In this document: positions 1 through 64,000 of the stretch, one piece after another | How the letters are laid out: each line of letters starts with the position of its first letter | Numbering within the stretch: position 1 is the stretch's first letter | Assembly: GCA_016283575.1 (NCBI GenBank) | Contig: JAEEND010000027.1 | Coordinates: 2,711 to 66,710 of the forward strand | DNA from: Lachnospiraceae bacterium | Lineage (GTDB): Bacteria > Bacillota > Clostridia > Lachnospirales > Lachnospiraceae | DNA: 64,000 nucleotides | Reading direction: 5' to 3' | Translations under genes and position numbers: made by a program | The notes under the pieces: generated by a model | What the model was told of the DNA's origin: nothing | The model's database searches: none | Seen by the model: only the letters and a program-made list of their open reading frames with translations

Positions 1-117
1 TGCACGATTGATCTTATAACCTGATGATAACTTTTCTGTTGATTTGCCCTGACTCTTTGTCGTAAGATTCAACATACGATTGGAGTTCATTGCGGTAAGG
101 TTGTGCTGTACTACCAT
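1..117 (-). CDS. fliC: Flagellin, N-terminal 39 codons only (rest lies beyond the window start)
   Basis: Reverse complement reads MVVQHNLTAMNSNRMLNLTTKSQGKSTEKLSSGYKINRA, the same N-terminus as the eight complete flagellins. GGAGG lies 8 nt upstream of the ATG at 115-117. Confidence 0.85.
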   Translation of the reverse strand, partial: MVVQHNLTAMNSNRMLNLTTKSQGKSTEKLSSGYKINRA

Positions 118-186
118 TTTCTTTTCCTCCACTTTACGTTACTAAATACTAGATATTGTGCCCCGGGATTTTCACCCTCACATAAT

Positions 187-213
187 GTATCGGACGCAGC
201 AAAAAAAACTTTA
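187..213 (-). promoter_or_regulatory. SigD/sigma-28-type promoter of the truncated flagellin
   Basis: Minus strand reads TAAA-N15-TCCGATAC (consensus TAAA-N15-GCCGATAT), about 70 nt upstream of the ATG. Confidence 0.55.
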
Positions 214-222
214 TAGCAAAAT

Positions 223-258
223 AAAAAAACTCTCAAAAAAATTTTTTTGAGAGTTTTT
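223..258 (-). terminator. Rho-independent, probably bidirectional, terminator after flagellin 274-1797
   Basis: Near-perfect palindrome A7-CTCTC-A7 / T7-GAGAG-T5, 16 nt past the stop codon. Confidence 0.75.
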
Positions 259-273
259 AATGCCAATATTCGA

Positions 274-1797
274 TTATCCAAGTAAGCTGAGTACACCCTG
301 GTTACTCTGGTTGGACTGAGCAAGCATTGCCTGTCCTGCCTGAGCTAAGATATTGTTGTTTGAGTACTTAACCATCTCGGTTGCCATATCTGTATCACGA
401 ATAGCGGATTCAGCAGATGTGGTATTTTCAACTACGTTATCAAGGTTGTTGATGGTGTGCTCAAGTCTGTTCTGAACTGCACCGAATCTTGAACGTTGGG
501 TTGATACGGACTGAATTGCCTCCTTAACTGCATCGATACACTTAAGAGCCTTGTCGGCTGTGGTAACATCGGCTGCATTAAATGCTTTAAGAGATTCTGT
601 TCTCCAATCATATGTGTAACCCTTTAATCCAAGAGCTGCACCGCTTAAGTTTCCGAGTTCAAGTTCGATCTGGTTATTCTTTGTAGCGTCAGCGCCTACA
701 TGAAGGCTGAGCTTTGTATTATCTAATGTAATATCGGCACCTTTTCCGAGGTATCCATTCTTTAAACTCCAGCTGCCTGTATAATCTTCAGATACTGCTG
801 CGTGAGGTCCGGCAACGGTATCACCGTCGAATATGGCAAGTTTACCGTTTCCGCCACCGATATTTACGTGGTGGGAGGTACCCATACAATATGCATTTTT
901 GTTACCTGCGGTATATGTTGTGCTGTTAAGCTTAGCATATGCCGAAAGTACTTTATTGGTTACATCTGTTCCGTTATTACATCCGGAGATGCTTACCCAC
1001 ATTGTGGTTCCACTTGAGTCATTGGCAAATGCCTTATAGCCATCGCTGTTAAGTCCGGGTGTATCATCATCTACAAATTTCAAGCTGTAATAATTATCGC
1101 AAAGAGTACATGTAGCTGATATTCCTGTACCCATAAGCTTTTCAACATCAGCCGCGGAATTGATACCTGTCAAATCCAAGAATCCTGCAGCATAGGAGCC
1201 ACCGGCGTTAACGGCTGTACCGTTCTGATCACCGCCGACAATATTTCCCGTACCTACTACGTTAGATAACTGAGTGCCTGTATATACGCCAAATACATGG
1301 TTTTCAAATAAATCTACATTGGTTCCGATAAGTTCTTCGGACAGTGCTCCGAAGAATCCGTCTTTTTCTTTTACATCATAAGAACCATCCAGCAGATATG
1401 TTTCGTTAAACTTGGTAGTTGCCGCTACTCTGTCTATTTCTGACATGATCTGGTCTACTTCGTTCTGGATGTATCCACGATCATCAGAAGAAAGAGTTCC
1501 GTTAGCCGCTTTAACTGCCAACTCGTTCAATCTCTGAAGCATGTCCTGAACTTCGTTTAATGCACCTTCTGCTGTCTGTACCATTGAGATACCATCCTGT
1601 GCATTTGAAGATGCCTGTGTAAGACCACGAATCTGCTTACGCATCTTTTCACTGATTGACAAACCTGCTGCATCATCAGCTGCTCTGTTAATCTTAAATC
1701 CCGAGGATAATTTCTCGGTGGAATCCGCCTGTGACTTAACTGTTAAATTAAGCATGCGGTTTGAATTCATTGCTGTAAGGTTGTGCTGTACTACCAT
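274..1797 (-). CDS. fliC: Flagellin, long class L (507 aa) with Cys/His-containing central insert
   Basis: Flagellin D0/D1 termini (MVVQHNLTAMNSNRML..AADDAAGLSISEKM; ..TQRSRFGAVQNRLEHTINNLDN..AQAGQAMLAQSNQSNQGVLSLLG). Central residues ~135-365 are shared only with the other two long copies. Confidence 0.95.
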   Translation of the reverse strand: MVVQHNLTAMNSNRMLNLTVKSQADSTEKLSSGFKINRAADDAAGLSISEKMRKQIRGLTQASSNAQDGISMVQTAEGALNEVQDMLQRLNELAVKAANGTLSSDDRGYIQNEVDQIMSEIDRVAATTKFNETYLLDGSYDVKEKDGFFGALSEELIGTNVDLFENHVFGVYTGTQLSNVVGTGNIVGGDQNGTAVNAGGSYAAGFLDLTGINSAADVEKLMGTGISATCTLCDNYYSLKFVDDDTPGLNSDGYKAFANDSSGTTMWVSISGCNNGTDVTNKVLSAYAKLNSTTYTAGNKNAYCMGTSHHVNIGGGNGKLAIFDGDTVAGPHAAVSEDYTGSWSLKNGYLGKGADITLDNTKLSLHVGADATKNNQIELELGNLSGAALGLKGYTYDWRTESLKAFNAADVTTADKALKCIDAVKEAIQSVSTQRSRFGAVQNRLEHTINNLDNVVENTTSAESAIRDTDMATEMVKYSNNNILAQAGQAMLAQSNQSNQGVLSLLG

Positions 1798-1831
1798 ATT
1801 ATTCTCCTTTCTTGTCCCGCACTATCACGGG

Positions 1832-1845
1832 TGGAATCCTTTCCA
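1832..1845 (-). promoter_or_regulatory. Leader hairpin with GGA in the loop (CsrA-site-like)
   Basis: Minus strand tggaAAGGAttcca: 5-bp stem with AGGA loop. A second GGA lies in the SD (AAAGGAG). Confidence 0.45.
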
Positions 1846-1865
1846 TAACGTGCCCCTCACTATAT

Positions 1866-1892
1866 ATATCGTCAATGCTTTATCATTCTAAA
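1866..1892 (-). promoter_or_regulatory. SigD-like promoter (good -10, weak -35)
   Basis: Minus strand TTTA-N15-GACGATAT. The -10 matches 7/8 but the -35 is TTTA instead of TAAA. Confidence 0.4.
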
Positions 1893-2001
1893 GTAATAAG
1901 CCCGTTAATTATTCGTTAATAATTCATGTTTCTTTTGCACAACAAAAAAGCACAGATCCTTCGATCCGTGCTTTTTGTATATTCAAGTCTGTATTATCAC
2001 T

Positions 2002-2119
2002 ATAATAAACCGCTTCGCGTTTTATTATCGGTCGATAGAATAATCCTCAGGCTTATTCTATCTCTACAATAGACCTTCGGTCTATTGTCATCGCTTGAAT
2101 AATCCCTCCGGGATTATTC
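2002..2119. repeat. Four tandem AT-clamped hairpins downstream of flagellin 2119-3705
   Basis: ataataaaccgcTTCgcgttttattat (2002-2028), agaataa..ttattct (2037-2059), CAATAGACC-TTCG-GGTCTATTG (2067-2087), GAATAATCCC-TCC-GGGATTATTC (2097-2119). Confidence 0.8.
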
Positions 2120-3705
2120 TATCTCAGTAAAGAAAGTACACCCTGATTGGACTGGTTAGCCTGTGCAAGCATTGCCTGTCCTGCCTGAGCTAAGATGTTA
2201 TTGTTAGAATATCTAACCATCTCAGTTGCCATATCCGTATCTCTGATTGCAGATTCAGCAGATGTGGTATTTTCAACTACGTTATCAAGGTTCTTAATGG
2301 TGTGCTCAAGTCTGTTCTGAACTGCACCGAATCTTGAACGCTGTGTGGAAACTGCCTGTATCGCATCTTTAACTGCATTGATACAATCAAGGGCTTTTGC
2401 TGCCGTAGTTACATCGGCTGCGTTAAATTCTTTAAGAGATTCTGACTTCCAGTCATATTTAAAGCCCTTAAGTCCTAAAGCAACACCGCTTAAGTTACCG
2501 AGTTCAAGTTCAATCTGGTTATTCTTAGTAGCATCTGCGCCAACATGAAGATTAAGCTTTGTATTTTCCGGAGTTACTTCAGCACCTTTTCCAAGGTAAC
2601 CGTTCTGTAATCCGTAATAGCTCGAATAATCATCCTGTCCGACTTGGTTGGCCCAGGACTTGCTGGTCTTATTATCTGAGTCAAATAATACCAAAGTGCT
2701 TCCGCCACCGCCGATACATACGTGATGCCAGCTGGATCCTGTATCAGAGAGCGTCTGTCCTGCATTTGATGCGCTGCCGACAGATCCCATGTTATAAGCT
2801 GCCTTGGAACCTGCGGTATGGGTTGTTCCATTATAGCGGGCATAGGCGCTTAATACTGTATCTACTACATCCGATCCGTTATTACAGGAGGAAATATCTA
2901 TCCAAAGATTCTGTCCGCCCGCGGAGTTACCAACTACTTTATAGCCGTTAGCATTCAGTCCTAAAGAAGGATCGTCATCAACCAGTTTGATTGAAAAGAA
3001 AGTTTCACAAGCACCACAGGTTGCGGATAATCCGGTTCCTATAAGTCTTTCGACATCGCTCTTTGTGGTAAGTGATGAAAGATCAAAGCTTGTTGCCGCA
3101 AATCCGGCTCTGCTGGATGTTGCCAGATCCGAACCGTTGCTACCATTAACTATGTTATCTCCGACTAATCCTGCCATTTCGGAACCTGATTTCCAGTCAA
3201 ATACGTGATTGGTAAATAATGACTCGTTGGTTCCTATAATATCTTCGGACAAAGCACCGTAGAAACCATCTTTTTCTTCTACGGAATATTTACCGTTAAG
3301 AAGATAGGTTTCATTAAATTTGGTGGTTGCCGCTACTCTGTCAATTTCTGACATTATCTGATCTACTTCGTTCTGAATGTAACCGCGGTCATCTGAAGAA
3401 AGAGTTCCGTTTGCTGCTTTAACAGCCAGCTCGTTCATTCTCTGAAGCATATCCTGCACTTCATTTAAAGCGCCTTCAGCTGTCTGCACCATGGAAATAC
3501 CGTCCTGCGCGTTTGCGGAAGCCTGTGTAAGACCTCTTATCTGCTTACGCATCTTTTCACTTATGGATAATCCTGCTGCGTCGTCAGCTGCTCTGTTTAT
3601 CTTATATCCCGATGATAATTTTTCGGTGGAACCTGCCTGACCCTTAACCGTTATGTTAAGCATACGGTTCGAATTTATGGCTGTGAGATTATGTTGTACT
3701 ACCAT
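2119..3705 (-). CDS. fliC: Flagellin, long class L (528 aa)
   Basis: Flagellin termini plus the same central insert motifs as 274-1797 (SATCGACETFFSIKLVDDD, ISSCNNGSDV, WHHVCIGGG). Confidence 0.95.
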   Translation of the reverse strand: MVVQHNLTAINSNRMLNITVKGQAGSTEKLSSGYKINRAADDAAGLSISEKMRKQIRGLTQASANAQDGISMVQTAEGALNEVQDMLQRMNELAVKAANGTLSSDDRGYIQNEVDQIMSEIDRVAATTKFNETYLLNGKYSVEEKDGFYGALSEDIIGTNESLFTNHVFDWKSGSEMAGLVGDNIVNGSNGSDLATSSRAGFAATSFDLSSLTTKSDVERLIGTGLSATCGACETFFSIKLVDDDPSLGLNANGYKVVGNSAGGQNLWIDISSCNNGSDVVDTVLSAYARYNGTTHTAGSKAAYNMGSVGSASNAGQTLSDTGSSWHHVCIGGGGSTLVLFDSDNKTSKSWANQVGQDDYSSYYGLQNGYLGKGAEVTPENTKLNLHVGADATKNNQIELELGNLSGVALGLKGFKYDWKSESLKEFNAADVTTAAKALDCINAVKDAIQAVSTQRSRFGAVQNRLEHTIKNLDNVVENTTSAESAIRDTDMATEMVRYSNNNILAQAGQAMLAQANQSNQGVLSLLR

Positions 3706-3741
3706 AACTTACTCCTTTCTCTCCCGGCTTAATGACCGGGT

Positions 3742-3755
3742 GGGCTTCCTTGCCC
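3742..3755 (-). promoter_or_regulatory. Leader hairpin with GGA in the loop (CsrA-site-like)
   Basis: Minus strand gggcAAGGAAgccc, about 40 nt upstream of the ATG. The SD is AAAGGAG. Confidence 0.45.
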
Positions 3756-3820
3756 TTGGTAGTATGGGTACTGATTACCCATCTTAGGTTTCACCCCTCA
3801 TTCCCTTTTTTATTTCAAGC

Positions 3821-3859
3821 CCTATCCGGTCAGCCATGCAGCAGGCTGGCCAGGATAGG
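3821..3859 (-). other. GC-rich imperfect stem-loop after flagellin 3885-5042
   Basis: cctatccggtcagcc / ggctggccaggatagg arms. No U-tract follows on the coding strand. Confidence 0.4.
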
Positions 3860-3884
3860 AAGAGAAATAGTAGTACCGTATTTA

Positions 3885-5042
3885 TTATCTGAGTAATGCA
3901 AGAACACCCTGGTTAGACTGGTTAGCCTGTGCAAGCATTGCCTGTCCTGCCTGACTGAGGATATTGTTGTTAGAATATCTAACCATCTCAGTTGCCATAT
4001 CTGTATCACGGATAGCAGATTCAGCGGATGTTGTATTTTCAACTACGTTGTCAAGGTTGTTGATCGTATGATCAAGTCTGTTCTGTACAGCACCGAGTGC
4101 AGATCTCTGTGTAGAAATCTTCTGGATTGCTGTCTTGATGGTTTCGATTGCTGTAAGAGCATTCTTATCATCAGTACCATCAACTTTAAGACCGTCAACA
4201 CCGATTCCCTTAGCACTCATAGCGTTTAAAGAAACACTAATCTGGTTGTTGGAAGTAGCATCAGCACCTACATGAAGCTTAAGTTCAAGAGCACCTACGC
4301 CTGTACCTGAAGCTTCCATCACAGCCAATTTAGCAGTTGTAGAAGCATCATTGTCGCTTGCGCCAAGTACTGTTGTTCCGGCTGTTACTGCTAATGCCGT
4401 TGCACTTAAAGTATAACCATCTGTTGCGTTTCCTGTTTTGGTATAGAGTTTTCCTACTGCTTCTGCTGTAGCCTTACCGTTCTGATCAATGTAATTGGAA
4501 AGTGCGTTTTCAGAAATCCAGTTACCATTTGCATCATAGTAAACTTTGGTAGGATCCTTAATACCGCCATCTTTAGCAAAAGCGGCTGCAGTATATGAAA
4601 ACTGCTTAACCTTAGTTGCAGAAGAATCACCCTTAAGTAAGTAAGTTTCGTTGAACTTTGTGGTTTCAGCGACACGGTCGATTTCTGTTACTAACTGATC
4701 GATTTCGTTCTGGATATAAGAACGGTCATCTGTTGAGTTTGTACCGTTAGCGGATTTAACTGCAAGTTCGTTCATTCTCTGAAGCATGTCCTGAACTTCG
4801 TTTAATGCGCCTTCAGCTGTCTGTACTGCTGAAATACCATCCTGTGCGTTAGCGGAAGCCTGTGTAAGACCTCTGATCTGTTTACGCATCTTTTCGGAAA
4901 TTGATAATCCTGCTGCATCATCAGCTGCTCTGTTAATCTTAAAACCGGATGAAAGTTTCTCAGTTGACTTTGCCTGTGTCTTTGTATTGACATTAAGCAT
5001 ACGGTTTGAGTTCATCGCTGTTAAGTTGTGTTGTACTACCAT
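3885..5042 (-). CDS. fliC: Flagellin, short class S (385 aa, Cys-free)
   Basis: Flagellin termini (..RSALGAVQNRLDHTINNLDN..QSNQGVLALLR). Variable centre contains YDANGNWISENAL. Confidence 0.95.
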   Translation of the reverse strand: MVVQHNLTAMNSNRMLNVNTKTQAKSTEKLSSGFKINRAADDAAGLSISEKMRKQIRGLTQASANAQDGISAVQTAEGALNEVQDMLQRMNELAVKSANGTNSTDDRSYIQNEIDQLVTEIDRVAETTKFNETYLLKGDSSATKVKQFSYTAAAFAKDGGIKDPTKVYYDANGNWISENALSNYIDQNGKATAEAVGKLYTKTGNATDGYTLSATALAVTAGTTVLGASDNDASTTAKLAVMEASGTGVGALELKLHVGADATSNNQISVSLNAMSAKGIGVDGLKVDGTDDKNALTAIETIKTAIQKISTQRSALGAVQNRLDHTINNLDNVVENTTSAESAIRDTDMATEMVRYSNNNILSQAGQAMLAQANQSNQGVLALLR

Positions 5043-5075
5043 AATTGTTTCCTCCTTGAATGGTTGTAATCTTTA

Positions 5076-5093
5076 CGCGATATCCTTATCGCG
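5076..5093 (-). promoter_or_regulatory. Leader hairpin with GGA in the loop (CsrA-site-like)
   Basis: Minus strand cgcgatAAGGATatcgcg. The SD is CAAGGAGGAA, about 25 nt downstream. Confidence 0.5.
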
Positions 5094-5101
5094 ATTTTTG
5101 T

Positions 5102-5132
5102 GGAACCGCCACCGGGTTTCGGTGGCAGTTCC
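5102..5132 (-). other. GC-rich stem-loop between flagellin genes
   Basis: ggaaccgccaccgg-gttt-c(c)ggtggc(a)gttcc. On the coding strand it is followed by ACAAAAAT, not a U-tract. Confidence 0.5.
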
Positions 5133-5158
5133 TATTGTTTTTGGTTAAGTGACTAATC

Positions 5159-6316
5159 TTATCTCAGAAGAGAAAGAACGCCCTGGTTAGACTGGTTAGC
5201 CTGTGCAAGCATTGCCTGTCCTGCCTGACTGAGGATGTTATTGTTAGAATATCTAACCATCTCAGTTGCCATATCTGTATCACGGATAGCAGATTCAGCG
5301 GATGTAGTATTTTCAACTACGTTGTCAAGGTTGTTGATTGTGTGATCAAGTCTGTTCTGTACAGCACCGAGTGCAGATCTCTGAGTAGAAATCTTCTGGA
5401 TTGCTGCTTTAATAGTTTCGATTGCTGATAATGCATTAGTATCATCAGCGCCATCAACCTTAAGACCGTCAACACCAATACCTTCAGCTGACATTGAAGA
5501 AATGCTAACTGAAATCTGGTTATTTGATGTAGCATCAGCACCAACGTGAAGCTTTAATGTAAGAGCTCCAAGTCCGGAAGCTGTACCTTCTTTCTCGATT
5601 GCTGCCTTAACGATTGTTTCAGCGCCTGCTGCAGGTGAAGCCTTAGCAATATCTGTACCAACCGCAATTTCAGTTCTGGTTCCGGCTTTGAATGCTGCCT
5701 CATCAGCGTAACCGTACATAACCTTTGTGGTCTTTCCTGTTGCTGTGTCAACGTAATCGTTTAAAGCATTTTCAGAAATCCAGTTACCGTTTGCATCATA
5801 AAGAACCTTTGCCTTACCTGCATCTGTAAGTTCTACTGCACCGTTTGCTGTAAGGTTTCCGCTCTTATATGTAACCTGGTTAACCTTTGTAGCACTCTTG
5901 TCACCCTTAAGTAAGTAGGTTTCGTTGAACTTTGTGGTTTCAGCTACACGATCTATTTCTGTTACTAACTGATCGATTTCGTTCTGGATGTAAGTACGGT
6001 CGTCAGTAGAGTTGGTGCCGTTAGCGGACTTAACTGCAAGTTCGTTCATTCTCTGAAGCATGTCCTGAACTTCGTTTAATGCGCCTTCAGCTGTCTGCAC
6101 TGCTGAGATACCATCCTGAGCATTTGCGGAAGCCTGTGTAAGACCTCTGATCTGCTTACGCATCTTTTCACTGATGGATAAGCCTGCTGCATCATCCGCT
6201 GCACGGTTAATCTTATAACCGGATGAAAGTTTCTCAGTTGACTTTGCCTGTGTCTTTGTGTTGACATTCAGCATACGATTTGAGTTCATCGCTGTTAAGT
6301 TGTGTTGTACTACCAT
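5159..6316 (-). CDS. fliC: Flagellin, short class S (385 aa, Cys-free)
   Basis: Flagellin termini. The centre differs from 3885-5042 but keeps LYDANGNWISENAL. Confidence 0.95.
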   Translation of the reverse strand: MVVQHNLTAMNSNRMLNVNTKTQAKSTEKLSSGYKINRAADDAAGLSISEKMRKQIRGLTQASANAQDGISAVQTAEGALNEVQDMLQRMNELAVKSANGTNSTDDRTYIQNEIDQLVTEIDRVAETTKFNETYLLKGDKSATKVNQVTYKSGNLTANGAVELTDAGKAKVLYDANGNWISENALNDYVDTATGKTTKVMYGYADEAAFKAGTRTEIAVGTDIAKASPAAGAETIVKAAIEKEGTASGLGALTLKLHVGADATSNNQISVSISSMSAEGIGVDGLKVDGADDTNALSAIETIKAAIQKISTQRSALGAVQNRLDHTINNLDNVVENTTSAESAIRDTDMATEMVRYSNNNILSQAGQAMLAQANQSNQGVLSLLR

Positions 6317-6350
6317 AATTATTTCCTCCTTGAATGGTTGTGTAAAAAAT

Positions 6351-6368
6351 CACGATATCCATATCGTG
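6351..6368 (-). promoter_or_regulatory. Leader hairpin with GGA in the loop (CsrA-site-like)
   Basis: Minus strand cacgataTGGAtatcgtg: 7-bp stem with UGGA loop. The SD is CAAGGAGGAA. Confidence 0.5.
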
Positions 6369-6419
6369 GCTAAGGGGCTAAAACCCTAAATAACTAATAG
6401 ATTAAAGCTTGGTTACCGG

Positions 6420-6438
6420 GGCGCTGCTAAGCAGCGCC
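6420..6438 (-). other. GC-rich stem-loop between flagellin genes
   Basis: GGCGCTGC-taa-GCAGCGCC, a perfect 8-bp stem with no U-tract on the coding strand. Confidence 0.5.
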
Positions 6439-6456
6439 GCCGATAGTTGGTCATGC

Positions 6457-7740
6457 TTATCCAAGTAAGCTGAGTACACCCTGATTTGACTGGTTAGCCT
6501 GTGCAAGCATTGCCTGTCCTGCCTGAGCTAAGATGTTGTTGTTAGAATATCTAACCATCTCAGTTGCCATATCAGTATCACGGATACTGGATTCAGCAGA
6601 TGTAGTATTTTCAACTACGTTATCAAGGTTGTTGATCGTGTGATCAAGTCTGTTCTGTACAGCACCGAGTGCGGATCTCTGTGTGGAAATCTTCTGGATT
6701 GCTGCTTTGATGGTTTCGATTGCATCAAGTGCGTTGCTGTCATCAGCGCCGTCAACCTTAAGGCCGTTAACGCCGATACCTGTTGCGCTCATAGCTGCGA
6801 GATCAACAGAAATCTGGTTGTTAGATGTAGCATCAGCACCTACGTGAAGCTTAAGAGTAAGATCGTTTGGAATTGATCTTGTTCCTACGAAATTAGCCTT
6901 AACCATTGTAGTAGGATTGAATGCGATCTTTCCTTCGGTATCAAGGAATACTGTACCTGCCTTGCCATCCTGGAAAGTTCCGTCGTTCTTAAAAATAGAA
7001 TCAAGCGCGTTGCTGGAGTATCTGTTGCCGTTTGCATCATAGAGGTTTGCTCTTGTTGCTTCGGTAAATTCAACAGTCTTACTTCCTGCAGTAATCTTTG
7101 CAGTATCACCTGCCTGGAAAGTACCGGCATAGGTTCCAGCTCCGATTACTGTAGCAGCATCTCCACCTGCGTGGTTTGCAGTTGCATTGAACCAGTTCGT
7201 ACCATCAAATACAAATGTTGCGTCAGCTGCAGCTGCATTTGTAAGAGTTCCGGAAAGAGCTGTTGTACTCTTTGCATATGTTGTAGCTGTACTATAAGCT
7301 GCAACTGTCTGAGTTCCGCTCTTATCTCCTTTAAGAAGATAAGTTTCGTTGAACTTTGTGGTTTCTGCTACTCTGTCGATTTCGGACACGAGCTGATCGA
7401 TTTCGTTCTGGATGTAAGTACGGTCATCAGTAGAGTTTGTACCGTTAGCTGCTTTAACTGCAAGTTCGTTCATTCTCTGAAGCATGTCCTGAACTTCGTT
7501 TAATGCGCCTTCAGCTGTCTGTACTGCTGAAATACCATCCTGTGCGTTAGCGGAAGCCTGTGTAAGACCTCTGATCTGCTTACGCATCTTTTCGGAAATT
7601 GATAATCCTGCTGCATCATCTGCTGCACGGTTGATCTTAAATCCGGATGAAAGTTTCTCAGTTGACTTTGCCTGTGTCTTTGTATTGACATTAAGCATAC
7701 GGTTTGAGTTCATCGCCGTTAAGTTGTGTTGTACTACCAT
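6457..7740 (-). CDS. fliC: Flagellin, short class S (427 aa, Cys-free)
   Basis: Flagellin termini. The centre contains TFVFDGTNWF and LYDANGNRYSSNAL. Confidence 0.95.
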   Translation of the reverse strand: MVVQHNLTAMNSNRMLNVNTKTQAKSTEKLSSGFKINRAADDAAGLSISEKMRKQIRGLTQASANAQDGISAVQTAEGALNEVQDMLQRMNELAVKAANGTNSTDDRTYIQNEIDQLVSEIDRVAETTKFNETYLLKGDKSGTQTVAAYSTATTYAKSTTALSGTLTNAAAADATFVFDGTNWFNATANHAGGDAATVIGAGTYAGTFQAGDTAKITAGSKTVEFTEATRANLYDANGNRYSSNALDSIFKNDGTFQDGKAGTVFLDTEGKIAFNPTTMVKANFVGTRSIPNDLTLKLHVGADATSNNQISVDLAAMSATGIGVNGLKVDGADDSNALDAIETIKAAIQKISTQRSALGAVQNRLDHTINNLDNVVENTTSAESSIRDTDMATEMVRYSNNNILAQAGQAMLAQANQSNQGVLSLLG

Positions 7741-7774
7741 AATTGTTTCCTCCTTGAAATTGTCATATGGTTTT

Positions 7775-7792
7775 CACGATATCCTTATCGCG
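7775..7792 (-). promoter_or_regulatory. Leader hairpin with GGA in the loop (CsrA-site-like)
   Basis: Minus strand cgcgatAAGGATatcgtg. The SD is CAAGGAGGAA. Confidence 0.5.
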
Positions 7793-7813
7793 TTGTTACT
7801 GTGATGGTAATAC

Positions 7814-7837
7814 CCGCTACCGGTTTCCCGGTAGCGG
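7814..7837 (-). other. GC-rich stem-loop between flagellin genes
   Basis: CCGCTACCGG-tttc-CCGGTAGCGG, a perfect 10-bp stem with no U-tract on the coding strand. Confidence 0.5.
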
Positions 7838-7898
7838 AGCATTCAAATCATTTGATTACCACGGAGATAATTCTCCAAGTTCCTTACCTACCTGTTGA

Positions 7899-8972
7899 TT
7901 AGCCAAGTAAGCTGAGAACACCCTGGTTAGACTGGTTAGCCTGTGCAAGCATTGCCTGTCCTGCCTGACTGAGGATGTTATTGTTAGAATATCTAACCAT
8001 CTCAGTTGCCATATCTGTATCACGGATAGCAGATTCAGCGGATGTTGTGTTTTCAACTACGTTGTCAAGGTTGTTGATTGTGTGATCAAGTCTGTTCTGT
8101 ACAGCACCGAGTGCGGATCTCTGAGTAGAAATCTTCTGGATTGCTGCCTTGATGGTTTCGATTGCATTGAGTGCATTTGTGTCATCAGCACCATCTACCT
8201 TAAGGCCGTTAACTCCAATTCCCTTAGCGCTCATTGCGTTAAGATCAACTGAAATCTGGTTGTTGGATGTTGCGTCTGCACCAACATGAAGCTTAAGAGT
8301 AAGAGGTCCGCTGTAAGCGTTAGCGTTATCTGCTGTAATCTTTGCATAAGCTGCATTAGCTGCGTATTCAGTGCCTGCTGCATTATACAGTTTCTTTCCG
8401 TCTGCATATGTTGTACCATTCTTAAAATAGTCAGCAAGTGCATTCTCAGAAATCTTGTTGCCGTTTGCATCATATAATGCATTATCCTTGGTGGCTTCGT
8501 AATCAGCAGGATCAACTGCAGCTGCATACTTGAAAGGTGTTACAGTAGTGCTCTTGTCACCCTTAAGTAAGTAGGTTTCGTTGAACTTTGTGGTTTCTGC
8601 TACTCTGTCAATTTCAGATACAAGCTGATCGATTTCGTTCTGGATGTAAGTACGGTCATCTGTTGAGTTTGTACCGTTAGCGGACTTAACTGCAAGTTCG
8701 TTCATTCTCTGAAGCATGTCCTGAACTTCGTTTAATGCGCCTTCAGCTGTCTGTACTGCTGAGATACCATCCTGTGCATTTGCAGAAGCCTGTGTAAGAC
8801 CTCTGATCTGCTTACGCATCTTTTCGGAAATTGATAATCCTGCTGCATCATCTGCTGCACGGTTGATCTTAAATCCTGAAGAAAGCTTCTCAGTTGACTT
8901 TGCCTGTGTCTTTGTGTTGACATTGAGCATACGATTTGAGTTCATCGCTGTTAAATTGTGTTGTACTACCAT
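7899..8972 (-). CDS. fliC: Flagellin, short class S (357 aa, Cys-free)
   Basis: Flagellin termini. It has the shortest variable centre, with LYDANGNKISENAL. Confidence 0.95.
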   Translation of the reverse strand: MVVQHNLTAMNSNRMLNVNTKTQAKSTEKLSSGFKINRAADDAAGLSISEKMRKQIRGLTQASANAQDGISAVQTAEGALNEVQDMLQRMNELAVKSANGTNSTDDRTYIQNEIDQLVSEIDRVAETTKFNETYLLKGDKSTTVTPFKYAAAVDPADYEATKDNALYDANGNKISENALADYFKNGTTYADGKKLYNAAGTEYAANAAYAKITADNANAYSGPLTLKLHVGADATSNNQISVDLNAMSAKGIGVNGLKVDGADDTNALNAIETIKAAIQKISTQRSALGAVQNRLDHTINNLDNVVENTTSAESAIRDTDMATEMVRYSNNNILSQAGQAMLAQANQSNQGVLSLLG

Positions 8973-9007
8973 ATTTTTTTCCTCCTTGATGATAGATAGT
9001 TAGTTAC

Positions 9008-9023
9008 CAGGCTTCCTTGCCTG
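9008..9023 (-). promoter_or_regulatory. Leader hairpin with GGA in the loop (CsrA-site-like)
   Basis: Minus strand caggcAAGGAAgcctg. The SD is CAAGGAGGAA. Confidence 0.45.
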
Positions 9024-9030
9024 TCGTTGG

Positions 9031-9113
9031 ATAATTAACCTGGCGGTTAATTATCATGTATAATCAACCTTTCGGTGGATTATCGTGTATGATCAACCCT
9101 TTCGGGAGATTAT
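9031..9113. repeat. Three tandem AT-clamped hairpins
   Basis: ATAATTAACC-tggc-GGTTAATTAT (9031-9054), ataatcaacc-tttc-ggtggattat (9060-9083), atgatcaaccc-tttc-gggagattat (9089-9113). Confidence 0.8.
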
Positions 9114-9296
9114 CCTAAGTCATATTTCAGAAACAAAAATAAACGAAAATCTTAATCTTCGCCTCGGATAGTAGTTTTTACTTAAATTGGGGGTGGGAAA
9201 TAAAGTCACGAATAAGAAATGCGATGCATTCCTCGTGTAAAAATAATCTAGAAACATCCTCCATGATGTAAAAACAACCTCCGTGTTGTTATATCG

Positions 9297-9325
9297 ATTA
9301 TACTATTTAATATTCTTTTTGTACA
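9297..9325 (-). promoter_or_regulatory. Possible sigma-A-type promoter inside the 523-bp flagellin spacer
   Basis: Minus strand TGTACA-N17-TATAAT (-35 at 9320-9325, -10 at 9297-9302). Confidence 0.35.
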
Positions 9326-9378
9326 GTACTCCTAATTGTGTGCACCGTTGATAAATGTACCAAATGTTGGGATTTTCC

Positions 9379-9400
9379 CGGTTCAGGTTTCCCTGAACCG
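9379..9400 (-). other. GC-rich stem-loop after flagellin 9496-10779
   Basis: CGGTTCAGG-tttc-CCTGAACCG, a perfect 9-bp stem with no U-tract on the coding strand. Confidence 0.5.
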
Positions 9401-9495
9401 AGTTTATTATCCCACATGATGATTAATATCTTATTAAAATTAAAAGAAATTAATCTTGAATAACCCTTTAAGAATTATTCATATACAATCAGCTA

Positions 9496-10779
9496 TTAAC
9501 CAAGTAAACTAAGTACACCCTGATTGGTCTGGTTAGCCTGTGCGAGCATTGACTGTCCTGCCTGAGCAAGGATGTTATTGTTCGAATATCTAACCATTTC
9601 AGTTGCCATATCTGTATCACGGATACCGGATTCAGCAGATGTGGTATTTTCAACTACGTTATCAAGGTTGTTGATTGTGTGGTCCAGTCTGTTCTGAACT
9701 GCACCGAGTGCAGATCTCTGAGTGGAAATCTTCTGGATTGCTGACTTGATGGTCTCAATCGCATAACGAGCATTTGTATCATCAGCGCCGTCTACTTTAA
9801 GATCTTTAACGCCGATACTCTTAGCGCTCATAGATTCCAAAGTAACAGAAATCTGGTTGTTTGATGTTGCGTCAGCACCTACATGAAGTTTAAGGGTTAA
9901 TGCATCGGTTAAATCCTTGGTTGCTGTAGGTAAATAGTTAGCGAGGTTAGCAGCACGTAACTGTGTGCCCTTTTCGTCGATATAAACCTTAGCATTAGTC
10001 TTAAGAGAAACTACTCCTGCATCACTTACATCGAAGTATTTATCAAGACCGTTATCAGGGATTCTGTTTCCGTTTGAGTCGTATAAAGCTGCGCCATATT
10101 CGAATGTAGCTTCATCAAAATGAGCCTTCTTGGATGCTGCTTCGTATACGAGTCTGTCGCCGGCCTTAGCATTAGCGATATCTGCTACACCATAAGCGGT
10201 GAAGTTTGCTACAGCTGCAGAATCTGTGCTTCCTTCTTCAAACCAAGCTGTTCCGTCAAATACGAAAGTCTTGTCTGCGGTTGCTGTTCCTGCTGTAAAT
10301 GTAGCTGTTGCTGCAGCATCGGTAACTGCCTTAGCTTTTAAGGAATACTTTGCGTTAGCATCTGTTCCCTTAAGTAAGTAAGTTTCGTTGAACTTTGTTG
10401 TCTCAGCTACACGATCAATTTCAGAAACAAGCTGATCGATTTCGTTCTGGATATAGGTACGGTCATCAGTAGAGTTGGTGCCGTTAGCTGCTTTAACTGC
10501 AAGTTCGTTCATTCTCTGAAGCATGTCCTGAACTTCGTTTAATGCACCTTCAGCTGTCTGTACTGCTGAAATACCATCCTGTGCGTTAGCGGAAGCCTGT
10601 GTAAGACCTCTGATCTGCTTACGCATCTTTTCACTGATTGATAAGCCTGCTGCATCATCTGCCGCACGGTTAATCTTGTAACCGGATGAAAGCTTTTCTG
10701 TTGACTTTGTCTGAGACTTAACCGTAAGGTTTAACATACGGTTAGAATTCATTGCTGTTAAGTTGTGTTGTACTACCAT
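9496..10779 (-). CDS. fliC: Flagellin, short class S (427 aa from the MVVQ start, Cys-free)
   Basis: The ORF track starts at 10794 (MEEKIM...). That upstream ATGGAGGA is actually the SD for the conserved MVVQHNL start at 10779. Confidence 0.93.
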   Translation of the reverse strand: MVVQHNLTAMNSNRMLNLTVKSQTKSTEKLSSGYKINRAADDAAGLSISEKMRKQIRGLTQASANAQDGISAVQTAEGALNEVQDMLQRMNELAVKAANGTNSTDDRTYIQNEIDQLVSEIDRVAETTKFNETYLLKGTDANAKYSLKAKAVTDAAATATFTAGTATADKTFVFDGTAWFEEGSTDSAAVANFTAYGVADIANAKAGDRLVYEAASKKAHFDEATFEYGAALYDSNGNRIPDNGLDKYFDVSDAGVVSLKTNAKVYIDEKGTQLRAANLANYLPTATKDLTDALTLKLHVGADATSNNQISVTLESMSAKSIGVKDLKVDGADDTNARYAIETIKSAIQKISTQRSALGAVQNRLDHTINNLDNVVENTTSAESGIRDTDMATEMVRYSNNNILAQAGQSMLAQANQTNQGVLSLLG

Positions 10780-10808
10780 TATTTTTTCCTCCATGAAAAA
10801 TTGTTCTA

Positions 10809-10824
10809 CACGATTCCATTCGTG
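10809..10824 (-). promoter_or_regulatory. Leader hairpin with GGA in the loop (CsrA-site-like)
   Basis: Minus strand cacgaATGGAAtcgtg. The SD is CATGGAGGAA. Confidence 0.45.
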
Positions 10825-10850
10825 CGTTAAAATTAGCTAATTGTATTTGT

Positions 10851-10927
10851 ATAATAATTTTTTGGCTACGCCAAAAAAGTTATTATCGTGTATAATAATG
10901 TTCCGGCTAAGCTGAAACAGTTATTAT
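10851..10927. repeat. Two tandem AT-clamped hairpins
   Basis: ataataattttttgg-ctacg-ccaaaaaagttattat (10851-10886) and ataataatgtt..aacagttattat (10892-10927). A further GC-rich hairpin lies around 10940-10980. Confidence 0.7.
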
Positions 10928-10993
10928 CGATGTTAATGTCTATAGCCACCCGGCCCTTAAAGGGCCGCGGTGATTATAGAATTGTGTTTTTAA

Positions 10994-12565
10994 TTATCCG
11001 AGTAAACTGAGTACTCCCTGGTTAGCCTGGTTGGACTGAGCGAGCATTGCCTGTCCTGCCTGAGCTAAGATGTTGTTATTGGAATAAGATACCATTTCCT
11101 TAGCCATATCTGTATCACGGATTGCAGATTCAGCTGCTGTTGTGTTTTCAACTACGTTATCAAGGTTGTTGATGGTATGTTCAAGTCTGTTCTGAACTGC
11201 ACCGAATCTTGAACGCTGTGTTGATACGGACTGAATAGCTGACTTAACTGCATCTATGCAGAGAAGAGCTTTTTCAGCTGTAGTAACGTCTGCAAGATTT
11301 CTTTCTGCTACGTTTTCTGTTCTCCAGTCATACTTGTAACTCTTTAATCCTAATGCAAATGTAGAAAGGTTACCAAGTTCAAGTTCGATCTGGTTGTTGC
11401 TTGTTGCATCTGCGCCAACGTGAAGCTTCATCTTTTCGTTAACTTCTTTAGCTTCAACGCCCTTGCCTACGTAACCGTTAGCAAAACCGCCGGAACCCAT
11501 ATATCCTTCTGCCTGAACACCGGCACCGCTACCACCATCTGTATCAAAAAGAACAAGTTTACCTGTCTGATCGTTACCGCCGATTGCTACGTGATGCCAG
11601 CTAGTGTTTGTATCGTTAAGGATCGCTCCGTCTGTTCTGCCGGTTCCACCCATGTTGTAAGAAGCTGCTCCACCTGAATAAGTGGTTCCGTTATATAATG
11701 CATATGCCTTCATAACCGCATTAACAACGTCTTTACCATTATTACATCCGGATATATCAATCCAAAGAGTATCACCACCCTGAGCATTACCGTGAGCTTT
11801 GTAGCCGTTAGCGTTTAATCCAAGATCTGCGCCGTCATCTACAAACTTAATGCTGTAGAATGTGGAGCAAGCCATACATGTTGCGGAAATACCGCAGCCA
11901 TATAATTCTTCGACGCCTGCCTTAGTTGTTACATTTGATAAATCAAGGAATCCTGCTGCATAAGTCCCTGAACTGAGAGTAATGTCTGAACCGTTATCAC
12001 CATTAACAGTAGTCGCACCTGCTACGGCTGTAACTTCCGCCTGACTATGTGTACCTAGTGAATGGTTTGTAAGAAGGTCTGCGTTGGTTCCGACAATAGT
12101 TTCGTCCAACTGTCCCTGGAAGCCGCCATCTCCTTCTTCAACTTCATAAGTACCGTTTAACAAATATGTTTCGTTGAACTTTGTAGTATGAGCTACACGA
12201 TCGATTTCTGTCATGAGCTGATCTACTTCGTTCTGGATGTATCCGCGGTCATCAGAACTTAATGTGCCGTTAGCTGCCTTAACTGCAAGTTCGTTCATTC
12301 TCTGAAGCATGTCCTGAACTTCGTTTAATGCACCTTCAGCTGTCTGTACCATTGAGATACCGTCCTGTGCGTTGGCAGATGCCTGTGTAAGACCACGAAT
12401 CTGCTTACGCATCTTTTCACTGATTGATAAGCCTGCTGCATCGTCGGCTGCACGGTTAATGCGATAACCGGACGAAAGCTTTTCTGTTGAACCCGCCTGT
12501 GACTTAACTGTTAAGTTAAGCATTCGATTGGAGTTCATTGCTGTTAGGTTGTGTTGTACTACCAT
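10994..12565 (-). CDS. fliC: Flagellin, long class L (523 aa)
   Basis: Flagellin termini plus class-L insert motifs (SATCMACSTFYSIKFVDD, ISGCNNGKDV, WHHVAIGG, LLCIDAVK). Confidence 0.95.
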   Translation of the reverse strand: MVVQHNLTAMNSNRMLNLTVKSQAGSTEKLSSGYRINRAADDAAGLSISEKMRKQIRGLTQASANAQDGISMVQTAEGALNEVQDMLQRMNELAVKAANGTLSSDDRGYIQNEVDQLMTEIDRVAHTTKFNETYLLNGTYEVEEGDGGFQGQLDETIVGTNADLLTNHSLGTHSQAEVTAVAGATTVNGDNGSDITLSSGTYAAGFLDLSNVTTKAGVEELYGCGISATCMACSTFYSIKFVDDGADLGLNANGYKAHGNAQGGDTLWIDISGCNNGKDVVNAVMKAYALYNGTTYSGGAASYNMGGTGRTDGAILNDTNTSWHHVAIGGNDQTGKLVLFDTDGGSGAGVQAEGYMGSGGFANGYVGKGVEAKEVNEKMKLHVGADATSNNQIELELGNLSTFALGLKSYKYDWRTENVAERNLADVTTAEKALLCIDAVKSAIQSVSTQRSRFGAVQNRLEHTINNLDNVVENTTAAESAIRDTDMAKEMVSYSNNNILAQAGQAMLAQSNQANQGVLSLLG

Positions 12566-12594
12566 AAATACTTACCTCCTTGTAGTATGTACTG

Positions 12595-12610
12595 TGAGCC
12601 TCCTTGCTCA
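12595..12610 (-). promoter_or_regulatory. Leader hairpin with GGA in the loop (CsrA-site-like)
   Basis: Minus strand tgagcAAGGAGgctca. A second GGA hairpin (agcc..AGGAtggct) lies at 12622-12638. The SD is CAAGGAGGTA. Confidence 0.45.
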
Positions 12611-12657
12611 TTTGCGAAGTCAGCCATCCTATTTGGCTATTATGTGTCCTAATACTT

Positions 12658-12684
12658 ATATCGGCTTAAACTCCGCGTACTTTA
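12658..12684 (-). promoter_or_regulatory. Canonical SigD/sigma-28 promoter of flagellin 10994-12565
   Basis: Minus strand TAAA-gtacgcggagtttaa-GCCGATAT, an exact match to the TAAA-N15-GCCGATAT consensus. Confidence 0.8.
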
Positions 12685-12738
12685 CACCCTATTTAACCCT
12701 TTATGCCATATTCTCAAAAGTTCGACGATTAGAACAAT

Positions 12739-13188
12739 TTATTTAAGGTCATTGTACTTCATTGCCCTTGTGTAACTGCTTACGGCATTGGCAGTTGAGC
12801 GCTGAGCCTTAATCTTCTTCTTCTCGTCTTTAAATATATGTTCCAAAGCCTGTTTGTTTCGCTGTTCATCCGCCATGATAAGCGCGCTTTTATCAGTAAT
12901 TTCCCTGATAAGTTTTTGCATGGCTGCAATCTCAGCGGCGAATCGGGACTTGTTTTTATCAAGTTCCTCCTTCACCTTTTCATACAGACTTTCGAAGCCT
13001 TCATCAAGCTTGTTAAGCTTAAAGATGAGTACGCCTTTGTCTTCCACAGTCTTGTCGAATCTGCCAAAAGAAAAAGGTTCCTCTTTCAGTACTGCTTCCT
13101 GTTCTTTATTCTTTTCAATAATGTCGTCCAAAACCTTTACTTTCTTTTCAAGGCTTTCAACTAAAGCTACTACGTATGTCTTTTCCAT
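12739..13188 (-). CDS. Helical 149-aa protein in the fliT position (putative flagellar chaperone)
   Basis: Its start overlaps the fliS stop (TAATG). The protein is charged and coiled-coil-like, and the gene order flaG-fliD-fliS-X matches B. subtilis fliT. No diagnostic motif was seen. Confidence 0.5.
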   Translation of the reverse strand: MEKTYVVALVESLEKKVKVLDDIIEKNKEQEAVLKEEPFSFGRFDKTVEDKGVLIFKLNKLDEGFESLYEKVKEELDKNKSRFAAEIAAMQKLIREITDKSALIMADEQRNKQALEHIFKDEKKKIKAQRSTANAVSSYTRAMKYNDLK

Positions 13189-13565
13189 TATGACGCCTTT
13201 GCCTGCTTCATGACTTCTTTCCAGGTATCTCTTACGGAGCGAAGATGCATAAGCACTTCTTCCATGGCCTCTTTATCCTTACGGGTATTGGCCACAAGAA
13301 GTCTCTGTGAAAGATATACATAAATCCTTTCAAAGTCTTTGGCTACTTCGAACCGCATGTCCAGAGTCTCACGAAGATAGTCTATGATCTTCTCCACTTT
13401 AACTATGTTGACGTGAGCGCCTTCGATATCACCCTGATCGATCTTCATGATCGCGATGTTACCGAATTTGATCGCACCTTCATAGAGGAGCAGAGTAAGT
13501 TCCGCAGGGGACGCGGTCAACACTTTTGAATTACTGTATTGTGCGTATGCGTTAGGTATTGCCAT
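13188..13565 (-). CDS. fliS: Flagellin-specific export chaperone FliS
   Basis: 125 aa with YSNSKVLTASPAELTLLLYEGAIKF, typical of FliS, located directly after fliD. Confidence 0.9.
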   Translation of the reverse strand: MAIPNAYAQYSNSKVLTASPAELTLLLYEGAIKFGNIAIMKIDQGDIEGAHVNIVKVEKIIDYLRETLDMRFEVAKDFERIYVYLSQRLLVANTRKDKEAMEEVLMHLRSVRDTWKEVMKQAKAS

Positions 13566-13579
13566 AATCTAATCTCCTT

Positions 13580-15421
13580 TTAATTACCGCCGCCAAGCAT
13601 GGAGGTAATTGAACTGGTTGATGACTGGAGCTTTGAAAGTGCTACTTCCATAGCTGCGAATTTTGCGTAGTATTTGTCTTCGTAATCTGCAAGAGCTGCT
13701 TCAGCTTCTTTTACCTTATCCTTGTAGGATGTGGTAGTGGTCTTGTAAAGCTTGTCGTCATAGAAAGAACCTGCACTGGAATTTTCCGTGCCCTTGCTTA
13801 GATCCTGCATCTTTGCGTAAAGATCACGGGATAACTGTACGAAGAAGTTTACAACTTTGTCAGGGTCATTGGCGATGGCTGTTTTTAACTTATCAGCTTC
13901 GCCGGATACTGTAGCATCATCCTTATCACCGCTTATGTGATAAGCGTTCTTTTCATGGTCCGGTGCGATCATGTAGTTAAGTGTATTGATACCGAAGTCG
14001 GATAAATACATCTTGGTATCGCCTACGGTTGTTCCCTGAAGCATTATATTCTTCATTGCCTGAGAAAGAGTTCCGAGGGTGGAGTCACGACGAAGGAGGG
14101 AATCCTTAATGGTCTGCTCCCACTTTTCAATTTCTTTTTCAGACATATCTTCTTTTTCTTCATCGGTAAGGGGCTGATAAGTACGGGCAATGGGTGCATC
14201 GTAAAGCTTATCGAATTCATTTACCAGGGCATTGTATTCCTTGAAGAAATTCTTGATCATGTCATAAACGCCATCGGTATCTTCCTGAGTGGTGACTGTA
14301 ACGTCTTCAGCTTCGGAAAGACAGGTAAATGTAAGCCCGTTAACCTCCACGTTATTGGAGGATGAGGTATATTCAACACCGTTAAGAGTGATCAAAGCAT
14401 CCTGGCCTGCGATCTTAACCGCATCGCCAGTGTAAAAATCATCATAGGTGTTGCCTGTTGTGATTTCTGTTGCAAAAGAAACCTTATCATATAAACGGTT
14501 GAGAGCTGTTTCATAATCTTCAGCTTCCAAGCCGCCGTTCTTTATTTCCGCTTTAATAAGTTCGTATAATTCGCCTTCGGTTCCGATGGCATCCATTGTA
14601 GCAACTGCGTCAATGTTATCTTCACCGTCACGTACGATTACGCTATCTAAGCTTCCCTTGTAACCTGCCAGCTTCTGATACTCTGCGAGAGTTTTTGCAT
14701 TGGAATTAACTGCAGAATCGGTGCTTGTGCCAAGGGACTCGTTGATACCGAGGAGCGATATTGCAGCGAAGCCTACCGAATTATCGGCTGTAATGGAGAA
14801 ATCGTTGTCAGATCCGCTCTTTGCACTGGATATGAAGATTCTTCCGTTGGTTTCGTCGTAGTTTGCATCAACTCCGGCATCCTGAATCTTAGCGATAACA
14901 TCGGAGATCTTGGTATTTTCCGTGATCTCGATGCGGGTAACTTTATCTCCTGATGAAACTGTAAAAGAGCCTGTTCCCGTGATTTCAGGAAGACCTTCCT
15001 TGACTGTTCCGTCAGAGTTCTTTAATACAAGATCTTTTACAAGAGTTTCACCGGTAATGGCTGCGCCTTCTTTTTCGGAAAGCTTTGCGCCTGTCATGTA
15101 ACCGCTTTTAGCAAGTCTCTTAACGGAAAGAGTCTGCACACCGTTCATGGCCTTTTCACCTGTAATAACGGATACGGCAGAGGTATTGGAAACACTTGTG
15201 GTTTTCTTCTTATAGGAAGAAGAATATCTTAACTGTGAAAGGGAAGTATTGAAGAAGTTTTTGATCTTGGTATTTAAACCCGACCATGCTTCCTGCTTCC
15301 ATGTGTGTTTTGTCTGTTCTTTTTTTACTTTATCAACCTTGGTGGAGCGAGCCTTCACCAATTCTTCGATTATGGAATCTGTATCCAGTCCTGAATACAT
15401 TCCGCTTACTCTTAAGGGCAT
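13580..15421 (-). CDS. fliD: Flagellar filament cap protein FliD
   Basis: 613 aa with the N-terminus MPLRVSGMYSGLDTDSIIEELVKA and C-terminus YYAKFAAMEVALSKLQSS, characteristic of FliD. Confidence 0.92.
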   Translation of the reverse strand: MPLRVSGMYSGLDTDSIIEELVKARSTKVDKVKKEQTKHTWKQEAWSGLNTKIKNFFNTSLSQLRYSSSYKKKTTSVSNTSAVSVITGEKAMNGVQTLSVKRLAKSGYMTGAKLSEKEGAAITGETLVKDLVLKNSDGTVKEGLPEITGTGSFTVSSGDKVTRIEITENTKISDVIAKIQDAGVDANYDETNGRIFISSAKSGSDNDFSITADNSVGFAAISLLGINESLGTSTDSAVNSNAKTLAEYQKLAGYKGSLDSVIVRDGEDNIDAVATMDAIGTEGELYELIKAEIKNGGLEAEDYETALNRLYDKVSFATEITTGNTYDDFYTGDAVKIAGQDALITLNGVEYTSSSNNVEVNGLTFTCLSEAEDVTVTTQEDTDGVYDMIKNFFKEYNALVNEFDKLYDAPIARTYQPLTDEEKEDMSEKEIEKWEQTIKDSLLRRDSTLGTLSQAMKNIMLQGTTVGDTKMYLSDFGINTLNYMIAPDHEKNAYHISGDKDDATVSGEADKLKTAIANDPDKVVNFFVQLSRDLYAKMQDLSKGTENSSAGSFYDDKLYKTTTTSYKDKVKEAEAALADYEDKYYAKFAAMEVALSKLQSSTSSITSMLGGGN

Positions 15422-15485
15422 AAAAAACCTCCTTTTAACGACAACTAAAGGGTAGACTATCCCCTACCCACAGATTCTTGGTTAC

Positions 15486-15896
15486 TTATCTCTTTTCGTC
15501 TACCAACAATCCTGCAAGTTCCCACGCCTTGGCGATCATATCGAGGGTCTTTTCGGGAGGTAACTCTTTGATTACTTCCTTGGTATCCTTGTCGATGATC
15601 TTAATGGTTACACGGTTAGTTTCCTCGTGGAATCCGTATACCGCTTCAGAGTTGTACATCTTCTTGTTGATGTCTTCGATAGCTTTATGAATCCTTTCGG
15701 CATTCTTTTCGAAGTTTTTCTCGAAATAGGGTTCATTCTTCTTCTCGATGTTTTCAACAACTCTGGTCTGGTTGTCAACCTTGGGGGCTTTTTCCGGAGT
15801 CTGTACTTCCGTGTACTCAATATTGGGCTTTGAAACCGGCTGTTTGATTGTTCCTGCTACATTAGACATTACGCTTCCAACTGATTCAAGTGCCAT
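15486..15896 (-). CDS. flaG: FlaG family protein
   Basis: C-terminus HEETNRVTIKIIDKDTKEVIKELPPEKTLDMIAKA is FlaG-like. The start was moved to the ATG at 15896, preceded by AAAGGAGAG, whereas the ORF track starts at 15929. Confidence 0.85.
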   Translation of the reverse strand: MALESVGSVMSNVAGTIKQPVSKPNIEYTEVQTPEKAPKVDNQTRVVENIEKKNEPYFEKNFEKNAERIHKAIEDINKKMYNSEAVYGFHEETNRVTIKIIDKDTKEVIKELPPEKTLDMIAKAWELAGLLVDEKR

Positions 15897-15950
15897 TTTA
15901 ACTCTCCTTTCGCGGCGTCCGTGCCGCACGGTTTACCTTTTCTAAGTACT

Positions 15951-15977
15951 ATATCGACATATTTTTACAAAACTTTA
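15951..15977 (-). promoter_or_regulatory. SigD/sigma-28 promoter of flaG-fliD-fliS
   Basis: Minus strand TAAA-gttttgtaaaaatat-GTCGATAT. Confidence 0.75.
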
Positions 15978-16011
15978 GACCTTTTTAAAAAGAAATCCAT
16001 AGATGATTAAA

Positions 16012-16035
16012 ACATCTGCTTAACCAAGCAGATGT
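16012..16035 (-). terminator. Stem-loop overlapping the csrA stop, possible terminator
   Basis: ACATCTGCTT-aacc-AAGCAGATGT, a perfect 10-bp stem followed on the coding strand by UUUAAU (a short U-run). Confidence 0.5.
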
Positions 16036-16238
16036 CTTAATCCTTCCATTGCGTCCGTATTCATTGCTTCTCTGTTAGATGCTTGTATCTGTACGTATAC
16101 TTCTTTTCTGTATACCGGAACTTCTCTGGGAGCCTGGATGCCTAACTTAACCTGCTCGCCTTTAATCTCTAAAACAGTTATTTCAATGTTGTTGTTGATG
16201 ATGAGTGCTTCGTTTTTCTTTCTGGATAAGGCTAACAT
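16020..16238 (-). CDS. csrA: Carbon storage regulator CsrA (flagellar type)
   Basis: 72 aa, MLALSRKKNEALIINNNIEITVLEIKGEQVKLGIQAPREVPVYRKEVY. The start overlaps the fliW stop (TAATG). Confidence 0.95.
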   Translation of the reverse strand: MLALSRKKNEALIINNNIEITVLEIKGEQVKLGIQAPREVPVYRKEVYVQIQASNREAMNTDAMEGLRHLLG

Positions 16239-16699
16239 TATTCACTCACCTTCTTTCTTTCGTTTAAGATATCGTAAATGGGGAATTTAACTTTGTATTC
16301 GTCACTGTCTACGATGATCTGAACTGCTTTTCTTGAGTCAACGTTCACTACGATGGGCGCCTTTAAATTAACGCTCATTTCTTTTAAGTCCTTGGGAACC
16401 GTAACGGTTACAAGAACAAGTAAATCATCATTGTCTATGTCGCCGATGGGCTTTAAGATCTCATCTTCAACCATGGGGTTGTAGGTGTCGCATACAGCCA
16501 GGGGGTCCATTACAGGCATTGCAAAAGCAGGCTCCTGCATGGACTGAAGCCATCTGATACCGGCGTTGTTTCCTCTCTCAGCATCATGCACGAGAGCAAA
16601 ATCCGTAAGTTCGGGGAAGCCGATAATTCCTTTTTCAAAGCGTATGATCTTGGAATCATCAATTTCCACTTCACCAAAAACGCGAGTTGTGATTTTCAT
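16238..16699 (-). CDS. fliW: Flagellar assembly factor FliW
   Basis: 153 aa, MKITTRVFGEVEIDDSKIIRFEKGIIGFPELTDFAL. The synteny flgL-fliW-csrA supports the call. Confidence 0.93.
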   Translation of the reverse strand: MKITTRVFGEVEIDDSKIIRFEKGIIGFPELTDFALVHDAERGNNAGIRWLQSMQEPAFAMPVMDPLAVCDTYNPMVEDEILKPIGDIDNDDLLVLVTVTVPKDLKEMSVNLKAPIVVNVDSRKAVQIIVDSDEYKVKFPIYDILNERKKVSE

Positions 16700-16724
16700 G
16701 TTTTTTCTCCTTTATAGGTAAAGA

Positions 16725-18164
16725 TTAAATGTAATTAATGAGGCTTTCTTTTAAAATCTTACTGGTGGCCATAAGAGCTGCGTCGTAGGCATATTCTGCG
16801 CTGGCAAGCTTGATGGCGGTTTCAGCTACGTCTACGTCTTCGTTTTCCGACTTAAGTTCTTTTAAAGTGGATAACTGAGTGTCGAGACGATTCTTTATGA
16901 GTTCAAGTCTCTTGCCTCTGGTACCGCAGTTGGTGAGGGCCACGTTATTTTTGTCAAGATAGGTGTCGGTATATCCGATGCCCTTTGACATTATTGAGTG
17001 GAGCTTATCATTTAAAAAGGTCTGAGCCTTCTTAAGTGCATCCAGGTCTGCATTAAGGCCGTTGATAACGGTCTCATCCGTTTCTGTTTTAAGTTTATTC
17101 TTAACAATATCTATCTGCTTTTCGATGGAATCAACTTCCTTGAGGGCTATGATGGCATCATCCACATCACGTAATACGTCATGGGAATAGCAGTCAGATG
17201 CGTTGGTATTGATCCTGAGTGACTGGTTAACTCCGATGTTATACTGAATTTCGCCCGCAGGGGTGTCAGTATAGTTATATTCTACATCATTGACATTATC
17301 CTTGCATTTGAAGTAATGCTCGGGTCTTAAATCTCCGCGTGACCAGTTTTCTCTGTGATAAGAAACTTCGATATCAGTTAAGGTATCTGTATTTCCGATG
17401 GCGGAACCCACCAGTACCTCACCGGTTTCGGGCACGAATACTACTTTTCCTTCATTGCCTGCTGCGCTGATATATGCGTAAGGGTCTGCATCGGACGAGA
17501 TCACTTCGGGAACGTAATCGGTGCCGTTTAACTTAACGGCAGGAGGAGTATCCATAAGATCATCATAGGATAAACGGATCCTGGTAATGTCTTTAACATA
17601 TACATCCTGCTCCGTTTCATGAGTAGCAGCCGTAAGATCAGGTGTATGTACATATCTGAGGGTATCGAGTCTTACGGAATCTTTCGTTTCAGTGATGGTA
17701 TAATCAACCGTTTCCTGCTTCTGATATGTGAGAGTCATACCGGTTCTGTAACCCGTAAATACGGTGCGTCCTGCAAAATCCGCATTACCGGAATTGTATA
17801 ATTCTTCACCGAGAGCGGTTAAGTTTTCTAAGATGATCTGTCTGTCGGAAGGAGTCAGGGTATCGGAAGTACCTTTTGTATAATTACTTCTGATATCCGT
17901 GATGATCTCCGAAAATGTCTTGATGGCATCTTCTGTTACTTCCAGCCAGCTTTCTGCATCTTCCACGTTCTTTTCAAGATACTGTTCCGTCTGATTTACG
18001 GATGTACGAAGTCGCAGTGAACGAAGAGCCACGATGGGATCATCGGAGGGTCGTGCGATCTTCTTTTGCGTGGATATCTGAGTGGACAGGGTATCCTGCA
18101 GAGTCTTGTTGATGTTTATGTTGGATAATGAGTTGTTCTGAATGATCTTGGTTGTTACTCTCAT
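16725..18164 (-). CDS. flgL: Hook-filament junction protein FlgL
   Basis: The N-terminus MRVTTKIIQNN..QISTQKKIARPSDDPIVA is flagellin_N-like, and the gene sits after flgK. Confidence 0.88.
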   Translation of the reverse strand: MRVTTKIIQNNSLSNININKTLQDTLSTQISTQKKIARPSDDPIVALRSLRLRTSVNQTEQYLEKNVEDAESWLEVTEDAIKTFSEIITDIRSNYTKGTSDTLTPSDRQIILENLTALGEELYNSGNADFAGRTVFTGYRTGMTLTYQKQETVDYTITETKDSVRLDTLRYVHTPDLTAATHETEQDVYVKDITRIRLSYDDLMDTPPAVKLNGTDYVPEVISSDADPYAYISAAGNEGKVVFVPETGEVLVGSAIGNTDTLTDIEVSYHRENWSRGDLRPEHYFKCKDNVNDVEYNYTDTPAGEIQYNIGVNQSLRINTNASDCYSHDVLRDVDDAIIALKEVDSIEKQIDIVKNKLKTETDETVINGLNADLDALKKAQTFLNDKLHSIMSKGIGYTDTYLDKNNVALTNCGTRGKRLELIKNRLDTQLSTLKELKSENEDVDVAETAIKLASAEYAYDAALMATSKILKESLINYI

Positions 18165-18193
18165 TGTTTACCTTTCCTCACTGAACATGAAGG

Positions 18194-20095
18194 TTATACG
18201 CCGGTCTGAAGGATGAGTCTGTCGTAAATCTCTGTAAAGGTCTGAATCATCTTGGATGCAAGAGCGTATGCGTTCTGGTATTTAACAAGGGCTACCGCTT
18301 CGTCGTCGGAATCAACACCGGAAATGGAAATTCGCTGGTTGTTGATGGTATTGGACATTGTATTGTAGTAGGCCTCTGAGTTATTGGCTCTCGCGGCGTT
18401 CAAGGCTACATCGGAAAGCACCGACTGGAGGAACTCACTTGCGGAGGCTCCACGGTAATCAAGGATGGTCTTGTCGGTCTTCATGTTGATAAGTTCATTG
18501 ACGATGTTGTTCTTGGAATCTCCGTCGGTTGCGCCCGTGTGGGTGGCAAGACGCTTGGAGTCCATTGCGATCTCACGGTTAACTGCAAGATTTCCTGCTG
18601 TTAACTTATAATATGTATCGTCATAATTGTGGATTTTAATTAGACCTGCGTCATCACCTGTTGCAGTATTTGCATTTTCATGGGCCGTATAGTAGTCATT
18701 GAAGGTTAACTGGTCTAAATCACCTACGGGATTGTCCGCAAGGAAAAGTCTTGTTGCGGCATTTCCGTATGAATCAACGGCGCCTTCCTGAGTGATGATG
18801 TCATTAAATGTTCTTGCAAAAAGTCTTACAAATTCATTGACCTGTTCCTGGTAGTAGGGAATTCCCTGATAATCAACGCTTACGCCTACCATTGCTTCCT
18901 TACCGATACGTGAATTGGAAAGCTTGCTCTGGCCAAAGTTATTATCAAGCTGGAATTCATAAGAAACCTCACCGGTCTCCTGATTCTTTATATATGTCCA
19001 GTCTGTATAATAGTAAACCTCCGCGCCGAGCTTAATGGTACCGCCGGTCTGTGAAAGTGTACATTTATCAAGGTCATGTAACTGATCCAGGGTAACCTTA
19101 ACGGTTACGGTATTATTGGGAACATCTACACTTGTTATTGTTCCGCGGAAGTTTTCTGTATTGTTACCGTCACGAAGTTCTACAAGGCCCTGGAGCTTTC
19201 CGCCGAGGTTAGCGGAATAGATATTAAAGTCATTACCATTGGCCCATCTTATATCATAGAGACCTACCGCATCGTTCTGTGATACGGTTTCATTTACTTC
19301 ACGGGCTACGCACTGAAGTGTCTGATAATCATTGGTATCAACAAGCATCTGTCCGCCTGCGATACGTACGATAAATCTGGTGGCGCCGGTTTCAAAATTA
19401 TTGTTGGCGTCATAGATGGGATTTTCGCTTGTTTCAACGGATACGTAGTTTGAAAGTTCATCGATAAGAACATTTCTTGAGTCTCTTAATTCGTTTGCTT
19501 TTGCACCGGTAAGCTCGATCACGTTGATCTGCTTATTTAAGGTTGCAATCTGCTCTGCTATGGAATTTATTTCAGAAACAATATCCTTAATTTCCGTATT
19601 TACATCCTTCTGTAATTCTTTTAACTCGTTGGAGGTCGAATTAAAGTAATCAACAAAGGACTGTGTATACATGGCAAACTGCGCCTTTGTAGCTGCATCT
19701 CCCGCATTTTTGGAGAGTTCTTCAAGGGCGTTGAACATAAGGTTAAAGGTTGTATTAAAGCCTGAGTTGGTATCTGTATCCATGAAGTAGTTTTCAATGG
19801 TCTTCATGTAGTAGGCTTTAGCAGTTACATTACCAAGCTTTGCGTTGTTGTCCCAGTACTTTTCATCATAGAAATCATCATGGATTCTTTCGATCGCAAT
19901 GGTATCAACACCTGCGCCGGCCGAACCGTAGGTCGTGAAGGTACGGATAGCGAGGTTCGCCTGCTGCACCGCCTCCTGACGGCTGTAACCCTTTGTTTCG
20001 GAATTTGATATGTTATTGGCTGTGGTATTAAGTGCTGCATTTGAAGCAGTTAAACCTGTATATGCTACGTTAAGTCCAAAAAATTGAGACGGCAT
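18194..20095 (-). CDS. flgK: Hook-associated protein FlgK, paralogue 2 (633 aa)
   Basis: N-terminus GLNVAYTGLTASNAALNTTANNISNSETKGYSRQ and C-terminus VALVKYQNAYALASKMIQTFTEIYDRLI. Confidence 0.88.
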   Translation of the reverse strand: MPSQFFGLNVAYTGLTASNAALNTTANNISNSETKGYSRQEAVQQANLAIRTFTTYGSAGAGVDTIAIERIHDDFYDEKYWDNNAKLGNVTAKAYYMKTIENYFMDTDTNSGFNTTFNLMFNALEELSKNAGDAATKAQFAMYTQSFVDYFNSTSNELKELQKDVNTEIKDIVSEINSIAEQIATLNKQINVIELTGAKANELRDSRNVLIDELSNYVSVETSENPIYDANNNFETGATRFIVRIAGGQMLVDTNDYQTLQCVAREVNETVSQNDAVGLYDIRWANGNDFNIYSANLGGKLQGLVELRDGNNTENFRGTITSVDVPNNTVTVKVTLDQLHDLDKCTLSQTGGTIKLGAEVYYYTDWTYIKNQETGEVSYEFQLDNNFGQSKLSNSRIGKEAMVGVSVDYQGIPYYQEQVNEFVRLFARTFNDIITQEGAVDSYGNAATRLFLADNPVGDLDQLTFNDYYTAHENANTATGDDAGLIKIHNYDDTYYKLTAGNLAVNREIAMDSKRLATHTGATDGDSKNNIVNELINMKTDKTILDYRGASASEFLQSVLSDVALNAARANNSEAYYNTMSNTINNQRISISGVDSDDEAVALVKYQNAYALASKMIQTFTEIYDRLILQTGV

Positions 20096-20122
20096 AAGAT
20101 AACCTCCTCTCCGGCATCTTTA

Positions 20123-21904
20123 TTACATGGAAGTAATGATATGCTCAAGCATCTCATCCACTACATTGATGTAACGGCTGGCTGCGTTGAAAGCATTCTG
20201 GAATTTGATCATATTGGTAAGTTCTTCATCGGCAGATACGCCCACAACCTGCTCGCGGGAGCTCTGGATGCTGGCAACCGTTGCTGCCTGGGATTCTGCG
20301 ATGCTCTTATATACGAAACCTGAGTTGGCCACCTGGGATACAAGGTTGGTGTAATAAGTATTGATGGAACAGGTGGTTGTTACGTTGGGATTAAGTACGT
20401 ACTGATCTTTATCGAAGGCTTCGAGCAATCCGTAAGCTGTATCGAAGTCAACGGTTCCGTCCTTTAAGATAAAGCCCATCTTTCCGGCTTCTCTTACAAG
20501 GGTGGGATTGATCTGTAAGTTGTTTATGGTGTAAAGGGTATCAACATAATAGTGATCCGATGTATTTTCAGGATAGTATTCCCACTCTCCGGTAACTTCG
20601 TTTTTGGTGAATCCGGGAGTTGCGATCTTCTGGAAGATCTGAAGGGGTGAGCCGTCATCATCAACCATATATTCGCCGCCGTTCTTTTGGAAAGCTCCGT
20701 ATAATACTTCGTTTACGGAAACTGCTACGTTGTGAACCAGCTGGTCGAATTCTGCCTGAATGTTCATGCATACGGACTGAGCGATGGTGTGGTTATATAC
20801 ATCCACTTCTTCTTCATAGATTCCCATCTGATAATTGTATTCCGCAGCATCGAGAGCATACTGAGGATCGTTGGTACCGTAAGGATATTTAACTGTATCG
20901 GTGAAGTCAGGCTGTACAGGCTTTACAGGAATGTCAGTAAAGTTGGCTACGCGATCGCCGCGGGCATAAAGCATGGCTCTGAGTTCTCCGATATCTGTTC
21001 CTTTTTCGGATGAAATAAGTCTGTATGTATCAAAAACCTTTGCTTCGGAGATGTCCCAAACCTTATCTCCTTCAGCATCATAGGTATAGGTTGCGTTGTT
21101 TTCCCAGAAGGGTGTGTAGAAGCCGGTCTGTGAATCGAGGTATGCATTCATTTCATATACCTTGTCGGGTCCTACGAAATCGTAGCCTTCGACTTCAACG
21201 GTAATAGCACCGTAAATATCTTCTTCGTATTTAATGGTAACCATGGATGAAAGCTTATCGAGAGCTTCGTTTCTTGCATCACGAAGGTCGTTGGCAGCTT
21301 CGATACCGGTTTCAACTTTTCTGATCTCTGCATTTAAATCGAGGATCTGATGGCCGAGAGAATTGATCTCTGCCACTTTATCTTTAATCTGTGAATTTAA
21401 TTCGTTCTGGTAATCTACAAGACCTGCGTAAACCTGCTTCGCATTTGTTAAGAAGGTCTGCGCATTTTGAATGAGTAATCTCTGTACTACCGTATCATCG
21501 GGCGTCTTTGCAAGTTCCTCGATGGAGCTCCACAGTTTTGTGAGGGCATGATTGAAGCTTGCATCGTCGTTGTATTCGTCCAGCAAGTCTTCTACTTCGG
21601 TGAGTGCATTGAAAGATGTGGAATAGAAAGCAGCCCTACCGTTTTCTTTTCGGTACGACTGGTCCAAAAAATAATCCCTTACCTGGCGCACCTTGGCATA
21701 TGTAACACCGAGACCGGTCTGCATACTTCCTGTGGCGGGTGTGCCATTCTTGATAGTATTATAAACGCGATCAGCCTGTAATACCTGCTGACGCACGAAG
21801 CCCTGAGTATCTTTGTTGGAGATATTATGCGCAGTTGTATTGAGAGCGTTCTGTGACATCTGCAATCCTGAAGTTCCTACATAAAAGCTTCCCATTAACG
21901 GCAT
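20123..21904 (-). CDS. flgK: Hook-associated protein FlgK, paralogue 1 (593 aa)
   Basis: N-terminus FYVGTSGLQMSQNALNTTAHNISNKDTQGFVRQ and C-terminus LTNMIKFQNAFNAASRYINVVDEMLEHI. Confidence 0.88.
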   Translation of the reverse strand: MPLMGSFYVGTSGLQMSQNALNTTAHNISNKDTQGFVRQQVLQADRVYNTIKNGTPATGSMQTGLGVTYAKVRQVRDYFLDQSYRKENGRAAFYSTSFNALTEVEDLLDEYNDDASFNHALTKLWSSIEELAKTPDDTVVQRLLIQNAQTFLTNAKQVYAGLVDYQNELNSQIKDKVAEINSLGHQILDLNAEIRKVETGIEAANDLRDARNEALDKLSSMVTIKYEEDIYGAITVEVEGYDFVGPDKVYEMNAYLDSQTGFYTPFWENNATYTYDAEGDKVWDISEAKVFDTYRLISSEKGTDIGELRAMLYARGDRVANFTDIPVKPVQPDFTDTVKYPYGTNDPQYALDAAEYNYQMGIYEEEVDVYNHTIAQSVCMNIQAEFDQLVHNVAVSVNEVLYGAFQKNGGEYMVDDDGSPLQIFQKIATPGFTKNEVTGEWEYYPENTSDHYYVDTLYTINNLQINPTLVREAGKMGFILKDGTVDFDTAYGLLEAFDKDQYVLNPNVTTTCSINTYYTNLVSQVANSGFVYKSIAESQAATVASIQSSREQVVGVSADEELTNMIKFQNAFNAASRYINVVDEMLEHIITSM

Positions 21905-21925
21905 AACTAAAATCTCCTAACACGG

Positions 21926-22444
21926 TTATTGTTTGGCGTCAAACCCTCCAAACTGCGTTCCGATGGCGCTTCCTGTGCTGTATGCGCCGCGATTATAGTT
22001 TGCAGTTTCAGGTGCCTGCTTCATAGACTGCATAAGAGTCAGATTGAAGTTCACCATTTCTATTGCACTGTTTAAGAGTTCTTCGTTTCTTTCGTTGACA
22101 TATTTCATTTCACGAAGAGTATTCTTAAGAGTGTCGTGGATCTTCGCCAATTCCTTTTGTTCCCTGGGCGTCTTATTTAAGAGCCCGATCAAAACTGATA
22201 ATTTCAATCCCTCAACATCCGTGTTCAGGATCTTCGCAATTTCCTGCATGGTCGCCATTCGCCTGTTTTCCAGTTCATTGATCTCATTAACCCGATCCTG
22301 TTCTTTATCAGTAATCCGGTTAAGTCCTTCGAGATCACCTTTCACGATGACGTCCGTCTTCGCTGTCGAGAGTTCAAGCAGCTTAAGATATTCATCATTT
22401 TCCTTATTAAGTACTTCTATGAGAGTATCTACTAAACTTGCCAC
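21926..22444 (-). CDS. flgN: FlgN-family flagellar chaperone
   Basis: 172 aa and helical (LIEVLNKENDEYLKLLELSTAKTDVIVKGDLEGL), located between flgM and flgK. Confidence 0.8.
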   Translation of the reverse strand: MASLVDTLIEVLNKENDEYLKLLELSTAKTDVIVKGDLEGLNRITDKEQDRVNEINELENRRMATMQEIAKILNTDVEGLKLSVLIGLLNKTPREQKELAKIHDTLKNTLREMKYVNERNEELLNSAIEMVNFNLTLMQSMKQAPETANYNRGAYSTGSAIGTQFGGFDAKQ

Positions 22445-22453
22445 TTGAATCTC

Positions 22454-22729
22454 CTACAGTGTTTCTTCGTATTTCTTCATTAACTTTTCTGCAAAGCTTT
22501 CGGGACTTACATTGTATGTTCCGTCGGCAATAGCTCTCTTCAAAGGTTCTACCAAGTCATAACGAATGTCACTTGCACCTTTTACGGCCTGTTTAGCCGC
22601 CTGAATATCTAGCCCCATATTCGAGATGTGCACCTGATCCGTGGTATTCTTTCTCTGAACGTTCTGTTCTTTCTGTACCTTTGCGGAGTTATAAAGCTGT
22701 TGAACCTGATTATAGGCTTCTATACGCAT
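22454..22729 (-). CDS. flgM: Anti-sigma-28 factor FlgM
   Basis: 91 aa with the C-terminus IRYDLVEPLKRAIADGTYNVSPESFAEKLM, typical of FlgM. Confidence 0.88.
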   Translation of the reverse strand: MRIEAYNQVQQLYNSAKVQKEQNVQRKNTTDQVHISNMGLDIQAAKQAVKGASDIRYDLVEPLKRAIADGTYNVSPESFAEKLMKKYEETL

Positions 22730-22785
22730 AACTTACCTCCTTTTGATAGTCGTATCCTCCGTGATACTATTATCACTTACTATCT

Positions 22786-22812
22786 TTATCGGATATTTTC
22801 AGTGAGACTTTA
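22786..22812 (-). promoter_or_regulatory. SigD/sigma-28 promoter of the flgM operon
   Basis: Minus strand TAAA-gtctcactgaaaata-TCCGATAA. Confidence 0.75.
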
Positions 22813-22837
22813 GGGTTTTTAGGAAAAATTTTTAAAA

Positions 22838-24730
22838 TTATTTACTTTCTTTTTCAACAAGATAAAGAACGTCTTCAAGTCGTTCTTCAAACGTCCGGGT
22901 TACCGGGTTAAAAACGCCTTGTTCTTCACCGTAGAGAATGGTGGATCTATAGCCGTTTTTCTCAAAATAACGGATAACTCTGTCCGGATCCACATATCTC
23001 TTTACATTTATCACATAGCTATTATCGGAATCTAAATCGCTTCTCTTAAGAAGTTCATCAAATTTTACAAGCAAAGTTTTTTCATAGACCATTGCTTCAG
23101 GGACATTTTCGTAAAAAGAATATCCGTCATAGACTATGATATAAGGAAGATCTTCGTATCTTTCCGCAACTTTAAGCTGCTCAGAGTAGCCTGTGTACAG
23201 GTATTCGCCGCCATAGTTAATAAGGCCCAGTACAAAGAAAAGCACGATGTTAATGCCCACAAAGGTAAGCAATATATCTCCGAAGATCATAGCCTTGGGC
23301 GTATAGACCGGTTCAGCCTTCGGCTTTTCTTTTTGTGCAAACCAAATGGCTCTGAAGGGATAAGCTCCGAGATATCTGATACCCTTGGTCTGGCGGCCGT
23401 TCTTTTCATCATCGATGTTATCCAGAATTGAATTTACGAATCTTAATATAGCGGTTGAAATTCCCATTCCCGAAAGCATTAAAACCACCGGGAATATGGG
23501 CATCATGTAGCGGTCAACCATGTAGGGAGACATTCTTGCGGCCAGCAGGAAGTAAATAACCGGGGGAACAAAAAGTATCAAATTACCGCAGAGAGGATAT
23601 CTCTTTTTATTTTCACTGAGGCAGTAGTAAAGGCCATATATTCCTGCGAGTAAAATAAATGCAAATACTGCTTTATGATAAAAGAGTCTTTCACAGAAAA
23701 GATTTGAAAATGCAGCGATACGTGTTCCGTAACCTGCGAAGCCCGAGCTTAAGTTTTCGAGAGCTTCAACGCCTCGGGAGGAGCCGAATACATCGGTAAT
23801 TGCAAATGGAAAAAGAAGGAGCCCCGTCACTCCGGAAGCTACCATAGTACCGACGTAACGCTTTAACTCTTCCTGCCGTTTTTCTTTTGCAAGAACTATT
23901 ACAAATACAATGAATAATGGCAATAAGTAAAATAAAAAGAAATACTGGGTTAAGAAGCCTAAAACCGTTACAGACAGCATCAGGCCCCATTTTTTTGCTT
24001 TAATTCCGTAGTAGTAGGCTCTCAAGTGAAGATACAGGGCCGTTATCACGAAGAACGCCACCAAAGCATACATGCGGATTAAAAGGGTTGTGGCAACAGT
24101 TCCTGCGGAAAGTCCGTACATCAGCGCAGAAACAATTTCCGCTCCTATGGAATCGGTATCACGACCTATATATTCTTTCCACAGAATTTTGACAGTGGCC
24201 ATGATTATAAGAAGTGTACCCGCGAGGATCAATAGATTCAGGCCACAGCCTATGTATTTTGACATGCTGCCTCTTGTCAAGGATGATAAGAGATGCAAGA
24301 GCATAAAGTGTACGGGCGGGTGATTATCGTCCTTTACGTTAAAATAAACACTCGCAAAGTTAAAAGCATCGTCTGAATCAACTGTTACGTAGTCTTTAAA
24401 AGATTCTCTTCTAATCCAGACAGGTTCATCGTAGACGTCGGCTTTGTATGTTAAGAGCTTTGAAGATGAGCCGTTTTCCATTACGTCCCCTACTGTATTC
24501 AAAAAGTTACCGACACTTTCTTTTAAAGTATCTCCGTCAACTTCTTCATGCATGAATTTCGCGAGTCGACCTACAGGCTGAGTCGGCACGATCCAGGGAT
24601 TATATTCGGCATTGGCAAGCTCGTAGCTCATGATCTCGTCCATGTGAAAACCTTCTTTTTGTGTAACGAAAAAAAGGTTGACTCCGAGACATATAAGTAT
24701 TGTGATTACGCGTAAAATATTATTTTTCAT
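22838..24730 (-). CDS. Polytopic membrane protein, GT-C (ArnT/PMT-like) glycosyltransferase candidate
   Basis: 630 aa with many hydrophobic segments. It has an early loop EGFHMDEIMSYELA and a DDNHPPVHFMLLHLL motif. It is a paralogue of 60710-62476 (EGYHVDEVYSYGLA, GDVHPPLFYLLLHFL). Confidence 0.6.
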   Translation of the reverse strand: MKNNILRVITILICLGVNLFFVTQKEGFHMDEIMSYELANAEYNPWIVPTQPVGRLAKFMHEEVDGDTLKESVGNFLNTVGDVMENGSSSKLLTYKADVYDEPVWIRRESFKDYVTVDSDDAFNFASVYFNVKDDNHPPVHFMLLHLLSSLTRGSMSKYIGCGLNLLILAGTLLIIMATVKILWKEYIGRDTDSIGAEIVSALMYGLSAGTVATTLLIRMYALVAFFVITALYLHLRAYYYGIKAKKWGLMLSVTVLGFLTQYFFLFYLLPLFIVFVIVLAKEKRQEELKRYVGTMVASGVTGLLLFPFAITDVFGSSRGVEALENLSSGFAGYGTRIAAFSNLFCERLFYHKAVFAFILLAGIYGLYYCLSENKKRYPLCGNLILFVPPVIYFLLAARMSPYMVDRYMMPIFPVVLMLSGMGISTAILRFVNSILDNIDDEKNGRQTKGIRYLGAYPFRAIWFAQKEKPKAEPVYTPKAMIFGDILLTFVGINIVLFFVLGLINYGGEYLYTGYSEQLKVAERYEDLPYIIVYDGYSFYENVPEAMVYEKTLLVKFDELLKRSDLDSDNSYVINVKRYVDPDRVIRYFEKNGYRSTILYGEEQGVFNPVTRTFEERLEDVLYLVEKESK

Positions 24731-24830
24731 AGTGAATATATTTTATCATTTATGGAAGTCAAAAAAAAGAGTTCAAGGCTTGCGATACTTTTATTCTTTT
24801 ATCATTGTGAGGGGTGACTTTTCCTTCTCG

Positions 24831-25200
24831 TATCCCTATATGGATTTGAAGCGTAGATTGGGATAGTTTTTCTTGAATCGAATTGTTTAGATGGATATTT
24901 CTATCCCTATACGGATTTTGCGTGCGTTTTGGGATAGATTTTATCTGAATAAACTACTTTCTATAAGTGAAGATGGAAATATTTATCCCAATACGGCTCT
25001 AGAAGGGCGTATTGGGATACTTTTTCTTCCGGTGTAGGTAGTGATGGTTATATTTCTATCCCAATTGTGCCCTCAAAAGCATATAGGGATACGAGCACCC
25101 AAAATAGATGAGTGAAGATGCTTGCTTCTATCCCAATCAGGCCCTCAAAAGCATATAGGGATACGAGCACCCAAAATAGATGAGTGAAGATGCTTGCTTT
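24831..25200. repeat. Array of five ~72-bp units, each with a TATCCCWAT..N17-19..AT(T/A)GGGATA palindrome
   Basis: Palindromes lie at 24831-24865, 24902-24936, 24984-25019, 25057-25091 and 25129-25163. The last two units form a near-perfect 72-bp tandem duplication. Confidence 0.85.
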
Positions 25201-25202
25201 TA

Positions 25203-27611
25203 TCAAGATAGAATAAGCTTCTCCTTGGGCAGATGCTTCAAGAGTATCTTCTGCACTTCGGTGGCGGAGAAGGGCTTTGATAAGTAGTCCGCAAAACCTT
25301 CGTCCATGTACTCTTCCTTGGCGCCCGTTACGGCATTGGCTGTAAGCATGATGACAGGAGTCTTCTTGTTGGGATTATCCTTCATGGCTTTCAATTCATG
25401 GAAGGTTTCGATACCGTCTTTAACAGGCATCATGTGGTCTAAGAGAATCGCGTCGTAGGTATTTTCTTTTATAAGAGCAAGGGCTTCGTCACCGGAACCT
25501 GCGGTATCGATCTGAATCTCGGTTTTTTTAAGTAAACTCACAGCCACCTTTAAGTTTACTTTTATATCATCAACCACAAGGATACGGGCATCGGGAGCTT
25601 TGAAATAATCCTTTCTTTCTTCTCCCTTCTCGCGCTCTTCGGTCTTGATCCTCTCGATCTTTTCCGATCCCACAGGGGTCTCGGGGATGACTACAGTGAA
25701 TACGGAGCCACTTCCGTAGGTGCTTTCAACACTAATGGTACCGTTCATCATCTTCACGAACTGAGTACAGATGGCAAGGCCGAGACCGGTGCCTTCGATA
25801 TGCTTGTTTCTTTCTTCATCAAGGCGCTGGAAGGCATCAAAGAGCTTTGCCTGATCTTCTTCGCGGATGCCCATACCGGTATCGGAAACCACGAATTTGA
25901 GATAGAATCTTCCGTCGGTATACTGTCCCGAAACATTCAGTCCCACCTTGCCCGATTCGGTATATTTTACCGCATTTGTAAGAAGATTCATGATCACCTG
26001 CTGGATGCGGACTTCGTCACCTATATATTTAAGAGGCAGGTTTTCGTCAACTTCGAATACGATCTTTAAGTCTTTGTTGCCCACTCTGCTCTTTATCATC
26101 TGATAGAGATTCTGGAGCACATGACGGAGATTATATTCACTGATCACAAGATCCATCTTGCCGGATTCAAGCTTTGAAAAATCGAGGATATCATTGATGA
26201 GGGATACAAGAAGGTGTCCCGCCTGTTCAACATCCGTCGCATAATTAATTATATTTTCGTCCTTACATTCACGTAAAATCGCTTCATTGAGTCCGAGGAT
26301 CGCGTTAATAGGCGTCCTTATTTCATGGGACATATTGGCAAGGAATGCGGATTTTGACTCCGCGACTCTAAGCGCCGCCCTCTTTTCAGTATTTAGTTTA
26401 AGGAATACTGATGTGGAATGTACGAATGCAAAAAGCATTAAGATTGCCACACCGCTCATTAAGTACATACCGTTGGAATTGCCGCGGTGCACCGCAAATT
26501 CTATCATCTGTGCGATTCCAAGGAGCGCTACTATACCATAGCCCACCGCAATGCCAAAATAGTCTTTTAAATAGCCCTTCTTTTTATCCTTTAGGCAGAT
26601 ATAAAATACGATTCCGAAGGATATATAACAGAATATCATGACGCCGGTCACGTGCTCCGCCATGTCGGAAATACGCAGAGCCTGAAGGGTCACTAACACG
26701 CCTAAATATGTGAAGCACACGAATTCATAGATCCCAAGCTCCACGGAGTAGCGTTTCTTGGTAAGTGAATTAAAATACATGGATAAAGAAACGCAGAAAA
26801 GTAGCTGTGCCATGGGCGGCACAATACTTGCAGCCTTATAATTTACAAAAAGAATGTCTCTGAAATCGGATTGGGTCATATCCCATAAAGAGATCAAGAA
26901 TAACGCCCATCCGATATGGTCTAACTGAATATCGTTTTTTGATGCGATACGTACGGCCATGCCGAGGATCGCAGCCATGATGCCGATGATCCCGAATATC
27001 AGGGAGAAGCCAAAGGACCAGATATCATTTCTTAAGATATTTGATACAAGAGTCGCGGTATCCCCAAAGAATATTTCGGAAAAATAACGTCTTCCGTCGG
27101 ACTGTGAAAATCCGTCGATCACTACTTCTTTTCCACTGTCTTCATCGAAAAGCTCCACCAGAACATAATGGCTTGTGGCTTCTTTTCTATAGATTCCGGT
27201 GTCTCTGTTTATAACTTCTTTTCTAAGCTCTCCGTCAATATATATCTTTAAATCCTGGTGGGATACCCGCATGGAGAACCAGTCATGGTCCGAAACTTCG
27301 TCGGGAATTATGGTTTTGATGCTTACTTTTTCTCCCGCACTTGCAGGTACGTAAACAGGAAGGTCAACGGTTTCCGCAGCATCGGCTCTTCCTTCTACCG
27401 TAACTTGCCACTCTGCTGACAGGATTTCCGCATGCTGGTTCGCAATGATGCTGTCATCACCCTTCGTACGCGTGCTCCAATAAATGAAAAAAAGCAAAGT
27501 CAGCACAAAAATAAAGGAAAGAGTCTCGGGAATCTCCCGAAACCACATCCCGTATTTTCGATTTGTCTTTGCCAGAAAAACATTTATCTTCTTCGCGTAA
27601 TTATGAGACAT
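25203..27611 (-). CDS. Hybrid sensor histidine kinase/response regulator with extracytoplasmic domain and 7-TM sensor region
   Basis: HisKA FLANMSHEIRTPINAILG; HATPase DTGMGI..GTGLGLAI; receiver ILVVDDIKVNL..LLDHMMPVKDG..LTANA. The N-terminal half has one TM segment, a ~170-aa loop and about 7 further TM segments. Confidence 0.9.
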   Translation of the reverse strand: MSHNYAKKINVFLAKTNRKYGMWFREIPETLSFIFVLTLLFFIYWSTRTKGDDSIIANQHAEILSAEWQVTVEGRADAAETVDLPVYVPASAGEKVSIKTIIPDEVSDHDWFSMRVSHQDLKIYIDGELRKEVINRDTGIYRKEATSHYVLVELFDEDSGKEVVIDGFSQSDGRRYFSEIFFGDTATLVSNILRNDIWSFGFSLIFGIIGIMAAILGMAVRIASKNDIQLDHIGWALFLISLWDMTQSDFRDILFVNYKAASIVPPMAQLLFCVSLSMYFNSLTKKRYSVELGIYEFVCFTYLGVLVTLQALRISDMAEHVTGVMIFCYISFGIVFYICLKDKKKGYLKDYFGIAVGYGIVALLGIAQMIEFAVHRGNSNGMYLMSGVAILMLFAFVHSTSVFLKLNTEKRAALRVAESKSAFLANMSHEIRTPINAILGLNEAILRECKDENIINYATDVEQAGHLLVSLINDILDFSKLESGKMDLVISEYNLRHVLQNLYQMIKSRVGNKDLKIVFEVDENLPLKYIGDEVRIQQVIMNLLTNAVKYTESGKVGLNVSGQYTDGRFYLKFVVSDTGMGIREEDQAKLFDAFQRLDEERNKHIEGTGLGLAICTQFVKMMNGTISVESTYGSGSVFTVVIPETPVGSEKIERIKTEEREKGEERKDYFKAPDARILVVDDIKVNLKVAVSLLKKTEIQIDTAGSGDEALALIKENTYDAILLDHMMPVKDGIETFHELKAMKDNPNKKTPVIMLTANAVTGAKEEYMDEGFADYLSKPFSATEVQKILLKHLPKEKLILS

Positions 27612-27818
27612 GCCATTCCACCCTCGGTCTAAAGTAACATCATTCTACCCATTTCAAGTAAACGCAAGATTAAACTTCTTTGGGGGTGGCGGGTGGAACA
27701 GTCGCTTTTTCAGCACGCTCGCGCTTATGTTCTCACGTAACCACGCTAAGCGAGAGCGGGTTGAAGATGCTTGATACTGCCGGCAGGCCGGAGATGTTCA
27801 CTTGGCAGGTTTTCGCAG

Positions 27819-29582
27819 TTACGCTTCGTACTGGAGCTTGTAGAGCTCGTAGTATGCGCCCTTCTTATCCAGGAGCTCAAAGTGGTTGCCGCTTTCGATG
27901 ATGCGGCCCTTGGAGATCACGTAGATCTTGTCGGCATGCTGGATGGTTGAGAGACGGTGAGCCACCATGATGGTGGTACGGTCCTTCATAAGCTTTTCGA
28001 GAGCGTCCTGGATGAGGATTTCAGTCTCGGTGTCGATGTTGGCGGTAGCTTCGTCAAGCACCAGGATTCCCGGCTTGTGAGCAAGTGTTCTTGCAAAAGA
28101 AAGAAGCTGCTTTTCTCCTGTTGAGAAGGTGGCGCCACGCTCAGACACAGGTTCATCATATTTACGCGGAAGCTTTTCTATAAAGTGTGAAGCGTTTACA
28201 TGTTTAGCCGCTGTTTCTATTTCCTCGTCGGTAATGTAATCATCGTAGAGCCTGATATTACTCTTAATGGTACCTTCAAATATCAGCACATCCTGCTGCA
28301 TCTGGCCGATAAACCTGCGAAGATCCGACTTTTTCAAATCTCTTATATCCACATCATCGATGTAAATATTTCCCTTCTGCACGTCATAGTATCTTCCGAT
28401 AAGGTTAAGAATCGATGTCTTTCCAGCGCCGGTAGCTCCTACAAAGGCAATCTTCTGTCCGGGCTCTATGATAAAAGAAACATCTCTTAACACATAATTT
28501 TCATCATCATAAGCAAACCATACATGTGAGAATTCAATCTTTCCCTTTAAATCCTTAAGTTCCACAGGATTTTCTTTTTCAGGAATCTTTGCTTCCTCAT
28601 CGAGGATTGTAAAAATCTTCTCGGCAGAGGCAAGTGAAGACTGGAGAGTCGCAAAGTGCTCCGCAAGCTCCTGGATGGGATCGAAGAAGGACTGAATGTA
28701 CTGGGCAAAGATGTAAAGAGTTCCGACGGAGATGGTTTCACTCAACACTTCCCTGCCGCCGATGCTTAAAACTATCATAAGAGACAGAATGCTGCTTATA
28801 TAAATAAGTGGTCTGAAGGTTGCATAAACCATGATTTCGTTAAAAGAAGCCTTCAGAAATCTCTTGCTCTTATCATCAAATTCTTCGTATTTACGCTCTT
28901 CCCTGCCGAATATCTGGATAATCTTCATGCCGGTTATATTTTCAGAAAGAAAAGTATTTAAGTCAGTAAGACGGGCTCTTGACACTCGGAATGCCTTTCT
29001 TGAAAAATACCTGAGTAATCCTGTCAAAAGAACGACAAAAGGCAAAAGCACAAATGAAAACAGAGCAAGCTTATAGTCAAGTGTCAGCATTATAACTGCA
29101 AGGCCTATGATGTATACGATGTTTCTAAATAGCTTTACCAGGATGCCTGAATACATTTCTTCAAGAGCGTCAACGTCGTTGGTCACTCTTGTTACAAGCT
29201 TTCCAACAGGTGTCAGGTCAAAGAAACGGCTTGATAATGACTGAATGTGAAGATATATTTCTTTTCTGATTCCAAAAATAATCTTCTGTCCGGTTTTCTG
29301 TAAGATCCACCCCTGCCAGAGATCGCATATTACGCCTATTACAAGGACGATTCCGTACTTGATTACTGTTGCTGTAAGCTCTGAAGGCTGGCCCTTTTCT
29401 TTAAAAAGGTTGATGGCATCGCCGATGAAGATAGGCCTTAAGAGCTCAGTGCCGGTAAGTATCATAACAAGCACAAGGCTTATGCCAAACCAGTGTAGAT
29501 GGGGCTTCGTATAGGTAAGAAGCCTGAAAAGGGCATTACCGTTAAAGGAGGATTCTGTTTTATCATCATTAAAATTACTCAT
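27819..29582 (-). CDS. ABC exporter, fused permease/ATPase (subunit with canonical Walker B and degenerate signature)
   Basis: Walker A GATGAGKTS, signature FSTGEKQ (degenerate), Walker B ILVLDEATANID. Confidence 0.9.
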   Translation of the reverse strand: MSNFNDDKTESSFNGNALFRLLTYTKPHLHWFGISLVLVMILTGTELLRPIFIGDAINLFKEKGQPSELTATVIKYGIVLVIGVICDLWQGWILQKTGQKIIFGIRKEIYLHIQSLSSRFFDLTPVGKLVTRVTNDVDALEEMYSGILVKLFRNIVYIIGLAVIMLTLDYKLALFSFVLLPFVVLLTGLLRYFSRKAFRVSRARLTDLNTFLSENITGMKIIQIFGREERKYEEFDDKSKRFLKASFNEIMVYATFRPLIYISSILSLMIVLSIGGREVLSETISVGTLYIFAQYIQSFFDPIQELAEHFATLQSSLASAEKIFTILDEEAKIPEKENPVELKDLKGKIEFSHVWFAYDDENYVLRDVSFIIEPGQKIAFVGATGAGKTSILNLIGRYYDVQKGNIYIDDVDIRDLKKSDLRRFIGQMQQDVLIFEGTIKSNIRLYDDYITDEEIETAAKHVNASHFIEKLPRKYDEPVSERGATFSTGEKQLLSFARTLAHKPGILVLDEATANIDTETEILIQDALEKLMKDRTTIMVAHRLSTIQHADKIYVISKGRIIESGNHFELLDKKGAYYELYKLQYEA

Positions 29583-31360
29583 AGTTCGGTAAGCTCCTTT
29601 TCCAATTGCTGCTTATCAAAAATCTTTTTATAAAATCCGCCAAGGTTAAGTAACTCTTCGTGGGTACCGTATTCTGTGATCTCACCGTCATTTAATACAG
29701 CTATATGATCAGCCTTTGACAATGTGGATATTCTGTGGGCAATGACGATGGTGGTCTTATCCTTACGAAGTTCCATAATATTACTAAGAATCTGCTCTTC
29801 AGTGTCCGTATCAACTGCAGACAAAGAATCGTCCAATATCAGTATTGCAGCGTCCTTAAGAAGGGCTCTCGCTATGGAGCTTCGCTGCTTCTGTCCGCCG
29901 GAAAGAGTCACTCCGCGCTCTCCTACCACTGTCTGGTATTTATCAGGAAATGTATTGATATTTTCATCTATGCAGGCAGCCTTAGCCGCTTTAACCACCA
30001 GTTCTCTCAATTCCGGGCGGTCAGAAACCTTGTCTTCAAGGCCGAATGCAATATTTTCTTCGAGAGTATCCGAAAAAAGAAAGTTATCCTGGGGAACATA
30101 TGCCACATCACGCCTTAAAACCGCCAGTGGAATCTCATCGATAGGAGTTCCGTCTAAGAGAAGCGTTCCCTTTTCACAGTCAAACACACGAAGTAAAAGA
30201 TCTGAAAGAGAGCTCTTACCACTGCCCGTGCGTCCGAGGATACCAAGCATCTCACCCTGCTTAATATCTAAGTTAATATTCTTAAGTACCGGGGTGTCGC
30301 CATCGGGATACTGAAATGTAAGATCCTTAAAAGAAACTTCACCCTTTAATTCTGACACGTTATTTTCTTTTTCCGAATCTAAGATATCCGGGCTTTCATC
30401 GAAAATCTTGCTGATACGCACGTACGATGCGTAGGCCTGGGAAAAGATATTAATGCAGTCGCCAACTGCGATCATGGGCCATACCAGCATGCCGATGTAT
30501 GAGTTAAATGCAACGTACTGGCCAATGGTAATGGTGCCCTTTAATACCATGTTTCCTCCGAAAAGAAGGGACAGCATCATGCTGATACCGATTACAAGTT
30601 CAAGAAGAGGAATAAACTGAATACGAAGCTTAACCACGGAAAGATTCTTTTTCATGCAGTCTTCGCTGCTCTTTTCAAATGACTTAAAATCCGCTTCTTC
30701 CTGCACAAAGGCTTTGATAACGCGGATTCCTGCCATACTTTCCTGGACCTTATCGGAAAGAGCGGAGAAAGCGTTCTGCTTAGCTTCCATGCGGACTTCC
30801 ACTACTTTACCGTACACGTAACATCCGAATGCAATGAGAATCATAGGGACGAAAGCTAAGAGTGTAAGGTTAAAGTTTACGTAGAGTACCATCTTCACAA
30901 GCACCATGACAGTCATGATAAAGCCGTCAAATACCGTGATGACAGCCCAGCCTGTAGCTTCTCTTATGGCATTTAAGTCATTGGTAAAATGAGCCATCAG
31001 GTCACCGGTTTTATGGGCGTTAAAGAATCGCGCGGAAAGGGACTCAAGATGCCCGAACATAGCTCCTCGCAGTTCATACTGAATCTTTCTTGAGGAACCT
31101 AAAATAAAATATCTCCATCCGAAGCGGCCTACCATAATTATGATGCCGAGGATAAAAATCTTAAGCACAATATCGGATAAGTCTTTTACGGAAAACAAAG
31201 GATTCTCTGCAAGGCCGTCAATGATCTCCGCAGTGAACTGGGGCACATATATGTTGGTAAGGTCCACCATAAGAAGGAGCAATATACCCATGGTATATGC
31301 CGGCAGGTGTCTTAATATATATTTTGACATTCTGAAATCGTTATTTTTATTTCGGGTCAT
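29579..31360 (-). CDS. ABC exporter, fused permease/ATPase (subunit with canonical signature; Walker B followed by Asp instead of Glu)
   Basis: Walker A GRTGSGKSS, signature LSGGQKQR, Walker B ILILDDSLSAVD. It overlaps the downstream partner by 4 nt. Confidence 0.9.
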   Translation of the reverse strand: MTRNKNNDFRMSKYILRHLPAYTMGILLLLMVDLTNIYVPQFTAEIIDGLAENPLFSVKDLSDIVLKIFILGIIIMVGRFGWRYFILGSSRKIQYELRGAMFGHLESLSARFFNAHKTGDLMAHFTNDLNAIREATGWAVITVFDGFIMTVMVLVKMVLYVNFNLTLLAFVPMILIAFGCYVYGKVVEVRMEAKQNAFSALSDKVQESMAGIRVIKAFVQEEADFKSFEKSSEDCMKKNLSVVKLRIQFIPLLELVIGISMMLSLLFGGNMVLKGTITIGQYVAFNSYIGMLVWPMIAVGDCINIFSQAYASYVRISKIFDESPDILDSEKENNVSELKGEVSFKDLTFQYPDGDTPVLKNINLDIKQGEMLGILGRTGSGKSSLSDLLLRVFDCEKGTLLLDGTPIDEIPLAVLRRDVAYVPQDNFLFSDTLEENIAFGLEDKVSDRPELRELVVKAAKAACIDENINTFPDKYQTVVGERGVTLSGGQKQRSSIARALLKDAAILILDDSLSAVDTDTEEQILSNIMELRKDKTTIVIAHRISTLSKADHIAVLNDGEITEYGTHEELLNLGGFYKKIFDKQQLEKELTEL

Positions 31361-31383
31361 GTTGTTTTTCCATTCTGTGTTTA

Positions 31384-32337
31384 CTATTTAAAAATCTCAT
31401 CTACAAGAGCATTTAATTCCTCGAAGGTTTCAAGCTCGTTGATTCTCTTACGTAGATGAGCGGCGCCTTCGACACCCTTCACATACCAGGACAGGTGCTT
31501 ACGCATTTCCCGGATTCCGATGTATTCTCCCTTATATTCAAGCTGCATGGCACCGTGACGAAGGATTACTTTTTTTATCTCTTCTTTTTCCGGGGCTTTA
31601 TATTCTTCACCATTAAGATAAGCATTTATTTCTTTAAAAATAAAGGGATTTCCCTGAGCCGCGCGGCCCACCATGACGGCGTCGCAGCCTGTTTCTTTTA
31701 ACATTCTTTCAGCGGAAGGTCCATCCACCACATCACCGTTTCCGATGACGGGAATCTTTACTGTTTCTTTTACCCTGCGGATTATATCCCAGTCGGCAGT
31801 GCCTGAATAAAACTGCTCCCTGGTGCGGCCGTGAACCGCAACTGCCGATGCGCCGGCTTCTTCCGCGACATGAGCGATTTCCGGAGCATTTATGAGGCTG
31901 TCGTTAAAGCCCTTACGTATCTTTACCGTGACCGGCTTATCTATCGCCTTCACGATTGCATTTACGATCTTATATACAAGCTCCGGCTCCTTCATGAGAT
32001 AAGAGCCTTCGTGATTATTTACGATCTTGGGCACGGGACATCCCATGTTGATATCTAAGATGTCAAAGGGCCTGTCTTCAATGCGCTTTGCGATTTCCGA
32101 CATTATCAAAGGGTCCGAGCCAAAAAGCTGCAGTGACACCGGGCCTTCCGTCGGGTGTATAGCCATGAGCTCTTCGGTGTTTTTATTGTTATAAAGAATC
32201 GCTTTGGCGCTGATCATTTCCATTGAAGTCATGCCGGCGCCGTATTCCCTACATAACACGCGAAATGGCAGGTCTGATACGCCTGCCATGGGAGCTAATA
32301 TTACGTTGTTTTTTAATATTACATTACCGATGTTCAT
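31384..32337 (-). CDS. tRNA-dihydrouridine synthase
   Basis: 317 aa with LAPMAGVSDLPFR, DINMGCP, KIR.G and VHGRTR motifs of the Dus family. Confidence 0.88.
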   Translation of the reverse strand: MNIGNVILKNNVILAPMAGVSDLPFRVLCREYGAGMTSMEMISAKAILYNNKNTEELMAIHPTEGPVSLQLFGSDPLIMSEIAKRIEDRPFDILDINMGCPVPKIVNNHEGSYLMKEPELVYKIVNAIVKAIDKPVTVKIRKGFNDSLINAPEIAHVAEEAGASAVAVHGRTREQFYSGTADWDIIRRVKETVKIPVIGNGDVVDGPSAERMLKETGCDAVMVGRAAQGNPFIFKEINAYLNGEEYKAPEKEEIKKVILRHGAMQLEYKGEYIGIREMRKHLSWYVKGVEGAAHLRKRINELETFEELNALVDEIFK

Positions 32338-32381
32338 TTAAAAACCGTTTCTGTCTGTTACAATTCGTTGAATTGAAGCAC

Positions 32382-32445
32382 CCGGTAATAAACCGCGTCG
32401 CGCTTTATTACCGGTCGATTGTTTATTCCTTTCGGATTATCAATC
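32382..32445. repeat. Two AT-clamped hairpins, same family as 2002-2119
   Basis: ccggtaataaaccgcg-tc-gcgctttattaccgg (32382-32414) closely resembles the 2002-2028 unit, including the following ..cggtcgat. A second weaker hairpin lies at 32417-32445. Confidence 0.7.
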
Positions 32446-32449
32446 CTAT

Positions 32450-33226
32450 CTATCTCTTTTTCTCGTTCTTCCTGTAGATTATGTTGAGACCATCAAGGGT
32501 GAGGCCGGGATCATATATGTCTATAAGCTTTGTTTCTTCGGAGATAAGGCGTCCGAGACCTCCTGTAGATACTACCTTTAAGTCCTTTAAGCCCGCTTCA
32601 TTTTTTACCTGATTAATGATGTACTCAGTCTGTCCGATCTGACCGTACACAAGACCTGCCTGCATGGAAGAAATAGTTTCTTTTGCAAGTATGGAAGCAG
32701 GCTTCTTAATCTCGATTTCAGGCAGTTTTGCCGTATCTTCCCACAGGGCTTTTGCGGAAATTCTGATGCCGGGAGCAGTGATACCTGCCTGGAATCCGCC
32801 TTCTTTTGATACTAAATCGTAGGTTGTGGCGGTGCCAAAGTCGATAACAAGCACGGGGCCGCCGTATTTTTCGAAAGCGGCAACCGCATCCACGATTCTG
32901 TCCGCACCGATCTCTCTGGGATTTTCCGTTTCGATCCTGATGCCGGTTTTTGTGCCGGGACCCACTTCCATGGGAGTGATCTTGAGATATTTCTTGATGG
33001 CGCCCACAAGGGAGTGCATGACATTGGGCACTACGGTTGCGATTATCGCGCCGGTAAGGGACTCAACTTCCACACCGTTTCTGTCAAGAAGGCCTGTGAT
33101 CATCATTCCGTACTCATCGGAAGTGCGCTGCACCTTACTCATCATTCTGAAGGTGGCTGCAAGTTTATCTCCATCAAAAACACCAAAGGTTATATTGGTA
33201 TTACCTACATCAACTACTAAAATCAT
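32450..33226 (-). CDS. coaX: Type III pantothenate kinase
   Basis: 258 aa with [24 protein letters not shown] and GADR motifs. Confidence 0.9.
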
Positions 33227-33241
33227 CTGTTAATCCTCGCA

Positions 33242-33580
33242 TTATTCTTCATCAAGCTTGATATCTTCTTTTAACACAAAGGCTCTGTAAAAGAGGCTTA
33301 ATGACTCAAGAAGCTCCTGCTTCGTCGCGCGGATCTTACTTACAAGCAATCCGCTTGCAATATCGTCATAGAGATAGTCTTCGTCAGCGGCTCTTGTGGT
33401 GATCTCCAGTTCGCCATCCTCGGAAAAGCCTATGGTGATGATGCCTCCCACTTCCTCGGTAAAAAGAACGCATATGATCTTAAGCTCTTCTTTTATCGAT
33501 TCCGGGATCTTATCAAATAAGGGATTCAAATAATATTTCTGTTCGTAGGAGTTAGCTCCGCAAATTACAACCTGTTCCAT
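33242..33580 (-). CDS. Hypothetical acidic 112-aa protein, translationally coupled to argF
   Basis: The start ATG overlaps the argF stop (TAATG). No recognisable motif was found. Confidence 0.7.
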   Translation of the reverse strand: MEQVVICGANSYEQKYYLNPLFDKIPESIKEELKIICVLFTEEVGGIITIGFSEDGELEITTRAADEDYLYDDIASGLLVSKIRATKQELLESLSLFYRAFVLKEDIKLDEE

Positions 33581-34575
33581 TAATCTTCATATCCTAACGT
33601 AGCTGCCATGACAGCCTTTATTGTATGCATTCTGTTTTCTGCTTCCTGAAATACCAGCGAAGCGGGGGATTCGAATACTTCATCCGTAACTTCCATTTCG
33701 GTGCGTCCAAATTTCTTACCCATTTCCGCGCCGATCTTGGTCTTCATATCGTGGAATGCAGGAAGGCAGTGCATGAAAATAGCGCCTTCGCCAGCATTGT
33801 CCATGATCTTCTTATTTACCTGATAGGGAGAAAGCTTCTCGATACGTTCTTTCCATACTTCATCAGGTTCTCCCATGGATACCCAGACATCGGTGTAGAT
33901 TACATCAACATCCCTTGTTCCTTCCATGGCATCTTCCGTAAGTCTGACTGAACCGCCTGTTGTCTTACAGATTTCCTCGCATGTGTCTACAAGCTCAGGA
34001 TCCGGGAAGTAATCACGGGATGCGCAGGCCGTGAAATGCATGCCCATCTTCGCGCACGTAACCATGAGGGAATTAGCCATATTGTATCTTGAATCTCCCA
34101 TGTATGTAAGCTTTATACCATCAAAATGACCGAAATGTTCTTTTATGGTAAGTAAGTCAGCTAACATCTGGGTGGGATGGAATTCGTTGGTAAGTCCGTT
34201 CCATACGGGTACATCGGAGTACTCGGCAAGTTCTTCCACGATGGACTGTTCAAAGCCTCTGTATTCGATTCCGTCATACATGGATGAAAGCACTCTCGCA
34301 GTATCTGCGATACTTTCTTTTTTACCGATCTGGGAACCGGAGGGATCAAGGTAAGTGGAACCCATGCCAAGATCGTGCGCCGCAACTTCGAACGAGCACC
34401 TTGTGCGGGTGCTCGTCTTTTCAAAAATCAGCGCAACGTTTTTACCTTTAAGCTTATCCGTTAAGATCCCTGCCTTTTTCTTTTTCTTGAAATCAGCGGC
34501 AAGATCCACAAGATAAGCGATTTCATCAGGAGTATAATCCAGTAATTTTAAAAAGTCGCGTCCTTTTAAGTTCAT
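33580..34575 (-). CDS. argF: Ornithine carbamoyltransferase
   Basis: 331 aa with [24 protein letters not shown] and HCLPA motifs. Confidence 0.9.
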
Positions 34576-34585
34576 TTTAACCTCT

Positions 34586-35500
34586 TTATTTCATTGCTTC
34601 TTTTACGCCGGTGGCAACAGATGCAAGGCTCTGGATCTCTGAAGGAATGATGATCTTAGTAGCCTGTCCGTTGGCAGCTTCCTTGAAGGCGTCGTAGCTT
34701 TTAAGTGTAACAACCTGGTCTGTGGAAAGTCCTGCTTCTCTAAGTAAGTTGATGCTGTCGGCTTCAGCTTTCTTCAATGCTCTGATACCGTCTGCTTCAG
34801 CTTCCTTGTGGAGTCTTATGGATTCAGCATGACCTTCTGCTTCTTTTACCAGCTGGATCTTCTGTGCATCAGCTCTGAGAATTGCAGATTCTTTTTCACC
34901 TTCTGCTTTAAGGATGGCGGATTTCTTTTCACCTTCCGCAATAAGGATCTGCTCACGGCGTTCACGCTCTGCCTTCATCTGCTTTTCCATAGCTTCACGG
35001 ATAGCTGTAGGAGGCATGATGTTCTTAACTTCCACACGTCCGACCTTGATTCCCCAAGGGTCCGTTGCGTCATCAAGAACTGTCTGCATCTTTGAATTTA
35101 TGATCTCACGGGATGTGAGTGTTTCATCAAGTTCAAGCTCACCGATGATGTTACGAAGGGTGGTGGCTGTTAAGCTTTCAAGTGCAAGTACGGGATTTTC
35201 AACGCCGTACGCGAAAAGCTTTGAATCAAAAATTCTGTAAAACACAACCGTGTCGATCTGCATTGTAACGTTATCTTTGGTAATAACGGGCTGAGGCGGG
35301 AAGTCCGCAATCTGCTCTTTTAAAGAAACTCTTCTTACGATCCTGTCGATAACAGGGAACTTTACTCTGAAACCTGCATCCCATACTGTATGGAATTTAC
35401 CGAGACGTTCAATTACGTAAGCATGTGTCTGAGGCACAATTCGGATGTTGGGGATGATGATAATACATAAAATAGCAATAATGATAATAACCCAGTGCAT
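34586..35500 (-). CDS. SPFH/band-7 (stomatin-like) membrane protein
   Basis: N-terminal TM segment, then [20 protein letters not shown] and an Ala/Glu-rich coiled tail. The start was set at the ATG at 35500 (GGAG 8 nt upstream); the ORF-track TTG start at 35539 is less likely. Confidence 0.85.
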
Positions 35501-35545
35501 AATGTTTATCTCCTCTCTTGTGGCGTAGCCACGAACCAAAAAGTA

Positions 35546-35577
35546 TATAATAAACCGCTTCGCGTTTTATTATCGGT
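35546..35577. repeat. AT-clamped hairpin, identical 32-mer to 2001-2032
   Basis: tataataaaccgcttcgcgttttattatcggt occurs verbatim at both loci. A second imperfect hairpin follows (to about 35605). Confidence 0.85.
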
Positions 35578-35647
35578 ATCAGAATGATTCTGTCAGAATC
35601 ACTCTAATTCTAGTATATTTCGCACCAAAAAGAAAGAGTCTGTTTTT

Positions 35648-36116
35648 GTATCCCTATATGGATTTGAAGACCGGATTGGGATACTTTCTTCAACCTGAAA
35701 GGGTGTTTTCTATGAATCTGTATCCCAGTTTGATGGAAGCTTCCGTATTGGGATACGCCAGACAATCTGAAAGGGTGTAGGCAATGATAAACTATCCCAG
35801 ATGGTTGCTTATTTTCATATTGGGATACTTTTTTCAACTTGAAGGGTGTTTTCCTTGAATCTGTATCCCAGTTTAATGGAAATTTCCGTATTGGGATACG
35901 TGAGACAATATGAAAGGGTGTAGGCAATGATAAACTATCCCAGATGGTTGCTTATTTTCATATTGGGATACTTTTTTCAACTTGAAGGGTGTTTTCCTTG
36001 AATCTGTATCCCAGTTTGATGGAAGCTTCCGTATTGGGATACGGGAGACAAAACTAAAAGGGGTGTGACAGTGAAAAACTATCCCAGTTTGATGGAAATT
36101 TCCGTATTGGGATACG
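35648..36116. repeat. Array of seven 72-bp units with a GTATCCCA..N..TTGGGATAC palindrome, and a 143-bp higher-order repeat
   Basis: Unit starts are 35648, 35720, 35792, 35863, 35935, 36006 and 36079. Two unit subtypes alternate, and the linkers share GAAAGGGTGT. Confidence 0.9.
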
Positions 36117-36149
36117 TGAGACAAAACTAAAGGGGGACAGCAACAAAAT

Positions 36150-36169
36150 CCCGGCGGAGTGCCGCCGGG
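36150..36169 (-). terminator. Terminator after the phosphoesterase gene (bidirectional shape)
   Basis: CCCGGCGG-agtg-CCGCCGGG, flanked by A-rich sequence on one side and T-rich on the other (ATTTTGTTG on the coding strand). Confidence 0.65.
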
Positions 36170-36176
36170 TTTATTT

Positions 36177-37115
36177 TTAGTATACAATTATCTCGCCTAT
36201 ACTTCCCATAAATTCGGGAGTAAAGACGTGTTCGATGCCATATTCGCTAAACCGGGTTTCAAAGCTTTCATGAAGATGAGCTGCAGGTATCAGGAATGGG
36301 GTATCGATATCATAGAGAATCTCTAAAAACGAACCGGTAACTTCATTAGGCACCTGCTTCGCGTTCTTGCCCCAGTAAGTTAAGCCTCCGCGATGCTCCA
36401 TGGTGAATTCTTCAAGTTCACCGGGCACTTCTTCTTCAAAAGGGATATGAGTCGCGATTATAAAGGTTTTATTGGGCTTCGAAAGAATCTCTCTTGCTTC
36501 TTCAACAGGCCCGGGAAGAATATCCTGGTCGCTTGGATTCATGCCAAGTATCACAACATCACCCACTTCTCCTAAAAGAACCTTGGAATTATCGCATACA
36601 CCATCCTGGCGATCCGTGGCTTTATAGTTGTCTTCATCTTCAAGCCAATATGGGTATCTGTCGTGGTCCGAGCGTATATACATATAGGGCGCCTTTATCT
36701 TAGCTAAGCCTTCTTTTAAGGCTTCCGTATTGGCGCGTGAATTAAAGTCAACAATGTCTCCGCCGAAGATCACGAAATCTGGGTTATATTCATTGATAAG
36801 ATCGGGAAGCATCTGCCATTTTTCATATGTGGTGGTGCCGTTTGATGAAAAGGCCTCAATACGCCCTTTAATATTCTCCTGCTCCGACTCTTTAACTTCA
36901 TCATTTAAGACCTGCAGGTGAACATCGTTTATATAAAGAATGTGAATTTCTTTTTCTGTTTTATTATCAATAAATGGTGAGTCAAGTGAGACGGTTTCCA
37001 TGGTAAAACCTGCCGCAGCAAAAGGCGAGCGGGCCTCTTGTCGCGTGCAGGCTACCATGAATAGAGTGAATATGAAGAATAAAATAACTGTTTTCTTAAT
37101 AAGTGTGTTTCTCAT
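36177..37115 (-). CDS. Calcineurin-like metallophosphoesterase, probable lipoprotein
   Basis: Signal/lipobox ..LFMVAC; motifs INDVHL, FGGDIVD, ATHIPF, AAHLHE. It overlaps the GH3 stop by 4 nt. Confidence 0.8.
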   Translation of the reverse strand: MRNTLIKKTVILFFIFTLFMVACTRQEARSPFAAAGFTMETVSLDSPFIDNKTEKEIHILYINDVHLQVLNDEVKESEQENIKGRIEAFSSNGTTTYEKWQMLPDLINEYNPDFVIFGGDIVDFNSRANTEALKEGLAKIKAPYMYIRSDHDRYPYWLEDEDNYKATDRQDGVCDNSKVLLGEVGDVVILGMNPSDQDILPGPVEEAREILSKPNKTFIIATHIPFEEEVPGELEEFTMEHRGGLTYWGKNAKQVPNEVTGSFLEILYDIDTPFLIPAAHLHESFETRFSEYGIEHVFTPEFMGSIGEIIVY

Positions 37116-39532
37116 GCTTTCTTCTTGAGAGCTAAAAGCTTAAGCACATGGCTTGCGGCTCTCTCAAGCTGCTTTCTTTTTAAATTACCGGTGCGAAGCT
37201 CGTTCATAAGGCGCTTGTAGTCATCAAGGCATCCCGGCATGAACACGTCACCACCGGCGGCGGTAACTTTGCCCGCATTGGGAATAGGTCGGGTCTCGTC
37301 ACTGTAGAGCATGGCGCCGCCCAGTACCCAGTCCGTCATAACAAGATTATCATATCCCCACTCACAACGCAAAATGTCATGGGTGAGACCGCGGTGCTCG
37401 GATGTATGCGTTCCGTTTATAAGATTATATGAGGTCATGATGGATAAGGGATTTGCTTCCCGCACGCAGATTTCAAAGCCCTTTAAGTATATTTCACGCA
37501 TAGCTCGTTCCGATACATGGGCATTGTTATTGTATCTGTCGGTTTCCTGGTTGTTGGCGGCAAAGTGCTTGATGGTTACGCCCTTTCCTGCGTGTGCCTG
37601 AACACCTTTAGTGATCGCAGCCGCAAAAACACCGGATACAATGGGATCTTCCGAAAAATACTCAAAGTTTCTTCCGCATCTGATATCTCTGTGGATATTA
37701 AGGGCCGGTGCCAGCCACAGGTCTATGTTGAAGCGTTCCATTTCGTCGCCCACGATGTCACCGCATTCTTTTGCAAAAGAAGGGTTAAAGCTCTGGGCAA
37801 TGGCAGTGCCGATGGGGATGGCGGTGCAGTATTGGTCTCTTATGGGTTCGCCGTTCTTGGGCTTTCCCTTGGGAATAATATATTTCACAAAGAAGGGAAG
37901 GAGATCCAGCATTCCTTCAATGACATTTAAGCCATAGGTGTGGGCGCCTTCTGCGTCTTCATAGTACTGAGGGCTCAGTCGCAAACCCGCAGGGCCGTCT
38001 GCCATCACAATGGTGTCGATGCCGCGGTTTCTAAACCTTCCCACAGTTTCACCGGCAGCGCCTGCTACTGTCATGGCCTGGTTTCCTATAAGGGATCCGA
38101 GGCCTGCTTTATCCTTAAAGTGACCGATGGCGAAGTAAGCCAGATCTTCGTCAGAAAAGTCCTTTAAAGAATCATTAAGCTTTGTGCAGAATTCGTAAAT
38201 ATATGTCTTGTGACTGAAGTTCTCAGGGAGAAGTGTCACGGTTTTAATGTCTGTATTTAACTCAGGTACATGCTTTGCCGGAGGTGTGAAATCCTTGAAG
38301 CCCGGGTCTCCGAATACATTCTTATTGCATGAGATCGTAACTGTCTGAGGCAGTGTGATGCGACCGAAGGGCTTTAAATCCGTGCTCTGATGTCCGGCTC
38401 TTAAGATATAATCACCGGATTCAAGAATATAGCTTGCGGTTTCTTCATCATATGATGCAAAATCTTCAAGCTTAAAGCTTGCGCTGACGGTAGCTTCAGC
38501 TCCCGGTGCAAGTTCCGTGCTCTTGTTAAAGGCTGCCAGCTGTTTAACGGGCTTATCCAGCTTTCCGTTAGGGCAGGAAATGTAGACAAGAAGCGCTTCT
38601 TTTCCGGGGTAAATGCCGGTATTCTTGATGGTTGCAGTAACCGTAACGCATGTATCTTCCACCAGAAAATCAGGGTTCTTTACTTCAAACTCTGTATAGG
38701 AAAGGCCGAATCCGAAAGGGAATGTGGGCTTAACAAGACAGGAATCAAAGTACTTGTATCCTACATAAATGCCTTCTTTGTAATATGTTTCGCGAGGGTC
38801 ACCGAAGTCTCCCAATTTGCTGTAATCAGATTCTTTTGCCCAGGTTGTGGTGAGCTTACCGGAGGGATTAGCATTACCGAGAACTATGTCGGCAAGGCAG
38901 GCGCCGGTTTCAACGCCGAGCTGGGAAAGTACCAGAATGTTATCCAATTTATCGTAAACAGGGGAAAGATCCACGGGGCCGCCGGTATTCAGAACCAGCA
39001 TGAATTTATCGTAAAGCTCGCGAAGCTTCAAAATGTCACGGATTTCGGAGTCAGATAAGTAAATGTCACCTTTACTTAAAGTTCTGTCATTTCCTTCGCC
39101 GGAAATACGGGCCACAACGTAGATCGCAGTGTCGCACTCACGCTTAATGGTCAGGTCGAATTCGGGCTCCGGCATAACAGCTCCCATGCCGAAGAAAACG
39201 GGATTTACATGGGCTTTTCGCGCTCTTACCTTAAGATCTTTTATGAACTGTTTCTTAGCTTCGGCACGCACCCTGTCATAGGCATCAAGCCATTCTTTTG
39301 TGGTGACTGTGAAGCCTGCTTTTTCAAAGCCTTCTTCAATATTTATGAAGAATCTTGAGTTTACCTCGCCGGAACCGGTGCCGCCCTTTACGGTCTTTCT
39401 TACACCGTTACCGTAGAGCGCTATATTTCCGGGAGTCCCGACAGGGAAGCTTCCGTTCTTTTTAAGGAGCACGGTGCATTCCGCAAGGCTCTTTCTTAAG
39501 ACCTCTAAGTGACTCACTTCGTAATCGTACAT
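37112..39532 (-). CDS. Glycoside hydrolase family 3 beta-glucosidase with permuted domain order
   Basis: The GH3 C-terminal-type region (GGTGSGEV, FGFGLSYT, Fn3-like) comes first. The catalytic region (GLRL, NIHRDIRCGRNFEYFSEDP, KHFAANNQE, SIMTSYNLINGTH, VMTDW) sits at the C-terminus. Confidence 0.88.
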   Translation of the reverse strand: MYDYEVSHLEVLRKSLAECTVLLKKNGSFPVGTPGNIALYGNGVRKTVKGGTGSGEVNSRFFINIEEGFEKAGFTVTTKEWLDAYDRVRAEAKKQFIKDLKVRARKAHVNPVFFGMGAVMPEPEFDLTIKRECDTAIYVVARISGEGNDRTLSKGDIYLSDSEIRDILKLRELYDKFMLVLNTGGPVDLSPVYDKLDNILVLSQLGVETGACLADIVLGNANPSGKLTTTWAKESDYSKLGDFGDPRETYYKEGIYVGYKYFDSCLVKPTFPFGFGLSYTEFEVKNPDFLVEDTCVTVTATIKNTGIYPGKEALLVYISCPNGKLDKPVKQLAAFNKSTELAPGAEATVSASFKLEDFASYDEETASYILESGDYILRAGHQSTDLKPFGRITLPQTVTISCNKNVFGDPGFKDFTPPAKHVPELNTDIKTVTLLPENFSHKTYIYEFCTKLNDSLKDFSDEDLAYFAIGHFKDKAGLGSLIGNQAMTVAGAAGETVGRFRNRGIDTIVMADGPAGLRLSPQYYEDAEGAHTYGLNVIEGMLDLLPFFVKYIIPKGKPKNGEPIRDQYCTAIPIGTAIAQSFNPSFAKECGDIVGDEMERFNIDLWLAPALNIHRDIRCGRNFEYFSEDPIVSGVFAAAITKGVQAHAGKGVTIKHFAANNQETDRYNNNAHVSERAMREIYLKGFEICVREANPLSIMTSYNLINGTHTSEHRGLTHDILRCEWGYDNLVMTDWVLGGAMLYSDETRPIPNAGKVTAAGGDVFMPGCLDDYKRLMNELRTGNLKRKQLERAASHVLKLLALKKKA

Positions 39533-39658
39533 ATACTTTCCCTCGTGTATGTGGATATGGTTAATGTTCTAATTGCATTGGGGTTTCAGGCTTATTGTTT
39601 TTTCCCTCGATCAATGCCGGGGCTCTTAAAGTCTGAAAATAAAGAAAATATTTAGAAT

Positions 39659-39687
39659 ATTATAGCATAGAGTGGTAAACATAACAA
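39659..39687 (-). promoter_or_regulatory. Sigma-A-type promoter of the GH3 gene
   Basis: Minus strand TTGTTA-N17-TATAAT with TGc extended -10, about 120 nt upstream of the ATG. Confidence 0.55.
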
Positions 39688-39701
39688 GGTATTCGCGCAA
39701 T

Positions 39702-39723
39702 AAAAAAAGACCTCTTAGGTCTT
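39702..39723 (-). terminator. Terminator after tRNA-Gly
   Basis: Minus strand AAGACC-taaga-GGTCTT followed by a T-run. Confidence 0.55.
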
Positions 39724-39733
39724 CAAAATCTAA

Positions 39734-39804
39734 AGCAGAGTACGGGAATCGAACCCGCCTCTCAAGCTTGGGAAGCTCGCATACTACCGATGTACTAACC
39801 CTGC
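39734..39804 (-). tRNA. tRNA-Gly (anticodon CCC), no encoded CCA
   Basis: Folded by hand. Acceptor GCAGGGT/ACTCTGC, D arm GTAC-ATCGGTA-GTAT, anticodon arm CGAGC-TTCCCAA-GCTTG, 4-nt variable loop, T arm GCGGG-TTCGATT-CCCGT, discriminator U. Confidence 0.85.
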
Positions 39805-39892
39805 GGGTTATGCAGGGGGCGGTGGACCTCCTGCATATACTATGAGGTGGAGCCCCTGGGTTTAAGAGGCTCCTTGGGGTAACTTAATTGTA

Positions 39893-41092
39893 TCAAATCC
39901 GGTAAAAATCGACAACCTTTTTCACTGCTTTTATCGTATCAGCCACATCCGCATCGGTCATGGATGCATAGAAGGGAATCGACATGATGGTGTCGTAGGT
40001 TCGCTCAGCTACAGGGCATAAGCCCTTCTTGTAACCGAGAGATTCATAGTATGAATGCATGTAAACAGGTAAGTAGTGAACCTGAGGACAGGTGCCTTCT
40101 GCGTAAAGCGCATCGAAGAATTCACGTCTGTTACATTTAAGCTTATCGGTATTTAACCGGATAATGTATAAATGCTGGGCGGTATCCGATTCAGGAATCG
40201 AATCCTGTAAGAAAAGCTCCGGCATCTGTGAAAAAGCTTCATCATAGCGCTTTTTTATTTCTTTTTTACGGGCTTTGAATCTCTCAAGCTTATTTAACTG
40301 GCTGAGTAACAATGCTGCCTGGAAATCAGTCATACGGTAGTTGTAACCAAGCATAACCTGTTCATTGTACCAGCCTGCGTCGGATTTATTCACCATCTCG
40401 TTAATGTCACGGGTGATGCCATGGGATCTTAGCAAATGAAGCTTCTTATAAAGCTCGTCGTCATTGCACATGCAGGCTCCGCCTTCTCCTGCTGTTACAT
40501 TCTTTACAGGATGGAAGCTGAAGGTTGTAATGTCGGCGATGGAGCCAACGGGCTGACCCTTATATTTGGTGCCGATGGAATGAGCTGCATCTTCTATTAA
40601 ATAAAGATTATGTTCTTTACAGATAGCCTTTAATTCGTCGAGTTCAACGGCCTGGCCGGTGAAATCAACCGCTACAATCGCCTTGGTCTTATCAGTTATT
40701 TTTCTTTTTACATCTTCAAGGTCGATATTGTAGGTGTCGGGGCGGATGTCCGCAAATACGGGAGTTCCGCCACAGTAAAGCACGCAGTTTGCGCTGGCCG
40801 CGAAGGTGATGGACGAAACAATGACTTCGTCACCGGGTTTGATGCCGATAGCCATGCAGGCAAGGTGCAACGCCGCTGTACCGTTTGAAACCACGATTCC
40901 ATGCTTCGCATGGGTCATGTCGCAAAGCTTCTTTTCAAGTTCCGTTACACGGGGGCCGCAGGTGATATAGGGGCTTCTCAGGGTATCAACAACTGCCTGA
41001 ATATCGTCCTCTTCCACGCACTGGCGTCCGTAATATATGGCATTTTCGTGATCTCTCACGGGGGTGCCGCCGAAAATTGCTAAAGTATCCAT
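39893..41092 (-). CDS. DegT/DnrJ/EryC1/StrS-family PLP-dependent sugar aminotransferase
   Basis: 399 aa with SNGTAALHLA, DEVIVSSITFAASAN and FSFHPVKNVTAGEGG (PLP lysine). Confidence 0.88.
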   Translation of the reverse strand: MDTLAIFGGTPVRDHENAIYYGRQCVEEDDIQAVVDTLRSPYITCGPRVTELEKKLCDMTHAKHGIVVSNGTAALHLACMAIGIKPGDEVIVSSITFAASANCVLYCGGTPVFADIRPDTYNIDLEDVKRKITDKTKAIVAVDFTGQAVELDELKAICKEHNLYLIEDAAHSIGTKYKGQPVGSIADITTFSFHPVKNVTAGEGGACMCNDDELYKKLHLLRSHGITRDINEMVNKSDAGWYNEQVMLGYNYRMTDFQAALLLSQLNKLERFKARKKEIKKRYDEAFSQMPELFLQDSIPESDTAQHLYIIRLNTDKLKCNRREFFDALYAEGTCPQVHYLPVYMHSYYESLGYKKGLCPVAERTYDTIMSIPFYASMTDADVADTIKAVKKVVDFYRI

Positions 41093-41175
41093 TTATTTCC
41101 TCCATCATCAATAAAACCACATTAATGCCTGCAGTTTTATTTTTAAGTAATAATCCTTTAAGCTTTTATGAAAAT

Positions 41176-42801
41176 TTAGATAAATTCTTTTATTAAGGTT
41201 CGACATAATTCCTCACTCTCAAGTTCCGACGTACCGCCATTATCCCTTTTATAAAAGAGATAAAAGAAATTATCCCTATCTGCCTCTTTATCTTTTGCTT
41301 TAAACGCAGAGACAACATCACCGACCTTAGCAATTTTCTCTTCACCCTCACGTATAGGGAAAGAAATATTAGTATCAGAAAAATCCGGTTTTCCAAAACC
41401 GCTGTTGAACTGCGCGGCCTTTATGATTACAAAGTCACACTTAATGTTTTTAGACTTCGCATAGTTGTTTAAACATTGTGCAAGTTTTAAGATTTTATTT
41501 TTTTCTTTTTTTTGCACTTCCTTTGTAGGCTCATCTAAGTCTTTGTTATCAATTTCTTTAAGGTCTTTACTGATCAGATCAATAAGTTTTTCATCAATTG
41601 TCCATGTATCTGATCGCCCAATTAGATAATTTGCTGTTGCTATCATTGCACTTTCAAATTTGTTTAGGATTTCTCCTCCGGACGCCTTTCCAAGAAAAAA
41701 CGCCTTATACTCGGCTTCTGATTTCCATACAGGATGCCGTCTATTTATACGATTAAAATACTCGTCGCTTAAATCACTAGGGAAGACGTTTTTCATAAGG
41801 TACACTATGTCATCATCGCTCATAAGACGAACCTTAACATTTTCTTTTAACTCTATCCCAGTAGGGAGCAACGATTCAAGGCTAAATAGTTTTTTACCAA
41901 GTGCCTTAGTCTGTTCGCACAGATTATTGATTATATGTTGCAATATATATGTTTCGTAAATAACAGTTGGGTGGCTTTGAATCCACTTTTTTTCTGCGTC
42001 GTGAGCATAAACTACATTTTCAATTACACTTACCGCATTTTTATAATAAGCCAGTTCAAAACCCAAGTCCGTTTTAACTATAGTAAGCGCCCCAAGTAGT
42101 CGTTCATAATCAATACTAACCGTGTCAAAACCTGTGATATAAGCATCTCTTATCAGATAATCAAGCTTGTCAACATCTATTACTTTGGAATTAAGAAGTT
42201 GAATGAAGCAATTTTTAATATCATTTTCATCAGACTTCTTTAAATATTTATACCCTGTTATGCATCGAGCAAAAAATGAACGTTCTTCGCTATCTTTAAA
42301 GAGATTAGGAAACGCTACGATGCCTACTATCGCGCTCATAATTTCATGAGCTGCTGCAGAAGCAGCCTTTTCAGCGGGCAAATCGCACCTGAATGAATCT
42401 GAGCCCACTACTTCAATCAACTTAGTATGTAGATCTGTTTTGTTCTTATTCTCGTCAAGATAAAAATCTTCTCCGGTATGCGAAAAAGGTGCATGACCCA
42501 CATCGTGAAGCAAACATGCAATTTCGAAAATTCGACGGTAACTATCTACCGCAATCTTTAAGGCAAATTTACGATTTATCTCATCCGCAATCCGTCCTCC
42601 TGCCATCTCACCCAAATGAAATACACCCATTGAATGAACAAATCTGTTATGAACCGCAGACGAATAAAGCGGAGAATAACTTGTCTGTATTATTCTCCGC
42701 AATCTTTGAAAATATGCAGTGTCAATTATATCATTCATATAATTTGATGGGATATTTATATAACCATATATGGGATCTTTCAGTCTTTTAAAGTCTTTCA
42801 C
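41176..42801 (-). CDS. SAMHD1/dGTPase-like HD-domain phosphohydrolase (541 aa)
   Basis: DPIYGYINIP..IIDTAYFQRLRRI, HNRFVHSMGV, LLHDVGHAPFSH, DVDKLDYLIRD. The GTG start lies 7 nt after the upstream stop. Confidence 0.8.
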   Translation of the reverse strand: MKDFKRLKDPIYGYINIPSNYMNDIIDTAYFQRLRRIIQTSYSPLYSSAVHNRFVHSMGVFHLGEMAGGRIADEINRKFALKIAVDSYRRIFEIACLLHDVGHAPFSHTGEDFYLDENKNKTDLHTKLIEVVGSDSFRCDLPAEKAASAAAHEIMSAIVGIVAFPNLFKDSEERSFFARCITGYKYLKKSDENDIKNCFIQLLNSKVIDVDKLDYLIRDAYITGFDTVSIDYERLLGALTIVKTDLGFELAYYKNAVSVIENVVYAHDAEKKWIQSHPTVIYETYILQHIINNLCEQTKALGKKLFSLESLLPTGIELKENVKVRLMSDDDIVYLMKNVFPSDLSDEYFNRINRRHPVWKSEAEYKAFFLGKASGGEILNKFESAMIATANYLIGRSDTWTIDEKLIDLISKDLKEIDNKDLDEPTKEVQKKEKNKILKLAQCLNNYAKSKNIKCDFVIIKAAQFNSGFGKPDFSDTNISFPIREGEEKIAKVGDVVSAFKAKDKEADRDNFFYLFYKRDNGGTSELESEELCRTLIKEFI

Positions 42802-42808
42802 TCTTAAG

Positions 42809-43168
42809 CTATACTCCTAAAGCCTTAACGGAACTATCATTAACAAAAGCCATCAAAACATCGAGCGCAAGGTATCCTCTAAACTGATTAATCAAGTTCT
42901 CTACAGTGATACCCTCTTTTAACTCGATACCTGCTTCACCATTATCTTTTTTTTCAACAAAGAAATCTGAATAATTTCTAAAAAGAGCATGTGTGCTTTC
43001 ACGAGACAATATAAGTACTGCCTTTTCGTCTTTTTCACTAAGCAACTCAACAACCTTTGACCCGTAGTCTTCAATCTCTTTATATGTCAAAAAAGATTTT
43101 TGGGCACGACGTAGAGACTCAATCAACGCATTAGCTGCTAAATCCTCAATGCCAATATAAAAACACAT
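42809..43168 (-). CDS. Hypothetical 119-aa acidic protein, upstream partner of the HD protein
   Basis: The ATG at 43168 is preceded by AAAGGTG; the ORF-track GTG at 43177 is less likely. No TM segment or known motif. Confidence 0.65.
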   Translation of the reverse strand: MCFYIGIEDLAANALIESLRRAQKSFLTYKEIEDYGSKVVELLSEKDEKAVLILSRESTHALFRNYSDFFVEKKDNGEAGIELKEGITVENLINQFRGYLALDVLMAFVNDSSVKALGV

Positions 43169-43340
43169 AATAATCACCTTTTCTAAAAGAATTTTCTTTG
43201 GTTTTTAAATGATATCATTATAAAAAATAATATACAATATTAAAAATACACTAAATCGAACAAGTTTTTCTGATATTATTAACTCATTCCTTTTATCTCA
43301 CTATAAGCCGAATAATGATTCCTAGTCGTGTGGCTTTCGA

Positions 43341-44066
43341 TTACTTAACAACTTTCGTAAATTCAATCGTTTCTGCGTTTTCGTAATCAGCAAATAACTT
43401 CTTGAGTTTACTGTCATCCTCGATAATAAGATTGTCAGATGCGTTTTCTTTTAAACTATAGTAATATGTCGCGTTGCCTTCTGAATCGTACATTTCGTAA
43501 GCGTCCTCAGTTGCAATAAGCTCACCATTTGCAACAGAGTAAGTCGTCATTTCGTGTTTTGAGCCTACATATAAAAGGCCTGCTTTTACGGATAAAGGAT
43601 AGCCTGTTCCGCCTGCGCTCACATAGCCAAGGTAAGCAGGCGTGCCATCTTTATAATAATAGATTTCCGAATCGATAGCGGCATCGATGCCTTCGTCATC
43701 GTACACGCCGGATGATATCAATAGAACGTCAGTATCTCCCACCGGGACATTGGCATACCCCATGTCGTTATCCAGGGAATCTACGATTTGAGTAAATGTC
43801 TCGAAACCTCTTATATCACGAGGTTCGTGAGAGGGCTCTGATTCGCCTTCACTCGCCTGGTCGGAAGCCTTACTTTCTTCCGCATTTTCAAGAGCAGACT
43901 CTGCTTCAGTTTCAGCATCCATCTCATCGGTAGAGTCTTGTTCTTTTATTGTATTTTGTTCTACAGAAGCATTTACTACGGTATCTGAAACCGTAGCCTT
44001 ATTATTGCAGGCGCACAGGACTAGCATCATCGCAATTGTAAGTGTGAGAAAATATAGCTTTTTCAT
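43341..44066 (-). CDS. Putative lipoprotein with acidic linker
   Basis: Signal peptide MKKLYFLTLTIAMMLVLCAC with a lipobox-like LCAC, followed by an E/D/S-rich segment. Confidence 0.7.
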   Translation of the reverse strand: MKKLYFLTLTIAMMLVLCACNNKATVSDTVVNASVEQNTIKEQDSTDEMDAETEAESALENAEESKASDQASEGESEPSHEPRDIRGFETFTQIVDSLDNDMGYANVPVGDTDVLLISSGVYDDEGIDAAIDSEIYYYKDGTPAYLGYVSAGGTGYPLSVKAGLLYVGSKHEMTTYSVANGELIATEDAYEMYDSEGNATYYYSLKENASDNLIIEDDSKLKKLFADYENAETIEFTKVVK

Positions 44067-44088
44067 GGTGACCTCCGGAATAAAAAAA

Positions 44089-45390
44089 TTAAATATTGTA
44101 CTTAATCTTATCCTTTACATCTATATCTTTACCTATCTGAACTTCAGATAATACAAGACGGGTTTTGGCTTTAACTTTATGCTTGTCGCCGATGTTTAGG
44201 TGCACAACATCGCCCGGTGTAATTAAGGTTGTTACGCCATTTACGGTAACTTCACCTTCTCCTTCAAGGCAGGTCCATACTTCGGTACGGCGCTCGTGAG
44301 AGTGATAATTCATCTCATGATTGGGAAGAAGGGTGACTTTAATGGTAAGACTTTCTTTTTCAACATCTAAGACCTTGTAGCTACCCCAGGATTTTTCAGC
44401 ATACATAACAGGACCTTCAAGCTTATCGACATATGGCTTCATGTAGCTTGATTCATGCTTATCGGCAACAAGGATTCCATCGGCACTTGCTGCGACCACG
44501 ATGTTTTTAAGCCCCATACCCAATATAGGAAGGTCAAGTTCGTTGACAATGTGAGTGTTTTCAGATGTTTCATCAAGCATAGCATTACCCACAACGGTTT
44601 CAGTCATGGCTTCCGTGAGGGTGTTCCAGGTGCCGAGATCCTTCCACTGACCGGCGAATCTTGATACTCGAATCTTAGATTCTTTTTCCACGACTGCATA
44701 GTCAAAACTAATCTTAGTGAGATTATCGTAATTATTATGAAGGGACTCGAAATCGCAGTAGCCGATTACAGTCTTTGTCTTTTCTAATAAGTATTTAAGC
44801 TTGAATCCAAAAACGCCGCCGTTCCAGAGAGCCTTCTGTTTAAGAAGTTCCTTGGCAGTTTCAAGGTCGGGCTTCTCTTTAAATGAATTAACGGTATCAT
44901 CAGCGTTAGCTAAGATATATCCGTATTTTTCGCTGGGATAGGTAGGTTCAATGCCCATCAGGGTGAGGCCGTCGGGATTCTTGTCCGTTTCTTCGGCAAT
45001 TGTCCTAAGGGCACGGAAATAGTCATCCTCCACATAAGGATCTACCGGACATACCACAACAGCTTCGTCATCAGCAGCTTTAAGCTTGTCTTTTAAGAAA
45101 GAAGCTGCCAAAGCGATAGCAGGGAAGGTATCACGGCGGCAGGGCTCGACACAGATATTAACATCATCCCCCAATTGATTCATGAGAGCGGAGACCTGAG
45201 TCTTACCTGTGGCAATTGTAATAGTTGCTCCGGGAATCTGTGTTTTGATACCACGTGTTATCCTTTGTACCATTGATTCTTTTTGCCCATCAGGACTCTT
45301 AAATATTTTTATAAATTGTTTGCTCCTTACGTCATTGGATAAGGGCCAAAGGCGCTTACCCGAGCCACCTGACAGTAGAATTACATGCAT
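44089..45390 (-). CDS. manC: Mannose-1-phosphate guanylyltransferase with C-terminal cupin (type II PMI-like) domain
   Basis: ILLSGGSGKRLWPLS nucleotidyltransferase motif and a C-terminal HSHERRTEVW..GEGEV cupin. The start was set at the ATG at 45390 (AAGGAG 7 nt upstream) rather than 45447. Confidence 0.85.
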   Translation of the reverse strand: MHVILLSGGSGKRLWPLSNDVRSKQFIKIFKSPDGQKESMVQRITRGIKTQIPGATITIATGKTQVSALMNQLGDDVNICVEPCRRDTFPAIALAASFLKDKLKAADDEAVVVCPVDPYVEDDYFRALRTIAEETDKNPDGLTLMGIEPTYPSEKYGYILANADDTVNSFKEKPDLETAKELLKQKALWNGGVFGFKLKYLLEKTKTVIGYCDFESLHNNYDNLTKISFDYAVVEKESKIRVSRFAGQWKDLGTWNTLTEAMTETVVGNAMLDETSENTHIVNELDLPILGMGLKNIVVAASADGILVADKHESSYMKPYVDKLEGPVMYAEKSWGSYKVLDVEKESLTIKVTLLPNHEMNYHSHERRTEVWTCLEGEGEVTVNGVTTLITPGDVVHLNIGDKHKVKAKTRLVLSEVQIGKDIDVKDKIKYNI

Positions 45391-45420
45391 TGAGTTACTC
45401 CTTGTTATGTAGTGCGAAAA

Positions 45421-45436
45421 CCCGCATAGCTTCGGG
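45421..45436 (-). terminator. Small hairpin plus U-run after 45511-46230
   Basis: Minus strand CCCG-aagctatg-CGGG followed by TTTTCGC. An outer gcgaaaa/ttttcgc pairing is also possible. Confidence 0.4.
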
Positions 45437-45510
45437 ATTTTTCGCAATATTGTGATTATTCTTTCGTATGAAGAATTATCGTTTTGTTAAATCTATATTA
45501 TATTTTTATA

Positions 45511-46230
45511 TCAGTAAATCGCTGTGGTCTGAATCAATTTAAATACTGCTGTTATTATTAAAAATGACATGTAAATATTTGAGTCAATTTTCTTATCCTT
45601 AGTCACTCTGAAAATCAAAAATGTGATGACTATGTGAGTGAGCCAGAAGATCAATTTTTGAATCTCGGGTACGAATAAAGAAATGGCCGCTATGATAATG
45701 GCGATTGCGATTACTATGATTTCTGTCATGAACTCACGGGTTTTTAAGGTGTTTTTGATGGTTTTTTCACTAAATTCGGATTCCGCCACATCTTCAATAT
45801 TCGTTGATTTTACGGCATTTATGAGGGTTTTTAATATCAAAAACACGGCTATTATTAAACTTAGGTTTAATAAATCCTTGTTTATGAATGTAGTTACATC
45901 TATACTGCCCGGCAAGTCGGCTTGACTGAAGATCAGCGCGTGAAAAAGATTTATCGGCACTATAGGAACGAAGACTAAATATGTTACTAAGGCTTCGAAG
46001 AAGAGGTCGAATGTCACCTTCTTCTCGGCATATGTGACCATTGCAGAAATAATACAAGCGAGTACTACAGTTATCACCACATCGACTATTATTTCCCAGA
46101 TTGTTCTTGAAAGCATCCCGGTCTTCAAGTAAAAATAAAATCCGATTCCCTGAGCGCTTTCCATGTCATGAAACGCGTATATTGTCATGAGCATTAATAT
46201 GGGAGCTATGATTCTTTTTATAATCTTCAT
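45511..46230 (-). CDS. Integral membrane protein, unknown function (239 aa)
   Basis: Several long hydrophobic segments. The GGAGG for its ATG lies in the 3' end of the upstream gene. Confidence 0.7.
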   Translation of the reverse strand: MKIIKRIIAPILMLMTIYAFHDMESAQGIGFYFYLKTGMLSRTIWEIIVDVVITVVLACIISAMVTYAEKKVTFDLFFEALVTYLVFVPIVPINLFHALIFSQADLPGSIDVTTFINKDLLNLSLIIAVFLILKTLINAVKSTNIEDVAESEFSEKTIKNTLKTREFMTEIIVIAIAIIIAAISLFVPEIQKLIFWLTHIVITFLIFRVTKDKKIDSNIYMSFLIITAVFKLIQTTAIY

Positions 46231-46231
46231 G

Positions 46232-47347
46232 TCAACCTCCCATAGTCAATAACAATATATCCGTTACCGCGAGAACAAAGTACAAAGGCAATACATATAC
46301 TGTCGCTTTTTTATTTTCTTTTATTAATCCTGCAAGTAACCTTGCGGCTTCTAAAGCCAACAAAACCATTATACCAAAAGATGCCCGCGCAGGGAAATGC
46401 GGAGAAATAGCCATGGCTCCATAGGCAAGAGCCGCGGTTGTAAGTATCAAATAATCTTCTGTTTTGAGTAAATTGCCTGCTTTTTTATTAATGGCTATCA
46501 GCACTGCGACTATCAAAGCAACAGGTAATAACCATGAACAAAGAGCCGCATACATTATCAAAAACCGCTCTATAAGGATTTCTTTTAATGAACCCGCTTC
46601 CACGAATTCAGATCGCACAAAATTACCGGGAGCAAGGATGCAAAGAGCGCTTCCAATAAGGCTTCCCAAAGCTCCTATGATCATCCAGGGCTTAATCGGC
46701 TGTTTCTTTTTCCAATGAAGAAAGATTACGAGGCATGCAAGGCAGAAGGCCGCAGGGCCCATGTTTTCATTGCTCCAGCCTGTGATAACGGATAAAGGAA
46801 CGATTAAAACAGTCAGTAACACGCTTTTTTCACTGTCACGTCGCAGGCTTTGGATATAAATATATATAAATAATAAAATCCATGCGGATGAATATACGTA
46901 GTTAACGGCCCCGGCCTGCCAGAGCATGCTATGGAAGATGTCCGGATTAGAAAAGATAAGCAATGCTTCCGTTACTGAAAAAGTCGGGATGCGGTTTTTT
47001 TTCTCTACAAATAAAGATGCGATCAGACCCAAAAGCACAAACGCACATGTATTAAGTAAGTCCGCCATGTGTTCGCCGGACATAAGGGTCAGTTGGAGGA
47101 GCGCATGGGTTATGGATCTTCCGCCCCAGTTCATGTAGTGCCAGATCTGGCTTTCTATAATATCACTGAAGCTATGTAAAGGCTCGCCCGTTGCAAGGTT
47201 CGTCGCATACCAAAGGTCATCCATCATGAAGGGAGTGCGAAGGTTAGATACAAAAAATGCGATAATAATTGCAATAGAAAGGCATATGAAAGATAGGTTC
47301 AAAAGGGATTCTCTATGATCATTATTATTATCCGAAAACTTATTCAT
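46232..47347 (-). CDS. Polytopic membrane protein (paralogue of 57429-58946)
   Basis: Shares motifs MMDDLWYAT / TADDWAYGK and LCILAPGNFVR / LCIFAPGNTAR. The start was set at the ATG at 47347 (ATGAATAA overlap with the upstream stop); the ORF-track start at 47416 is less likely. Confidence 0.7.
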   Translation of the reverse strand: MNKFSDNNNDHRESLLNLSFICLSIAIIIAFFVSNLRTPFMMDDLWYATNLATGEPLHSFSDIIESQIWHYMNWGGRSITHALLQLTLMSGEHMADLLNTCAFVLLGLIASLFVEKKNRIPTFSVTEALLIFSNPDIFHSMLWQAGAVNYVYSSAWILLFIYIYIQSLRRDSEKSVLLTVLIVPLSVITGWSNENMGPAAFCLACLVIFLHWKKKQPIKPWMIIGALGSLIGSALCILAPGNFVRSEFVEAGSLKEILIERFLIMYAALCSWLLPVALIVAVLIAINKKAGNLLKTEDYLILTTAALAYGAMAISPHFPARASFGIMVLLALEAARLLAGLIKENKKATVYVLPLYFVLAVTDILLLTMGG

Positions 47348-48560
47348 AAGTAAATCCCCTGAAGATATTGACAAAATAGTAAATTCCGCTAAGGAGCTGA
47401 ATCGAAAATGCTCCATAAGTAATTAAAAGAGCATACCACTTAAGCTTCTTTTTGAAGGTTTCCTGAAGAAGTTTAACAGCGCTTACAAGCTCAAAAAAGA
47501 AGATTCCGTGCATGTAGCCCCAGCAGAAATTAAAGTCCTGGAACCTGAAGCCCTTTTCACATAATAGTCCCGCTTCAAGAAATGAAACAAGGAAAAAGAA
47601 CAGGGCGAATTTATATAAAGTGTCCCCCTTAATGGAGCGATTTACAGCGAACGCCACGAGGCAGGCAATGGCGAAAATGTTACCATAGAAAACTGCTTCC
47701 GGAATATATATATTCATAAGTTTCCATACATCGAAGAAGCAGAAGCCTATGCCCGATTCGGTTGCCGCGTCACCGGTGCCTGCAAATACACCACCGTATT
47801 GCCTGAGCATATCTATAAAAGTAGGTACAAAACAAAGTGCGAGAATCAATGTATTCTTTAGATTCTTAAACTTATTCTTTATAAGTCTAAAGGCCATGAT
47901 GAGACCTGCAACGGATACAAGCACCAATGTGAAGCTTGGCTTTGTGAAGGTCGTTAAGAAAAGAGAGACTGCGAAAACCACTAAGTCGCGCTTATTTATG
48001 TTAGCCTCATATTCTTTTAGGATTTTTGCAAAAGAAAAGAAGGCAACTATAGCAAAGGGTCTTGTTGCAGTGTAAGTCGCGTTATGCCAGGGATTCCCGG
48101 TGAAAATTCCGAGATAATTATTATATTTATGAGGTAAATGGATTCCCTCCGGAGTCACTACCATTGAAAGCAGGAAAACACAAAAGATAACTAGATCAGC
48201 GAAAATGTGCTTTGTCCGGTAGCTTTTGTCATCTGCCGAAATAACGATTAACTTATCTGAATAAAATTTAGCTGCAAGAAGAGCCAGCAAATTAAGCCCC
48301 GCCACTACGGTAGCAATGCTTACTTCCACCGGCATAAAAAACGCAAGGCCTCTCACGCACCAGAAAAACAGCCTGTAAGGGTATGAATATCCCGAATCAA
48401 TTCCCATGGCATCCTGCATGTAAGCTAAGATGTCAGATTTAAACATCACCTGATCCCCGGGGTGCATGGCCTGATTGTATGTGAGTACAAAAAGAAGCCC
48501 TGTCAAGACAAGGCACAGAAATAAGTATATAGAATAATCTGTAATCGGACGTTTTTTCAT
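47340..48560 (-). CDS. Polytopic membrane protein (paralogue of 56065-57336)
   Basis: Shares PWHNATYTATRPFAIVAFFSF / LWHNSTYITAKPFTILAFLSF and FNFCWGYMHGIFFF / GNFQWGYCHSLFFLFF. Confidence 0.75.
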   Translation of the reverse strand: MKKRPITDYSIYLFLCLVLTGLLFVLTYNQAMHPGDQVMFKSDILAYMQDAMGIDSGYSYPYRLFFWCVRGLAFFMPVEVSIATVVAGLNLLALLAAKFYSDKLIVISADDKSYRTKHIFADLVIFCVFLLSMVVTPEGIHLPHKYNNYLGIFTGNPWHNATYTATRPFAIVAFFSFAKILKEYEANINKRDLVVFAVSLFLTTFTKPSFTLVLVSVAGLIMAFRLIKNKFKNLKNTLILALCFVPTFIDMLRQYGGVFAGTGDAATESGIGFCFFDVWKLMNIYIPEAVFYGNIFAIACLVAFAVNRSIKGDTLYKFALFFFLVSFLEAGLLCEKGFRFQDFNFCWGYMHGIFFFELVSAVKLLQETFKKKLKWYALLITYGAFSIQLLSGIYYFVNIFRGFTYE

Positions 48561-48605
48561 AGTTTCAGTATACGACGTATGATTGGATTTGTCAGTGTAA
48601 ACCTG

Positions 48606-49652
48606 TCAGGATATATACTTTCCGCCGGGAAGCTTTCTAACTACCCAGGATATTGCAAAGGCTACCGCGAAGGACAATACTGTAAAAATAATAACCTTCA
48701 CCGGTTCATATATATTAAGCATTATATGTTGCTGCAACACCTCAACTGCAATTAAGTGCGATAAATATATTCCAAAGCTATACTTAGCAATAACACTAAT
48801 CACTCTGTTTTCTTTATCGAAATGCTGTTTTGCAAAAACAAATATTGCCACTGCTATCAATGCAGTCTGCACAGACTCATAAGCAATGAAGTCGGCGGAT
48901 ATAGCATTATTATGTTTGCAAGCCAATATTGTTGTAATAAATGTGAAGGCCACACTACAAATGCCTGCTGCATATATTCCTACACGTACCTTTTGCTCAA
49001 AAGAATGCGTTCTCAAATAGTATCCCAACACATAGTAGAATCCATAAGCTCCAACCACCTCAATCCTCATCGTCATCATCACATAACTAAAGGATGAGGC
49101 AAGCAGAGAAACAAGCGGCTTAGATATGTACGAACCTATTAAGACAACCTCCGGCAAAACAAACGCAAAAACGGCCGATAAAATCAGGAAATATCGAGTA
49201 AGCTTTTCATCGCGAACTAATTCCTTTAGAATAGGCGTTACCAAATAAAGCCCCATTATCAACCAGCAATACCAAAGATGATAATGACCACCTATAAGAC
49301 TACTGAAAAAATCCCAAAGGCTATCATGATGGAACAAAATCGCGTATATAAAAGACCACACAAGAAATGCAATTAAGATTCTTTTGCAACGTTTTAAAGC
49401 CTCTTTAACAGAGAAGCTTTCTTTTGCTAAAAGAAGGCTACCGCTAATCATTACGAATACCGGCACGGCCCAGCGTGATATAGATGTAAAAATCGTCAAA
49501 ATATACCATTCAGCTGAAAATAGAACCGTTCCCTGCTCCCACGCTCTCGCAGAAACATGGATAAACACAACGCAAAATGCCGCCAATGTCCTGAGATAAT
49601 CAAGAAAGACCACTCTATTATTTTCTTTTATCACCTTAACCCCATTTTCCAA
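48606..49652 (-). CDS. Acyltransferase family 3 (O-acyltransferase-type) membrane protein
   Basis: VFLDYLRTLAAFCVVFIHVSA start typical of Acyl_transf_3, with about 10 hydrophobic segments. Confidence 0.75.
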   Translation of the reverse strand: MENGVKVIKENNRVVFLDYLRTLAAFCVVFIHVSARAWEQGTVLFSAEWYILTIFTSISRWAVPVFVMISGSLLLAKESFSVKEALKRCKRILIAFLVWSFIYAILFHHDSLWDFFSSLIGGHYHLWYCWLIMGLYLVTPILKELVRDEKLTRYFLILSAVFAFVLPEVVLIGSYISKPLVSLLASSFSYVMMTMRIEVVGAYGFYYVLGYYLRTHSFEQKVRVGIYAAGICSVAFTFITTILACKHNNAISADFIAYESVQTALIAVAIFVFAKQHFDKENRVISVIAKYSFGIYLSHLIAVEVLQQHIMLNIYEPVKVIIFTVLSFAVAFAISWVVRKLPGGKYIS

Positions 49653-49770
49653 CTATATACCTCCCAATAAATGGTATGTAGACATGTCATCATATAAACT
49701 TTACTTTTCCTTAAAGCTCTAATAAGATAATAATAACCTAAATCCTAAGACAAAAGGAACCTAAATTTAC

Positions 49771-51363
49771 ATGAAAAACAAACTTTTAAGCACTAAAACG
49801 CTTTTCTTTATAATACTAATCTTTGCCACCGTCGCACGTTTAGTTTTTCTTGGCGGCTTACCCGCAGGGATTAACCAGGATGAAGCCATGGGTGCAATGG
49901 ATGCATATGCCTTGTCGATGTACGGCACCGATAGATTCGGAATGCATATGCCCGTACACTTTACCGCTTGGGGCGAGTCCCAGATGAGCGTTCTTCTTGC
50001 TTACTTCATGGTTCCTTTTATAAAAATCTTTGGATTTTCAACATTTGCCATCAGACTTCCCATGGCAATTATTAGTTCTGTTTCCATCGCAGTTATCTTT
50101 TTTATAACAAAAGGAATATTTAATGATTCTCGACTCGCTTTATTTACTATGTTTATAACAGCCATCAACCCCTGGCAGTTTATTCAGAGCCGCTGGGCTA
50201 TTGACTGTAACATGTTTCCTCATATTTTTCTTATAGGATTTCTCCTGCTTCTTTACGGTCTCAAGAAAAGATGGGCGCTTTATCTCTCGATGCTTTTCTT
50301 CGGCCTTACTTTTTATAGCTACGGCATCGCCGTATACACAGTACCAGTGTTTTTGTTTGTATTCGCGCTTTACTGCCTGATAAAGAAGCAGTTAGAGCTT
50401 CGCGACATCATTATTTCCATTCTTATTTTTACTGTAGTGGCATTACCCGAAATATTGGTTATGGTTGTAAACATGTTTCACTTGCATAGTATAGAAACAC
50501 CTCTTTTTACCATCCCATGTTTCCCCGAAAGTGTACGAAGCAACGATATTTTATTCTTAAACTTTAGTTTCGCTCAGCTTGGAAAGAATGCGCTTAGCAT
50601 GTTAATGCATGTGTTTATCCAGACCCCGGATTATATCTTCAATACAATCCCTTTCTTTGGACCTTTATATCATGTTTCCATCCCATTTATGATTATTGGC
50701 ATTATCATGACAACATTTCACTTCTTCAGAGAAAGCCAAATCGAAATCAAAGCAAAATACCTTGCGCTTTTAGGTTTTCTCTTATCCGGCATTTGGGTTG
50801 GCCTTATCACCTACGAAGTCAATGTAAACAGAGTAAACATCATCTTTTATCCCTTAATCATTTTCACGGGCGTAGGAATATTCGAAACCGTAGAATTTAT
50901 CAAAAAACAAACCGGTAAATCCTTAGCCCTCGCCTTTACACTTCTTTACATGGCACTTGGGTGCGCGTTCTTTATTAGTTATGGGACATATTACAAAGAA
51001 AGTATTAAGCCCTGGTTTAGTGTGAATTTCTTAGATGCAGTCTCAGTTGCCGACTCAATGGATGATATAGATGCTTTGTATATTACAAGCAGCATGGAGA
51101 CTCAGACAAATGCGAAGATGGCCGAGATTCTCACTGAGTATGCACTGAAGATGGATTCAAAGTATTTCCAAGAAGAGACAAATAGTCTTAATGGGCGCAC
51201 ACTTCTTCCATATAGTGAACGTTATCACTTTGTAGACCGAGAAACTAAAAAAACAACCTCCCGCAAACCTTTTGCTTACATCACAAAAAAAAGCGAAAAC
51301 AGCACTGTTACGGAAGGTTATGAAGTAATATATGAAAATGAGACTTATGCGGTTTTAAAATAA
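49771..51363 (+). CDS. GT39/ArnT-like (PMT_2-type) GT-C glycosyltransferase
   Basis: GINQDEAMGAMDAYALSMYGTDRFGMHMPVHFTAWGESQMSVL first-loop motif; polytopic; soluble C-terminal ~130 aa. Confidence 0.7.
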   Translation: MKNKLLSTKTLFFIILIFATVARLVFLGGLPAGINQDEAMGAMDAYALSMYGTDRFGMHMPVHFTAWGESQMSVLLAYFMVPFIKIFGFSTFAIRLPMAIISSVSIAVIFFITKGIFNDSRLALFTMFITAINPWQFIQSRWAIDCNMFPHIFLIGFLLLLYGLKKRWALYLSMLFFGLTFYSYGIAVYTVPVFLFVFALYCLIKKQLELRDIIISILIFTVVALPEILVMVVNMFHLHSIETPLFTIPCFPESVRSNDILFLNFSFAQLGKNALSMLMHVFIQTPDYIFNTIPFFGPLYHVSIPFMIIGIIMTTFHFFRESQIEIKAKYLALLGFLLSGIWVGLITYEVNVNRVNIIFYPLIIFTGVGIFETVEFIKKQTGKSLALAFTLLYMALGCAFFISYGTYYKESIKPWFSVNFLDAVSVADSMDDIDALYITSSMETQTNAKMAEILTEYALKMDSKYFQEETNSLNGRTLLPYSERYHFVDRETKKTTSRKPFAYITKKSENSTVTEGYEVIYENETYAVLK

Positions 51364-51411
51364 GCATAGCATCCATTGAAAGCATACAGTTTACATTGCC
51401 ATTGTAATCTT

Positions 51412-53256
51412 TCAGAACTCATTACACTTATTTCTTTTTTGTTGTAAAGCTCTACTGATACCGATAACAGCTGTACCTAGTAACCCCATCACATCTATGG
51501 CGAGCATCAGCCTCCGCCCTTTATCCTTAACCCGGCCCACATATGTAATGTTATACATTATTGGAGTCTCTAATTTTTGACCATTTATCTGAATATTTCC
51601 AAAATCAAACACCTCGGTTAAATGTGCATCGGAAAGATATGTCTCCACAACTTCCGCTTCAGATATAAGCATTTCAACAGTATAAGTCTTTCCTTCGATA
51701 AGGTCGCAATCTAACCACGTTTGGCTAAAAGGAGCACCTACCCTATCTTTTAGATATATAGTCGTGCTATATACAGTTTCACCGGAATCAAGAATAGATA
51801 AATCCACCATTCCCTCTCCATCCGGACTCGAAATATTAAACTCAAAACTCTTTAATTCAGAAAGACATGGCGTATAATCAAATGAAATCTCATCCCCATC
51901 ATGCAACTCTATTTTTGCTGGAGCAGCATAATTTGGTCTTTCAACCTTCTCATTTCCAATACCGCTTATTGGAATCCCAATCAAAAAAGCACTAACCCAC
52001 ATCACGCATATCAGAATTTTATTTGTAGATTTCGCGTTATTATTCTCAACGTTCAGCTCATATGAACATAAATATAACGTAAATGCACTTATGCAAATAT
52101 TGAAAATTCTATACGTGAAAAAATGATGAATAGTAGTATGATTAGATAAAACCGAATACCACAGTATTCCGGAAAAACCTATTAAAAAATATATCAGCCC
52201 GCTTTTATCGAGATTGGTTTTTATCTCGCATTTAAAACTTATATAAACGCCATATGCAATCCAACCAAGAATTATGGCTCCGTAGACAAAATTCTCATAA
52301 TGGTGCCAATTTATAAAAATCGTGTCGAAACGCCCAAAAGCATAAAAATTATATTGAAGCGTTGAATCAATTTCACCTGCTCGATAAAAAATCTCATGAA
52401 ACGCTTCTCTTACAACATTATAGCCGAGTATAGGTGTGGCGATAAGCCATTTTAAAAGCCAGAATATAGAATACCCCATCACCCAAGATACCGAGGCACT
52501 CGCGGCATCTGCAAAAAGCCTATTTAACTTTTTGTCTTCTGCAATCACCACATACCAGAGTAATGGCAAAGCATAAGTCAGTAATGGGAATGTCAATAAA
52601 TCAAAATATGAAGTCAAAATTCCCAATATCAAGAAGAAATAAGCGAATGTGTTCACTCTGAATCGATTTCCGAATATAAGTACATACCCTATTCCTAAAA
52701 AAGATATGTAAAATACAGGAGAATATTGCAATGACTCCGCCAACGCAACCGGCATCAAAAGAAAATAAGATGTTAGTAATGCCAGTACATATCGAAACTT
52801 CTTTGTTCTATTAAAAACCAAGAAACAAAGACAAATCACTAATGAAAGCTGAAGATAGAAATTAACCCCGCGCCACTCTTCATAATTCATGAAGTGAAGA
52901 ATTACTTTCAAGGGTAATATATATCCATGCCAGTATCTGGGATAATCCATATTGCTTAGCATTTGCCTTAATATGTTATCCGACGGCATCTCAGAAGCCG
53001 TCCTTATAATCAAAGAATCTGTACTATCATCAAGCGTATCCGTATTATTATCAAACTGGTGATAGAAAAGATTATTATACTGCCCCATTGCTGAGGGATA
53101 AAACCCTTCACTTTCCAAAATCTCAAGCGACTTGTTGGAGTTGGAATTAGGAGTGATTCTATACCCCAAAAACAAACAAAAAAAACCAACTGCAACGGCA
53201 AACAGAATAATCAAAACCGAACCAATACAAGTTCGCAAAAACCTTGTATACTTCAT
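51412..53256 (-). CDS. Polytopic membrane protein with C-terminal extracytoplasmic domain (GT-C/polymerase-like candidate)
   Basis: 614 aa with a YPRYWHGY motif, about 11 hydrophobic segments, then a ~170-aa beta-rich tail and a final TM segment. Confidence 0.65.
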   Translation of the reverse strand: MKYTRFLRTCIGSVLIILFAVAVGFFCLFLGYRITPNSNSNKSLEILESEGFYPSAMGQYNNLFYHQFDNNTDTLDDSTDSLIIRTASEMPSDNILRQMLSNMDYPRYWHGYILPLKVILHFMNYEEWRGVNFYLQLSLVICLCFLVFNRTKKFRYVLALLTSYFLLMPVALAESLQYSPVFYISFLGIGYVLIFGNRFRVNTFAYFFLILGILTSYFDLLTFPLLTYALPLLWYVVIAEDKKLNRLFADAASASVSWVMGYSIFWLLKWLIATPILGYNVVREAFHEIFYRAGEIDSTLQYNFYAFGRFDTIFINWHHYENFVYGAIILGWIAYGVYISFKCEIKTNLDKSGLIYFLIGFSGILWYSVLSNHTTIHHFFTYRIFNICISAFTLYLCSYELNVENNNAKSTNKILICVMWVSAFLIGIPISGIGNEKVERPNYAAPAKIELHDGDEISFDYTPCLSELKSFEFNISSPDGEGMVDLSILDSGETVYSTTIYLKDRVGAPFSQTWLDCDLIEGKTYTVEMLISEAEVVETYLSDAHLTEVFDFGNIQINGQKLETPIMYNITYVGRVKDKGRRLMLAIDVMGLLGTAVIGISRALQQKRNKCNEF

Positions 53257-53339
53257 AGAAACTCCTTCAATGCAATCTGAGTAAGGTAGCGTAGCGGTCC
53301 CCTTAACGCCATGACTATAAAATAACTATCTTTGGTGCA

Positions 53340-54950
53340 CTACTTCTTCCACACCACAAAATATTTACCATGGCCTCCAACCCAATAATCATCATAATTG
53401 AAATACCCCACTTCTTCCTGTCTAATTACGTAAGCAACTTTCTTATCGGCGTACTCCGCTACCACATCATCATTAACATACCCGTAAATATAACGTTCCT
53501 TGTAGGGAAGCACTTCTTTTCCATCCTGAATATCCGTCAAGCCTTGGAAATAGTGGGCATCCATTTTATGGGCATACATCGTCAAAATCTCTCCGAGTTT
53601 ATAATAATCCTTGTCAGTCGGATCTATCTGCGGATTTGTACGTATATAATAATAATCGCAATCACAGTCCTGTGCAGCCTTAACAGCATCTAAATAATCA
53701 TGATAATAGTAAGTATATGAAATGGGTGCCCATGCAATGAAGTAGACATATGCGAAATATAATCCAACTCCTGCATAGCTAAGCATAACTCCCGAAAACA
53801 CAATCTTGCTCTTCACAAAAATCCATTCAATTCCAATTGAAGCTATGATAACAACCATGTAGAAAGCGATATTAATTCGATGTATAACAGGCCCATTCGT
53901 TAATACACCTACCCAGGTTGTCAACAATAACCACGCAATCATAATGTTATAAAACATGTTGTGAAACTTGCATTTGATTGATCTGATAATCATTACAGCC
54001 AGACCAATAATAAAGAAAAACGTAGTCCCATGATAAATAGGGCCCAAGTTCTGTGTCGTACTGGTAAAAGTGAAATCCCCTTTCCACCAGACAACATTCA
54101 GATACTGCGTAAAATTAGCCCAGGCTTGTTTAAAACTAAAATTAGTAAAAAGAATATCGTTAGCTCTGGTACTTTCCGGAAATCTCGGCATTGTAAAAAA
54201 CGGTGTCTCAATCGTTTCCCATCCGAAAACATTAATAGCCATGGTAATGTATTCAGGCAATGAAACAAGTACAAAGATAACAATAGAAATCAAAACTTCT
54301 TTCCAGCCGATTATCTTTTCTCTTACCATAAACAAAGCTACGATCAATAGAAACAGAGGCAAGGAATAATCCGCCGTCGCATAAGCATAAACCGAAAGCC
54401 CGTATACCACCATGGATAAATACAGGCACCACTTCTTTTTAAAGCCTAAGACAAGTAACAGCGTCGCTATCAAAAACATATGCGGGTACATGTTGCAGTC
54501 TATGGACCATAGACTCTGCATGTAATGCCAAGGATTGATAATCATCATGAATAGCGTAACAAAAGCAAGCACTGCATTACTTTGTTTTCTCACAAAATAA
54601 AATAATGCTATCAATCCCAGCATACTGATAATCAATAACGGCAATCTGATTACCGGAGTTGAAAAACCAAAAAGCTTAATAAAAGGCACCATGCAGTATG
54701 ACAGCAGAACGCTCATCTGTGAGTCCCCCCATGCGGTGAAATGCACAGGAAATCTCATGCCCCATTTATCAGTTCCATACATAGATAAAGCCAGAGCATC
54801 AACTGCAGCAGAGGCTTCATCCTGATGCACTCCATGAGGAATATCCCCGAATCTCACCAGTCTGATAAATAAGCCTACTGTCACAAACAGGAGCATCATT
54901 ATAGTCTCGAAATATTTATTTGAAAATAATCTTTCTATCTTTTCTTTCAT
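53340..54950 (-). CDS. GT39/ArnT-like GT-C glycosyltransferase, paralogue of 49771-51363
   Basis: GVHQDEASAAVDALALSMYGTDKWGMRFPVHFTAWGDSQMSVL..FIKLFGFSTPVIRLPL. Confidence 0.7.
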   Translation of the reverse strand: MKEKIERLFSNKYFETIMMLLFVTVGLFIRLVRFGDIPHGVHQDEASAAVDALALSMYGTDKWGMRFPVHFTAWGDSQMSVLLSYCMVPFIKLFGFSTPVIRLPLLIISMLGLIALFYFVRKQSNAVLAFVTLFMMIINPWHYMQSLWSIDCNMYPHMFLIATLLLVLGFKKKWCLYLSMVVYGLSVYAYATADYSLPLFLLIVALFMVREKIIGWKEVLISIVIFVLVSLPEYITMAINVFGWETIETPFFTMPRFPESTRANDILFTNFSFKQAWANFTQYLNVVWWKGDFTFTSTTQNLGPIYHGTTFFFIIGLAVMIIRSIKCKFHNMFYNIMIAWLLLTTWVGVLTNGPVIHRINIAFYMVVIIASIGIEWIFVKSKIVFSGVMLSYAGVGLYFAYVYFIAWAPISYTYYYHDYLDAVKAAQDCDCDYYYIRTNPQIDPTDKDYYKLGEILTMYAHKMDAHYFQGLTDIQDGKEVLPYKERYIYGYVNDDVVAEYADKKVAYVIRQEEVGYFNYDDYWVGGHGKYFVVWKK

Positions 54951-54998
54951 AAAGCCTTCCTTTTTTTAGGCACATCTTTACATAAATCTCACAATTTA

Positions 54999-56042
54999 TT
55001 AGTTTTTAACCATCCTGCCGAGCAACGGCTGAATAAACATCTTAGAGAGCACCCCAACCACAATCATAATTCCATAATACGTAAGCATACCTATAGGACC
55101 ATACCAAGGGTATTGCCACATATGGGCCTTTATATACATAAACAGCGGTATAAAGGCTACAAAATGCCACATAAAAGCATTGAAAGCAACATCAGCAGCA
55201 AATCCCCATGCTTTATGATTAAAAATCTTTTCTACAATGCTTGATCTAAAGATGATTATGATTGCGGGATAGAAAAAGAAGGTAAGCAAATATACAAAAC
55301 CCACTTCCAGCATCTCGGGCTTAATTACAAACAAAAGACTTAAGGTCACCACAATAAAAACAGATGCAACATTTTCTTTTATAGATGTAGTTCTATCATA
55401 AATGTATGTCGCAAGCATCAGGCCGGTGAAGAACGATATATATCCTCTTGCTGTATAGGCATTGGTAAATGCAACTCTGATGTCATATGTATTAATGATG
55501 ATCCCCCACATAATCATCGCCAAAAAGAAATAGCGAGAGGATGTCCCAAGTTTTCTACATACGGCTACGCCGAGATAAAAAATCAAATAACACAAGAGCA
55601 AAACCGAAATATACCAAGCCGGATTATTAATGAAAATAGTATCTGCAAATACCCATCCCTTCTGCATTCCAACAGACGCCACCACTAAATCCCAAAGCTG
55701 CATGTCGTTAAAGAAACCTTCCAGCATATGGTATTTAAGGTAATATATGAAAGCAAAGGCTTGAAACGCAACTGCTGTTAATGCAAGCATGGGTACAAGA
55801 CGCTTAATGCGCGGTATATAAAACTCCTTAAAAGTCAAGCCTTTATAAATTCTATCAACATAAGGAAACATAAAAAAACCTGACAGTATGAAGAAAAGTT
55901 CCACCATGTATCCAAAATAGAATTTACCGTCCACGAAGTTTAACCCATCAGTAGAACGTCCAATATATTGCTGATAGTGATGAAACAGTATAAATGTTGT
56001 AGCTGTTATTTTCAAAAAATCAAGTGAATATTTACGTTGCAT
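54999..56042 (-). CDS. Acyltransferase family 3 membrane protein
   Basis: YSLDFLKITATTFILFHHYQQY start and about 10 hydrophobic segments. Confidence 0.7.
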   Translation of the reverse strand: MQRKYSLDFLKITATTFILFHHYQQYIGRSTDGLNFVDGKFYFGYMVELFFILSGFFMFPYVDRIYKGLTFKEFYIPRIKRLVPMLALTAVAFQAFAFIYYLKYHMLEGFFNDMQLWDLVVASVGMQKGWVFADTIFINNPAWYISVLLLCYLIFYLGVAVCRKLGTSSRYFFLAMIMWGIIINTYDIRVAFTNAYTARGYISFFTGLMLATYIYDRTTSIKENVASVFIVVTLSLLFVIKPEMLEVGFVYLLTFFFYPAIIIIFRSSIVEKIFNHKAWGFAADVAFNAFMWHFVAFIPLFMYIKAHMWQYPWYGPIGMLTYYGIMIVVGVLSKMFIQPLLGRMVKN

Positions 56043-56064
56043 ATTAAGTCTCCATTTTCTTACT

Positions 56065-57336
56065 CTATGAATACACTACACCTGTCATAAGAGATGCATA
56101 ATAGGCAATTCCGGCGATAAGATGCATCAAAAATGCAATCCATTGAATGGCAATTGCCACCTTGCCTTTACTTGTTTTTTCCGCTGAGGAAAAGCTATCC
56201 TCTACAAGAAGAATCAGCGACATAAAAAACAAGAAAAACAGACTGTGACAGTACCCCCACTGAAAGTTACCATCATGAATTTTGAAGCCTTTTTCATAAA
56301 ATAATAAAAACATTAATGCAGCAAAAATAAATTGAATCCATGACATTAAATACCCTATATTACTCTTTAAACGTTTTGCGTTAAATAAGAGACTTATAAG
56401 TGGGAAAAAGCATGCCATCAGGATGGCCATGGGAATATTATTACATTTTTCTCCCCAAATTAGAGCAAAAGCTATACCCAGACCGCCGTCTTCATCCCTG
56501 CTAGAATGAAGATATACATCTAAGTATTGATATACCAGGATTGCAAGTGTCGGTACCGTAGATATAAACAAATACACATCTTGCAGTATGGTAGCCTTAC
56601 CGTGAATTATTAAAATAACAAGCGTCAGCAGAGCAGCGCTAGCTCCGAAAGCAATGGTATAGCTAGGCTTTGCCAAAGTTGAAACAGAAAGACTTACAGA
56701 AAAAAAGATGTAGTCGAATAATCTATCCCTTTTTTCTATAATCCTCTCGAACAATATTACAAATGATAAAAAGGCAAGAATCGTAAACGGTTTTGCAGTT
56801 ATATACGTCGAATTATGCCAAAGATTAGGTGAATATACTCCTGAGAATCTATATCGCCAAAACCCCAACTTGTTTCCGGTCAAGAAAAGCATAGATACAT
56901 AGTTAATCGCCAGTGCAAGAAATGATATAAACAAGCCACCATATATTTCGTGATTTCTTTTGAACTTCTGCTTAACTGTATCAAGAAGAAGGAAATCCAA
57001 TACAACCTTAGATACAATTAGACCAAAAATCTCATATATCAATGTAGCAATAGCAGTTCCTAATTCCGCTCCCAAAAAATGATTTCTAAAGAAAAGCTTA
57101 TAAATAACTTTTTCCGTAAAAAAGAAAATGGGATAAGGAACTGTTATGTTATATACGTTACCCTTTAAATACATGGTATACGCATACATGTCGGAATGGA
57201 ATAAATCATTAAGTCTTACTGATTGTCTGTAGAATAAATACCAGTTTAAGTATGTAATTGGAATTAGCAGCAAGAAAAACACACCGTAATTTATCAAGTA
57301 TTCTTTCTTCTTTTTAAGAATCATGTTTAATTCCAT
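56065..57336 (-). CDS. Polytopic membrane protein (paralogue of 47340-48560)
   Basis: See the shared motifs listed for 47340-48560. Confidence 0.75.
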   Translation of the reverse strand: MELNMILKKKKEYLINYGVFFLLLIPITYLNWYLFYRQSVRLNDLFHSDMYAYTMYLKGNVYNITVPYPIFFFTEKVIYKLFFRNHFLGAELGTAIATLIYEIFGLIVSKVVLDFLLLDTVKQKFKRNHEIYGGLFISFLALAINYVSMLFLTGNKLGFWRYRFSGVYSPNLWHNSTYITAKPFTILAFLSFVILFERIIEKRDRLFDYIFFSVSLSVSTLAKPSYTIAFGASAALLTLVILIIHGKATILQDVYLFISTVPTLAILVYQYLDVYLHSSRDEDGGLGIAFALIWGEKCNNIPMAILMACFFPLISLLFNAKRLKSNIGYLMSWIQFIFAALMFLLFYEKGFKIHDGNFQWGYCHSLFFLFFMSLILLVEDSFSSAEKTSKGKVAIAIQWIAFLMHLIAGIAYYASLMTGVVYS

Positions 57337-57428
57337 ATTTCTTCCATTCTTTCGTATGTATATCCACTTTAATTAGATGTTAGTCTGCGTTGAAAACCAC
57401 ACCTGCCATAACTAAATCATTGTTTATC

Positions 57429-58946
57429 CTATTCTTCCTGTGGAAAAGCAGCTAATTCAACACACTTTTTGTTGTAATAACCTGCGCATGTAGGATTAAC
57501 CCAACTGCCATCTTCAAAATCGCAATAATAACACATATTTCCGTATTCACGAGGAATCGGTTCAAAATAGCACTCTTCTACACTAGGATCGTTGAGTATT
57601 TCAAGGCGTGCTTCCCACTGTTCAGCATAGCGCTCTGCAGCTCCGCTTTTTAACGCAGCGTAGGCTTGGTATGATGTCAGGTTCTTTAATTCTGATGTGT
57701 AGAGTGCAGCTACCAGCAACAATCCCCAAACACTATACCATACGCAGAGGTTAAGTGTTTTTCCGGTTGTTTTATCTAAGAAAGTGCCCACTTTGTTATT
57801 ACGTATCTTCCTTTCAATCCAGCCTATCCAATAAAACAGATTGAGAAGCATCCAAACTAAATATGCAAAATAAAGTATATCCGCCATTCTGCCACCTCCG
57901 GTATTACCGTCCACATACATAGTAGCTGTTATCTGAGTTGCATAAACTCCATAGCTAAAGAAAGTAACTACTCCAGGTAGCTTAAACTCATAATCAAGAT
58001 TCTTAACAACAAGCCATAAGAATGGAATAACCATGAGAAGCAAAAGCCACATCTTGATGGGTAATGTCCAACTATAAATATTAGTCAACGTCCGCCAAAG
58101 TGACATTCCAATGGTCCAAAGAATGCCATTAGTAGTGCCACCAAAATTCCCATTTAATCGAGCAGTATTGCCCGGTGCAAAAATGCAAAGAGCAAAAGAA
58201 ACCAGTAATGCAACAAAAGGTATGCATAATCTTTTTGCATCATGAAATCTTCGCGCGATTAATAAATACAATAAAGCGAGACCTAATAGCACACACTGAG
58301 ACAGTGAAGTAGCGTAGTTACCACCTCCTATTGCAACAGATAAAACCGATGCAATAATAATTAATATCACATCTCTACTTTTCTTATGTTCAGCCAATAA
58401 CAAGCTAAGCAAAGTTCCCATTTGCAATAGAGAAAGAGCAAAAGGGAAAGTATATATCATAGCTCCGCCATGCCAATAAAAGCCTTCTACCGGAAAAGGA
58501 CAGCACAATATCGCTATCATGATAAACGGGATAGTAATAGGCAAAAGGTAGGCTCGGTTTTTCTTTTCTCTATCAATTGTAACTTTGGCAAAAAAGAAAA
58601 GCCATGTCGCAATAAGTGTTATTATTACTTCCCATACAACTATTCTATAGAAATGCACATTGCTCCACGCTCCAGGATTTATTCCGGAAAGGAAAGTAAT
58701 CATAAATCTCGGCTCCCAGCTTATCCTACTTCTAATCGCCACATTAACTGCTGCCTTTATGGCTGCAAAAACATTGCCTCCCGAAGTGATTACATCGTGG
58801 AAGTCTTTACCATAGGCCCAGTCATCTGCCGTAGGATAATTATAGTGACCGAGCATCAGCAAAGGCACAACTACCACTATCAATGTAAATACCAAAAGAA
58901 TATTCAATACAATTACTATTTTTTTATCTTTATTTTTGAAATTCAT
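57429..58946 (-). CDS. Polytopic membrane protein (paralogue of 46232-47347)
   Basis: 505 aa with HYNYPTADDWAYGKDF near the N-terminus. It overlaps the upstream gene by 17 nt. Confidence 0.75.
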   Translation of the reverse strand: MNFKNKDKKIVIVLNILLVFTLIVVVVPLLMLGHYNYPTADDWAYGKDFHDVITSGGNVFAAIKAAVNVAIRSRISWEPRFMITFLSGINPGAWSNVHFYRIVVWEVIITLIATWLFFFAKVTIDREKKNRAYLLPITIPFIMIAILCCPFPVEGFYWHGGAMIYTFPFALSLLQMGTLLSLLLAEHKKSRDVILIIIASVLSVAIGGGNYATSLSQCVLLGLALLYLLIARRFHDAKRLCIPFVALLVSFALCIFAPGNTARLNGNFGGTTNGILWTIGMSLWRTLTNIYSWTLPIKMWLLLLMVIPFLWLVVKNLDYEFKLPGVVTFFSYGVYATQITATMYVDGNTGGGRMADILYFAYLVWMLLNLFYWIGWIERKIRNNKVGTFLDKTTGKTLNLCVWYSVWGLLLVAALYTSELKNLTSYQAYAALKSGAAERYAEQWEARLEILNDPSVEECYFEPIPREYGNMCYYCDFEDGSWVNPTCAGYYNKKCVELAAFPQEE

Positions 58947-60492
58947 CTATTCTTCCCCTAACCACACGTTTTATAACGCTGAACACCGCTAACGTTGCTC
59001 CGCACACAAACCAAGGCCAATGATTATATAATTGCCTGCTGTTGGCTTCGAACAGCATGACATAAATCATTATTCCCACACCTGTTGCATACACTGTAAA
59101 GCTATAAAAATCAGGAATATGTTTACCAAACATCAAAAACCAGCCAACGGCGAATAATATAAGCAACGCATCCCATTCTGCAGTAACCCAGTATCTGTAA
59201 ATTCGCCGGCTTTCTCCCTGCCAGGAACACCACTGAAAAAGCTTGCCCTTTTCAGCAGGATTATCCGCAAAATAAAAGTCCATAACATTAAGCGTCCCTG
59301 TTCCGAAATTCACGAGAGCCTTCTGCTTTACATGTTCTTTATCAAATAAAGCACTTTTATGCTCCCAGATAAAATTTCTTCCGACCTCAATCTTATCGTC
59401 ATAGCCTGTCGTTGACATAAGCAAATGTAAGGCTTCTGAATCATCGGAATAAGATCCGTCACCTTCCAGGCCCATTCCCATATAATAGTACACAAGAGGA
59501 ATATGCCATGTATCGTCATATTCTTTTAAGGGTAGCGAATTAGCATATGCATTAAAGGAAAAAGACGCCATCGCTATGCACGCAGTTGGCACCAAAAGAT
59601 TTATCGCATATTTCTTTATATTTCCAGAAATAAACACCCATATAACTACAGCAATAAAGGATATCGCTACTGTTGCCTTTATCTCAGTGCCAATGGCCCA
59701 GAATAACCCTGATAAAATCAGGGATATAATTTCAGCTTTACTATACTTTTCTTTCTTTTTAAGAGAAGCCGACCAGAATACCAGCGCAATAACACCGAAT
59801 CCAATTGAAAAAGCATCAGTATATCGTGCTTGGGTATATCCCCATACGATAGGACTAGCATAAAAAGTAAGTGCTCCAAGTAAGCCTACCGACACATATA
59901 CTGTCGATTTTTTTAGCAAAATGAAAATAGCAATTCCGGCAACAATTACGTGTATTATATTGAGAACTACAAGCAAAAAATCAAGATTAGCGATTCCTAA
60001 AAGGCTACCCATTCGATAAATAAATCCTATCAATACTGCTGCCGGTAAGTTATTGCGCCATCTTGCAAAATATGTCCAGTCTATCTCATCGGTTAACCCC
60101 GCGAAATATCTGGCGCCATTTAATAAAGACTCAGCATCAGTACGTACTCCGCATAAAGAGGGATAGATAAGTAGTCCCAGGAAAATGCCGTAAGCAATTA
60201 AAAAAACTGCTGAGATAACATATAGAACAGGGAAAATTTTTTTTATATTGATCCTGCATGCAAGTTTCTTTTCGATTAACAGAAATGCCGTACCGAATAA
60301 ACCTATCGTCAGGATAAAAAAGACAATTTTCTTATATATTAATTCTCCTGTTTCAATCCAATTAGGTTCACGAAGCACTGTAATGATCAGCATAACCAAC
60401 AAAAGTGTAACAAAAAGAACCACTGCCGAAACAAGCGCGGACATCAGTGACCATTTATTGTTATTAGATTGTTTGGTTACGCTTTTATTCAC
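58930..60492 (-). CDS. Polytopic membrane protein, GT-C-like candidate
   Basis: 520 aa with about 12 hydrophobic segments and a central extracytoplasmic segment. Confidence 0.65.
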   Translation of the reverse strand: MNKSVTKQSNNNKWSLMSALVSAVVLFVTLLLVMLIITVLREPNWIETGELIYKKIVFFILTIGLFGTAFLLIEKKLACRINIKKIFPVLYVISAVFLIAYGIFLGLLIYPSLCGVRTDAESLLNGARYFAGLTDEIDWTYFARWRNNLPAAVLIGFIYRMGSLLGIANLDFLLVVLNIIHVIVAGIAIFILLKKSTVYVSVGLLGALTFYASPIVWGYTQARYTDAFSIGFGVIALVFWSASLKKKEKYSKAEIISLILSGLFWAIGTEIKATVAISFIAVVIWVFISGNIKKYAINLLVPTACIAMASFSFNAYANSLPLKEYDDTWHIPLVYYYMGMGLEGDGSYSDDSEALHLLMSTTGYDDKIEVGRNFIWEHKSALFDKEHVKQKALVNFGTGTLNVMDFYFADNPAEKGKLFQWCSWQGESRRIYRYWVTAEWDALLILFAVGWFLMFGKHIPDFYSFTVYATGVGIMIYVMLFEANSRQLYNHWPWFVCGATLAVFSVIKRVVRGRIDEFQK

Positions 60493-60709
60493 CTATTGTC
60501 CTCCAAATATGCCATCACATTGTATTCTATAATATTTCCTGTCTCTTTTCCAGTTGTTAGTAGTCTATTCGGTTGAAAAGAAGGCTAAAATACTCTATCA
60601 TTAACATGTCTTTTAGCTCTAAAGCGAAACGGCCGCATTACAACTGCTAAAAGGCATATTCAACTTACTTGAATAATCTATATATTCGTTTTCATAAGGA
60701 AATAATTTA

Positions 60710-62476
60710 ATGCAAAGCAAATTGAACAATCTGATAAATAAAATGAACTTCGAAAGGATTCTACTCATTCTTCTTTTGCTTCTCTCGACCGCTAACATGA
60801 TATACCAGGGAAGTCGCAAAGAAGGCTACCACGTGGATGAAGTATATTCCTATGGTCTTGCAAACAGCGAATACCTTCCCTTTATGCACTTTGGTGAAAT
60901 GGAATATAGCGTTAAAGATTGGATGAAAAGTTACGGTCCCGGCGAAAACATCGGTGACCTTTTTAAGAACCTTATAAATGATTTTAAGTTATTAAAGGAA
61001 TGCGATTTTAGGTTTAAAGAAAGCGTAATCTACCGAGATTACCTCATTGCACAAACTAACAGTTACGACACAAAGACTACCACTTGGATGTCAGGCCAGG
61101 CTTATCAGGACTATATCAGTGCTTCTAAGAATAATCGCTTCAACATTGCATCAGTATATTATAACCAGCGAGGCGATGTGCATCCGCCACTGTTTTACTT
61201 GCTGCTTCATTTTTTATGCTCGATTTTTTATGGCACATTTTCAAAGTGGTTTGGATTGAGCCTTAACATTCTTTATATGCTTCTTGCCCTTATTCTTATC
61301 TGGAAAATTACCAGCCGTTACCTTGGTAGCCAGATAGTTGGTTACATGTCAATAATAGCGTACGGCTTTTCTTTAGGTTTTATCGATACGGCTGTTTTTA
61401 TCAGAATGTATGCGCTGTTTACGCTTCTTGCGTTGTTTTTCTTCTACATGAATCTAAAGCTTGCAGATGGAGAGTTCACTTTTAACCGAAAGCTTAGGGT
61501 TGAATTGATCCTCGCAACACTTTTAGGCTACATGACGCACTACTATTTTGTGCTCTATGCCATAGGTGTAGCTGTTGTAATGTGCATATGGATGGCATGT
61601 ACCCAAAAATGGAAATCCCTTTTATCATACATACTTACTCTGATGGGAAGCGCGGTTATCGGTATTATTATCTGGCCCTTCTCCATTAAGCACGTGTTTT
61701 TCGGATACAGAAATGCCGGAGCACTACAAGCTCTTGATGAAAAAAGATTCTATTTTGATAAATTTCGTTGGATGTTTGAGTATGTCTTTCAGGGAATCTT
61801 CGGAGGGCATGCTTGGGTATTTCCAGTGATTCTTTTATTGATTGTTGCTGGCCTTGGAATTGCTCGCGCTAAAAAGGTTCCCCTTGGGATAATTTCACTT
61901 ATTACAATACCTGTTCTTTTTTATACCATGGCAGTATCCCAGATAGTGCCATATTTAGACGGGAGATATGTAATGTGTTCCTATCCGTTTATCGTCATGA
62001 TTTGCATTAGCGGAATCTATTACACAGTTAGGAGGTTTTGTAATAGATACAATATTCTTCCGAAAAAACTCCCTGAATATAGTGTTATCTTTCTTGGAAT
62101 CATGTTCCTGTTAACCAGCAATTCTTTTGCCAGAACCTCCAACTATCTCTACATCGGAGGCCAAGAAACCATCGAAATCCCTGAGCACACAGTATGCATT
62201 TATGTCATGGCAGACGGATCCTGGAACGTTAGTGCTCGCGAAACCACAGCGCTCGCCAAATGCGATAAGGTTGCTGTCACATATTTATCGACAATAGAAG
62301 TATTAAACAATACATATGAATATAAAGATGGTGAAACCGTGTTGGTAATGATACATGATGGATTAGACGTAGAAAGCTCATTAGAAAAGGTTTGCGATGT
62401 ATTCGACTTATCCACATTAAATGAAGTTAATAGAGTTATAACAAGGGACAATTCGATGATATATCTGGAAAATTAA
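60710..62476 (+). CDS. Polytopic membrane protein, GT-C (ArnT/PMT-like) candidate, paralogue of 22838-24730
   Basis: KEGYHVDEVYSYGLANSEY and RGDVHPPLFYLLLHFL motifs, with a C-terminal soluble domain. Confidence 0.65.
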   Translation: MQSKLNNLINKMNFERILLILLLLLSTANMIYQGSRKEGYHVDEVYSYGLANSEYLPFMHFGEMEYSVKDWMKSYGPGENIGDLFKNLINDFKLLKECDFRFKESVIYRDYLIAQTNSYDTKTTTWMSGQAYQDYISASKNNRFNIASVYYNQRGDVHPPLFYLLLHFLCSIFYGTFSKWFGLSLNILYMLLALILIWKITSRYLGSQIVGYMSIIAYGFSLGFIDTAVFIRMYALFTLLALFFFYMNLKLADGEFTFNRKLRVELILATLLGYMTHYYFVLYAIGVAVVMCIWMACTQKWKSLLSYILTLMGSAVIGIIIWPFSIKHVFFGYRNAGALQALDEKRFYFDKFRWMFEYVFQGIFGGHAWVFPVILLLIVAGLGIARAKKVPLGIISLITIPVLFYTMAVSQIVPYLDGRYVMCSYPFIVMICISGIYYTVRRFCNRYNILPKKLPEYSVIFLGIMFLLTSNSFARTSNYLYIGGQETIEIPEHTVCIYVMADGSWNVSARETTALAKCDKVAVTYLSTIEVLNNTYEYKDGETVLVMIHDGLDVESSLEKVCDVFDLSTLNEVNRVITRDNSMIYLEN

Positions 62477-62553
62477 TCCCCATAACTTTTACCAATGAAG
62501 GCAACGCCACATTGCCATTCACCAGCAAGCGCTGGGGATTCAAAACTTATAAT

Positions 62554-63498
62554 TTATAACTTTTTCTCGTAGCCTTTAATCTCACGCCAGTTAGCCGGAA
62601 ATCCCATAAGCTTAAGTATCTGTGCTTCTTGTATCATTTTTGTTTTATTTAGCAGCCCCTTAGTCAAATCATCAAATTTAACAAGAAAGCCTTCAAAATC
62701 TTCTGCCGGCAACAGATATTTGAAAACAATCACTACAGCAAATAAATCCTTTTTACCAAGCTTCTTTTTGCCGTCATTAAGACCCATCTGTCTGTGAACA
62801 TCCGTAGTTTGTATTTCTCCGGTATGATACTTATAGTCATATAATCGCTCATTATGAGCACATACATTTCTAAAGCGCGACAATAAATCTATCATATTAG
62901 CAAGAGCGCCCTCGGTAACATACTCGAACTCTTTGCTTATCAATGTTTGCACCTGTGGTTTGAGCAGGCTATACATTTTGGATATCATTCCAATAGTAAT
63001 GACTCTTGTCAGTACCCAAAGCGGAATATTACCATGATTATCTCTCTGATGTTGTAAATATGGATGGGAATCATAGTCACACATGGCAGTGCTTAATTTA
63101 GTTATTAATTTATTAATAGCTTCCTGCTTAGTGCTAATATAGTTATAGTTATTCGCATTAAGATAGTCGCTTTCTAAAGCGCCATATGTTTGACAAAAAG
63201 AATATGAAATCAAAGATTTGACATGATTTTCTATTATTAAAATATATTTCAGGAACAGCTCTCGTAACTCCATATCATAGATGTATAGAGCATGTACGTC
63301 CTGTATAGTCGCATGAGGCTTATACGTACATTTGTCACTACTTTTAAATGGTTTTTTATACCCCGAAATCAGGCCATAATAACTACACTTTTTCAAAAGC
63401 ATAATCGCTTCGGCTTCATCATTTATGATTAAACCTTTCTTTTTTAGAAGCTCAACCTGTTCTTCATATGTTGTGTATGGTTTGTCCATAATACTCAC
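62554..63498 (-). CDS. Abi_2 (AbiD/AbiF-like) abortive-infection family protein
   Basis: 314 aa. KPYTTYEEQVELLKKKGLIINDEAEAIMLLKKCSYYGLISGYKKPF is the typical Abi_2 N-terminus, and RFRNVCAHNERLYD is the conserved central motif. Confidence 0.8.
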   Translation of the reverse strand: MSIMDKPYTTYEEQVELLKKKGLIINDEAEAIMLLKKCSYYGLISGYKKPFKSSDKCTYKPHATIQDVHALYIYDMELRELFLKYILIIENHVKSLISYSFCQTYGALESDYLNANNYNYISTKQEAINKLITKLSTAMCDYDSHPYLQHQRDNHGNIPLWVLTRVITIGMISKMYSLLKPQVQTLISKEFEYVTEGALANMIDLLSRFRNVCAHNERLYDYKYHTGEIQTTDVHRQMGLNDGKKKLGKKDLFAVVIVFKYLLPAEDFEGFLVKFDDLTKGLLNKTKMIQEAQILKLMGFPANWREIKGYEKKL

Positions 63499-63513
63499 CC
63501 CTCCAATAACGGA

Positions 63514-63539
63514 AAAGAGGCCCCCGCAGGAGCCTCTTT
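63514..63539 (-). promoter_or_regulatory. Terminator-like hairpin in the Abi_2 leader (possible attenuator)
   Basis: Minus strand AAAGAGGC-tcctgcgggg-GCCTCTTT followed by TCCGTTATT, ending 11 nt before the GGAGG SD. A TTGACA-N17-TAGTAT box lies at 63584-63612. Confidence 0.4.
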
Positions 63540-63664
63540 AGGCTACGAGCCTCGCAAGCATCCGTAGCACGTTCACTACGGATATACTAACTGTTAACAA
63601 TTAACTTGTCAATAACAATAATTTATTATTCGTTTCAATGAATAACAATAAAAATGCATTCCTA

Positions 63665-63847
63665 TTACCTCTTTTTACACTCATCAATGAATTCATTGCA
63701 GTATAAAGCGCAAAACTTCAGTACTATCATAACAAAATAAATACAATCACCCGTATAGTACCCCTGTTCAGTAACCAAACCATGGCCAATTCTATTCCTA
63801 ATATTCGACCCGGCCTTCTGCTGAAGTAATCCATCGAAAGAAAACAA
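63665..63847 (-). pseudogene. C-terminal gene remnant (no credible start)
   Basis: The reading frame opens just after a stop and has no ATG and no SD. It contains ..GSNIRNRIGHGL.. and is probably the tail of a disrupted gene. Confidence 0.4.
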
Positions 63848-64000
63848 TATATTCTCTTCAATACAATCATTTAGCCTTTCACCTAAAAAAACTTGGCTTA
63901 CTGGTCTATGTAAGGTTAATTATTTTCCGTTCCCGGAACCCCCCACGATATTTGGTCTTTTGACTTACCGTTTGTTTTTTTTCTCCAGGATTCAAACAAA

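What the first reader, a model, noticed from the sequence alone, without database searches (positions are those of the whole stretch)
1..12565. Tandem array of at least nine flagellin paralogues
Eight complete flagellin ORFs lie head-to-tail on the minus strand: 274-1797, 2119-3705, 3885-5042, 5159-6316, 6457-7740, 7899-8972, 9496-10779 and 10994-12565. A ninth (1-117) is cut by the window edge. The array sits directly downstream of flaG-fliD-fliS. All copies share near-identical D0/D1 termini but have different central regions of roughly 110 to 280 aa. Most flagellated bacteria carry one to about six flagellin genes, so nine or more contiguous copies is at the extreme end. The array may continue to the left of the window. 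It is open whether the paralogues are co-assembled, laid down segmentally along the filament, or used alternately.
Basis: partly seen in the sequence, partly recalled or inferred. Interest (0 to 1): 0.65.

Follow-up and report, generated by a model that had tools for sequence, protein, structure and literature searches.

The report
Eleven-gene hypervariable flagellin array, rumen Lachnospiraceae
A rumen Lachnospiraceae bacterium carries a real head-to-tail row of at least eleven intact flagellin genes whose surface-exposed middle parts differ between copies and between strains; this is a large example of a known kind of gene expansion, not a new kind of system.

Summary
Eight complete flagellin ORFs lie at exactly the stated coordinates, and a ninth is cut at the window edge. 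Another assembly with identical gene order and spacer lengths continues the row. It adds a 464-aa gene, a gene of at least 378 aa, and a last 427-aa flagellin before a glycosyltransferase, so the total is at least 11.

All copies are intact. Their D0/D1 termini are under strong purifying selection (dN/dS about 0.1) but have diverged at synonymous sites, so they are old functional paralogues rather than recent duplicates.

Eight of nine leaders carry a GGA-loop hairpin plus a GGAGG ribosome-binding site. fliW and csrA lie just upstream. This fits FliW-CsrA translational control of each copy. A canonical sigma-28 promoter precedes only the first and the ninth gene.

A strain with 97.4% identical flanks has positional homologues whose termini are 89-99% identical but whose centres are only 22-38% identical, so the central domains are replaced like cassettes.

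The array is large but not unique. Another Lachnospiraceae locus has at least 9 copies at the same position. Published counts are 11 (Eubacterium cellulosolvens), 9 (Epulopiscium) and 15 (Magnetococcus).

Which copies are expressed could not be resolved.

Side finding: three copies carry an unannotated outer domain with invariant Cys-x2-Cys, His and Asp residues and no Pfam or PDB match.

The parts
1..117 (-). 5' end (39 codons) of the ninth flagellin gene (g9). The full gene is 464 aa in related assemblies, with a third kind of central domain.
   Evidence: The 39 aa are identical to the N-termini of P0063 and P0067. A 464-aa gene follows the 507-aa gene after a 156-nt spacer in another assembly.
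187..213 (-). Sigma-28-type promoter-like site upstream of g9 (TAAA-N15-TCCGATAC).
   Evidence: Own scan.
217..258 (-). Intrinsic terminator after g1 (15-bp stem followed by a U tract).
274..1797 (-). g1: flagellin, 507 aa, type A (Cys-x2-Cys outer domain).
   Evidence: AF2 model plus Foldseek matches to flagellar filament structures.
1832..1845 (-). g1 leader hairpin with AGGA loop (CsrA-site-like), 34 nt before the ATG.
1943..1976 (-). Intrinsic terminator after g2 (stem followed by a U tract).
2119..3705 (-). g2: flagellin, 528 aa, type A.
3742..3755 (-). g2 leader hairpin GGGC-AAGGAA-GCCC.
3885..5042 (-). g3: flagellin, 385 aa, type B.
   Evidence: A 98.6% identical orthologue is present in conspecific locus L080.
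5076..5093 (-). g3 leader hairpin CGCGAUA-AGGA-UAUCGCG.
5159..6316 (-). g4: flagellin, 385 aa, type B.
6351..6368 (-). g4 leader hairpin CACGAUA-UGGA-UAUCGUG.
6457..7740 (-). g5: flagellin, 427 aa, type B.
7775..7792 (-). g5 leader hairpin CGCGAUA-AGGA-UAUCGUG.
7899..8972 (-). g6: flagellin, 357 aa, type B (the shortest centre).
9008..9023 (-). g6 leader hairpin CAGGC-AAGGAA-GCCUG.
8973..9495 (-). Long (523-nt) ORF-free spacer between g7 and g6. It holds a hairpin without a U tract (9377-9402), a sigma-A-like TGTACA-17-TATAAT site (9297-9325) and AU-rich tandem hairpins (9029-9084). It is about 90% conserved in a conspecific strain.
9496..10779 (-). g7: flagellin, 427 aa, type B (outlier of that class).
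10808..10825 (-). g7 leader hairpin with AUGGAA loop.
10994..12565 (-). g8: first flagellin of the array, 523 aa, type A.
12595..12610 (-). g8 leader hairpin UGAGC-AAGGAG-GCUCA.
12658..12684 (-). Perfect sigma-28 consensus promoter (TAAA-N15-GCCGATAT) at the head of the array.
12739..13188 (-). 149-aa FlgN-like protein in the FliT position (putative export chaperone).
   Evidence: Weak Pfam FlgN match. Conserved next to fliS in related loci.
13188..15929 (-). fliS (13188-13565), fliD (13580-15421) and flaG (15486-15929).
16020..16699 (-). csrA (16020-16238) and fliW (16238-16699): the flagellin translation-control pair.
   Evidence: Pfam CsrA and FliW on the orthologues in L079.
16725..22444 (-). 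flgL (16725-18164), two tandem flgK paralogues (18194-20095 and 20123-21904) and flgN (21926-22444).

Best explanation
SHOWN
- The window holds the proximal 8 genes, and the start of a ninth, of a tandem array of at least 11 flagellin genes. The array lies at the end of the late flagellar cluster flgK-flgL-fliW-csrA-flaG-fliD-fliS-fliT-like.
- The host is an unnamed rumen Lachnospiraceae.
- Every copy in the window is a full-length flagellin with its own ribosome-binding site.
- The polymerisation termini are under strong purifying selection but are saturated or nearly so at synonymous sites. The copies are therefore old, individually maintained, assembly-competent subunits. They are not pseudogenes, silent cassettes or recent duplicates.
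- The copies form at least three classes. Type A is g1, g2 and g8, with a Cys-x2-Cys outer domain and a 13-aa insert in the C-terminal D1 arm. Type B is g3-g7. The 464-aa g9 has a third kind of centre.
- In a conspecific strain the flanks, spacers and termini are conserved while the central domains of positional homologues are replaced. Whole genes and a 1-kb PDDEXK_2 nuclease gene come and go.

INFERRED
1. Translation of each paralogue is gated by the FliW-CsrA-flagellin partner switch, as for Bacillus subtilis hag. Eight of nine leaders have a GGA-loop hairpin about 30 nt upstream of a GGAGG Shine-Dalgarno sequence, and fliW-csrA are encoded next door.
2. Transcription starts at sigma-28 promoters before g8 and g9. 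A sigma-A-like site before g6 may also be used. Transcription probably reads through the U-less, GC-rich hairpins between g6 and g2, with true terminators only after g2 and g1.
3. Several paralogues are made together and co-polymerise into a filament with a mosaic surface.
4. Recombination within the conserved termini swaps outer-domain cassettes between strains. The likely drivers are diversifying selection on the exposed surface (flagellotropic phages, grazers, host antibody) and possibly functional specialisation of outer domains.
For: - Gene identity and context.
- Extension to at least 11 genes: assembly GCA_016648615.1 carries an identical g1 protein and the same spacer lengths (116, 179, 321 and 156 nt). 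It continues with a 464-aa gene and a gene of at least 378 aa. Its other contig starts with a 55-aa gene fragment (Pfam not looked up; probably a flagellin C-terminus), followed by a 427-aa flagellin and then GT/VanZ/GLF.
- Purifying selection: dN/dS is 0.07 (N-terminus) and 0.12 (C-terminus), with dS 0.2-2.0. Synonymous-site identity is 53-89%.
- Classes: alignment A1 and the Cys/His pattern.
- Leader hairpins: RNA folds. Eight of nine flagellin leaders have the hairpin against 4 of 36 other genes in the window. In related loci 93 of 122 flagellin leaders have it against 7.8% of shuffles, and the stem sequences differ.
- Promoters and terminators.
- Within-species variation: flanks are 97.4% identical over 9.7 kb. 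Positional homologues have 89-99% identical termini and 22-38% identical centres. The spacer is conserved and a PDDEXK_2 indel is present.
- Same locus architecture with 4 to at least 9 tandem flagellins in other Lachnospiraceae.
- Co-expression precedent: Fla1-Fla4 of Lachnospiraceae A4 were all detected by LC-MS (bioRxiv 10.1101/2025.07.18.665615).
- RNA contigs span two U-less spacers (3608-3929 and 6306-6504) in a sheep rumen metatranscriptome.
Against: - No direct expression or proteomic data exist for this organism.
- In the metatranscriptomes the unique centres of g3-g6 have zero coverage at 97% identity. The low-depth contigs for g1, g2, g7 and g8 have the same depth as the neighbouring chaperone gene, so they may be contaminating DNA or come from other strains.
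- Seven of the nine genes lack a recognisable sigma-28 promoter, so some could be poorly transcribed.
- The g9 leader lacks the GGA hairpin.
- The count of 11 assumes that the two contigs of the other assembly belong to the same genome as the window and adjoin.
- CsrA binding, read-through and recombination in the termini are inferred from sequence only.
Confidence: 0.6

Rival explanations
1. Alternating or condition-dependent use. Only one copy or a small subset is expressed at a time (antigenic or phase variation, or environmental switching). The array would then be a wardrobe of alternative filament surfaces rather than a co-assembled mixture.
For: - The promoter types are heterogeneous: sigma-28 sites before g8 and g9, a sigma-A-like site before g6, and none recognisable before the others.
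- Separate terminators follow g2 and g1.
- The outer domains are very different from each other.
- In Ca. Epulopiscium the nine flagellin genes are unequally expressed (PMC10756260).
- Metatranscriptome coverage of the unique centres is patchy.
Against: - No invertible segment is present: no convincing inverted repeats flank any promoter.
- No recombinase gene lies inside the array in the window.
- No slippage-prone tracts were noticed when reading the gene starts; no dedicated scan was run.
- All copies keep an RBS, and eight of nine keep a CsrA-type leader.
- Most multi-flagellin bacteria co-assemble their flagellins (PMC6299084).
Confidence: 0.25
2. Ordered, segmental filament. The paralogues are laid down in spatial order along the filament, as for FlaA/FlaB in Shewanella or the flagellins of Caulobacter. 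Promoter class and position in the array would set the timing.
For: - Two promoter classes occur, and gene order is conserved at both ends of the array in conspecific strains.
- Precedent: PMC6299084.
Against: - Nothing in the sequence speaks to spatial order.
- The middle of the array is reshuffled between strains, which argues against a finely tuned order.
Confidence: 0.1
3. Reservoir of silent cassettes. Most copies are unexpressed donors that recombine into one expression site, as in the pilE/pilS type of antigenic variation.
For: - The conserved termini could serve as recombination substrates.
- Central domains are swapped between strains.
Against: - Every copy has an intact start codon, a full D0 N-terminus, its own Shine-Dalgarno sequence and (8 of 9) a leader hairpin.
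- The termini have dN/dS of about 0.1 with high dS. Each copy is therefore selected as a protein, and the copies are not being homogenised.
Confidence: 0.03
4. Assembly artefact. The apparent array would be a mis-assembled pile-up of flagellin genes from several strains or species of a metagenome.
For: - Related assemblies break inside the conserved termini.
- Contigs of several runs join non-adjacent copies (joints table).
Against: - Two independent assemblies share the same order and exact spacer lengths for five consecutive genes.
- The unique centres and the flank have uniform DNA depth of 10-18 in run X1.
- The spacers are unique sequences, and the same spacers recur in conspecific strains.
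Confidence: 0.02

Closest known systems
[quoted passage not shown] 2013, PMC3720852; bioRxiv 10.1101/2025.07.18.665615)
   Same: - The locus architecture is the same: two tandem flgK genes, then flgL, fliW, csrA, flaG, fliD and fliS, followed by flagellin gene(s).
- The N-terminus is of the MVVQHN type.
- A sigma-28 promoter precedes some of the flagellin genes.
- Several flagellins per genome is the norm.
- Eubacterium cellulosolvens, also from the rumen, has 11.
   Different: - Here at least 11 copies sit in one uninterrupted tandem row. The 163 Clostridia genomes of that survey average about 3 per genome.
- The homologous locus in 34 metagenome relatives has 0-2 flagellins.
- Within-species replacement of central domains is documented here.
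Ca. Epulopiscium viviparus flagellin cluster (PMC10756260)
   Same: - It is also a Lachnospiraceae.
- It has nine flagellin genes, seven of them adjacent in one operon.
- Their expression is unequal.
   Different: - The array here is longer.
[quoted passage not shown]
- No expression data exist here.
Magnetococcus MC-1 (up to 15 flagellins) and the multi-flagellin filaments of Caulobacter, Vibrio and Shewanella (PMC6299084)
   Same: - There are many structural flagellin paralogues.
- Co-assembly into one filament is the usual outcome.
   Different: - Those are Proteobacteria with different regulation and no FliW-CsrA leader logic.
- Their paralogues mostly have similar or no outer domains, whereas here the outer domains are unrelated to each other.
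Bacillus subtilis Hag-FliW-CsrA partner switch (own knowledge: Yakhnin 2007; Mukherjee 2011)
   Same: - fliW and csrA are adjacent in the late flagellar cluster.
- The flagellin leader has a GGA-loop hairpin (like BS1) and a GGA in the Shine-Dalgarno sequence (like BS2).
   Different: - One regulator pair would serve at least 11 flagellin mRNAs instead of one.
- Binding was not tested.
Flagellinolysin and other functionalised flagellin outer domains (PMC5595980)
   Same: A non-canonical, probably metal-binding domain is inserted in the hypervariable region of an otherwise normal flagellin (type A copies).
   Different: - There is no HExxH motif.
- The NCBIfam flagellinolysin model matches only the termini and scores far below its cut-off.
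- The conserved residues are Cys-x2-Cys, His and Asp.
- No activity is implied.

Membership tests
Bacterial flagellin (FliC/Hag) | N-terminal helical D0/D1 region (Pfam PF00669). | tested here: met
   All 8 complete ORFs match with E 5e-41 to 2e-43 over 137 of 139 profile positions. The 39-aa fragment is identical to the start of two full flagellins.
Bacterial flagellin (FliC/Hag) | C-terminal helical region (Pfam PF00700). | tested here: met
   All 8 ORFs match with E 8e-26 to 7e-28 over the full 86 positions.
Bacterial flagellin (FliC/Hag) | Flagellin fold. | tested here: met
   The AF2 model of g1 gives Foldseek probability 1.0 to many cryo-EM flagellar filaments, including that of Roseburia hominis. 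The match rests on D0/D1 only.
Bacterial flagellin (FliC/Hag) | Polymerises into the filament. | not testable with these tools
   Indirect support only: the termini have dN/dS of about 0.1.
Sigma-28 (SigD/FliA) late flagellar gene | TAAA-N15/16-CCGATA promoter upstream. | tested here: inconclusive
   Present before g8 (perfect match) and g9. Absent before g1-g7, even with the relaxed Butyrivibrio consensus.
FliW-CsrA-flagellin partner switch | fliW and csrA are encoded together in the late flagellar cluster. | tested here: met
   fliW is at 16238-16699 (Pfam FliW). The 72-aa csrA is at 16020-16238. The orthologue in L079 carries Pfam CsrA.
FliW-CsrA-flagellin partner switch | The flagellin leader has a GGA in a hairpin loop and a second GGA in the Shine-Dalgarno sequence. 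| tested here: met
   Found in 8 of 9 leaders (not g9), 28-36 nt before the ATG, with differing stems. In related loci 76% of 122 leaders have it against 7.8% of shuffles.
FliW-CsrA-flagellin partner switch | CsrA binds the leader and FliW binds the flagellin. | not testable with these tools
   Needs EMSA or pull-down experiments.
Invertase-type flagellar phase variation (Salmonella hin/fljBA type) | An invertible promoter segment flanked by inverted repeats, with a recombinase. | tested here: not met
   Only chance-level imperfect inverted repeats and the terminators were found in 1-13200. No recombinase ORF lies in the array.
Silent-cassette antigenic variation (pilE/pilS type) | Donor copies are truncated and lack promoter and RBS. 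| tested here: not met
   All copies are full-length with ATG and Shine-Dalgarno sequence, and 8 of 9 have the leader hairpin. They are under purifying selection.
Flagellinolysin (enzymatic flagellin) | An HExxH metallopeptidase domain in the central region. | tested here: not met
   NF033876 scores 42-52 bits against a cut-off of 205, on flagellin regions outside the peptidase core only. I saw no HExxH motif when reading the central sequences.

The most novel reading that the evidence does not exclude
The array may be a strain-variable toolbox of filament surface functions rather than mere redundancy.

- The type A copies (g1, g2, g8) carry an unannotated outer domain of about 200 aa. Its core of about 100 aa is shared by some 50 flagellin clusters at 50% identity, and by one FlgL-like protein.
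- In that domain Asp, Gly, Cys-x2-Cys and His are 100% conserved and a second Asp is 93% conserved.
- The domain has no Pfam, PDB-sequence or PDB-fold match.
- It may be a metal-binding, possibly adhesive or catalytic, module of a new fold displayed thousands of times per filament.
- Cassette exchange in the conserved termini would let strains re-equip their flagella.
Probability: 0.25. Interest if true: 0.65.

Novelty: new member of a known kind. Interest (0 to 1): 0.4.

Why it matters
Why half of all flagellated bacteria keep several flagellins is still largely unanswered. Lachnospiraceae flagellins are also major antigens and TLR5 ligands in gut ecosystems.

This locus offers a compact natural experiment:
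- There are at least 11 intact paralogues in one row, with unrelated outer domains.
- One FliW-CsrA pair presumably serves all of them.
- Conspecific strains have swapped central domains while keeping spacers and termini.

The locus would be a good system for three questions. How is the stoichiometry of many flagellins set? Are mosaic filaments a defence against flagellotropic phages? What does the Cys-x2-Cys/His/Asp outer domain do?

It does not change current concepts. Arrays of comparable size are already reported.

Tried and rejected
1. Extending the contig directly.
- The other assembly's contigs could be listed but their DNA was not retrievable.
- The one genome-contig scan did not return the window's own species at high identity.
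- A second protein search seeded with the gene that follows the 464-aa flagellin found no further protein on the 71,472-bp source contig. It did lead to P0031 and so to the distal end of the array.

2. Expression.
- Only Logan contigs of community metatranscriptomes were available.
- The conserved termini are swamped by other taxa, and the unique centres are absent or at DNA-like depth.
- No conclusion was possible.

3. Recent gene conversion as the cause of the similar termini. Rejected, because dS between copies is 0.2-2.0.

4. Invertible-promoter phase variation. No inverted repeats were found.

5. Rfam. No known RNA family lies in the array; the only hit is a tRNA at 39734-39804.

6. Identity of the type A centre. 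Nothing significant came from Pfam, NCBIfam, PDB sequence search or Foldseek against the PDB. The best Foldseek hit has E 0.49 and TM at most 0.24. The xylanase hits are noise.

7. Sigma-70-type promoter scan. It found fewer hits than the shuffled expectation, so it is uninformative apart from one 10-of-12 site before g6.

8. Organism name. It was not resolved. One conspecific MAG is labelled 'Ruminococcus sp.' in NCBI. The flagellin termini and the locus architecture place it with Acetatifactor-like Lachnospiraceae.

Full report
**Observation**

The ORF scan finds eight minus-strand ORFs at exactly the coordinates given: 274-1797, 2119-3705, 3885-5042, 5159-6316, 6457-7740, 7899-8972, 9496-10779 (alternative ATG at 10794) and 10994-12565. 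I call them g1 to g8 in that order, so g8 is the first gene of the array in the direction of transcription.
- Each has full-length Pfam Flagellin_N and Flagellin_C matches.
- Bases 1-117 encode 39 residues that align with the other N-termini. They are identical to the start of two 464-aa flagellins, P0063 and P0067.
- Upstream on the same strand lie flgN, two flgK paralogues, flgL, fliW, a 72-aa csrA, flaG, fliD, fliS and a 149-aa FlgN-like gene in the FliT position.

**Extent of the array**

The source contig is 71,472 bp and occurs in NCBI and JGI/IMG. Matching runs are sheep and bovine gut metagenomes.

Assembly GCA_016648615.1 has an 8,843-bp contig that encodes an identical g1 protein.
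- Its genes are 318 aa (cut), 385, 528, 507, 464 and at least 378 aa (cut).
- Its spacers are 116, 179, 321 and 156 nt, exactly those of the window.
- Both ends of that contig break inside genes, as expected for repeat-induced breaks.

The same assembly has an 11,724-bp contig.
- It starts with a 55-aa gene fragment, probably the C-terminus of a flagellin.
- It continues with a 427-aa flagellin (P0031).
- Then come a glycosyltransferase on the other strand, VanZ, UDP-galactopyranose mutase, a FliD_C-like protein and YfhO, followed by rpmG-secE-nusG-rplKAJ.

The array therefore has at least 11 genes. It has exactly 11 if the two contigs adjoin.

**Anatomy of the copies**

The alignment shows three classes.
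- Type A (g1, g2, g8; 507-528 aa) has a centre of about 250-290 aa with conserved Cys and His residues. It also has a 13-aa insert in the C-terminal D1 arm.
- Type B (g3-g7; 357-427 aa) is Cys-free.
- The 464-aa g9 has a third kind of centre.

The termini are alike as proteins but not as DNA.
- DNA identity is 77-94%, and synonymous third positions are 53-89% identical.
- Nei-Gojobori estimates give a median dN/dS of 0.07 for the first 137 codons and 0.12 for the last 86 codons.
- dS is 0.2-0.5 within g3-g6 and 0.6-2 for the other pairs.

The copies are therefore old and individually maintained under purifying selection. Recent conversion has not homogenised them.

**Regulatory signals**
- A perfect sigma-28 consensus (TAAA-N15-GCCGATAT) precedes g8, and a near-consensus site precedes g9.
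- None precedes g1-g7, even with the relaxed Butyrivibrio consensus from PMC3720852.
- Canonical terminators with U tracts occur only after g2 and g1.
- Between g8 and g2 the spacers carry GC-rich hairpins without U tracts.
- A sigma-A-like TGTACA-17-TATAAT site lies in the 523-nt spacer before g6.

Eight of nine leaders have a short hairpin whose loop contains GGA, 28-36 nt before the ATG, and the Shine-Dalgarno sequence is GGAGG.
- The stems differ in sequence between copies.
- Only 4 of 36 other genes in the window have such a hairpin.
- In related loci 93 of 122 flagellin leaders have it, against 7.8% of shuffles.

With fliW-csrA next door, this is the signature of the B. subtilis Hag-type partner switch (own knowledge). 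I infer that it acts on each paralogue.

**Comparison with relatives**

A conspecific assembly (GCA_024712465.1) has flanks 97.4% identical over 9.7 kb, but its flagellins differ.
- Its first three flagellins are 417, 419 and 380 aa. They are only 66-78% identical to any window copy.
- Positional homologues share 89-99% identical termini and an approximately 90% identical 523-nt spacer.
- Their centres are only 22-38% identical.
- g3 and g1, in contrast, have 98-99% identical orthologues in other strains.
- In that strain g2 and g1 are replaced by a PDDEXK_2 nuclease gene. In a third strain the same roughly 1-kb gene sits between g1 and the 464-aa gene, inserted at window position about 229-239.

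The array is thus hypervariable within the species, with cassette-like replacement of outer domains.

Other Lachnospiraceae show the same architecture with tandem arrays of different sizes.
- Locus L003 has at least 9 copies and runs off the locus.
- L005 has at least 7.
- An Acetatifactor species has 6.
- A. muris has 4.
- A. aquisgranensis has at least 5.

In contrast, 34 metagenome loci with the homologous FliT-like gene have only 0-2 flagellins downstream.

Literature counts:
- 45% of flagellated species have more than one flagellin, with up to 15 in Magnetococcus MC-1 (PMC6299084).
- Ca. Epulopiscium has nine, seven of them adjacent (PMC10756260).
- Eubacterium cellulosolvens has 11, and Fla1-4 of Lachnospiraceae A4 were all detected by LC-MS (bioRxiv 10.1101/2025.07.18.665615).

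The array is at the upper end but is not unprecedented.

**Expression**

Only community metatranscriptome contigs were available.
- The conserved termini are covered thousands-fold, because many taxa share them.
- At 97% identity the unique centres of g3-g6 have zero coverage.
- At 95% identity, low-depth contigs (3-20) cover parts of the g1, g2, g7 and g8 centres and two whole spacers.
- Their depth equals that of the adjacent chaperone gene, so DNA carry-over or other strains cannot be excluded.

The expression question stays open.

**Type A outer domain**

The centre has no Pfam, NCBIfam or PDB sequence match.

A profile search of 1.84 billion representatives finds 54 proteins.
- Of 38 hits whose sequences I read, 37 have flagellin-type termini and one is FlgL-like; Pfam confirmed flagellin domains in the ten that were scanned.
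- They share a core of about 100 aa.
- In 40 aligned representatives Asp, Gly, Cys-x2-Cys and His are invariant, and a further Asp is 93% conserved.

The AF2 model of the domain has pLDDT 75.8 and pTM 0.80, from an alignment of only 7 sequences. It has no significant Foldseek match in the PDB. A metal site is a reasonable guess, but it is untested.

**Verdict**

This is a real and large tandem flagellin array of at least 11 genes.
- It is an expanded, strain-variable member of the known Lachnospiraceae multi-flagellin loci.
- It probably yields mixed filaments under FliW-CsrA control.
- It is not a new kind of system.

Noticed in passing
window 724-1383, 2569-3291 and 11444-12151 (minus strand; centres of g1, g2, g8): An unannotated flagellin outer domain. 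Its core (DFS..G.GF..TC-x2-C..YSI.F ... DIS.C..G ... H ... D) recurs in about 54 clusters at 50% identity. Asp, Gly, Cys, Cys and His are 100% conserved. It has no Pfam, PDB sequence or Foldseek match, and may hold a metal site. Cysteines are unusual in flagellins.
   Followed up: partly
P0188 (protein; not in the window): A 695-aa FlgL-like hook-associated protein carries the same Cys-x2-Cys domain. The module has therefore moved between different axial proteins of the flagellin superfamily.
   Followed up: no
L078 2083-2931 and L080 1373-2197; insertion point at window about 229-239: A PDDEXK_2 (Rpn/transposase-like nuclease) gene of about 1 kb lies inside the array of two conspecific strains, at the junction where gene content differs. 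It is absent from the window. It may be involved in array rearrangement.
   Followed up: partly
window 9029-9084 and 10849-10928; looser copies at 9086-9115 and 1990-2118 (minus strand): AU-rich tandem palindromic units (GATAAT-stem-loop-ATTATMC) occur only in flagellin spacers: 4 exact matches against 0.14 expected. In other loci they are found mostly in the conspecific strain. They may be mRNA-stabilising or processing hairpins.
   Followed up: partly
window 18194-20095 and 20123-21904 (minus strand): Two consecutive, non-identical flgK paralogues. This is a known peculiarity of Lachnospiraceae motility loci (PMC3720852).
   Followed up: no
window 22838-24730 (minus strand): A 630-aa ORF directly upstream of the flgM/flgN region has no Pfam or NCBIfam match.
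   Followed up: no
window about 39900-64000: A low-GC region (36-40% against 42-46% elsewhere) is rich in sugar-modification genes, including a DegT-type aminotransferase, a nucleotidyltransferase/mannose-6-P isomerase and DUF6056. It may be a surface-glycan or flagellin-glycosylation island. The distal flank of the array in another assembly also starts with GT, VanZ, GLF and YfhO genes.
   Followed up: no
contig of GCA_016648615.1 and L080 11274-12578: A 434-aa protein with a faint FliD_C match lies just beyond the distal end of the array. It may be a second cap-like protein.
   Followed up: no

Follow-up and report, generated by a model that had tools for sequence, protein, structure and literature searches.

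Host immunity, phages and surfaces encounter the flagellar filament through the outer domains of its flagellins, and few of the folds of these domains have been studied. Flagellinolysins are HExxH metallopeptidase flagellins (PMC5595980) and are represented in NCBIfam by NF033876. The canonical outer domains comprise D2/D3 of Salmonella FliC, the Ig-like domains of Pseudomonas and Campylobacter, and the clusters described in PMC11532411. Flagellins of the D0/D1-only type, such as that in the Roseburia hominis filament core (PDB 9hpz), have no outer domain. Here we describe flagellins, proteins that normally avoid Cys, whose outer region contains a compact module with a conserved Cys2-His signature.

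A flagellin array with long and short members

The window, which is the whole 64,000-nucleotide stretch of Lachnospiraceae DNA that was analyzed, contains eight flagellin genes in tandem, three long ones that carry the CxxC-His module and five short ones, followed by other flagellar genes:

274..1797, minus strand: long flagellin 1, 507 aa (ORF; Flagellin_N and Flagellin_C; full-length AF2 model with pLDDT 80)
2119..3705, minus strand: long flagellin 2, 528 aa (ORF and Pfam; identical to database protein P0001)
3885..10794, minus strand: five short Cys-free flagellin paralogues, 357-432 aa, with unrelated variable regions
10994..12565, minus strand: long flagellin 3, 523 aa, at the opposite end of the array (ORF and Pfam)
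12739..22444, minus strand: late flagellar genes adjoining the array, namely FlgN-like, FliS, FliD, FliW, FlgL, two FlgK and FlgN (Pfam)

The long flagellins are genuine filament subunits. All three match PF00669 (Flagellin_N; E 1e-40 to 1e-42) and PF00700 (Flagellin_C; E 1e-26 to 1e-27), and the full-length long-flagellin model matched solved filaments in Foldseek at E 1e-17, with the overlap with solved flagellins confined to D0/D1 (TMq <= 0.46). A strong SD and a GGA-loop hairpin lie upstream of all eight flagellin genes, as judged from sequence signals only. The identity of the window FlgL was confirmed with TIGR02550. A few Cys are also present in other axial proteins of the window.

Identity among the three long flagellins reaches 94% over the N-terminal D0/D1 and 82-89% over the C-terminal part; their variable region (aa 139-362, 139-383 and 139-378; nt 712-1383, 2557-3291 and 11432-12151) is only 51-55% identical, so that the Cys/His columns within it have outlasted substantial divergence. 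These recomputed limits are close to those proposed for the insert when the DNA was read on its own, and the four motifs singled out in that sequence-only reading are each present in all three proteins: G[IL]SATCxxCxx[FY][FY]S[IL]K[FL]VDD at aa 225-244, W[VI]xIS[GS]CNNGxDV at aa 267/268, HHVxIGG at aa 309, 327 and 324 and KALxCI[DN]AVK at aa 416, 437 and 432 of long flagellins 1, 2 and 3, respectively. The Cys and His codons differ synonymously (TGT/TGC, CAT/CAC), and each long flagellin also has a private fifth Cys (C304, C330 and C224). The short paralogues contain no Cys (0 in 5/5), as had been noted.

The same reading described the insert as a central segment that the short paralogues lack. 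The module itself is indeed absent from them, but it was not inserted into sequence common to long and short proteins, since the short proteins have variable regions of their own (~110-180 aa) that are unrelated to the module (hhalign probability ~0.1%); a degenerate, Cys-less module in the short paralogues is ruled out by the same comparison. The short proteins also lack a segment of ~13 extra residues that precedes the C-terminal D1 helix in the long ones, for which AF2 predicts two extra strands (392-397 and 402-407):

556..618, minus strand: long-flagellin-specific segment of long flagellin 1, aa 394-414, YTYDWRTESLKAFNAADVTTA
2401-2463 and 11276-11338, minus strand: its equivalents in long flagellins 2 and 3

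An unannotated module family in clostridial flagellins

The core of the variable region is a module with the following positions:

814..1197, minus strand: CxxC-His module of long flagellin 1, aa 201-328 (family alignments A3 and A4; AF2 pLDDT 93.6, pTM 0.89)
2668..3105, minus strand: CxxC-His module of long flagellin 2, aa 201-346 (family alignment)
11531..11965, minus strand: CxxC-His module of long flagellin 3, aa 201-345 (family alignment)

A word-indexed protein search returned no matches for the insert alone and a single member for the family profile. Such an index is insensitive for this family, so an exhaustive HMMER search with a profile of the three window inserts was used instead; it identified 54 proteins at E <= 1e-3 (~50 clusters) among 1.84 billion representatives. 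Flagellin termini are present in 49 of the 54, and nearly all are Clostridia-type flagellins, some of ~1000 aa. One member is a true FlgL: on either side of the inserted module it shares 40-42% identity with the window FlgL, and this match of both flanks argues that the module is an independent folding unit. The named hosts (Roseburia, Lachnospiraceae and Clostridium sp.) are strict anaerobes of the Clostridia. These searches show an unannotated module family that recurs in flagellins of the Clostridia and in at least one FlgL.

The family modules are ~105-145 aa long (~128-146 aa in the window) and lie between flagellin D1 segments, with the signature ..DFS..G.GF..TCxxC...YSI.F...[DIS]...H[YFW]....L..[YF]D... 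The alignment of the three window proteins spans the whole module, and they retain D, C, C, H and D, while diverging around them (D-L-[TS] versus DFS, HH versus H[YF], FD.D versus YDNR). Indels cluster in three loops and leave the register of the invariant core unchanged. When metagenomes were scanned with the back-translated motif KLYIYDNR, which contains neither Cys nor His, 8 of the 82 matches were true and represented three distinct proteins; in this small sample, D..CxxC..H..D was retained in all three.

The insert had been called unrecognizable from its letters, and it proved so in the databases as well. When all 44 family members were scanned against Pfam and NCBIfam, only scattered chance matches appeared, and single-sequence and profile searches of the PDB returned nothing meaningful for the module. 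Foldseek found no match to the module at E <= 1e-3 in the PDB or BFVD; the best PDB match had an E of 0.6 and a TM of ~0.2, and the weak BFVD matches were to large uncharacterised phage proteins (E 0.013, TM 0.44-0.52).

Predicted fold and conserved residues

AF2 models the module of long flagellin 1 as an α/β domain of eight strands and two helices, a confidently predicted fold that showed no detectable relative among solved structures and is apparently novel. The residues considered below are located as follows, with module numbering where it is used:

1174..1176, minus strand: Asp208 (module D8, the 'DFS/DLT' strand end), family-invariant candidate fourth ligand; equivalents 3082-3084 and 11942-11944
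1099..1110, minus strand: CxxC (C230, C233) of long flagellin 1, family-invariant, β2-β3 hairpin loop; equivalents 3007-3018 and 11867-11878
979..981, minus strand: Cys273 (SGCNNG), clade-specific; equivalents 2884-2886 and 11744-11746
868..873, minus strand: His309-His310 of long flagellin 1, the first His family-invariant; equivalents 2722-2727 and 11591-11596
826..828, minus strand: Asp324 (module D124, last strand end), nearly invariant; equivalents 2680-2682 and 11543-11545
538..540, minus strand: Cys420 in the C-terminal D1 helix (KALKCIDAVK), a small-residue position; equivalents 2383-2385 and 11258-11260

In the model, DSSP assigns module residues 30-35 to a loop, which places the CxxC between strands 25-29 and 36-42. 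D8 is the last residue of strand β1, within a β-α-β unit whose second strand ends at C30, and H109 and D124 lie before and at the end of the last hairpin, respectively. From this connectivity we infer that all five conserved residues sit at strand ends.

The family alignment shows an invariant set consisting of Asp208 (D in 55/55), Cys230-x-x-Cys233 (C in 56/56 for each column) and His309 (H in 53/54), with Asp324 nearly invariant (D in 41 and E in 4 of 49, or D/E in 45/49). In alignment A4 the invariant positions are G25, C30, C33 and H109, at ~30% pairwise identity. Four complete flagellins of the family contain exactly two Cys, those of the CxxC itself, and several members have CxHGC (Cx3C) in its place.

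The remaining columns bear on the proposal that one or two metal or disulfide sites are formed jointly by the four shared Cys, that of the D1 helix among them, and the His-His pair. The three paralogues keep all six residues, as do both long flagellins of a second species, but this window clade is small (the source species and that one other), and three of the six columns are filled by hydrophobic, aromatic or small residues in the relatives: Cys273 by I15, C12, V8, L7, A4, F3 and M3 (C in 12/53), His310 by Y26, F13, W5 and H4 (Y/F/W in 44/54), and Cys420 by A14, S14, C5, T4 and G2 (A/S/T/G in 34/40), with Ala in 5/5 short paralogues. P0040, the nearest outgroup, retains only the CxxC and one His. 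In addition, Cys420 belongs to a long D1 helix that begins at aa 414 in the AF2 model, in a domain distinct from the module. The conservation expected in relatives thus holds for the CxxC and His309 and fails for Cys273, His310 and Cys420, the six residues do not stand as one conserved set, and their cooperation is highly improbable. Judging from these columns, Cys273, His310 and Cys420 are probably clade-specific packing residues and not ligands, which shifts functional interest to C230, C233, H309, D208 and D324.

Candidate metal site, rival readings and known systems

Conservation of the CxxC and one His far beyond the paralogues favors a functional site, for which a metal is the most economical reading; invariant Cys pairs with an invariant His are typical of metal sites and not of single-nucleophile enzymes. 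We tentatively favor, at somewhat less than an even chance, an autonomously folding outer-domain scaffold held by a putative Cys2-His(-Asp) metal site, probably Zn. The surface-exposed region of the long flagellins would be built around the α/β module, which would be exported through the flagellar channel and then fold at the filament tip. A divalent metal, most likely Zn2+, would be bound by the CxxC 'knuckle' of the β-hairpin tip, the His and one or both Asp, and it would give the scaffold rigidity without disulfides in an anaerobic habitat that is reducing and rich in proteases; the three length-variable loops would carry the strain-specific surface, and Cys273, His310 and Cys420 of the window clade would be packing substitutions. 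Several observations weigh against such a site: only three classical ligands are invariant, Asp is a less common fourth ligand in structural Zn sites, Cx3C variants (CxHGC) occur in several members, a second zinc knuckle is missing, Foldseek against the PDB and BFVD returned no structural neighbor with a metal site, and the metal would have to be taken up outside the cell, at the filament tip. The confident AF2 model obtained without metal is uninformative on this point, yet it gives no obvious sign of metal dependence. A more active version, in which the Cys2-His(-Asp) sites serve catalysis, metal scavenging or sensing, or redox-dependent or metal-bridged adhesion or filament bundling, we regard as quite unlikely; if true, it would put thousands of sites on each filament and make these flagella a second chemically active class after flagellinolysin, built on a fold without a solved relative.

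An intramodule disulfide, structural or acting as a redox switch, would account for two invariant Cys three residues apart in a hairpin loop of an extracellular protein, and for the members that have exactly two Cys, with His and Asp conserved for other reasons. This is unlikely, however: it leaves the invariant His and Asp unexplained, thioredoxin-type redox motifs place the CxxC at the N-terminus of a helix, which is not the case here, the hosts named above are strict anaerobes, and Firmicutes generally tend to keep Cys out of exported proteins and not to use disulfides (PMC2823432). A metal site fits here because a strict anaerobe cannot rely on disulfides. Comparably improbable is a catalytic or ligand-binding site, which would turn these proteins into new enzymatic or adhesive flagellins and give each filament thousands of active sites. 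In its favor, Cys, His and Asp often combine in catalytic sets, enzymatic flagellins have a precedent in flagellinolysin (PMC5595980), a flagellinolysin-type gene adjoins a module-bearing flagellin in L002, and enzyme-like outer-domain clusters are known (PMC11532411); against this, the module resembles no hydrolase or transferase in sequence or fold, and an invariant Cys pair with CxxC spacing is better suited to chelation than to catalysis. In the window clade, Asp takes the place of the Arg of 'YDNR' (35/49 of the family), so any catalytic or binding site is not strictly kept. The extreme diversity of outer domains (682 structural clusters; PMC11532411) and the few Cys in other axial proteins of the window are compatible with the absence of any special chemistry, the Cys, His and Asp then serving in the core or in turns of an outer domain of the ordinary variable kind. 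Packing alone is nevertheless hard to credit for five polar or thiol residues that are invariant at ~30% identity while the rest of the region can vary freely, and we consider this explanation distinctly doubtful.

Known Cys- or His-containing motifs were also considered and rejected. A thioester or ester cross-link domain was considered because many members carry H-Y-T-Q-Y-A, but the Gln is missing in the window clade and there is no fold match. Attachment of c-type haem would involve CxxCH, which the long flagellins lack (D, E or S follows the second Cys), and a thioredoxin-like oxidoreductase is contradicted by the position of the CxxC in a hairpin loop and by the lack of a thioredoxin-type Pfam match or a fold match.

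The module is a compact domain, absent from Pfam, NCBIfam and the PDB, that has spread through flagellins of gut and rumen Clostridia and into FlgL, and at minimum it deserves a new domain-family entry. Metal binding, if confirmed, would reveal how exported filament domains can be stabilised without disulfides in anaerobic Gram-positives, and it would add a second kind of metallo-flagellin.

Like flagellinolysin, it is a folded, putatively metal-associated domain in the variable region of a Clostridia flagellin, shown on every subunit and found alongside ordinary flagellin paralogues. It differs in being much smaller (~130 aa), in having no peptidase-like fold match and in its candidate ligands (Cys2-His versus His2-Glu). 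HExxH is missing in all three long flagellins, and the NF033876 score of 43 bits lies below the cut-off of 205, with a match that covers only aa 110-166 in the D1 flank, in agreement with the initial view that the insert is not of the flagellinolysin type. The canonical outer domains occupy the same interval between the N- and C-terminal D1 segments and are likewise surface-exposed with hypervariable loops; unlike the module they are Cys-free, and by Foldseek the module corresponds to no solved flagellin domain. With zinc knuckles and zinc ribbons it shares a CxxC at a β-hairpin tip and a further invariant His. It has no second CxxC or HxxH, however, the candidate further ligands being H309 and D208/D324, and without a second knuckle it is not a canonical zinc ribbon; its predicted eight-strand, two-helix α/β domain, putative Asp fourth ligand and Cx3C variants also set it apart from those mini-domains. 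The D0/D1 of the long flagellins superposes well on the Roseburia hominis filament core (PDB 9hpz; TMt 0.80, 32% identity), so the long flagellins should polymerise likewise, and in contrast to this and other Firmicute D0/D1-only flagellins they would do so with an outer domain.

The flagellin array and its surroundings

The window begins with a 12.6-kb array of eight flagellin genes, all on the minus strand, which adjoins genes for a FlgN-like protein, FliS, FliD, FliW (16238-16699), FlgL, two FlgK, and FlgN. Judged by the names of the clusters that contain window proteins, the organism is of Lachnospiraceae type. Three of the eight are long:

Long flagellin genes
274-1797, minus, long flagellin 1, 507 aa
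2119-3705, minus, long flagellin 2, 528 aa
10994-12565, minus, long flagellin 3, 523 aa

Flagellin_N and Flagellin_C are clear in all three proteins, which are flagellins, and a Pfam scan recognized nothing further in them. They are 94% identical in the N-terminal D0/D1 segment, 82-89% in the C-terminal part, and only 51-55% in the variable region, so their common Cys and His residues have been retained across considerable divergence. Each also carries a fifth, private Cys, and a second segment specific to the long proteins, of ~13 additional residues, lies directly before the C-terminal D1 helix. The four Cys- and His-bearing motifs quoted in a sequence-only reading were found in all three. 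All five short paralogues are free of Cys, as that reading had stated, but they are not insert-less, since they have variable regions of their own of ~110-180 aa, with no relationship to the long-protein module (hhalign probability ~0.1%).

Every flagellin gene is preceded by a strong Shine-Dalgarno sequence, AAGGAGG, and ~25-40 nt before it by a short hairpin with an A(A)GGA loop (for example, CGCGATAAGGATATCGCG):

Regions with hairpin and Shine-Dalgarno sequence
1798-1960, minus
3706-3868, minus
5043-5158, minus
6317-6456, minus
7741-7898, minus
8973-9135, minus
10780-10942, minus
12566-12728, minus

These elements are similar to the pair of CsrA sites in B. subtilis hag, and because they recur before all eight genes, the long genes look to be regulated like the short ones. 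Sigma-28-like CGATA(T/A) elements lie upstream of several flagellin genes. In the fifth short flagellin ORF (9496-10794), another in-frame ATG (MEEKIMVVQH...) lies five codons ahead of the conserved MVVQHNL start at 10779; the latter is more likely to be the true one.

The two FlgK (hook-associated protein 1) genes beside the array, at 18194-20095 and 20123-21904, are tandem paralogues. Several large ORFs of 423-630 aa had no Pfam match (22838-24730; 51412-54950; 56065-62476), one of them separating the flagellar operon from a hybrid histidine kinase gene, and an Abi_2 (abortive-infection-like) protein is encoded close to the other end of the window (62554-63498). The following genes could form a surface-glycan or flagellin-glycosylation island:

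Candidate glycan genes
39893-41092, PseC-type aminotransferase (named UDP-4-amino-4,6-dideoxy-N-acetyl-beta-L-altrosamine transaminase by one source)
43341-56042, after it, a nucleotidyltransferase, two Acyl_transf_3 proteins, DUF6056, a PMT_2 glycosyltransferase, and several ORFs with no match

Extent and predicted fold of the module family

A profile built from the three inserts, run in an exhaustive HMMER search of 1.84 billion representative proteins, gave 54 matches at E<=1e-3. Only two clusters were close, one being the window protein and the other a fragment that comes from a second species; the remainder shared a common core of ~105-145 aa alone, here called the module (aa 201-328 of the first long flagellin). 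Flagellin termini were present in 49 of the 54, with lengths from ~430 to 1068 aa, the others being fragments. One of the 54, P0052, is a true FlgL (160 bits on TIGR02550, cut-off 127) that is 40-42% identical to the window FlgL (16725-18164) on both flanks, with the module in between, inserted at approximately residue 226 of the window protein. Its location inside a true FlgL marks the module as a self-contained domain that is mobile among flagellar axial proteins, and P0052 shows that domains have been shuffled between flagellin and the protein of the hook-filament junction. Named sources are uncultured Roseburia, Lachnospiraceae MAGs, and Clostridium sp.

The insert had been described as unrecognized, and this was upheld: by itself it matched nothing in NCBIfam or PDB sequences, Pfam and NCBIfam scans of family members gave nothing above chance, and a PDB-sequence profile search with the family was empty. 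No paper describing the module was found in a literature search; an AlphaFold survey that sorted flagellin outer domains into 682 clusters mentions neither Cys, zinc, nor Lachnospiraceae (PMC11532411).

An AlphaFold2 model of the module, built with a 44-sequence family alignment (pLDDT 93.6, pTM 0.89), consists of eight strands with two helices. Six residues form the loop of the β2-β3 hairpin, and the CxxC is among them; in a β-α-β unit, Asp208 closes strand 1 and the second strand ends at Cys230, and the final hairpin is preceded by His309 and ended by Asp324. Judged by connectivity, these five conserved residues lie at strand ends that could converge. Foldseek matched the module to no solved outer domain in the PDB (best E 0.6, TM ~0.2), and the full-length model (pLDDT 80) matched solved flagellins in D0/D1 alone (TMq <= 0.46), its best core match being the Roseburia hominis filament (9hpz). 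The module is therefore neither an ordinary D2/D3 outer domain nor an Ig-like one. BFVD contained no match at E<=1e-3; the best, non-significant neighbors were large uncharacterized Caudovirales proteins, one labeled baseplate-J-like (E 0.013-0.5, TMq 0.44-0.52), a resemblance that may point to a common surface-display fold or may be chance.

Conserved residues and the candidate metal site

Conservation in family alignment columns (first long flagellin numbering)
Asp208: D 55/55
Cys230: C 56/56
Cys233: C 56/56
His309: H 53/54
Asp324: D 41 and E 4 of 49
Cys273 (SGCNNG): C 12/53, otherwise I/V/L/A/F/M
His310: Y/F/W in 44/54
D1-helix Cys: A14, S14, T4, G2, C5; Ala in 5/5 short paralogues

Four Cys and a His-His pair had been called invariant. 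They are so within the small clade of the window, comprising 99%-identical strains plus one further species, represented by its long flagellins at locus L003, but across the family only the CxxC and first His are kept, the residues in the Cys273, His310, and D1-helix Cys columns being mostly replaced. From this set the nearest outgroup, P0040, keeps just the CxxC and one His, and four complete flagellins have exactly two Cys, the CxxC pair. Because HMMER matches are mildly biased to Cys-keeping sequences, we scanned metagenomes with a back-translated Cys/His-free motif, KLYIYDNR, and scored hits by the family HMM with Cys/His columns masked; all three distinct members recovered had D..CxxC..H..D, a small but consistent sample. 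The orthologous array of L003 (GCA_965313875.1) comprises 12 or more flagellin genes. An in-frame TGA in place of the expected GGA codon (Gly of 'AAGFLDL') splits one of its long flagellins (7296-8930), through a nonsense mutation or else a sequencing error, and the called start of the intact 525-aa copy (2921-4498) looks frameshifted.

We tentatively favor a structural metal site of the Cys2-His(-Asp) type, with Zn2+ as the likeliest ion. Two invariant CxxC-spaced Cys at a hairpin tip, combined with a His that is also invariant, typify chelation, which supports this reading, as do the strict anaerobic lifestyle of the named hosts and the invariant Asp residues, which a disulfide would leave without a role. 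Firmicutes, moreover, tend to keep Cys out of exported proteins instead of using disulfides (PMC2823432), so the retained CxxC argues for need; a CxxC disulfide or redox switch is accordingly unlikely. Improbable to a like degree is a catalytic or ligand-binding site, mere packing of the conserved residues is slightly more doubtful still, and a site built from all six residues of the sequence-only reading is very improbable, its pattern being limited to the clade of the window. Confidence in the predicted metal site is limited because Cx3C ('CxHGC') replaces CxxC in a few family members, there is no second knuckle, and the geometry is drawn from connectivity. Such a site would form after export, upon folding of the subunit at the tip of the filament, and the metal would stabilize a scaffold on which three loops, where the indels of the family alignment are concentrated, would present a variable surface.

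Comparison with known systems

The long flagellins are flagellins with a specialized outer domain, an undescribed family without a solved structural relative. The module is a clean, testable new domain family with a plausible candidate metal site; its significance is tempered by the vast outer-domain diversity already known in flagellins, and the metal-site chemistry is a proposal. A thioredoxin-like identity was rejected, and a c-type heme motif was ruled out by the lack of CxxCH in the three proteins. At another locus, L002, a 730-aa flagellinolysin-type flagellin with HExxH (HELMH; 7166-9358) lies immediately downstream of a flagellin with the CxHGC module variant, placing two different functionalized flagellins side by side. 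The long flagellins themselves are not flagellinolysins: they have no HExxH, as had been noted from sequence, and score 43 bits on NF033876 (cut-off 205). In the way they work, flagellinolysin is their closest counterpart, but in a single respect: a folded domain, here possibly metal-bearing, is shown on every subunit.

Follow-up and report, generated by a model that had tools for sequence, protein, structure and literature searches.

Results

Genes and signals around the first array

The stretch of Lachnospiraceae DNA that we analyzed (hereafter, the window) is 64 kb long, and 46 of its 48 open reading frames lie on the minus strand. A run of palindromic repeats, array 1, occupies the interval between the stop codon of a Metallophos gene (36177), with its accompanying hairpin, and the promoter of an operon comprising Band_7, argF, DUF6145 and coaX. 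The sigma-70-like promoter of this operon (35569–35596, minus strand; CTGACA-16-GATAAT, 10/12) stands about 53 bp from the first repeat unit. On the other side, the G+C-rich hairpin at 36150–36169, whose 8-bp stem is made up entirely of G-C pairs, fits a bidirectional intrinsic terminator: It closes the Metallophos gene on the minus strand, and its T-run is better on the plus strand. An earlier reading of this DNA, made from the sequence alone, had the array filling the whole gap, which is not quite the case, since about 110 bp of promoter and leader (35540–35648) separate it from the Band_7-side edge, and a linker-like tail and the terminator hairpin lie at the opposite end.

Pfam and PADLOC scans covering 46 of the window's open reading frames detected no cas gene, no transposase, and no Y1_Tnp/RAYT gene, the last being a gene type that the sequence-only reading had proposed to look for. 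At the gathering threshold, the only Rfam match in the window is a tRNA (39734–39804), and an E-value search of 35500–36250 returned three chance-level matches, all with E of 0.4 or above. The Band_7 protein has its nearest homologues in Lachnospiraceae.

The window also holds eight tandem flagellin paralogues (274–12565), which are 57–73% identical to the first, along with open reading frames that match the flagellar families FliD, FliS, FlaG, FlgK, FliW, FlgN and FlgM. Intergenic gaps among the flagellin genes contain tandem repeats of their own, at 9031–9114 (29 bp × 2.9) and 10848–10937 (41 bp × 2.2). Elsewhere there are one AbiD/Abi_2-type abortive-infection gene and two matches to the PADLOC model 'mad3'.

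Organization of the two arrays

Array 1 consists of seven TATCCC-N23-GGGATA palindromes within 35649–36114, all read on the plus strand. The cores start at 35649, 35721, 35793, 35864, 35936, 36007 and 36080, i.e., at successive spacings of 72, 72, 71, 72, 71 and 73 bp, which confirms the seven units at 71- to 73-bp intervals described previously. The pattern TATCCCA-N15-30-TGGGATA occurs seven times in the window against 0.00 expected from window shuffles, and the looser TATCCC-N15-35-GGGATA occurs 12 times against 0.09 expected; the surplus of five is accounted for by a second array, which the earlier note had overlooked.

The units of array 1 fall into types that differ in their interiors. 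The terminal unit, closest to the Band_7 promoter, is of type A (TATCCCTATATGGATTTGAAGACCGGATTGGGATA; 35649–35683), and it is followed by a B unit (TATCCCAGTTTGATGGAAGCTTCCGTATTGGGATA; 35721–35755), a C unit (TATCCCAGATGGTTGCTTATTTTCATATTGGGATA; 35793–35827), a B' unit in which the centre GGAAATTTCC replaces GGAAGCTTCC (35864–35898), a C unit with the same sequence as unit 3 (35936–35970), a B unit with the same sequence as unit 2 (36007–36041), and a final B' unit (36080–36114), behind which lies the linker-like tail (36115–36149). In B units, the inner palindrome (GGAAGCTTCC or GGAAATTTCC) does not share its centre with the outer palindrome, an offset like that of a hairpin with a bulge. Tandem Repeats Finder assigns to array 1 a period of 72 (6.0 copies) and a period of 143 (3.1 copies, 89% matches); the latter reproduces the higher-order repeat of the sequence-only reading and runs over 35675–36115 on the plus strand, each copy being a B unit, a linker, a C unit and a second linker. 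The linkers of this higher-order repeat read GAGACAA-N4-TGAAAGGGTGT or TTCAACyTGAAGGGTGT. The alternation of B and C that had been noted is present, and so is the linker motif GAA(A)GGGTGT, except in the last linker, which is AAAGGGGGACA.

Array 2 (24831–25163, plus strand) belongs to the same family and has five units, which start at 24831, 24902, 24984, 25057 and 25129 and are thus spaced 71, 82, 73 and 72 bp apart. It is flanked by the stop codon of a hybrid histidine-kinase gene and by the start of a 630-aa gene whose best match in Pfam (E = 0.014) falls short of the cut-off and is not significant. Within any one array all units have the same orientation (TATCCCAG...TATTGGGATA), and because both window arrays open with an A-type unit (TATCCCTATATGGATTTGAAG...GATTGGGATA), they share the same polarity. 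A search of the window with nhmmer, using an HMM built from the 12 units, found no lone units elsewhere.

A family of arrays in gut and rumen Lachnospiraceae

Array 1 is a member of an array family of gut and rumen Lachnospiraceae. The sequence-only reading had allowed that the element might be absent elsewhere, as a local slippage expansion; however, scans of public genomes and metagenomes recovered the family at about 50 loci, mostly from Lachnospiraceae. Genomes were scanned with a two-unit DNA pattern, using one genome per species, and a scan of a metagenome collection yielded 46 loci of three broad kinds: window-like arrays of up to 11 units, arrays with a 52-bp period, in which conservation is limited to the arms, and arrays of 73–74 bp. 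Arrays are intergenic at all loci, and several occur per metagenome contig set. The A-type unit of array 1 also opens the arrays of loci L029, L033, L038, L056 and L071. Repeats from Myxococcales (22 bp), Treponema (21 bp) and Chloroflexi that surfaced in the genome scan were set aside, having hexamers alone in common with this family. The two-unit pattern is absent from viral contigs, and the full-length form of the associated protein described below is absent from phage and plasmid collections; a phage origin was rejected on these grounds. We found no description of the family in Rfam, in protein-family libraries or in the literature.

A particularly regular form is found in a Lachnospiraceae metagenome-assembled genome (MAG) from sheep rumen, which contains five loci of exactly four units each (TTATCCCAAT-N15-17-ATTGGGATAA), spaced 71, 51 and 71 bp apart to give an element of about 230 bp. 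Because the motifs in linker 1 and linker 3 (GTTATGTAAnC and GGTTTACATAAC) are reverse-complementary, the four-unit element has a dyad-symmetric layout. Two of the five MAG arrays sit between convergent gene ends. The 72-bp linkers of L003, L004, L006, L011, L062 and L080 have the motif GGTTTACATAAC in common (reverse-complemented in linker 1), across lineages that differ in their palindrome arms. This motif may be a second recognition element; window-type arrays lack it and carry GAGACAA-N4-TGAAAGGGTGT instead.

Across the family, interiors and linkers have diverged, whereas the arms remain conserved. The interiors and linkers of B-type units are nonetheless common to unrelated loci, which indicates that whole units have been copied between loci. 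Unit number is polymorphic: The strain of locus L046 shares 99% identity with the window across the Metallophos gene and array 1 but has five units rather than seven, one 144-bp block fewer, and L018 has nine units where its counterpart in L036/L043 has 11. In L046 (1417–3022), a gene for a methyl-accepting chemotaxis protein replaces Band_7 after the common promoter and leader (window position about 35546), the breakpoint coming after a duplicated GATAATAAAgCGCGAAGCGGTTTAT hairpin segment.

We found neither a target-site duplication nor an empty site. Relatives whose Band_7 is 78–82% identical have a different upstream gene, LarC, and hence offer no orthologous empty site for comparison. The approximately 100 bp between unit A and the neighboring start codon show no homology across loci and therefore lie outside the element. 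Of the features of a MITE (terminal inverted repeats, a target-site duplication and a discrete length), the four-unit MAG elements show arm sequence at their start and finish, but no duplication or conserved flank was seen, and array length is variable.

Helical phasing and symmetric change of the arms

Over all loci, units are spaced only at 42–43, 51–54, 70–74 or 82–83 bp, with an additional spacing of 92 bp in L062; the search pattern constrained one pair per locus, to 49–81 bp, and left the remaining spacings free. With about 10.3 bp per helical turn, these classes equal 4, 5, 7, 8 and 9 turns. When the five distinct classes alone are counted as independent, although they are partly shared by descent and so not fully independent, and are compared with multiples of 10.0–10.8 bp, p is about 0.003. 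The earlier suggestion that a period of seven helical turns might suit cooperative protein binding gains support from this spacing rule, in that the spacings of independent lineages occur only at about 42, 52, 72, 83 and 92 bp. Moreover, the order 72-51-71 is retained in four lineages with differing arms (L003, L062, L064 and L080), and no other observation speaks as strongly as this, together with the phasing itself, for duplex DNA as the functional form, with all sites on one face.

The arms vary by lineage of the associated protein (TATCCC/GGGATA, TATCGC/GCGATA, GCTCCC/GGGAGC, GGGGTA/TACCCC), and their changes are always symmetric in both arms while the architecture stays constant. Compensatory changes occur at nine of the 12 arm positions, columns 4–9 having been fixed by the way in which loci were selected, and a free column just outside the arm core displays four pair types. 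Such pairing statistics fit a symmetric protein site and a hairpin alike, the core columns being preselected by the search pattern. At position 7, the two arms often carry a fixed T-T or A-A mismatch, and in most lineages the stems are 7–10 bp long, with loops of 15–20 nt and unpaired interiors.

A gene family adjoining the arrays

In several lineages, a protein family of about 255 aa (hereafter, the partner) is encoded directly beside an array. Homologues with 28–49% identity adjoin arrays at L003, L038/L071, L058, L062, L064-69, L074 and L080-83. Among the approximately 45 arrays found by DNA pattern alone, adjacency was observed at three distinct loci (L003, L038 and L058; L071, reached through a protein look-up, is the L038 locus again and is not counted separately), against a rough estimate of about 0.03 adjacencies expected by chance. 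At L038, a methyltransferase gene and an open reading frame of 254 aa are enclosed by a pair of inverted arrays, and in L071 (P0001) arrays lie on either side of this gene pair; the open reading frame of L003, which is 41% identical to the 254-aa frame of L038, ends 30 bp before its array, and in L058 a truncated homologue abuts the array.

The loci recovered from the protein side have the same architecture with other arms. L062 (P0003) has seven units with arms TATCGCAA/TTGCGATA at spacings of 71, 52, 71, 72, 92 and 72 bp, the synteny of L003, and the linker motif GGTTTACATAAC. L064-69 (P0040), inside a spoVA operon, has three units with arms GGGGTA/TACCCC (72, 51), and L080-83 (P0010) has five with arms GCTCCC/GGGAGC (72, 51, 70, 73) and both linker motifs. 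L074 (P0069) has about nine units at a 73-bp period, upstream of the partner gene. At L003, L062, L064 and L080, the partner gene has the array on its 3' side, and the gene neighborhood differs in each lineage. Gene and array are linked, and arm sequence co-varies with protein lineage. More distant homologues (L070, L072, L077 and L078) have no such array, or other short repeats only.

Several of these loci have additional repeats. Just before the L062 array, a 49-bp unit is present three times in tandem (4732–4891) and includes the last ~35 bp of the nuclease-like partner gene, and a 37-bp × 3 tandem repeat (5044–5154) adjoins the three-unit array of L064, where gene and array, set between spoVAC and spoVAD but on the other strand, look like an insertion. 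In L072 (4060–4320), a tandem repeat of about 41 bp with ACCACnGTGGT comes after the partner homologue P0091, whose cluster has more than 1000 member sequences; the repeat may be a different array geometry belonging to a different clade.

There is no copy of the partner gene within the window. From the relatives L038/L071, we infer that this genome would carry it elsewhere.

Sequence and predicted fold of the partner

Sequence comparison of the partner with Pfam, NCBIfam, PHROGs and PDB gave nothing useful, yet the family is large: A word-indexed search returned 677 matches, and an exhaustive search returned 3621 clusters (defined at 50% identity) at E ≤ 1e-30. Invariant in 69 members are R144-S145-K146-x-E148, P177-D178 and Y191-W192-E193, the last being part of a W-E-H motif. 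Members of the PD-(D/E)xK superfamily have an alpha-beta-beta-beta-alpha-beta core with E, (P)D and (D/E)xK as catalytic residues; here E148, P177-D178 and E193 are invariant, but the position of the canonical (D/E)xK lysine reads H-F (E-H-F), and K146 is invariant elsewhere. In the AlphaFold model (pLDDT 93.9), a helix with beta hairpins at the N-terminus precedes two long helices (residues 56–92 and 98–120) and a C-terminal alpha/beta domain. Foldseek gives only weak matches for the protein, to restriction-endonuclease folds (E about 0.25) and to prefoldin coiled coils.

Residues ~120–250 match the C-terminus of the PADLOC candidate PDC-S68 with E down to 1e-34, and the C-terminal domain has a weak match (7e-5) to a PADLOC PD-DEXK model. 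The same domain also forms the C-terminus of RecD-like helicases and AAA ATPases encoded on plasmids; in the plasmid and phage collections, it is this domain alone, in helicase genes, that is matched. Judged from the predicted structure and these matches, the partner is probably a dimerizing coiled coil joined to a PD-(D/E)xK nuclease-fold domain for DNA recognition and catalysis.

Discussion

We tentatively interpret the arrays as phased duplex-DNA sites of a cognate PD-(D/E)xK-type protein, i.e., as non-autonomous partners in the manner of REPIN/BIME and RAYT, and consider the chance that this is correct to be a little short of even. Array 1 and array 2 would then be orphan copies of a lineage-specific Lachnospiraceae array family, in which each unit is a 35- to 37-bp inverted repeat whose sequence would be constrained in the outer 8- to 10-bp arms only. 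Because the units are integral helical turns apart, the arms would all face the same side of the duplex. Binding by the partner, cleavage, and mobilization of repeats are parts of this interpretation that we infer: The arms would be the cognate sites of the ~255-aa coiled-coil and PD-(D/E)xK protein, presumably encoded once per genome, elsewhere, beside a 'master' array, and partner dimers would bind both arms of each palindrome and, once bound, would associate with one another along the array in a cooperative nucleoprotein complex. Given the conserved catalytic-type residues, the arms may be nicked or cleaved, which could lead to copying, gene conversion and dispersal of units, and the arrays may expand and shrink by unequal recombination in steps of 143–144 bp. 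The more specific proposal of a two-component system, in which each partner recognizes its own phased arrays (one adjacent to the gene, plus scattered orphans) and forms nucleoprotein assemblies with them, is one that we hold to be possible rather than probable.

The B units, with their offset nested palindromes and G-U strand asymmetry, look more like a single strand that folds on itself than like a symmetric site for a dimer. It is conceivable, if unlikely, that the array is transcribed in the A-to-B direction (plus strand) into a multi-hairpin noncoding RNA that sequesters an RNA-binding protein or is cut into small RNAs of hairpin size, with the nuclease-fold neighbor as a processing or binding partner. 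Unit 2 (type B) folds at −18.5 kcal/mol on the plus strand versus −12.7 on the minus strand, an advantage of about 6 kcal/mol that is due to G-U pairs, and Z-scores reach −5.5; because B units fold better on the plus strand, a hairpin function as RNA, an alternative that the sequence-only reading had raised, or as single-stranded DNA retains some probability. The bias recurs in array 2 and L033, whose units differ in sequence, the arms of L074 (GGGGCAAGT/ACTTGTCCC) pair through G-U on one strand only, and compensatory changes keep the inverted-repeat symmetry. At array 1, a weak plus-strand promoter-like site (35590–35619) points into the array, and the terminator at 36150–36169 has its better T-run on that same strand. 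However, such promoter-like sites are absent or at chance level at other arrays, Rfam gives no match at either the gathering or the E-value threshold, and most lineages have unpaired interiors, with no strand bias in the rumen and MAG arrays; in addition, arm position 7 is often a fixed T-T or A-A mismatch, and neither the 10-bp spacing steps nor the dyad-symmetric four-unit layout has an RNA rationale. Folding could instead matter in single-stranded DNA, as in REP elements, if the nuclease recognized the folded hairpin, its bulges included, during replication and excised and inserted 72-nt units beside existing ones, one by one. The imperfect B-unit hairpins with their asymmetric internal loop, the persistent strand asymmetry, the equality of period and unit length, the single nuclease-type gene adjoining arrays, and the whole units common to separate loci would all suit this model, which we nevertheless think is not likely to be right: Most lineages offer only 7- to 10-bp stems with 15- to 20-nt loops, and the model does not predict spacing steps of ~10 bp or the conserved 72-51-71 order. 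There is also no Y1_Tnp in the window, and the partner is PD-(D/E)xK-like rather than HUH; the single-strand hairpin transposases known to us are HUH enzymes, not PD-(D/E)xK proteins.

If the repeats are protein sites in duplex DNA, they could also be clustered operators of an ordinary transcription factor that controls Band_7/argF/coaX here and its own gene at the master locus. Sigma-70-like promoters lie 11–70 bp from unit A, phasing is compatible with cooperative repression or activation, and the A-type end is 93–122 bp from an outward gene start in six of the eight informative window-type loci, a proportion that is not significant. Against this, two of the five MAG arrays lie between convergent gene ends, four partner genes (L003, L062, L064 and L080) have the array on their 3' side, the neighboring genes are functionally unrelated, near-identical strains differ in unit number, and catalytic-type acidic residues are invariant in the partner; we regard the operator explanation as quite improbable. 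Hardly credible is the proposal that array 1 is a functionless product of local slippage or duplication, or a degenerate CRISPR array. The recent 143-bp tandem duplication and the copy-number difference between strains are what slippage would leave behind, but the same arms, unit length and spacing recur in array 2 and at about 50 loci in several genera, which contradicts this reading, and the arms have been conserved while interiors and linkers diverged; a degenerate CRISPR array is opposed by the lack of cas genes and of unique spacers.

The interpretation that we favor, phased duplex sites for the partner, places the arrays closest to the REP/BIME-RAYT systems, with which they have in common intergenic imperfect palindromes (~35 bp here, 20–40 bp in REPs) that are clustered, with characteristic linkers, and recur many times in a genome; the window has two arrays in its 64 kb, and a single MAG has five. 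As in BIME-2, alternating subtypes are amplified in tandem, and a single-copy nuclease-type gene adjoins its own repeats, whose sequence co-varies with the protein lineage. The sequence-only reading had named REP/BIME as the nearest analogue, and the comparison holds with respect to a nuclease-like partner gene; it fails in that the gene is not a RAYT and the units are in direct orientation. RAYT is an HUH/Y1 protein, whereas the partner here combines a coiled coil with a PD-(D/E)xK-like domain; successive REPs alternate in orientation (inverted) within a BIME, whereas units here are all direct; arms alone are conserved, with spacing quantized in helical turns; and the host belongs to the Firmicutes (Lachnospiraceae) rather than to the Proteobacteria.

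Plasmid centromeres and iterons also consist of tandem units with an inverted repeat at a fixed period: sopC of F has 12 units of 43 bp, each with an inverted repeat, and parC of R1 is comparable. Those arrays are bound cooperatively by a protein encoded beside them. In contrast, the arrays described here are chromosomal, multi-copy and at unrelated loci, their partner has a nuclease fold, and no ParA, ParB or ParR-type gene is adjacent, the flanks of array 1 being Metallophos, Band_7, argF and coaX. The rejection of DnaA boxes (TTATCCACA vs. TTATCCCAA) was made by eye, the CACA part not being conserved and T1 being variable.

The dimensions of array 1 (palindromes of 35–37 bp, 'spacers' of about 35 bp between them and a period of 72 bp) resemble those of a CRISPR array, but its anatomy is wrong: The 'repeat' interiors vary among types A, B and C, the 'spacers' recur as part of the 143-bp unit, there is no leader, and no Cas family was matched among the 46 window open reading frames by Pfam or PADLOC. 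The partner, too, is unrelated to Cas proteins. We therefore reject a CRISPR array, as the sequence-only reading did. TIGR-Tas systems reportedly comprise tandem interspaced guide RNA arrays with a Nop-domain Tas protein, and the arrangement of short conserved edges around variable segments is similar, most clearly in the 52-bp rumen arrays. However, window units are duplicated rather than diverse, unit size differs, and neither the partner family nor the window open reading frames gave a Nop/Tas match.

By analogy, the best-supported view is that this is a previously undescribed array family that would follow the logic of REP/BIME-RAYT with different parts. To our knowledge, REP/RAYT, described mostly in Proteobacteria, is the main example so far of a vertically inherited nuclease with its own intergenic repeats; a comparable nuclease-repeat partnership appears here in abundant gut and rumen Firmicutes, with an unrelated enzyme fold and with a spacing rule that points toward a nucleoprotein assembly on duplex DNA. 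The co-variation of arms and protein constitutes a natural specificity code, and the association with arrays provides a first functional handle on an unannotated protein family of thousands of clusters. The family would also account for CRISPR-like false positives in Lachnospiraceae genomes, and its fast-evolving length variants could serve for strain typing. Repeat mobilization, promoter insulation or regulation, and DNA organization are all options for its role in the cell. If the two-component reading is true, these arrays and their partner would represent either a new, non-HUH replicator made up of a nuclease and its repeats, or a chromosome-organizing or regulatory site system in Clostridia.

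Follow-up and report, generated by a model that had tools for sequence, protein, structure and literature searches.

A strain-variable island of adjoining membrane-protein genes in a Lachnospiraceae bacterium, with a probable role in glycosylating and O-acylating a surface polymer outside the cytoplasm

Why a rumen or gut Lachnospiraceae bacterium should carry twelve adjoining genes that all encode membrane proteins, and whether these serve a common purpose, is the question raised by positions 45511-62476 of the 64-kb stretch of DNA analyzed here (hereafter, the window). An ORF check located the genes where an earlier note on this DNA had placed them, and the claim of twelve consecutive polytopic membrane proteins was borne out by a crude Kyte-Doolittle scan, which gives 5–10 hydrophobic segments for each product and 0 or 1 for each of the flanking ManC, DegT, and Abi_2 proteins. 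Because only 4 of the 35 ORFs of at least 100 aa outside the block have at least four such segments, twelve in succession vastly exceed what chance would give (about 0.11^12). Elsewhere such runs are short, with at most three membrane genes in succession in the 73 loci compared around homologous GT39-like genes of other species. The low GC content suspected earlier was also confirmed, both per gene (0.34–0.42 vs 0.43–0.48 in flanking housekeeping genes) and at third codon positions (GC3 of 0.34–0.44 vs 0.43–0.51), and the window's two ABC membrane proteins stand above the block with GC3 values of 0.47–0.48. In agreement with the reported absence of a cytoplasmic glycosyltransferase, GtrB-like synthase, flippase, or chain-length regulator, none of the window ORFs of 100 aa or more matched a GT2, GtrA, Wzx, or Wzz family, and the window has no small multi-TM ORF. 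No phase-variation element was found.

As anticipated for two GT39/ArnT-like and two acyltransferase-3 proteins, Pfam gives two PMT_2 and two Acyl_transf_3 members. GT39a (49771..51363, forward strand; all other genes are on the reverse strand unless so marked) is a PMT_2 (GT39/GT83-like) GT-C glycosyltransferase with a match above the cut-off (3.3e-11) and an invariant QDE after the first transmembrane segment (TM1). Its paralog GT39b (53340..54950; 43% identity) is PMT_2-like with a match below the cut-off (1.1e-4), and most GT39b homologs at 45–49% identity carry PF13231. AT3a (48606..49652; 2.8e-41, full length) and AT3b (54999..56042; 7.1e-22) are acyltransferase-3 membrane O-acyltransferases. 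The protein encoded at 46232..47347, previously listed as unnameable, did receive a Pfam name: it belongs to DUF6056 (PF19528, 1.7e-76), a GtrC-type membrane glycosyltransferase family renamed GT_STM0557_N in a newer Pfam table, and STM0557-0559 is the gtr operon of Salmonella, which glucosylates the O-antigen (PMC3688519). This protein has an invariant DD after TM1 and 68% aa identity to its counterpart in a sister strain. The stop of its gene abuts the start of A239 (45511..46230), a small polytopic membrane protein with 5 hydrophobic segments, no match in either Pfam or NCBIfam, and a syntenic counterpart (52% aa identity) in the sister strain; A239 is possibly an accessory to the DUF6056 enzyme upstream of it. 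J505 (57429..58946) is a distant DUF6056/GtrC-type membrane glycosyltransferase that is related to the DUF6056 protein by blastp (1.7e-4), and its homolog at L021:19572-21086 (31% identity to J505) matches DUF6056 over the full length (3.3e-17); D41-D42 after TM1 of J505 is invariant.

X1 (47340..48560) gave no match in Pfam, NCBIfam, or PDB sequence searches, and its family is without a Pfam model. When Foldseek was applied to predicted structures, as the earlier note had proposed, the AF2 model of X1 (pLDDT 93.9) resolved to a GT-C fold, with PglB (3.4e-4), STT3, ArnT, Pmt1/2/4, DPY19, AftA, and ALG6 as best matches in the PDB, all top-ranked ones being GT-C enzymes. X2 (56065..57336; 73% aa identity to the sister strain) is a paralog of X1 (28% identity, E 1.4e-38), and its alignment agrees with the invariant residues of the family, which include S42-D43 (X1 numbering). 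Judged by predicted fold, the X family is of the GT-C type, and it is the only family of the block backed by such evidence. K520 (58930..60492) has 497 representative homologs and can be recognized as a divergent PMT_2-related GT-C glycosyltransferase from their Pfam matches; among 67 aligned homologs, 25 match PMT_2 (best 9e-11), 7 PMT, and 2 GT87, and D119 is invariant. The description of L588 (60710..62476, forward strand) as GT-C-like found support in this family as well, as its own family aligns with that of K520 in hhalign (probability 87%, E 3.7e-6, 169 columns). L588, a probable GT-C glycosyltransferase with an invariant H-x-D-E after TM1, forms a conserved island edge (89.5% aa identity to the sister strain) and has a paralog at 22838-24730 beside flagellar genes. 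F614 (51412..53256) consists of an orphan polytopic membrane domain (residues 1–431), a CBM-like beta-sandwich (435–575), and a C-terminal TM helix. Foldseek matches to its AF2 model (pLDDT 91.7) are restricted to the beta domain (CBM6/35/36, BcsB, and phage tail proteins) with no GT-C match in the top 50, none of the 57 family members matches Pfam, and hhalign gives 43% between the F614 and K520 families. Profile links among some families of the block are modest (40–55%).

Pfam, transitive homology, profile comparison, and predicted fold thus provide evidence that eight of the twelve proteins are GT-C glycosyltransferases or near to them, and an invariant acidic (D/E) motif is present in the first loop after TM1 in every GT-C candidate family. 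The seven families that had resisted naming do include unknowns, but they number five, since X1 and X2 are paralogs and J505 is a distant DUF6056 relative. It could be argued that the block is a chance or historical pile-up of unrelated membrane proteins (transporters, permeases, and remnants) in a recombination hotspot, with no common pathway; two of the twelve proteins (A239 and F614) are indeed without an assigned family, insertions and defense genes mark the region as a hotspot, and promoter and terminator scans revealed nothing exceeding chance. However, ten of the twelve proteins fall into glycan-modifying families and no transporter family was matched, the unknowns included. The genes are tightly packed or overlapping and, GT39a and L588 aside, on one strand, the same families travel jointly in other genomes, and the cassette that replaces part of the block in the sister strain likewise encodes glycan-modifying membrane proteins, all of which makes a pile-up highly improbable.

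The two genes at the left edge, which the earlier note placed upstream, are more than incidental; in other Lachnospiraceae they are conserved partners of the block families. ManC (44089..45390; Pfam NTP_transferase and MannoseP_isomer; 95.6% aa identity to the sister strain) is of the bifunctional mannose-1-phosphate guanylyltransferase/isomerase type and is likely the GDP-mannose source for a lipid-linked mannose donor. DegT (39893..41092; Pfam DegT 1e-120; 84% nt identity to the sister strain) is a DegT/DnrJ-type sugar aminotransferase whose nearest solved relatives are of the ArnB type (3e-66), closely followed by PseC and perosamine synthases. Ten of 73 related loci have manC beside GT39-like genes, and in other Lachnospiraceae an X gene adjoins a GT39 gene in 18 loci; the gene order manC-GT39-GDSL-DegT-X, which includes DegT, occurs in L037, L044, L055, and L071. 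In five loci (L019, L028, L032, L038, and L069), a 298-aa 2-TM GT2 (GtrB-like) and a GNAT lie between X paralogs, so that relatives tie the block families to a GtrB-like GT2, manC, and DegT. In the window, DegT and ManC are separated by a 3-kb insertion (41084..44098) encoding an HD (dGTPase-like) protein (PADLOC dGTPase 3.6e-10), a 122-aa ORF, and a 241-aa lipoprotein-like protein, with a GC3 of 0.30 for the first two and 0.38 for the third. By blastn, nothing in the sister strain matches the insertion, and DegT lies directly against ManC there.

Strain comparison involved one sister strain (38 kb examined) and one metagenome contig fragment. Nucleotide identity to the sister strain is 94–98% in the flanks, 84–88% for DegT and manC, 65–79% for A239, the DUF6056 gene, and X1, 68–71% for X2, J505, and K520, and 88% for L588, and divergence thus increases towards the island center. 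A central cassette of 7.6 kb (48506..56064) comprising AT3a, GT39a, F614, GT39b, and AT3b has no nucleotide match by blastn and is replaced in the sister strain by genes for a 357-aa 1-TM protein, an MBOAT, a 589-aa 9-TM protein, a DUF6020 protein, and a third X paralog. Both AT3 genes lie within the replaced segment and the MBOAT with its 1-TM partner occupies their place, with one O-acylation machinery traded for another. A third arrangement is seen in the metagenome contig. The locus is therefore not invariant, in keeping with the surface variability suggested in the earlier note, and the replacement of a cassette between sister strains, as in a serotype locus, is the new result of this analysis. 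A larger conventional EPS cluster continuing beyond the window was not seen; defense genes come next, beginning in the conserved right flank with an Abi_2/AbiD abortive-infection gene (62554..63498; Pfam Abi_2 2e-44; PADLOC AbiD 1.7e-65; 97.7% identity to the sister strain), which starts a defense islet and is followed in the window's own genome by a RES-like gene and then Hachiman HamB/HamA.

We propose, with a probability of about 0.6, that the region from manC to 62476 is a hypervariable, strain-variable island whose products, about eight GT-C enzymes and two AT3 proteins, glycosylate and O-acylate a surface polymer outside the cytoplasm, which sustains the original suggestion of an all-membrane set while its lipid-linked donors are inferred. 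The active sites of the GT-C and AT3 proteins would face the outside of the cytoplasmic membrane. Cytoplasmic nucleotide sugars, with GDP-mannose supplied by ManC and an amino sugar via the DegT route, may be loaded on polyprenyl phosphate by a membrane-anchored GtrB/CsbB/Ppm-type GT2 encoded elsewhere in the genome, and the lipid-linked sugars would then be flipped across the membrane. This donor supply is assumed because the window lacks both a polyprenyl-phosphate sugar synthase and a flippase, as do the 38 kb examined from the sister strain. Each GT-C could add a sugar to a particular position of the polymer (a cell-wall polysaccharide, teichoic-acid-like polymer, or lipoglycan), the AT3 proteins could O-acylate this polymer with acyl groups that they bring across the membrane, and the beta-sandwich of F614 may hold the glycan acceptor. 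The biological role of the island may be antigenic or phage-receptor variation.

Actinobacteria assemble lipomannan, LAM, and arabinan outside the membrane by successive GT-C enzymes. It is conceivable, if rather unlikely, that the island is such an assembly line, in which successive GT-Cs produce an entire glycan or lipoglycan (a long side chain or a mannan-like polymer) from one or two polyprenyl-phosphate monosaccharides and AT3 acylates the product. Eight GT-C candidates at one locus far exceed the 1–3 that serve decoration in characterized Gram-positive systems (PMC8035078), manC is co-oriented with the island and conserved beside it, the lack of a GT-A paired with each GT-C fits few shared donors, and the paralog pairs suggest successive linkage specificities; like EmbC (PMC3044687), F614 also has a CBM-like domain. 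However, the locus encodes no primer- or anchor-forming enzyme, polymerase, or chain-length regulator, mannose as the sugar is an assumption, and the same families occur singly or in pairs in relatives. Moreover, a wholesale interior swap between strains would be more tolerable for decorations than for a core polymer.

Actinobacterial PMT and streptococcal GT-C enzymes O-glycosylate proteins, and the GT-Cs of the island might likewise act on secreted or surface proteins (S-layer proteins, pilins, adhesins, or Ser/Thr-rich regions) rather than a polysaccharide. The two PMT_2 proteins, the K520 homologs that match PMT, the adjoining manC, and the L588 paralog near flagellar genes are consistent with this, and Firmicutes are known to include a GT-C system that glycosylates proteins (PMC12041528). 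Nevertheless, PMT_2 also takes in ArnT-like and teichoic-acid glycosyltransferases and so does not discriminate, DUF6056 is named for an O-antigen glucosyltransferase, AT3 and MBOAT acylation and the CBM-like domain indicate a glycan substrate, and the island encodes no candidate target protein. Protein glycosylation is thus improbable, and modification of a surface polymer is the reading we carry into the comparison with known systems.

In the multi-component transmembrane glycosylation model, GT-C components lack sequence conservation and are recognized by fold (PMC8035078, PMC9574508). Gram-positive three-component systems combine a CsbB/GtlA-type GT-A, a GtrA/GtcA or Wzx flippase, and a GT-C such as YfhO, GtlB, GacL, or CsdB/D/F (PMC8035078, PMC9574508), and Lactococcus lactis has a single CflA flippase, so that partners can be unlinked and shared (PMC8035078). 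The island resembles these systems in its terminal polytopic GT-Cs (PMT_2-type enzymes included), acidic loop-1 motif, and little sequence conservation, and in the GtrB-like GT2 beside its families in related Lachnospiraceae. Unlike their GT-A/GT-C pairs or triplets, the island has about eight adjoining GT-C genes with no GT-A or flippase in 64 kb, several of its families are without a Pfam model, and it is swapped as cassettes between strains.

Enterobacterial and phage O-antigen modification relies on gtrABC with a serotype-specific GtrC and on Oac/OafA AT3 acetyltransferases (PMC3688519). The island shares with it the Pfam family named after the STM0557 locus, to which J505 is distantly related, the combination of glycosylation with AT3 O-acetylation, and highly diverse terminal enzymes in horizontally acquired, strain-variable loci. 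In contrast, its host is a Gram-positive-type member of the Clostridia without LPS, there is no adjacent gtrA/gtrB or prophage context, no relatives of the X and GT39 families were found on viral contigs, and its genes are arrayed together instead of occurring one per operon. The actinobacterial GT-Cs MptA-D, PimE, EmbA/B/C, and AftA-D act on lipomannan, LAM, and arabinogalactan with polyprenyl-phosphate mannose or arabinose as donors (PMC3485146, PMC3123699). As in those batteries, many GT-Cs would draw on few lipid-linked monosaccharide donors with the donor synthase apart from most transferases, AftA appears in the list of X-family fold matches, and F614 has a CBM-like extracytoplasmic domain as in Emb and AftD. 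The island differs in phylum and envelope, with sequence homology undetected beyond the fold level, and in being hypervariable where actinobacterial GT-C genes are conserved and essential.

Finally, conserved flanks, a divergent or replaced center, and low GC are shared with the O-antigen rfb and capsule cps loci, the enterococcal epa variable region, and the variable part of lactococcal cwps, and in lactococci it is this variable portion of the structure that governs sensitivity to phages (PMC9574508). Those loci encode mostly cytoplasmic GT-A/GT-B enzymes, sugar-nucleotide pathways, and Wzx/Wzy or ABC export, whereas the island, save for manC and DegT at one edge, encodes only membrane enzymes predicted to act outside the cytoplasm.

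All twelve products encoded at 45511-62476 have 5-10 hydrophobic segments each in a crude hydropathy scan, and the gene coordinates that we found match the ORF positions assigned to this block in an earlier note made from the sequence alone. In the same type of scan, ManC, DegT, the HD protein and Abi_2 have 0-1 segment. At least four segments occur in only 4 of the 35 window ORFs of at least 100 aa outside the block, and the longest run of multi-segment ORFs is three in 73 loci around homologous GT39-like genes of other species. Thus, the twelve-gene run is real and exceptional. The lower GC content of the block was confirmed for each gene and extends to third codon positions (GC3 0.34-0.44 vs 0.43-0.51 in flanking housekeeping genes); since two ABC membrane proteins in the window have a GC3 of 0.47-0.48, this drop is not merely a membrane-protein effect. 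Scans detected promoter-like and terminator-like sites at chance frequency only, and the inverted repeats that might signal phase variation are short and imperfect. The start of the DUF6056 gene (46232-47347) is ambiguous, as gene callers predict either 371 or 394 aa (long form 46232-47416), and its short start at 47347 overlaps the stop of X1 (47340-48560) by 8 nt, which suggests that the two genes are translationally coupled.

The reading of this island that is best supported is that its products glycosylate and O-acylate a surface polymer outside the cytoplasm. Eight of the products are GT-C enzymes or probably so, two are AT3 acyltransferases and two have no family, and such family content contradicts the rival view that the block is a functionless accumulation of membrane genes. 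The two GT39/ArnT-like proteins recognized in the earlier note, GT39a (49771-51363) and GT39b (53340-54950), are paralogs with 43% identity and both contain PMT_2 matches, the one in GT39b lying below the cut-off. The 46232-47416 product matches PF19528 (DUF6056) with 258 bits (cut-off 27, E 1.7e-76), a family called 'GT_STM0557_N' in a newer Pfam table; STM0557-0559 is a Salmonella gtr operon by which glucose is added to O-antigen galactose (PMC3688519). J505 (57429-58946) shows weak similarity to this protein and does not match PF19528 directly, and a relative with 31% identity to J505 (L021:19572-21086) matches DUF6056 over its full length with 62.8 bits.

X1 and X2 (56065-57336) are paralogs (E 1e-38) of a family, here called X, that has no match in Pfam, NCBIfam or, by sequence, the PDB, and every one of its database relatives is unnamed. 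The AlphaFold2 model of this family, derived from 61 sequences, has a pLDDT of 93.9, with 11-12 long helices in X1. A fold search, as the earlier note had proposed, returned GT-C structures as top matches: PglB was the best match in the PDB (3.4e-4), and the top 20, with TM-scores of 0.34-0.51, also contain STT3, ArnT, Pmt1/2/4, DPY19, AftA and ALG6, all of which are GT-C enzymes. K520 (58930-60492) has 497 representative homologs, and PMT_2 is found in 25 of the 67 that were aligned, PMT in 7/67 and GT87 in 2/67. The family of L588 (60710-62476) matches this PMT_2-linked K520 family with 87% probability (E 3.7e-6), in agreement with the earlier description of L588 as GT-C-like. Outside the X family, the GT-C assignment is based on Pfam matches and profile links; sequence-profile searches of the PDB with the X, F614, K520, L588 and GT39 alignments retrieved only designed helical bundles (E > 0.03). 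The eight GT-C candidates have 6-10 hydrophobic segments each by the crude scan, and alignments of each candidate family reveal one or more invariant acidic residues shortly after TM1 (D44-E45 in GT39, S42-D43 in X, D119 in K520, D43-E44 in L588, and D41-D42 in DUF6056/J505). Judging from the Lys/Arg-rich N-termini, this acidic loop-1 motif would lie on the outer side of the membrane. The possibility that the unnamed proteins belong to unrelated transporters was dropped, as no protein of the block matches a transporter family.

The two acyltransferase-3 proteins of the earlier note were also recovered, with 142 bits for AT3a (48606-49652) and 78 bits for AT3b (54999-56042) against PF01757 (cut-off 31). 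Both span profile positions 2-322 of 326 and neither carries a fused SGNH domain. F614 (51412-53256) is modeled with a pLDDT of 91.7 as a 430-residue helical membrane domain, a beta-sandwich (residues 435-575) and a terminal transmembrane helix. Foldseek matches in the PDB and viral libraries are confined to the beta-sandwich (CBM6/35/36, BcsB and phage tail proteins), and this fold search detected no GT-C fold for the membrane domain, which remains an orphan. In profile-profile comparisons, F614 scores probabilities below 3% with the GT39, X, DUF6056/J505 and L588 families, and a probability of 43% with the K520 family is the sole hint. The product of 45511-46230 (239 aa, 5 TM) was assigned to no family and may be a candidate for a non-canonical flippase. 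Of the seven large proteins that had been left unnamed, F614 and the 45511-46230 product are the two that stay without an assignment.

In cluster look-ups, relatives sharing at least 90% identity were almost lacking for the twelve proteins. The strain comparators were a sister strain (GCA_024712465.1), from which 38 kb of a 154.8-kb contig was fetched by way of housekeeping genes common to both, and a metagenome contig (L078). Nucleotide identity to the sister strain is 98% for OTCase, Band7 and GH3, and falls to 84% for DegT and 88% for manC, and further to 65% for 45511-46230, 70% for the DUF6056 gene and 79% for X1. The central cassette of AT3a, GT39a, F614, GT39b and AT3b has no nucleotide match. 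Beyond it, identity is 71% for X2, 68% for J505 and 70% for K520, and reaches 88% for 60710-62476 and 97.7% for Abi_2 (62554-63498). In the sister strain, the central 7.6 kb is replaced by five genes encoding a 357-aa single-TM protein, an MBOAT, a 589-aa nine-TM protein with a 'DIDESY' loop, a DUF6020 protein and a third X paralog. The 480-aa MBOAT and the adjoining 357-aa protein, which has a 'TGSS' motif and no Pfam match (L077:4205-6730), resemble an O-acylation pair of the DltB/DltD or PatA/PatB kind, at the place that the AT3 genes have in the window. The metagenome contig holds a third arrangement with a further unnamed seven-TM protein. The locus is thus not invariant, with flanks at 98% and five central genes swapped. 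Conserved flanks, a divergent or replaced center and the shifted GC3 form, in these two comparators, an rfb/cps-like population pattern, which is that of an O-antigen or capsule locus, here built of membrane enzymes.

On the right, the island is followed by Abi_2/AbiD and, past the window end in this genome (GCA_016648615.1 contig), by a RES-like gene and Hachiman HamB/HamA. Because these defence genes come next, the block does not continue there into a conventional EPS cluster, an outcome that the earlier note had named as counting against its reading. The defence genes past Abi_2 differ in the sister strain, which has a 568-aa AAA_15/AAA_21 protein (L076:13063-14769). Further on, L076:15382-21767 carries a gene for a membrane protein of 562 aa that is Wzy_C-like, together with nonulosonic-acid genes of NeuC/NeuA/NeuB/PglD type, and the first gene begins about 3.6 kb after the L588 gene ends. 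Lying roughly 3 kb beyond the island, these genes may form a conventional cluster for a glycan or for flagellin glycosylation.

Upstream of the block lie manC, a 3-kb HD/dGTPase-like segment, DegT, a GH3 gene, housekeeping genes and then the flagellar region. The start of manC is ambiguous (433 aa by gene callers, 452 aa as a mechanical ORF, 44089-45447). The segment at 41084-44098, between DegT and manC, is missing in the sister strain. It has three ORFs: one for an HD protein that weakly matches a dGTPase defence family, one of 122 aa and one that is lipoprotein-like, with a GC3 of about 0.30 in the first two and 0.38 in the third. A tandem repeat with a period of 72/143 nt (about 6 or 3 copies) occupies 35675-36124, within a pair of small ORFs (35610-36187); since more than one register of alignment to the sister strain is found, its copy number may differ. 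Eight tandem flagellin genes of 357-528 aa, each with Flagellin_N and Flagellin_C, are located at 274-12565, followed by flagellar late genes up to 22444. Flagellin glycosylation was not adopted as the purpose of the island because 20 kb with housekeeping genes separates it from the flagellar genes, and because known systems glycosylate flagellin in the cytoplasm. As a counterpoint, an L588 paralog adjoins the flagellar genes. This gene, at 22838-24730 on the reverse strand, lies outside the island and directly upstream of the flagellar late genes, and encodes 630 aa with nine TM, no Pfam match, 30% identity to L588 over 426 aa (E 9e-50) and the 'KEG-x-H-x-DE' loop motif of L588.

Homologs of the GT39-like genes, with 45-49% identity to GT39b and at most 56% to GT39a, occur commonly and in mixed loci in Lachnospiraceae such as Acetatifactor, Waltera and Blautia. 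The X family adjoins a GT39 gene in 18 loci; the order manC-GT39-GDSL esterase-DegT-X is repeated in four loci (L037, L044, L055 and L071), and a 298-aa GT2 with two transmembrane segments lies with a GNAT between two X paralogs in five (L019, L028, L032, L038 and L069). These neighbors tie the families to a GtrB-like lipid-sugar synthase, GDP-mannose and an amino-sugar route. Although manC and DegT had been noted merely as upstream genes, they are recurrent partners of GT39 and X in relatives, and this neighborhood shows them to be parts of the system. For the DegT substrate no call was made, as ArnB, PseC and perosamine synthases score alike. Scans found no X or GT39 relatives on viral contigs, and a prophage-borne origin accordingly has no support.

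The absence of GT-A and flippase partners from the block extends to the window, where Pfam searches found no GT2 (Glycos_transf_2), GtrA, Wzx, Wzz or initiating transferase among ORFs of at least 100 aa. The window also has no small multi-TM ORF, such as a GtrA-type flippase (3-4 TM, about 120-150 aa) would need, and the fetched sister-strain stretch has no GtrB/CsbB-type GT-A. In multi-component glycosylation, partners may be shared and unlinked, and the GT-C components of transmembrane systems lack sequence conservation (PMC8035078, PMC9574508). In the best-supported reading, a GT2 encoded elsewhere would make polyprenyl-phosphate sugars, these lipid-linked sugars would be flipped across the membrane and used by the GT-C enzymes, and the AT3 proteins would supply acyl groups. 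Of this mechanism, our analysis shows that the proteins are in the membrane, to which family or fold they belong, which motifs they share, how their genes are linked in relatives and that cassettes are exchanged. Indirect support for a polyprenyl-phosphate donor is limited to the GtrB-like GT2 beside the same families in those five loci, and we infer the donors, the acceptor, the order of action and a role in antigenic or phage-receptor variation. A rival view of the acceptor is that the GT-C enzymes carry out protein O-glycosylation.

The kinds of components are already known, namely GT-C, AT3, GtrC-type and PMT_2-type enzymes. What is unusual is the presence of about eight GT-C genes together without GT-A or flippase, of at least two families without a Pfam or NCBIfam model, one now with fold evidence, and of a cassette-swapping hypervariable island beside defence genes; we found no published account of such an array in Clostridia in the limited set of papers searched. 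Lachnospiraceae are dominant gut and rumen commensals whose surface glycans, which determine phage sensitivity, recognition by the immune system and the individuality of strains, are almost uncharted. The locus suggests that much of this glycan diversity could stem from exchangeable membrane enzymes that act outside the cytoplasm, a layer that standard EPS/O-antigen locus finders would miss because they are keyed on cytoplasmic GTs and Wzx/Wzy. It also offers two uncharacterized families for study, X with its confident predicted GT-C fold and 51412-53256 with its CBM-like ectodomain, and the natural strain pair with swapped cassettes makes a structure-function comparison directly testable.

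Known multi-component transmembrane glycosylation systems have a GT-A near the GT-C and a GtrA- or Wzx-type flippase, whereas the island has no such GT-A in the window and no such flippase was matched there. A rival reading is that a polymer is assembled entirely outside the cytoplasm, as in actinobacterial lipomannan/LAM; the number of GT-C genes, manC and the CBM-like domain favor it. A bolder, and in our view unlikely, alternative sees in this locus the counterpart, in a Firmicute, of the LM/LAM/arabinan machinery of mycobacteria. A whole surface heteroglycan or lipoglycan would then be built outside the membrane, sugar by sugar, from polyprenyl-phosphate monosaccharides by a series of GT-C enzymes that includes at least two families without a Pfam model, with whole cassettes swapped between strains for serotype-like diversity. 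If so, antigenic variation would arise by exchanging extracytoplasmic, not cytoplasmic, enzymes.
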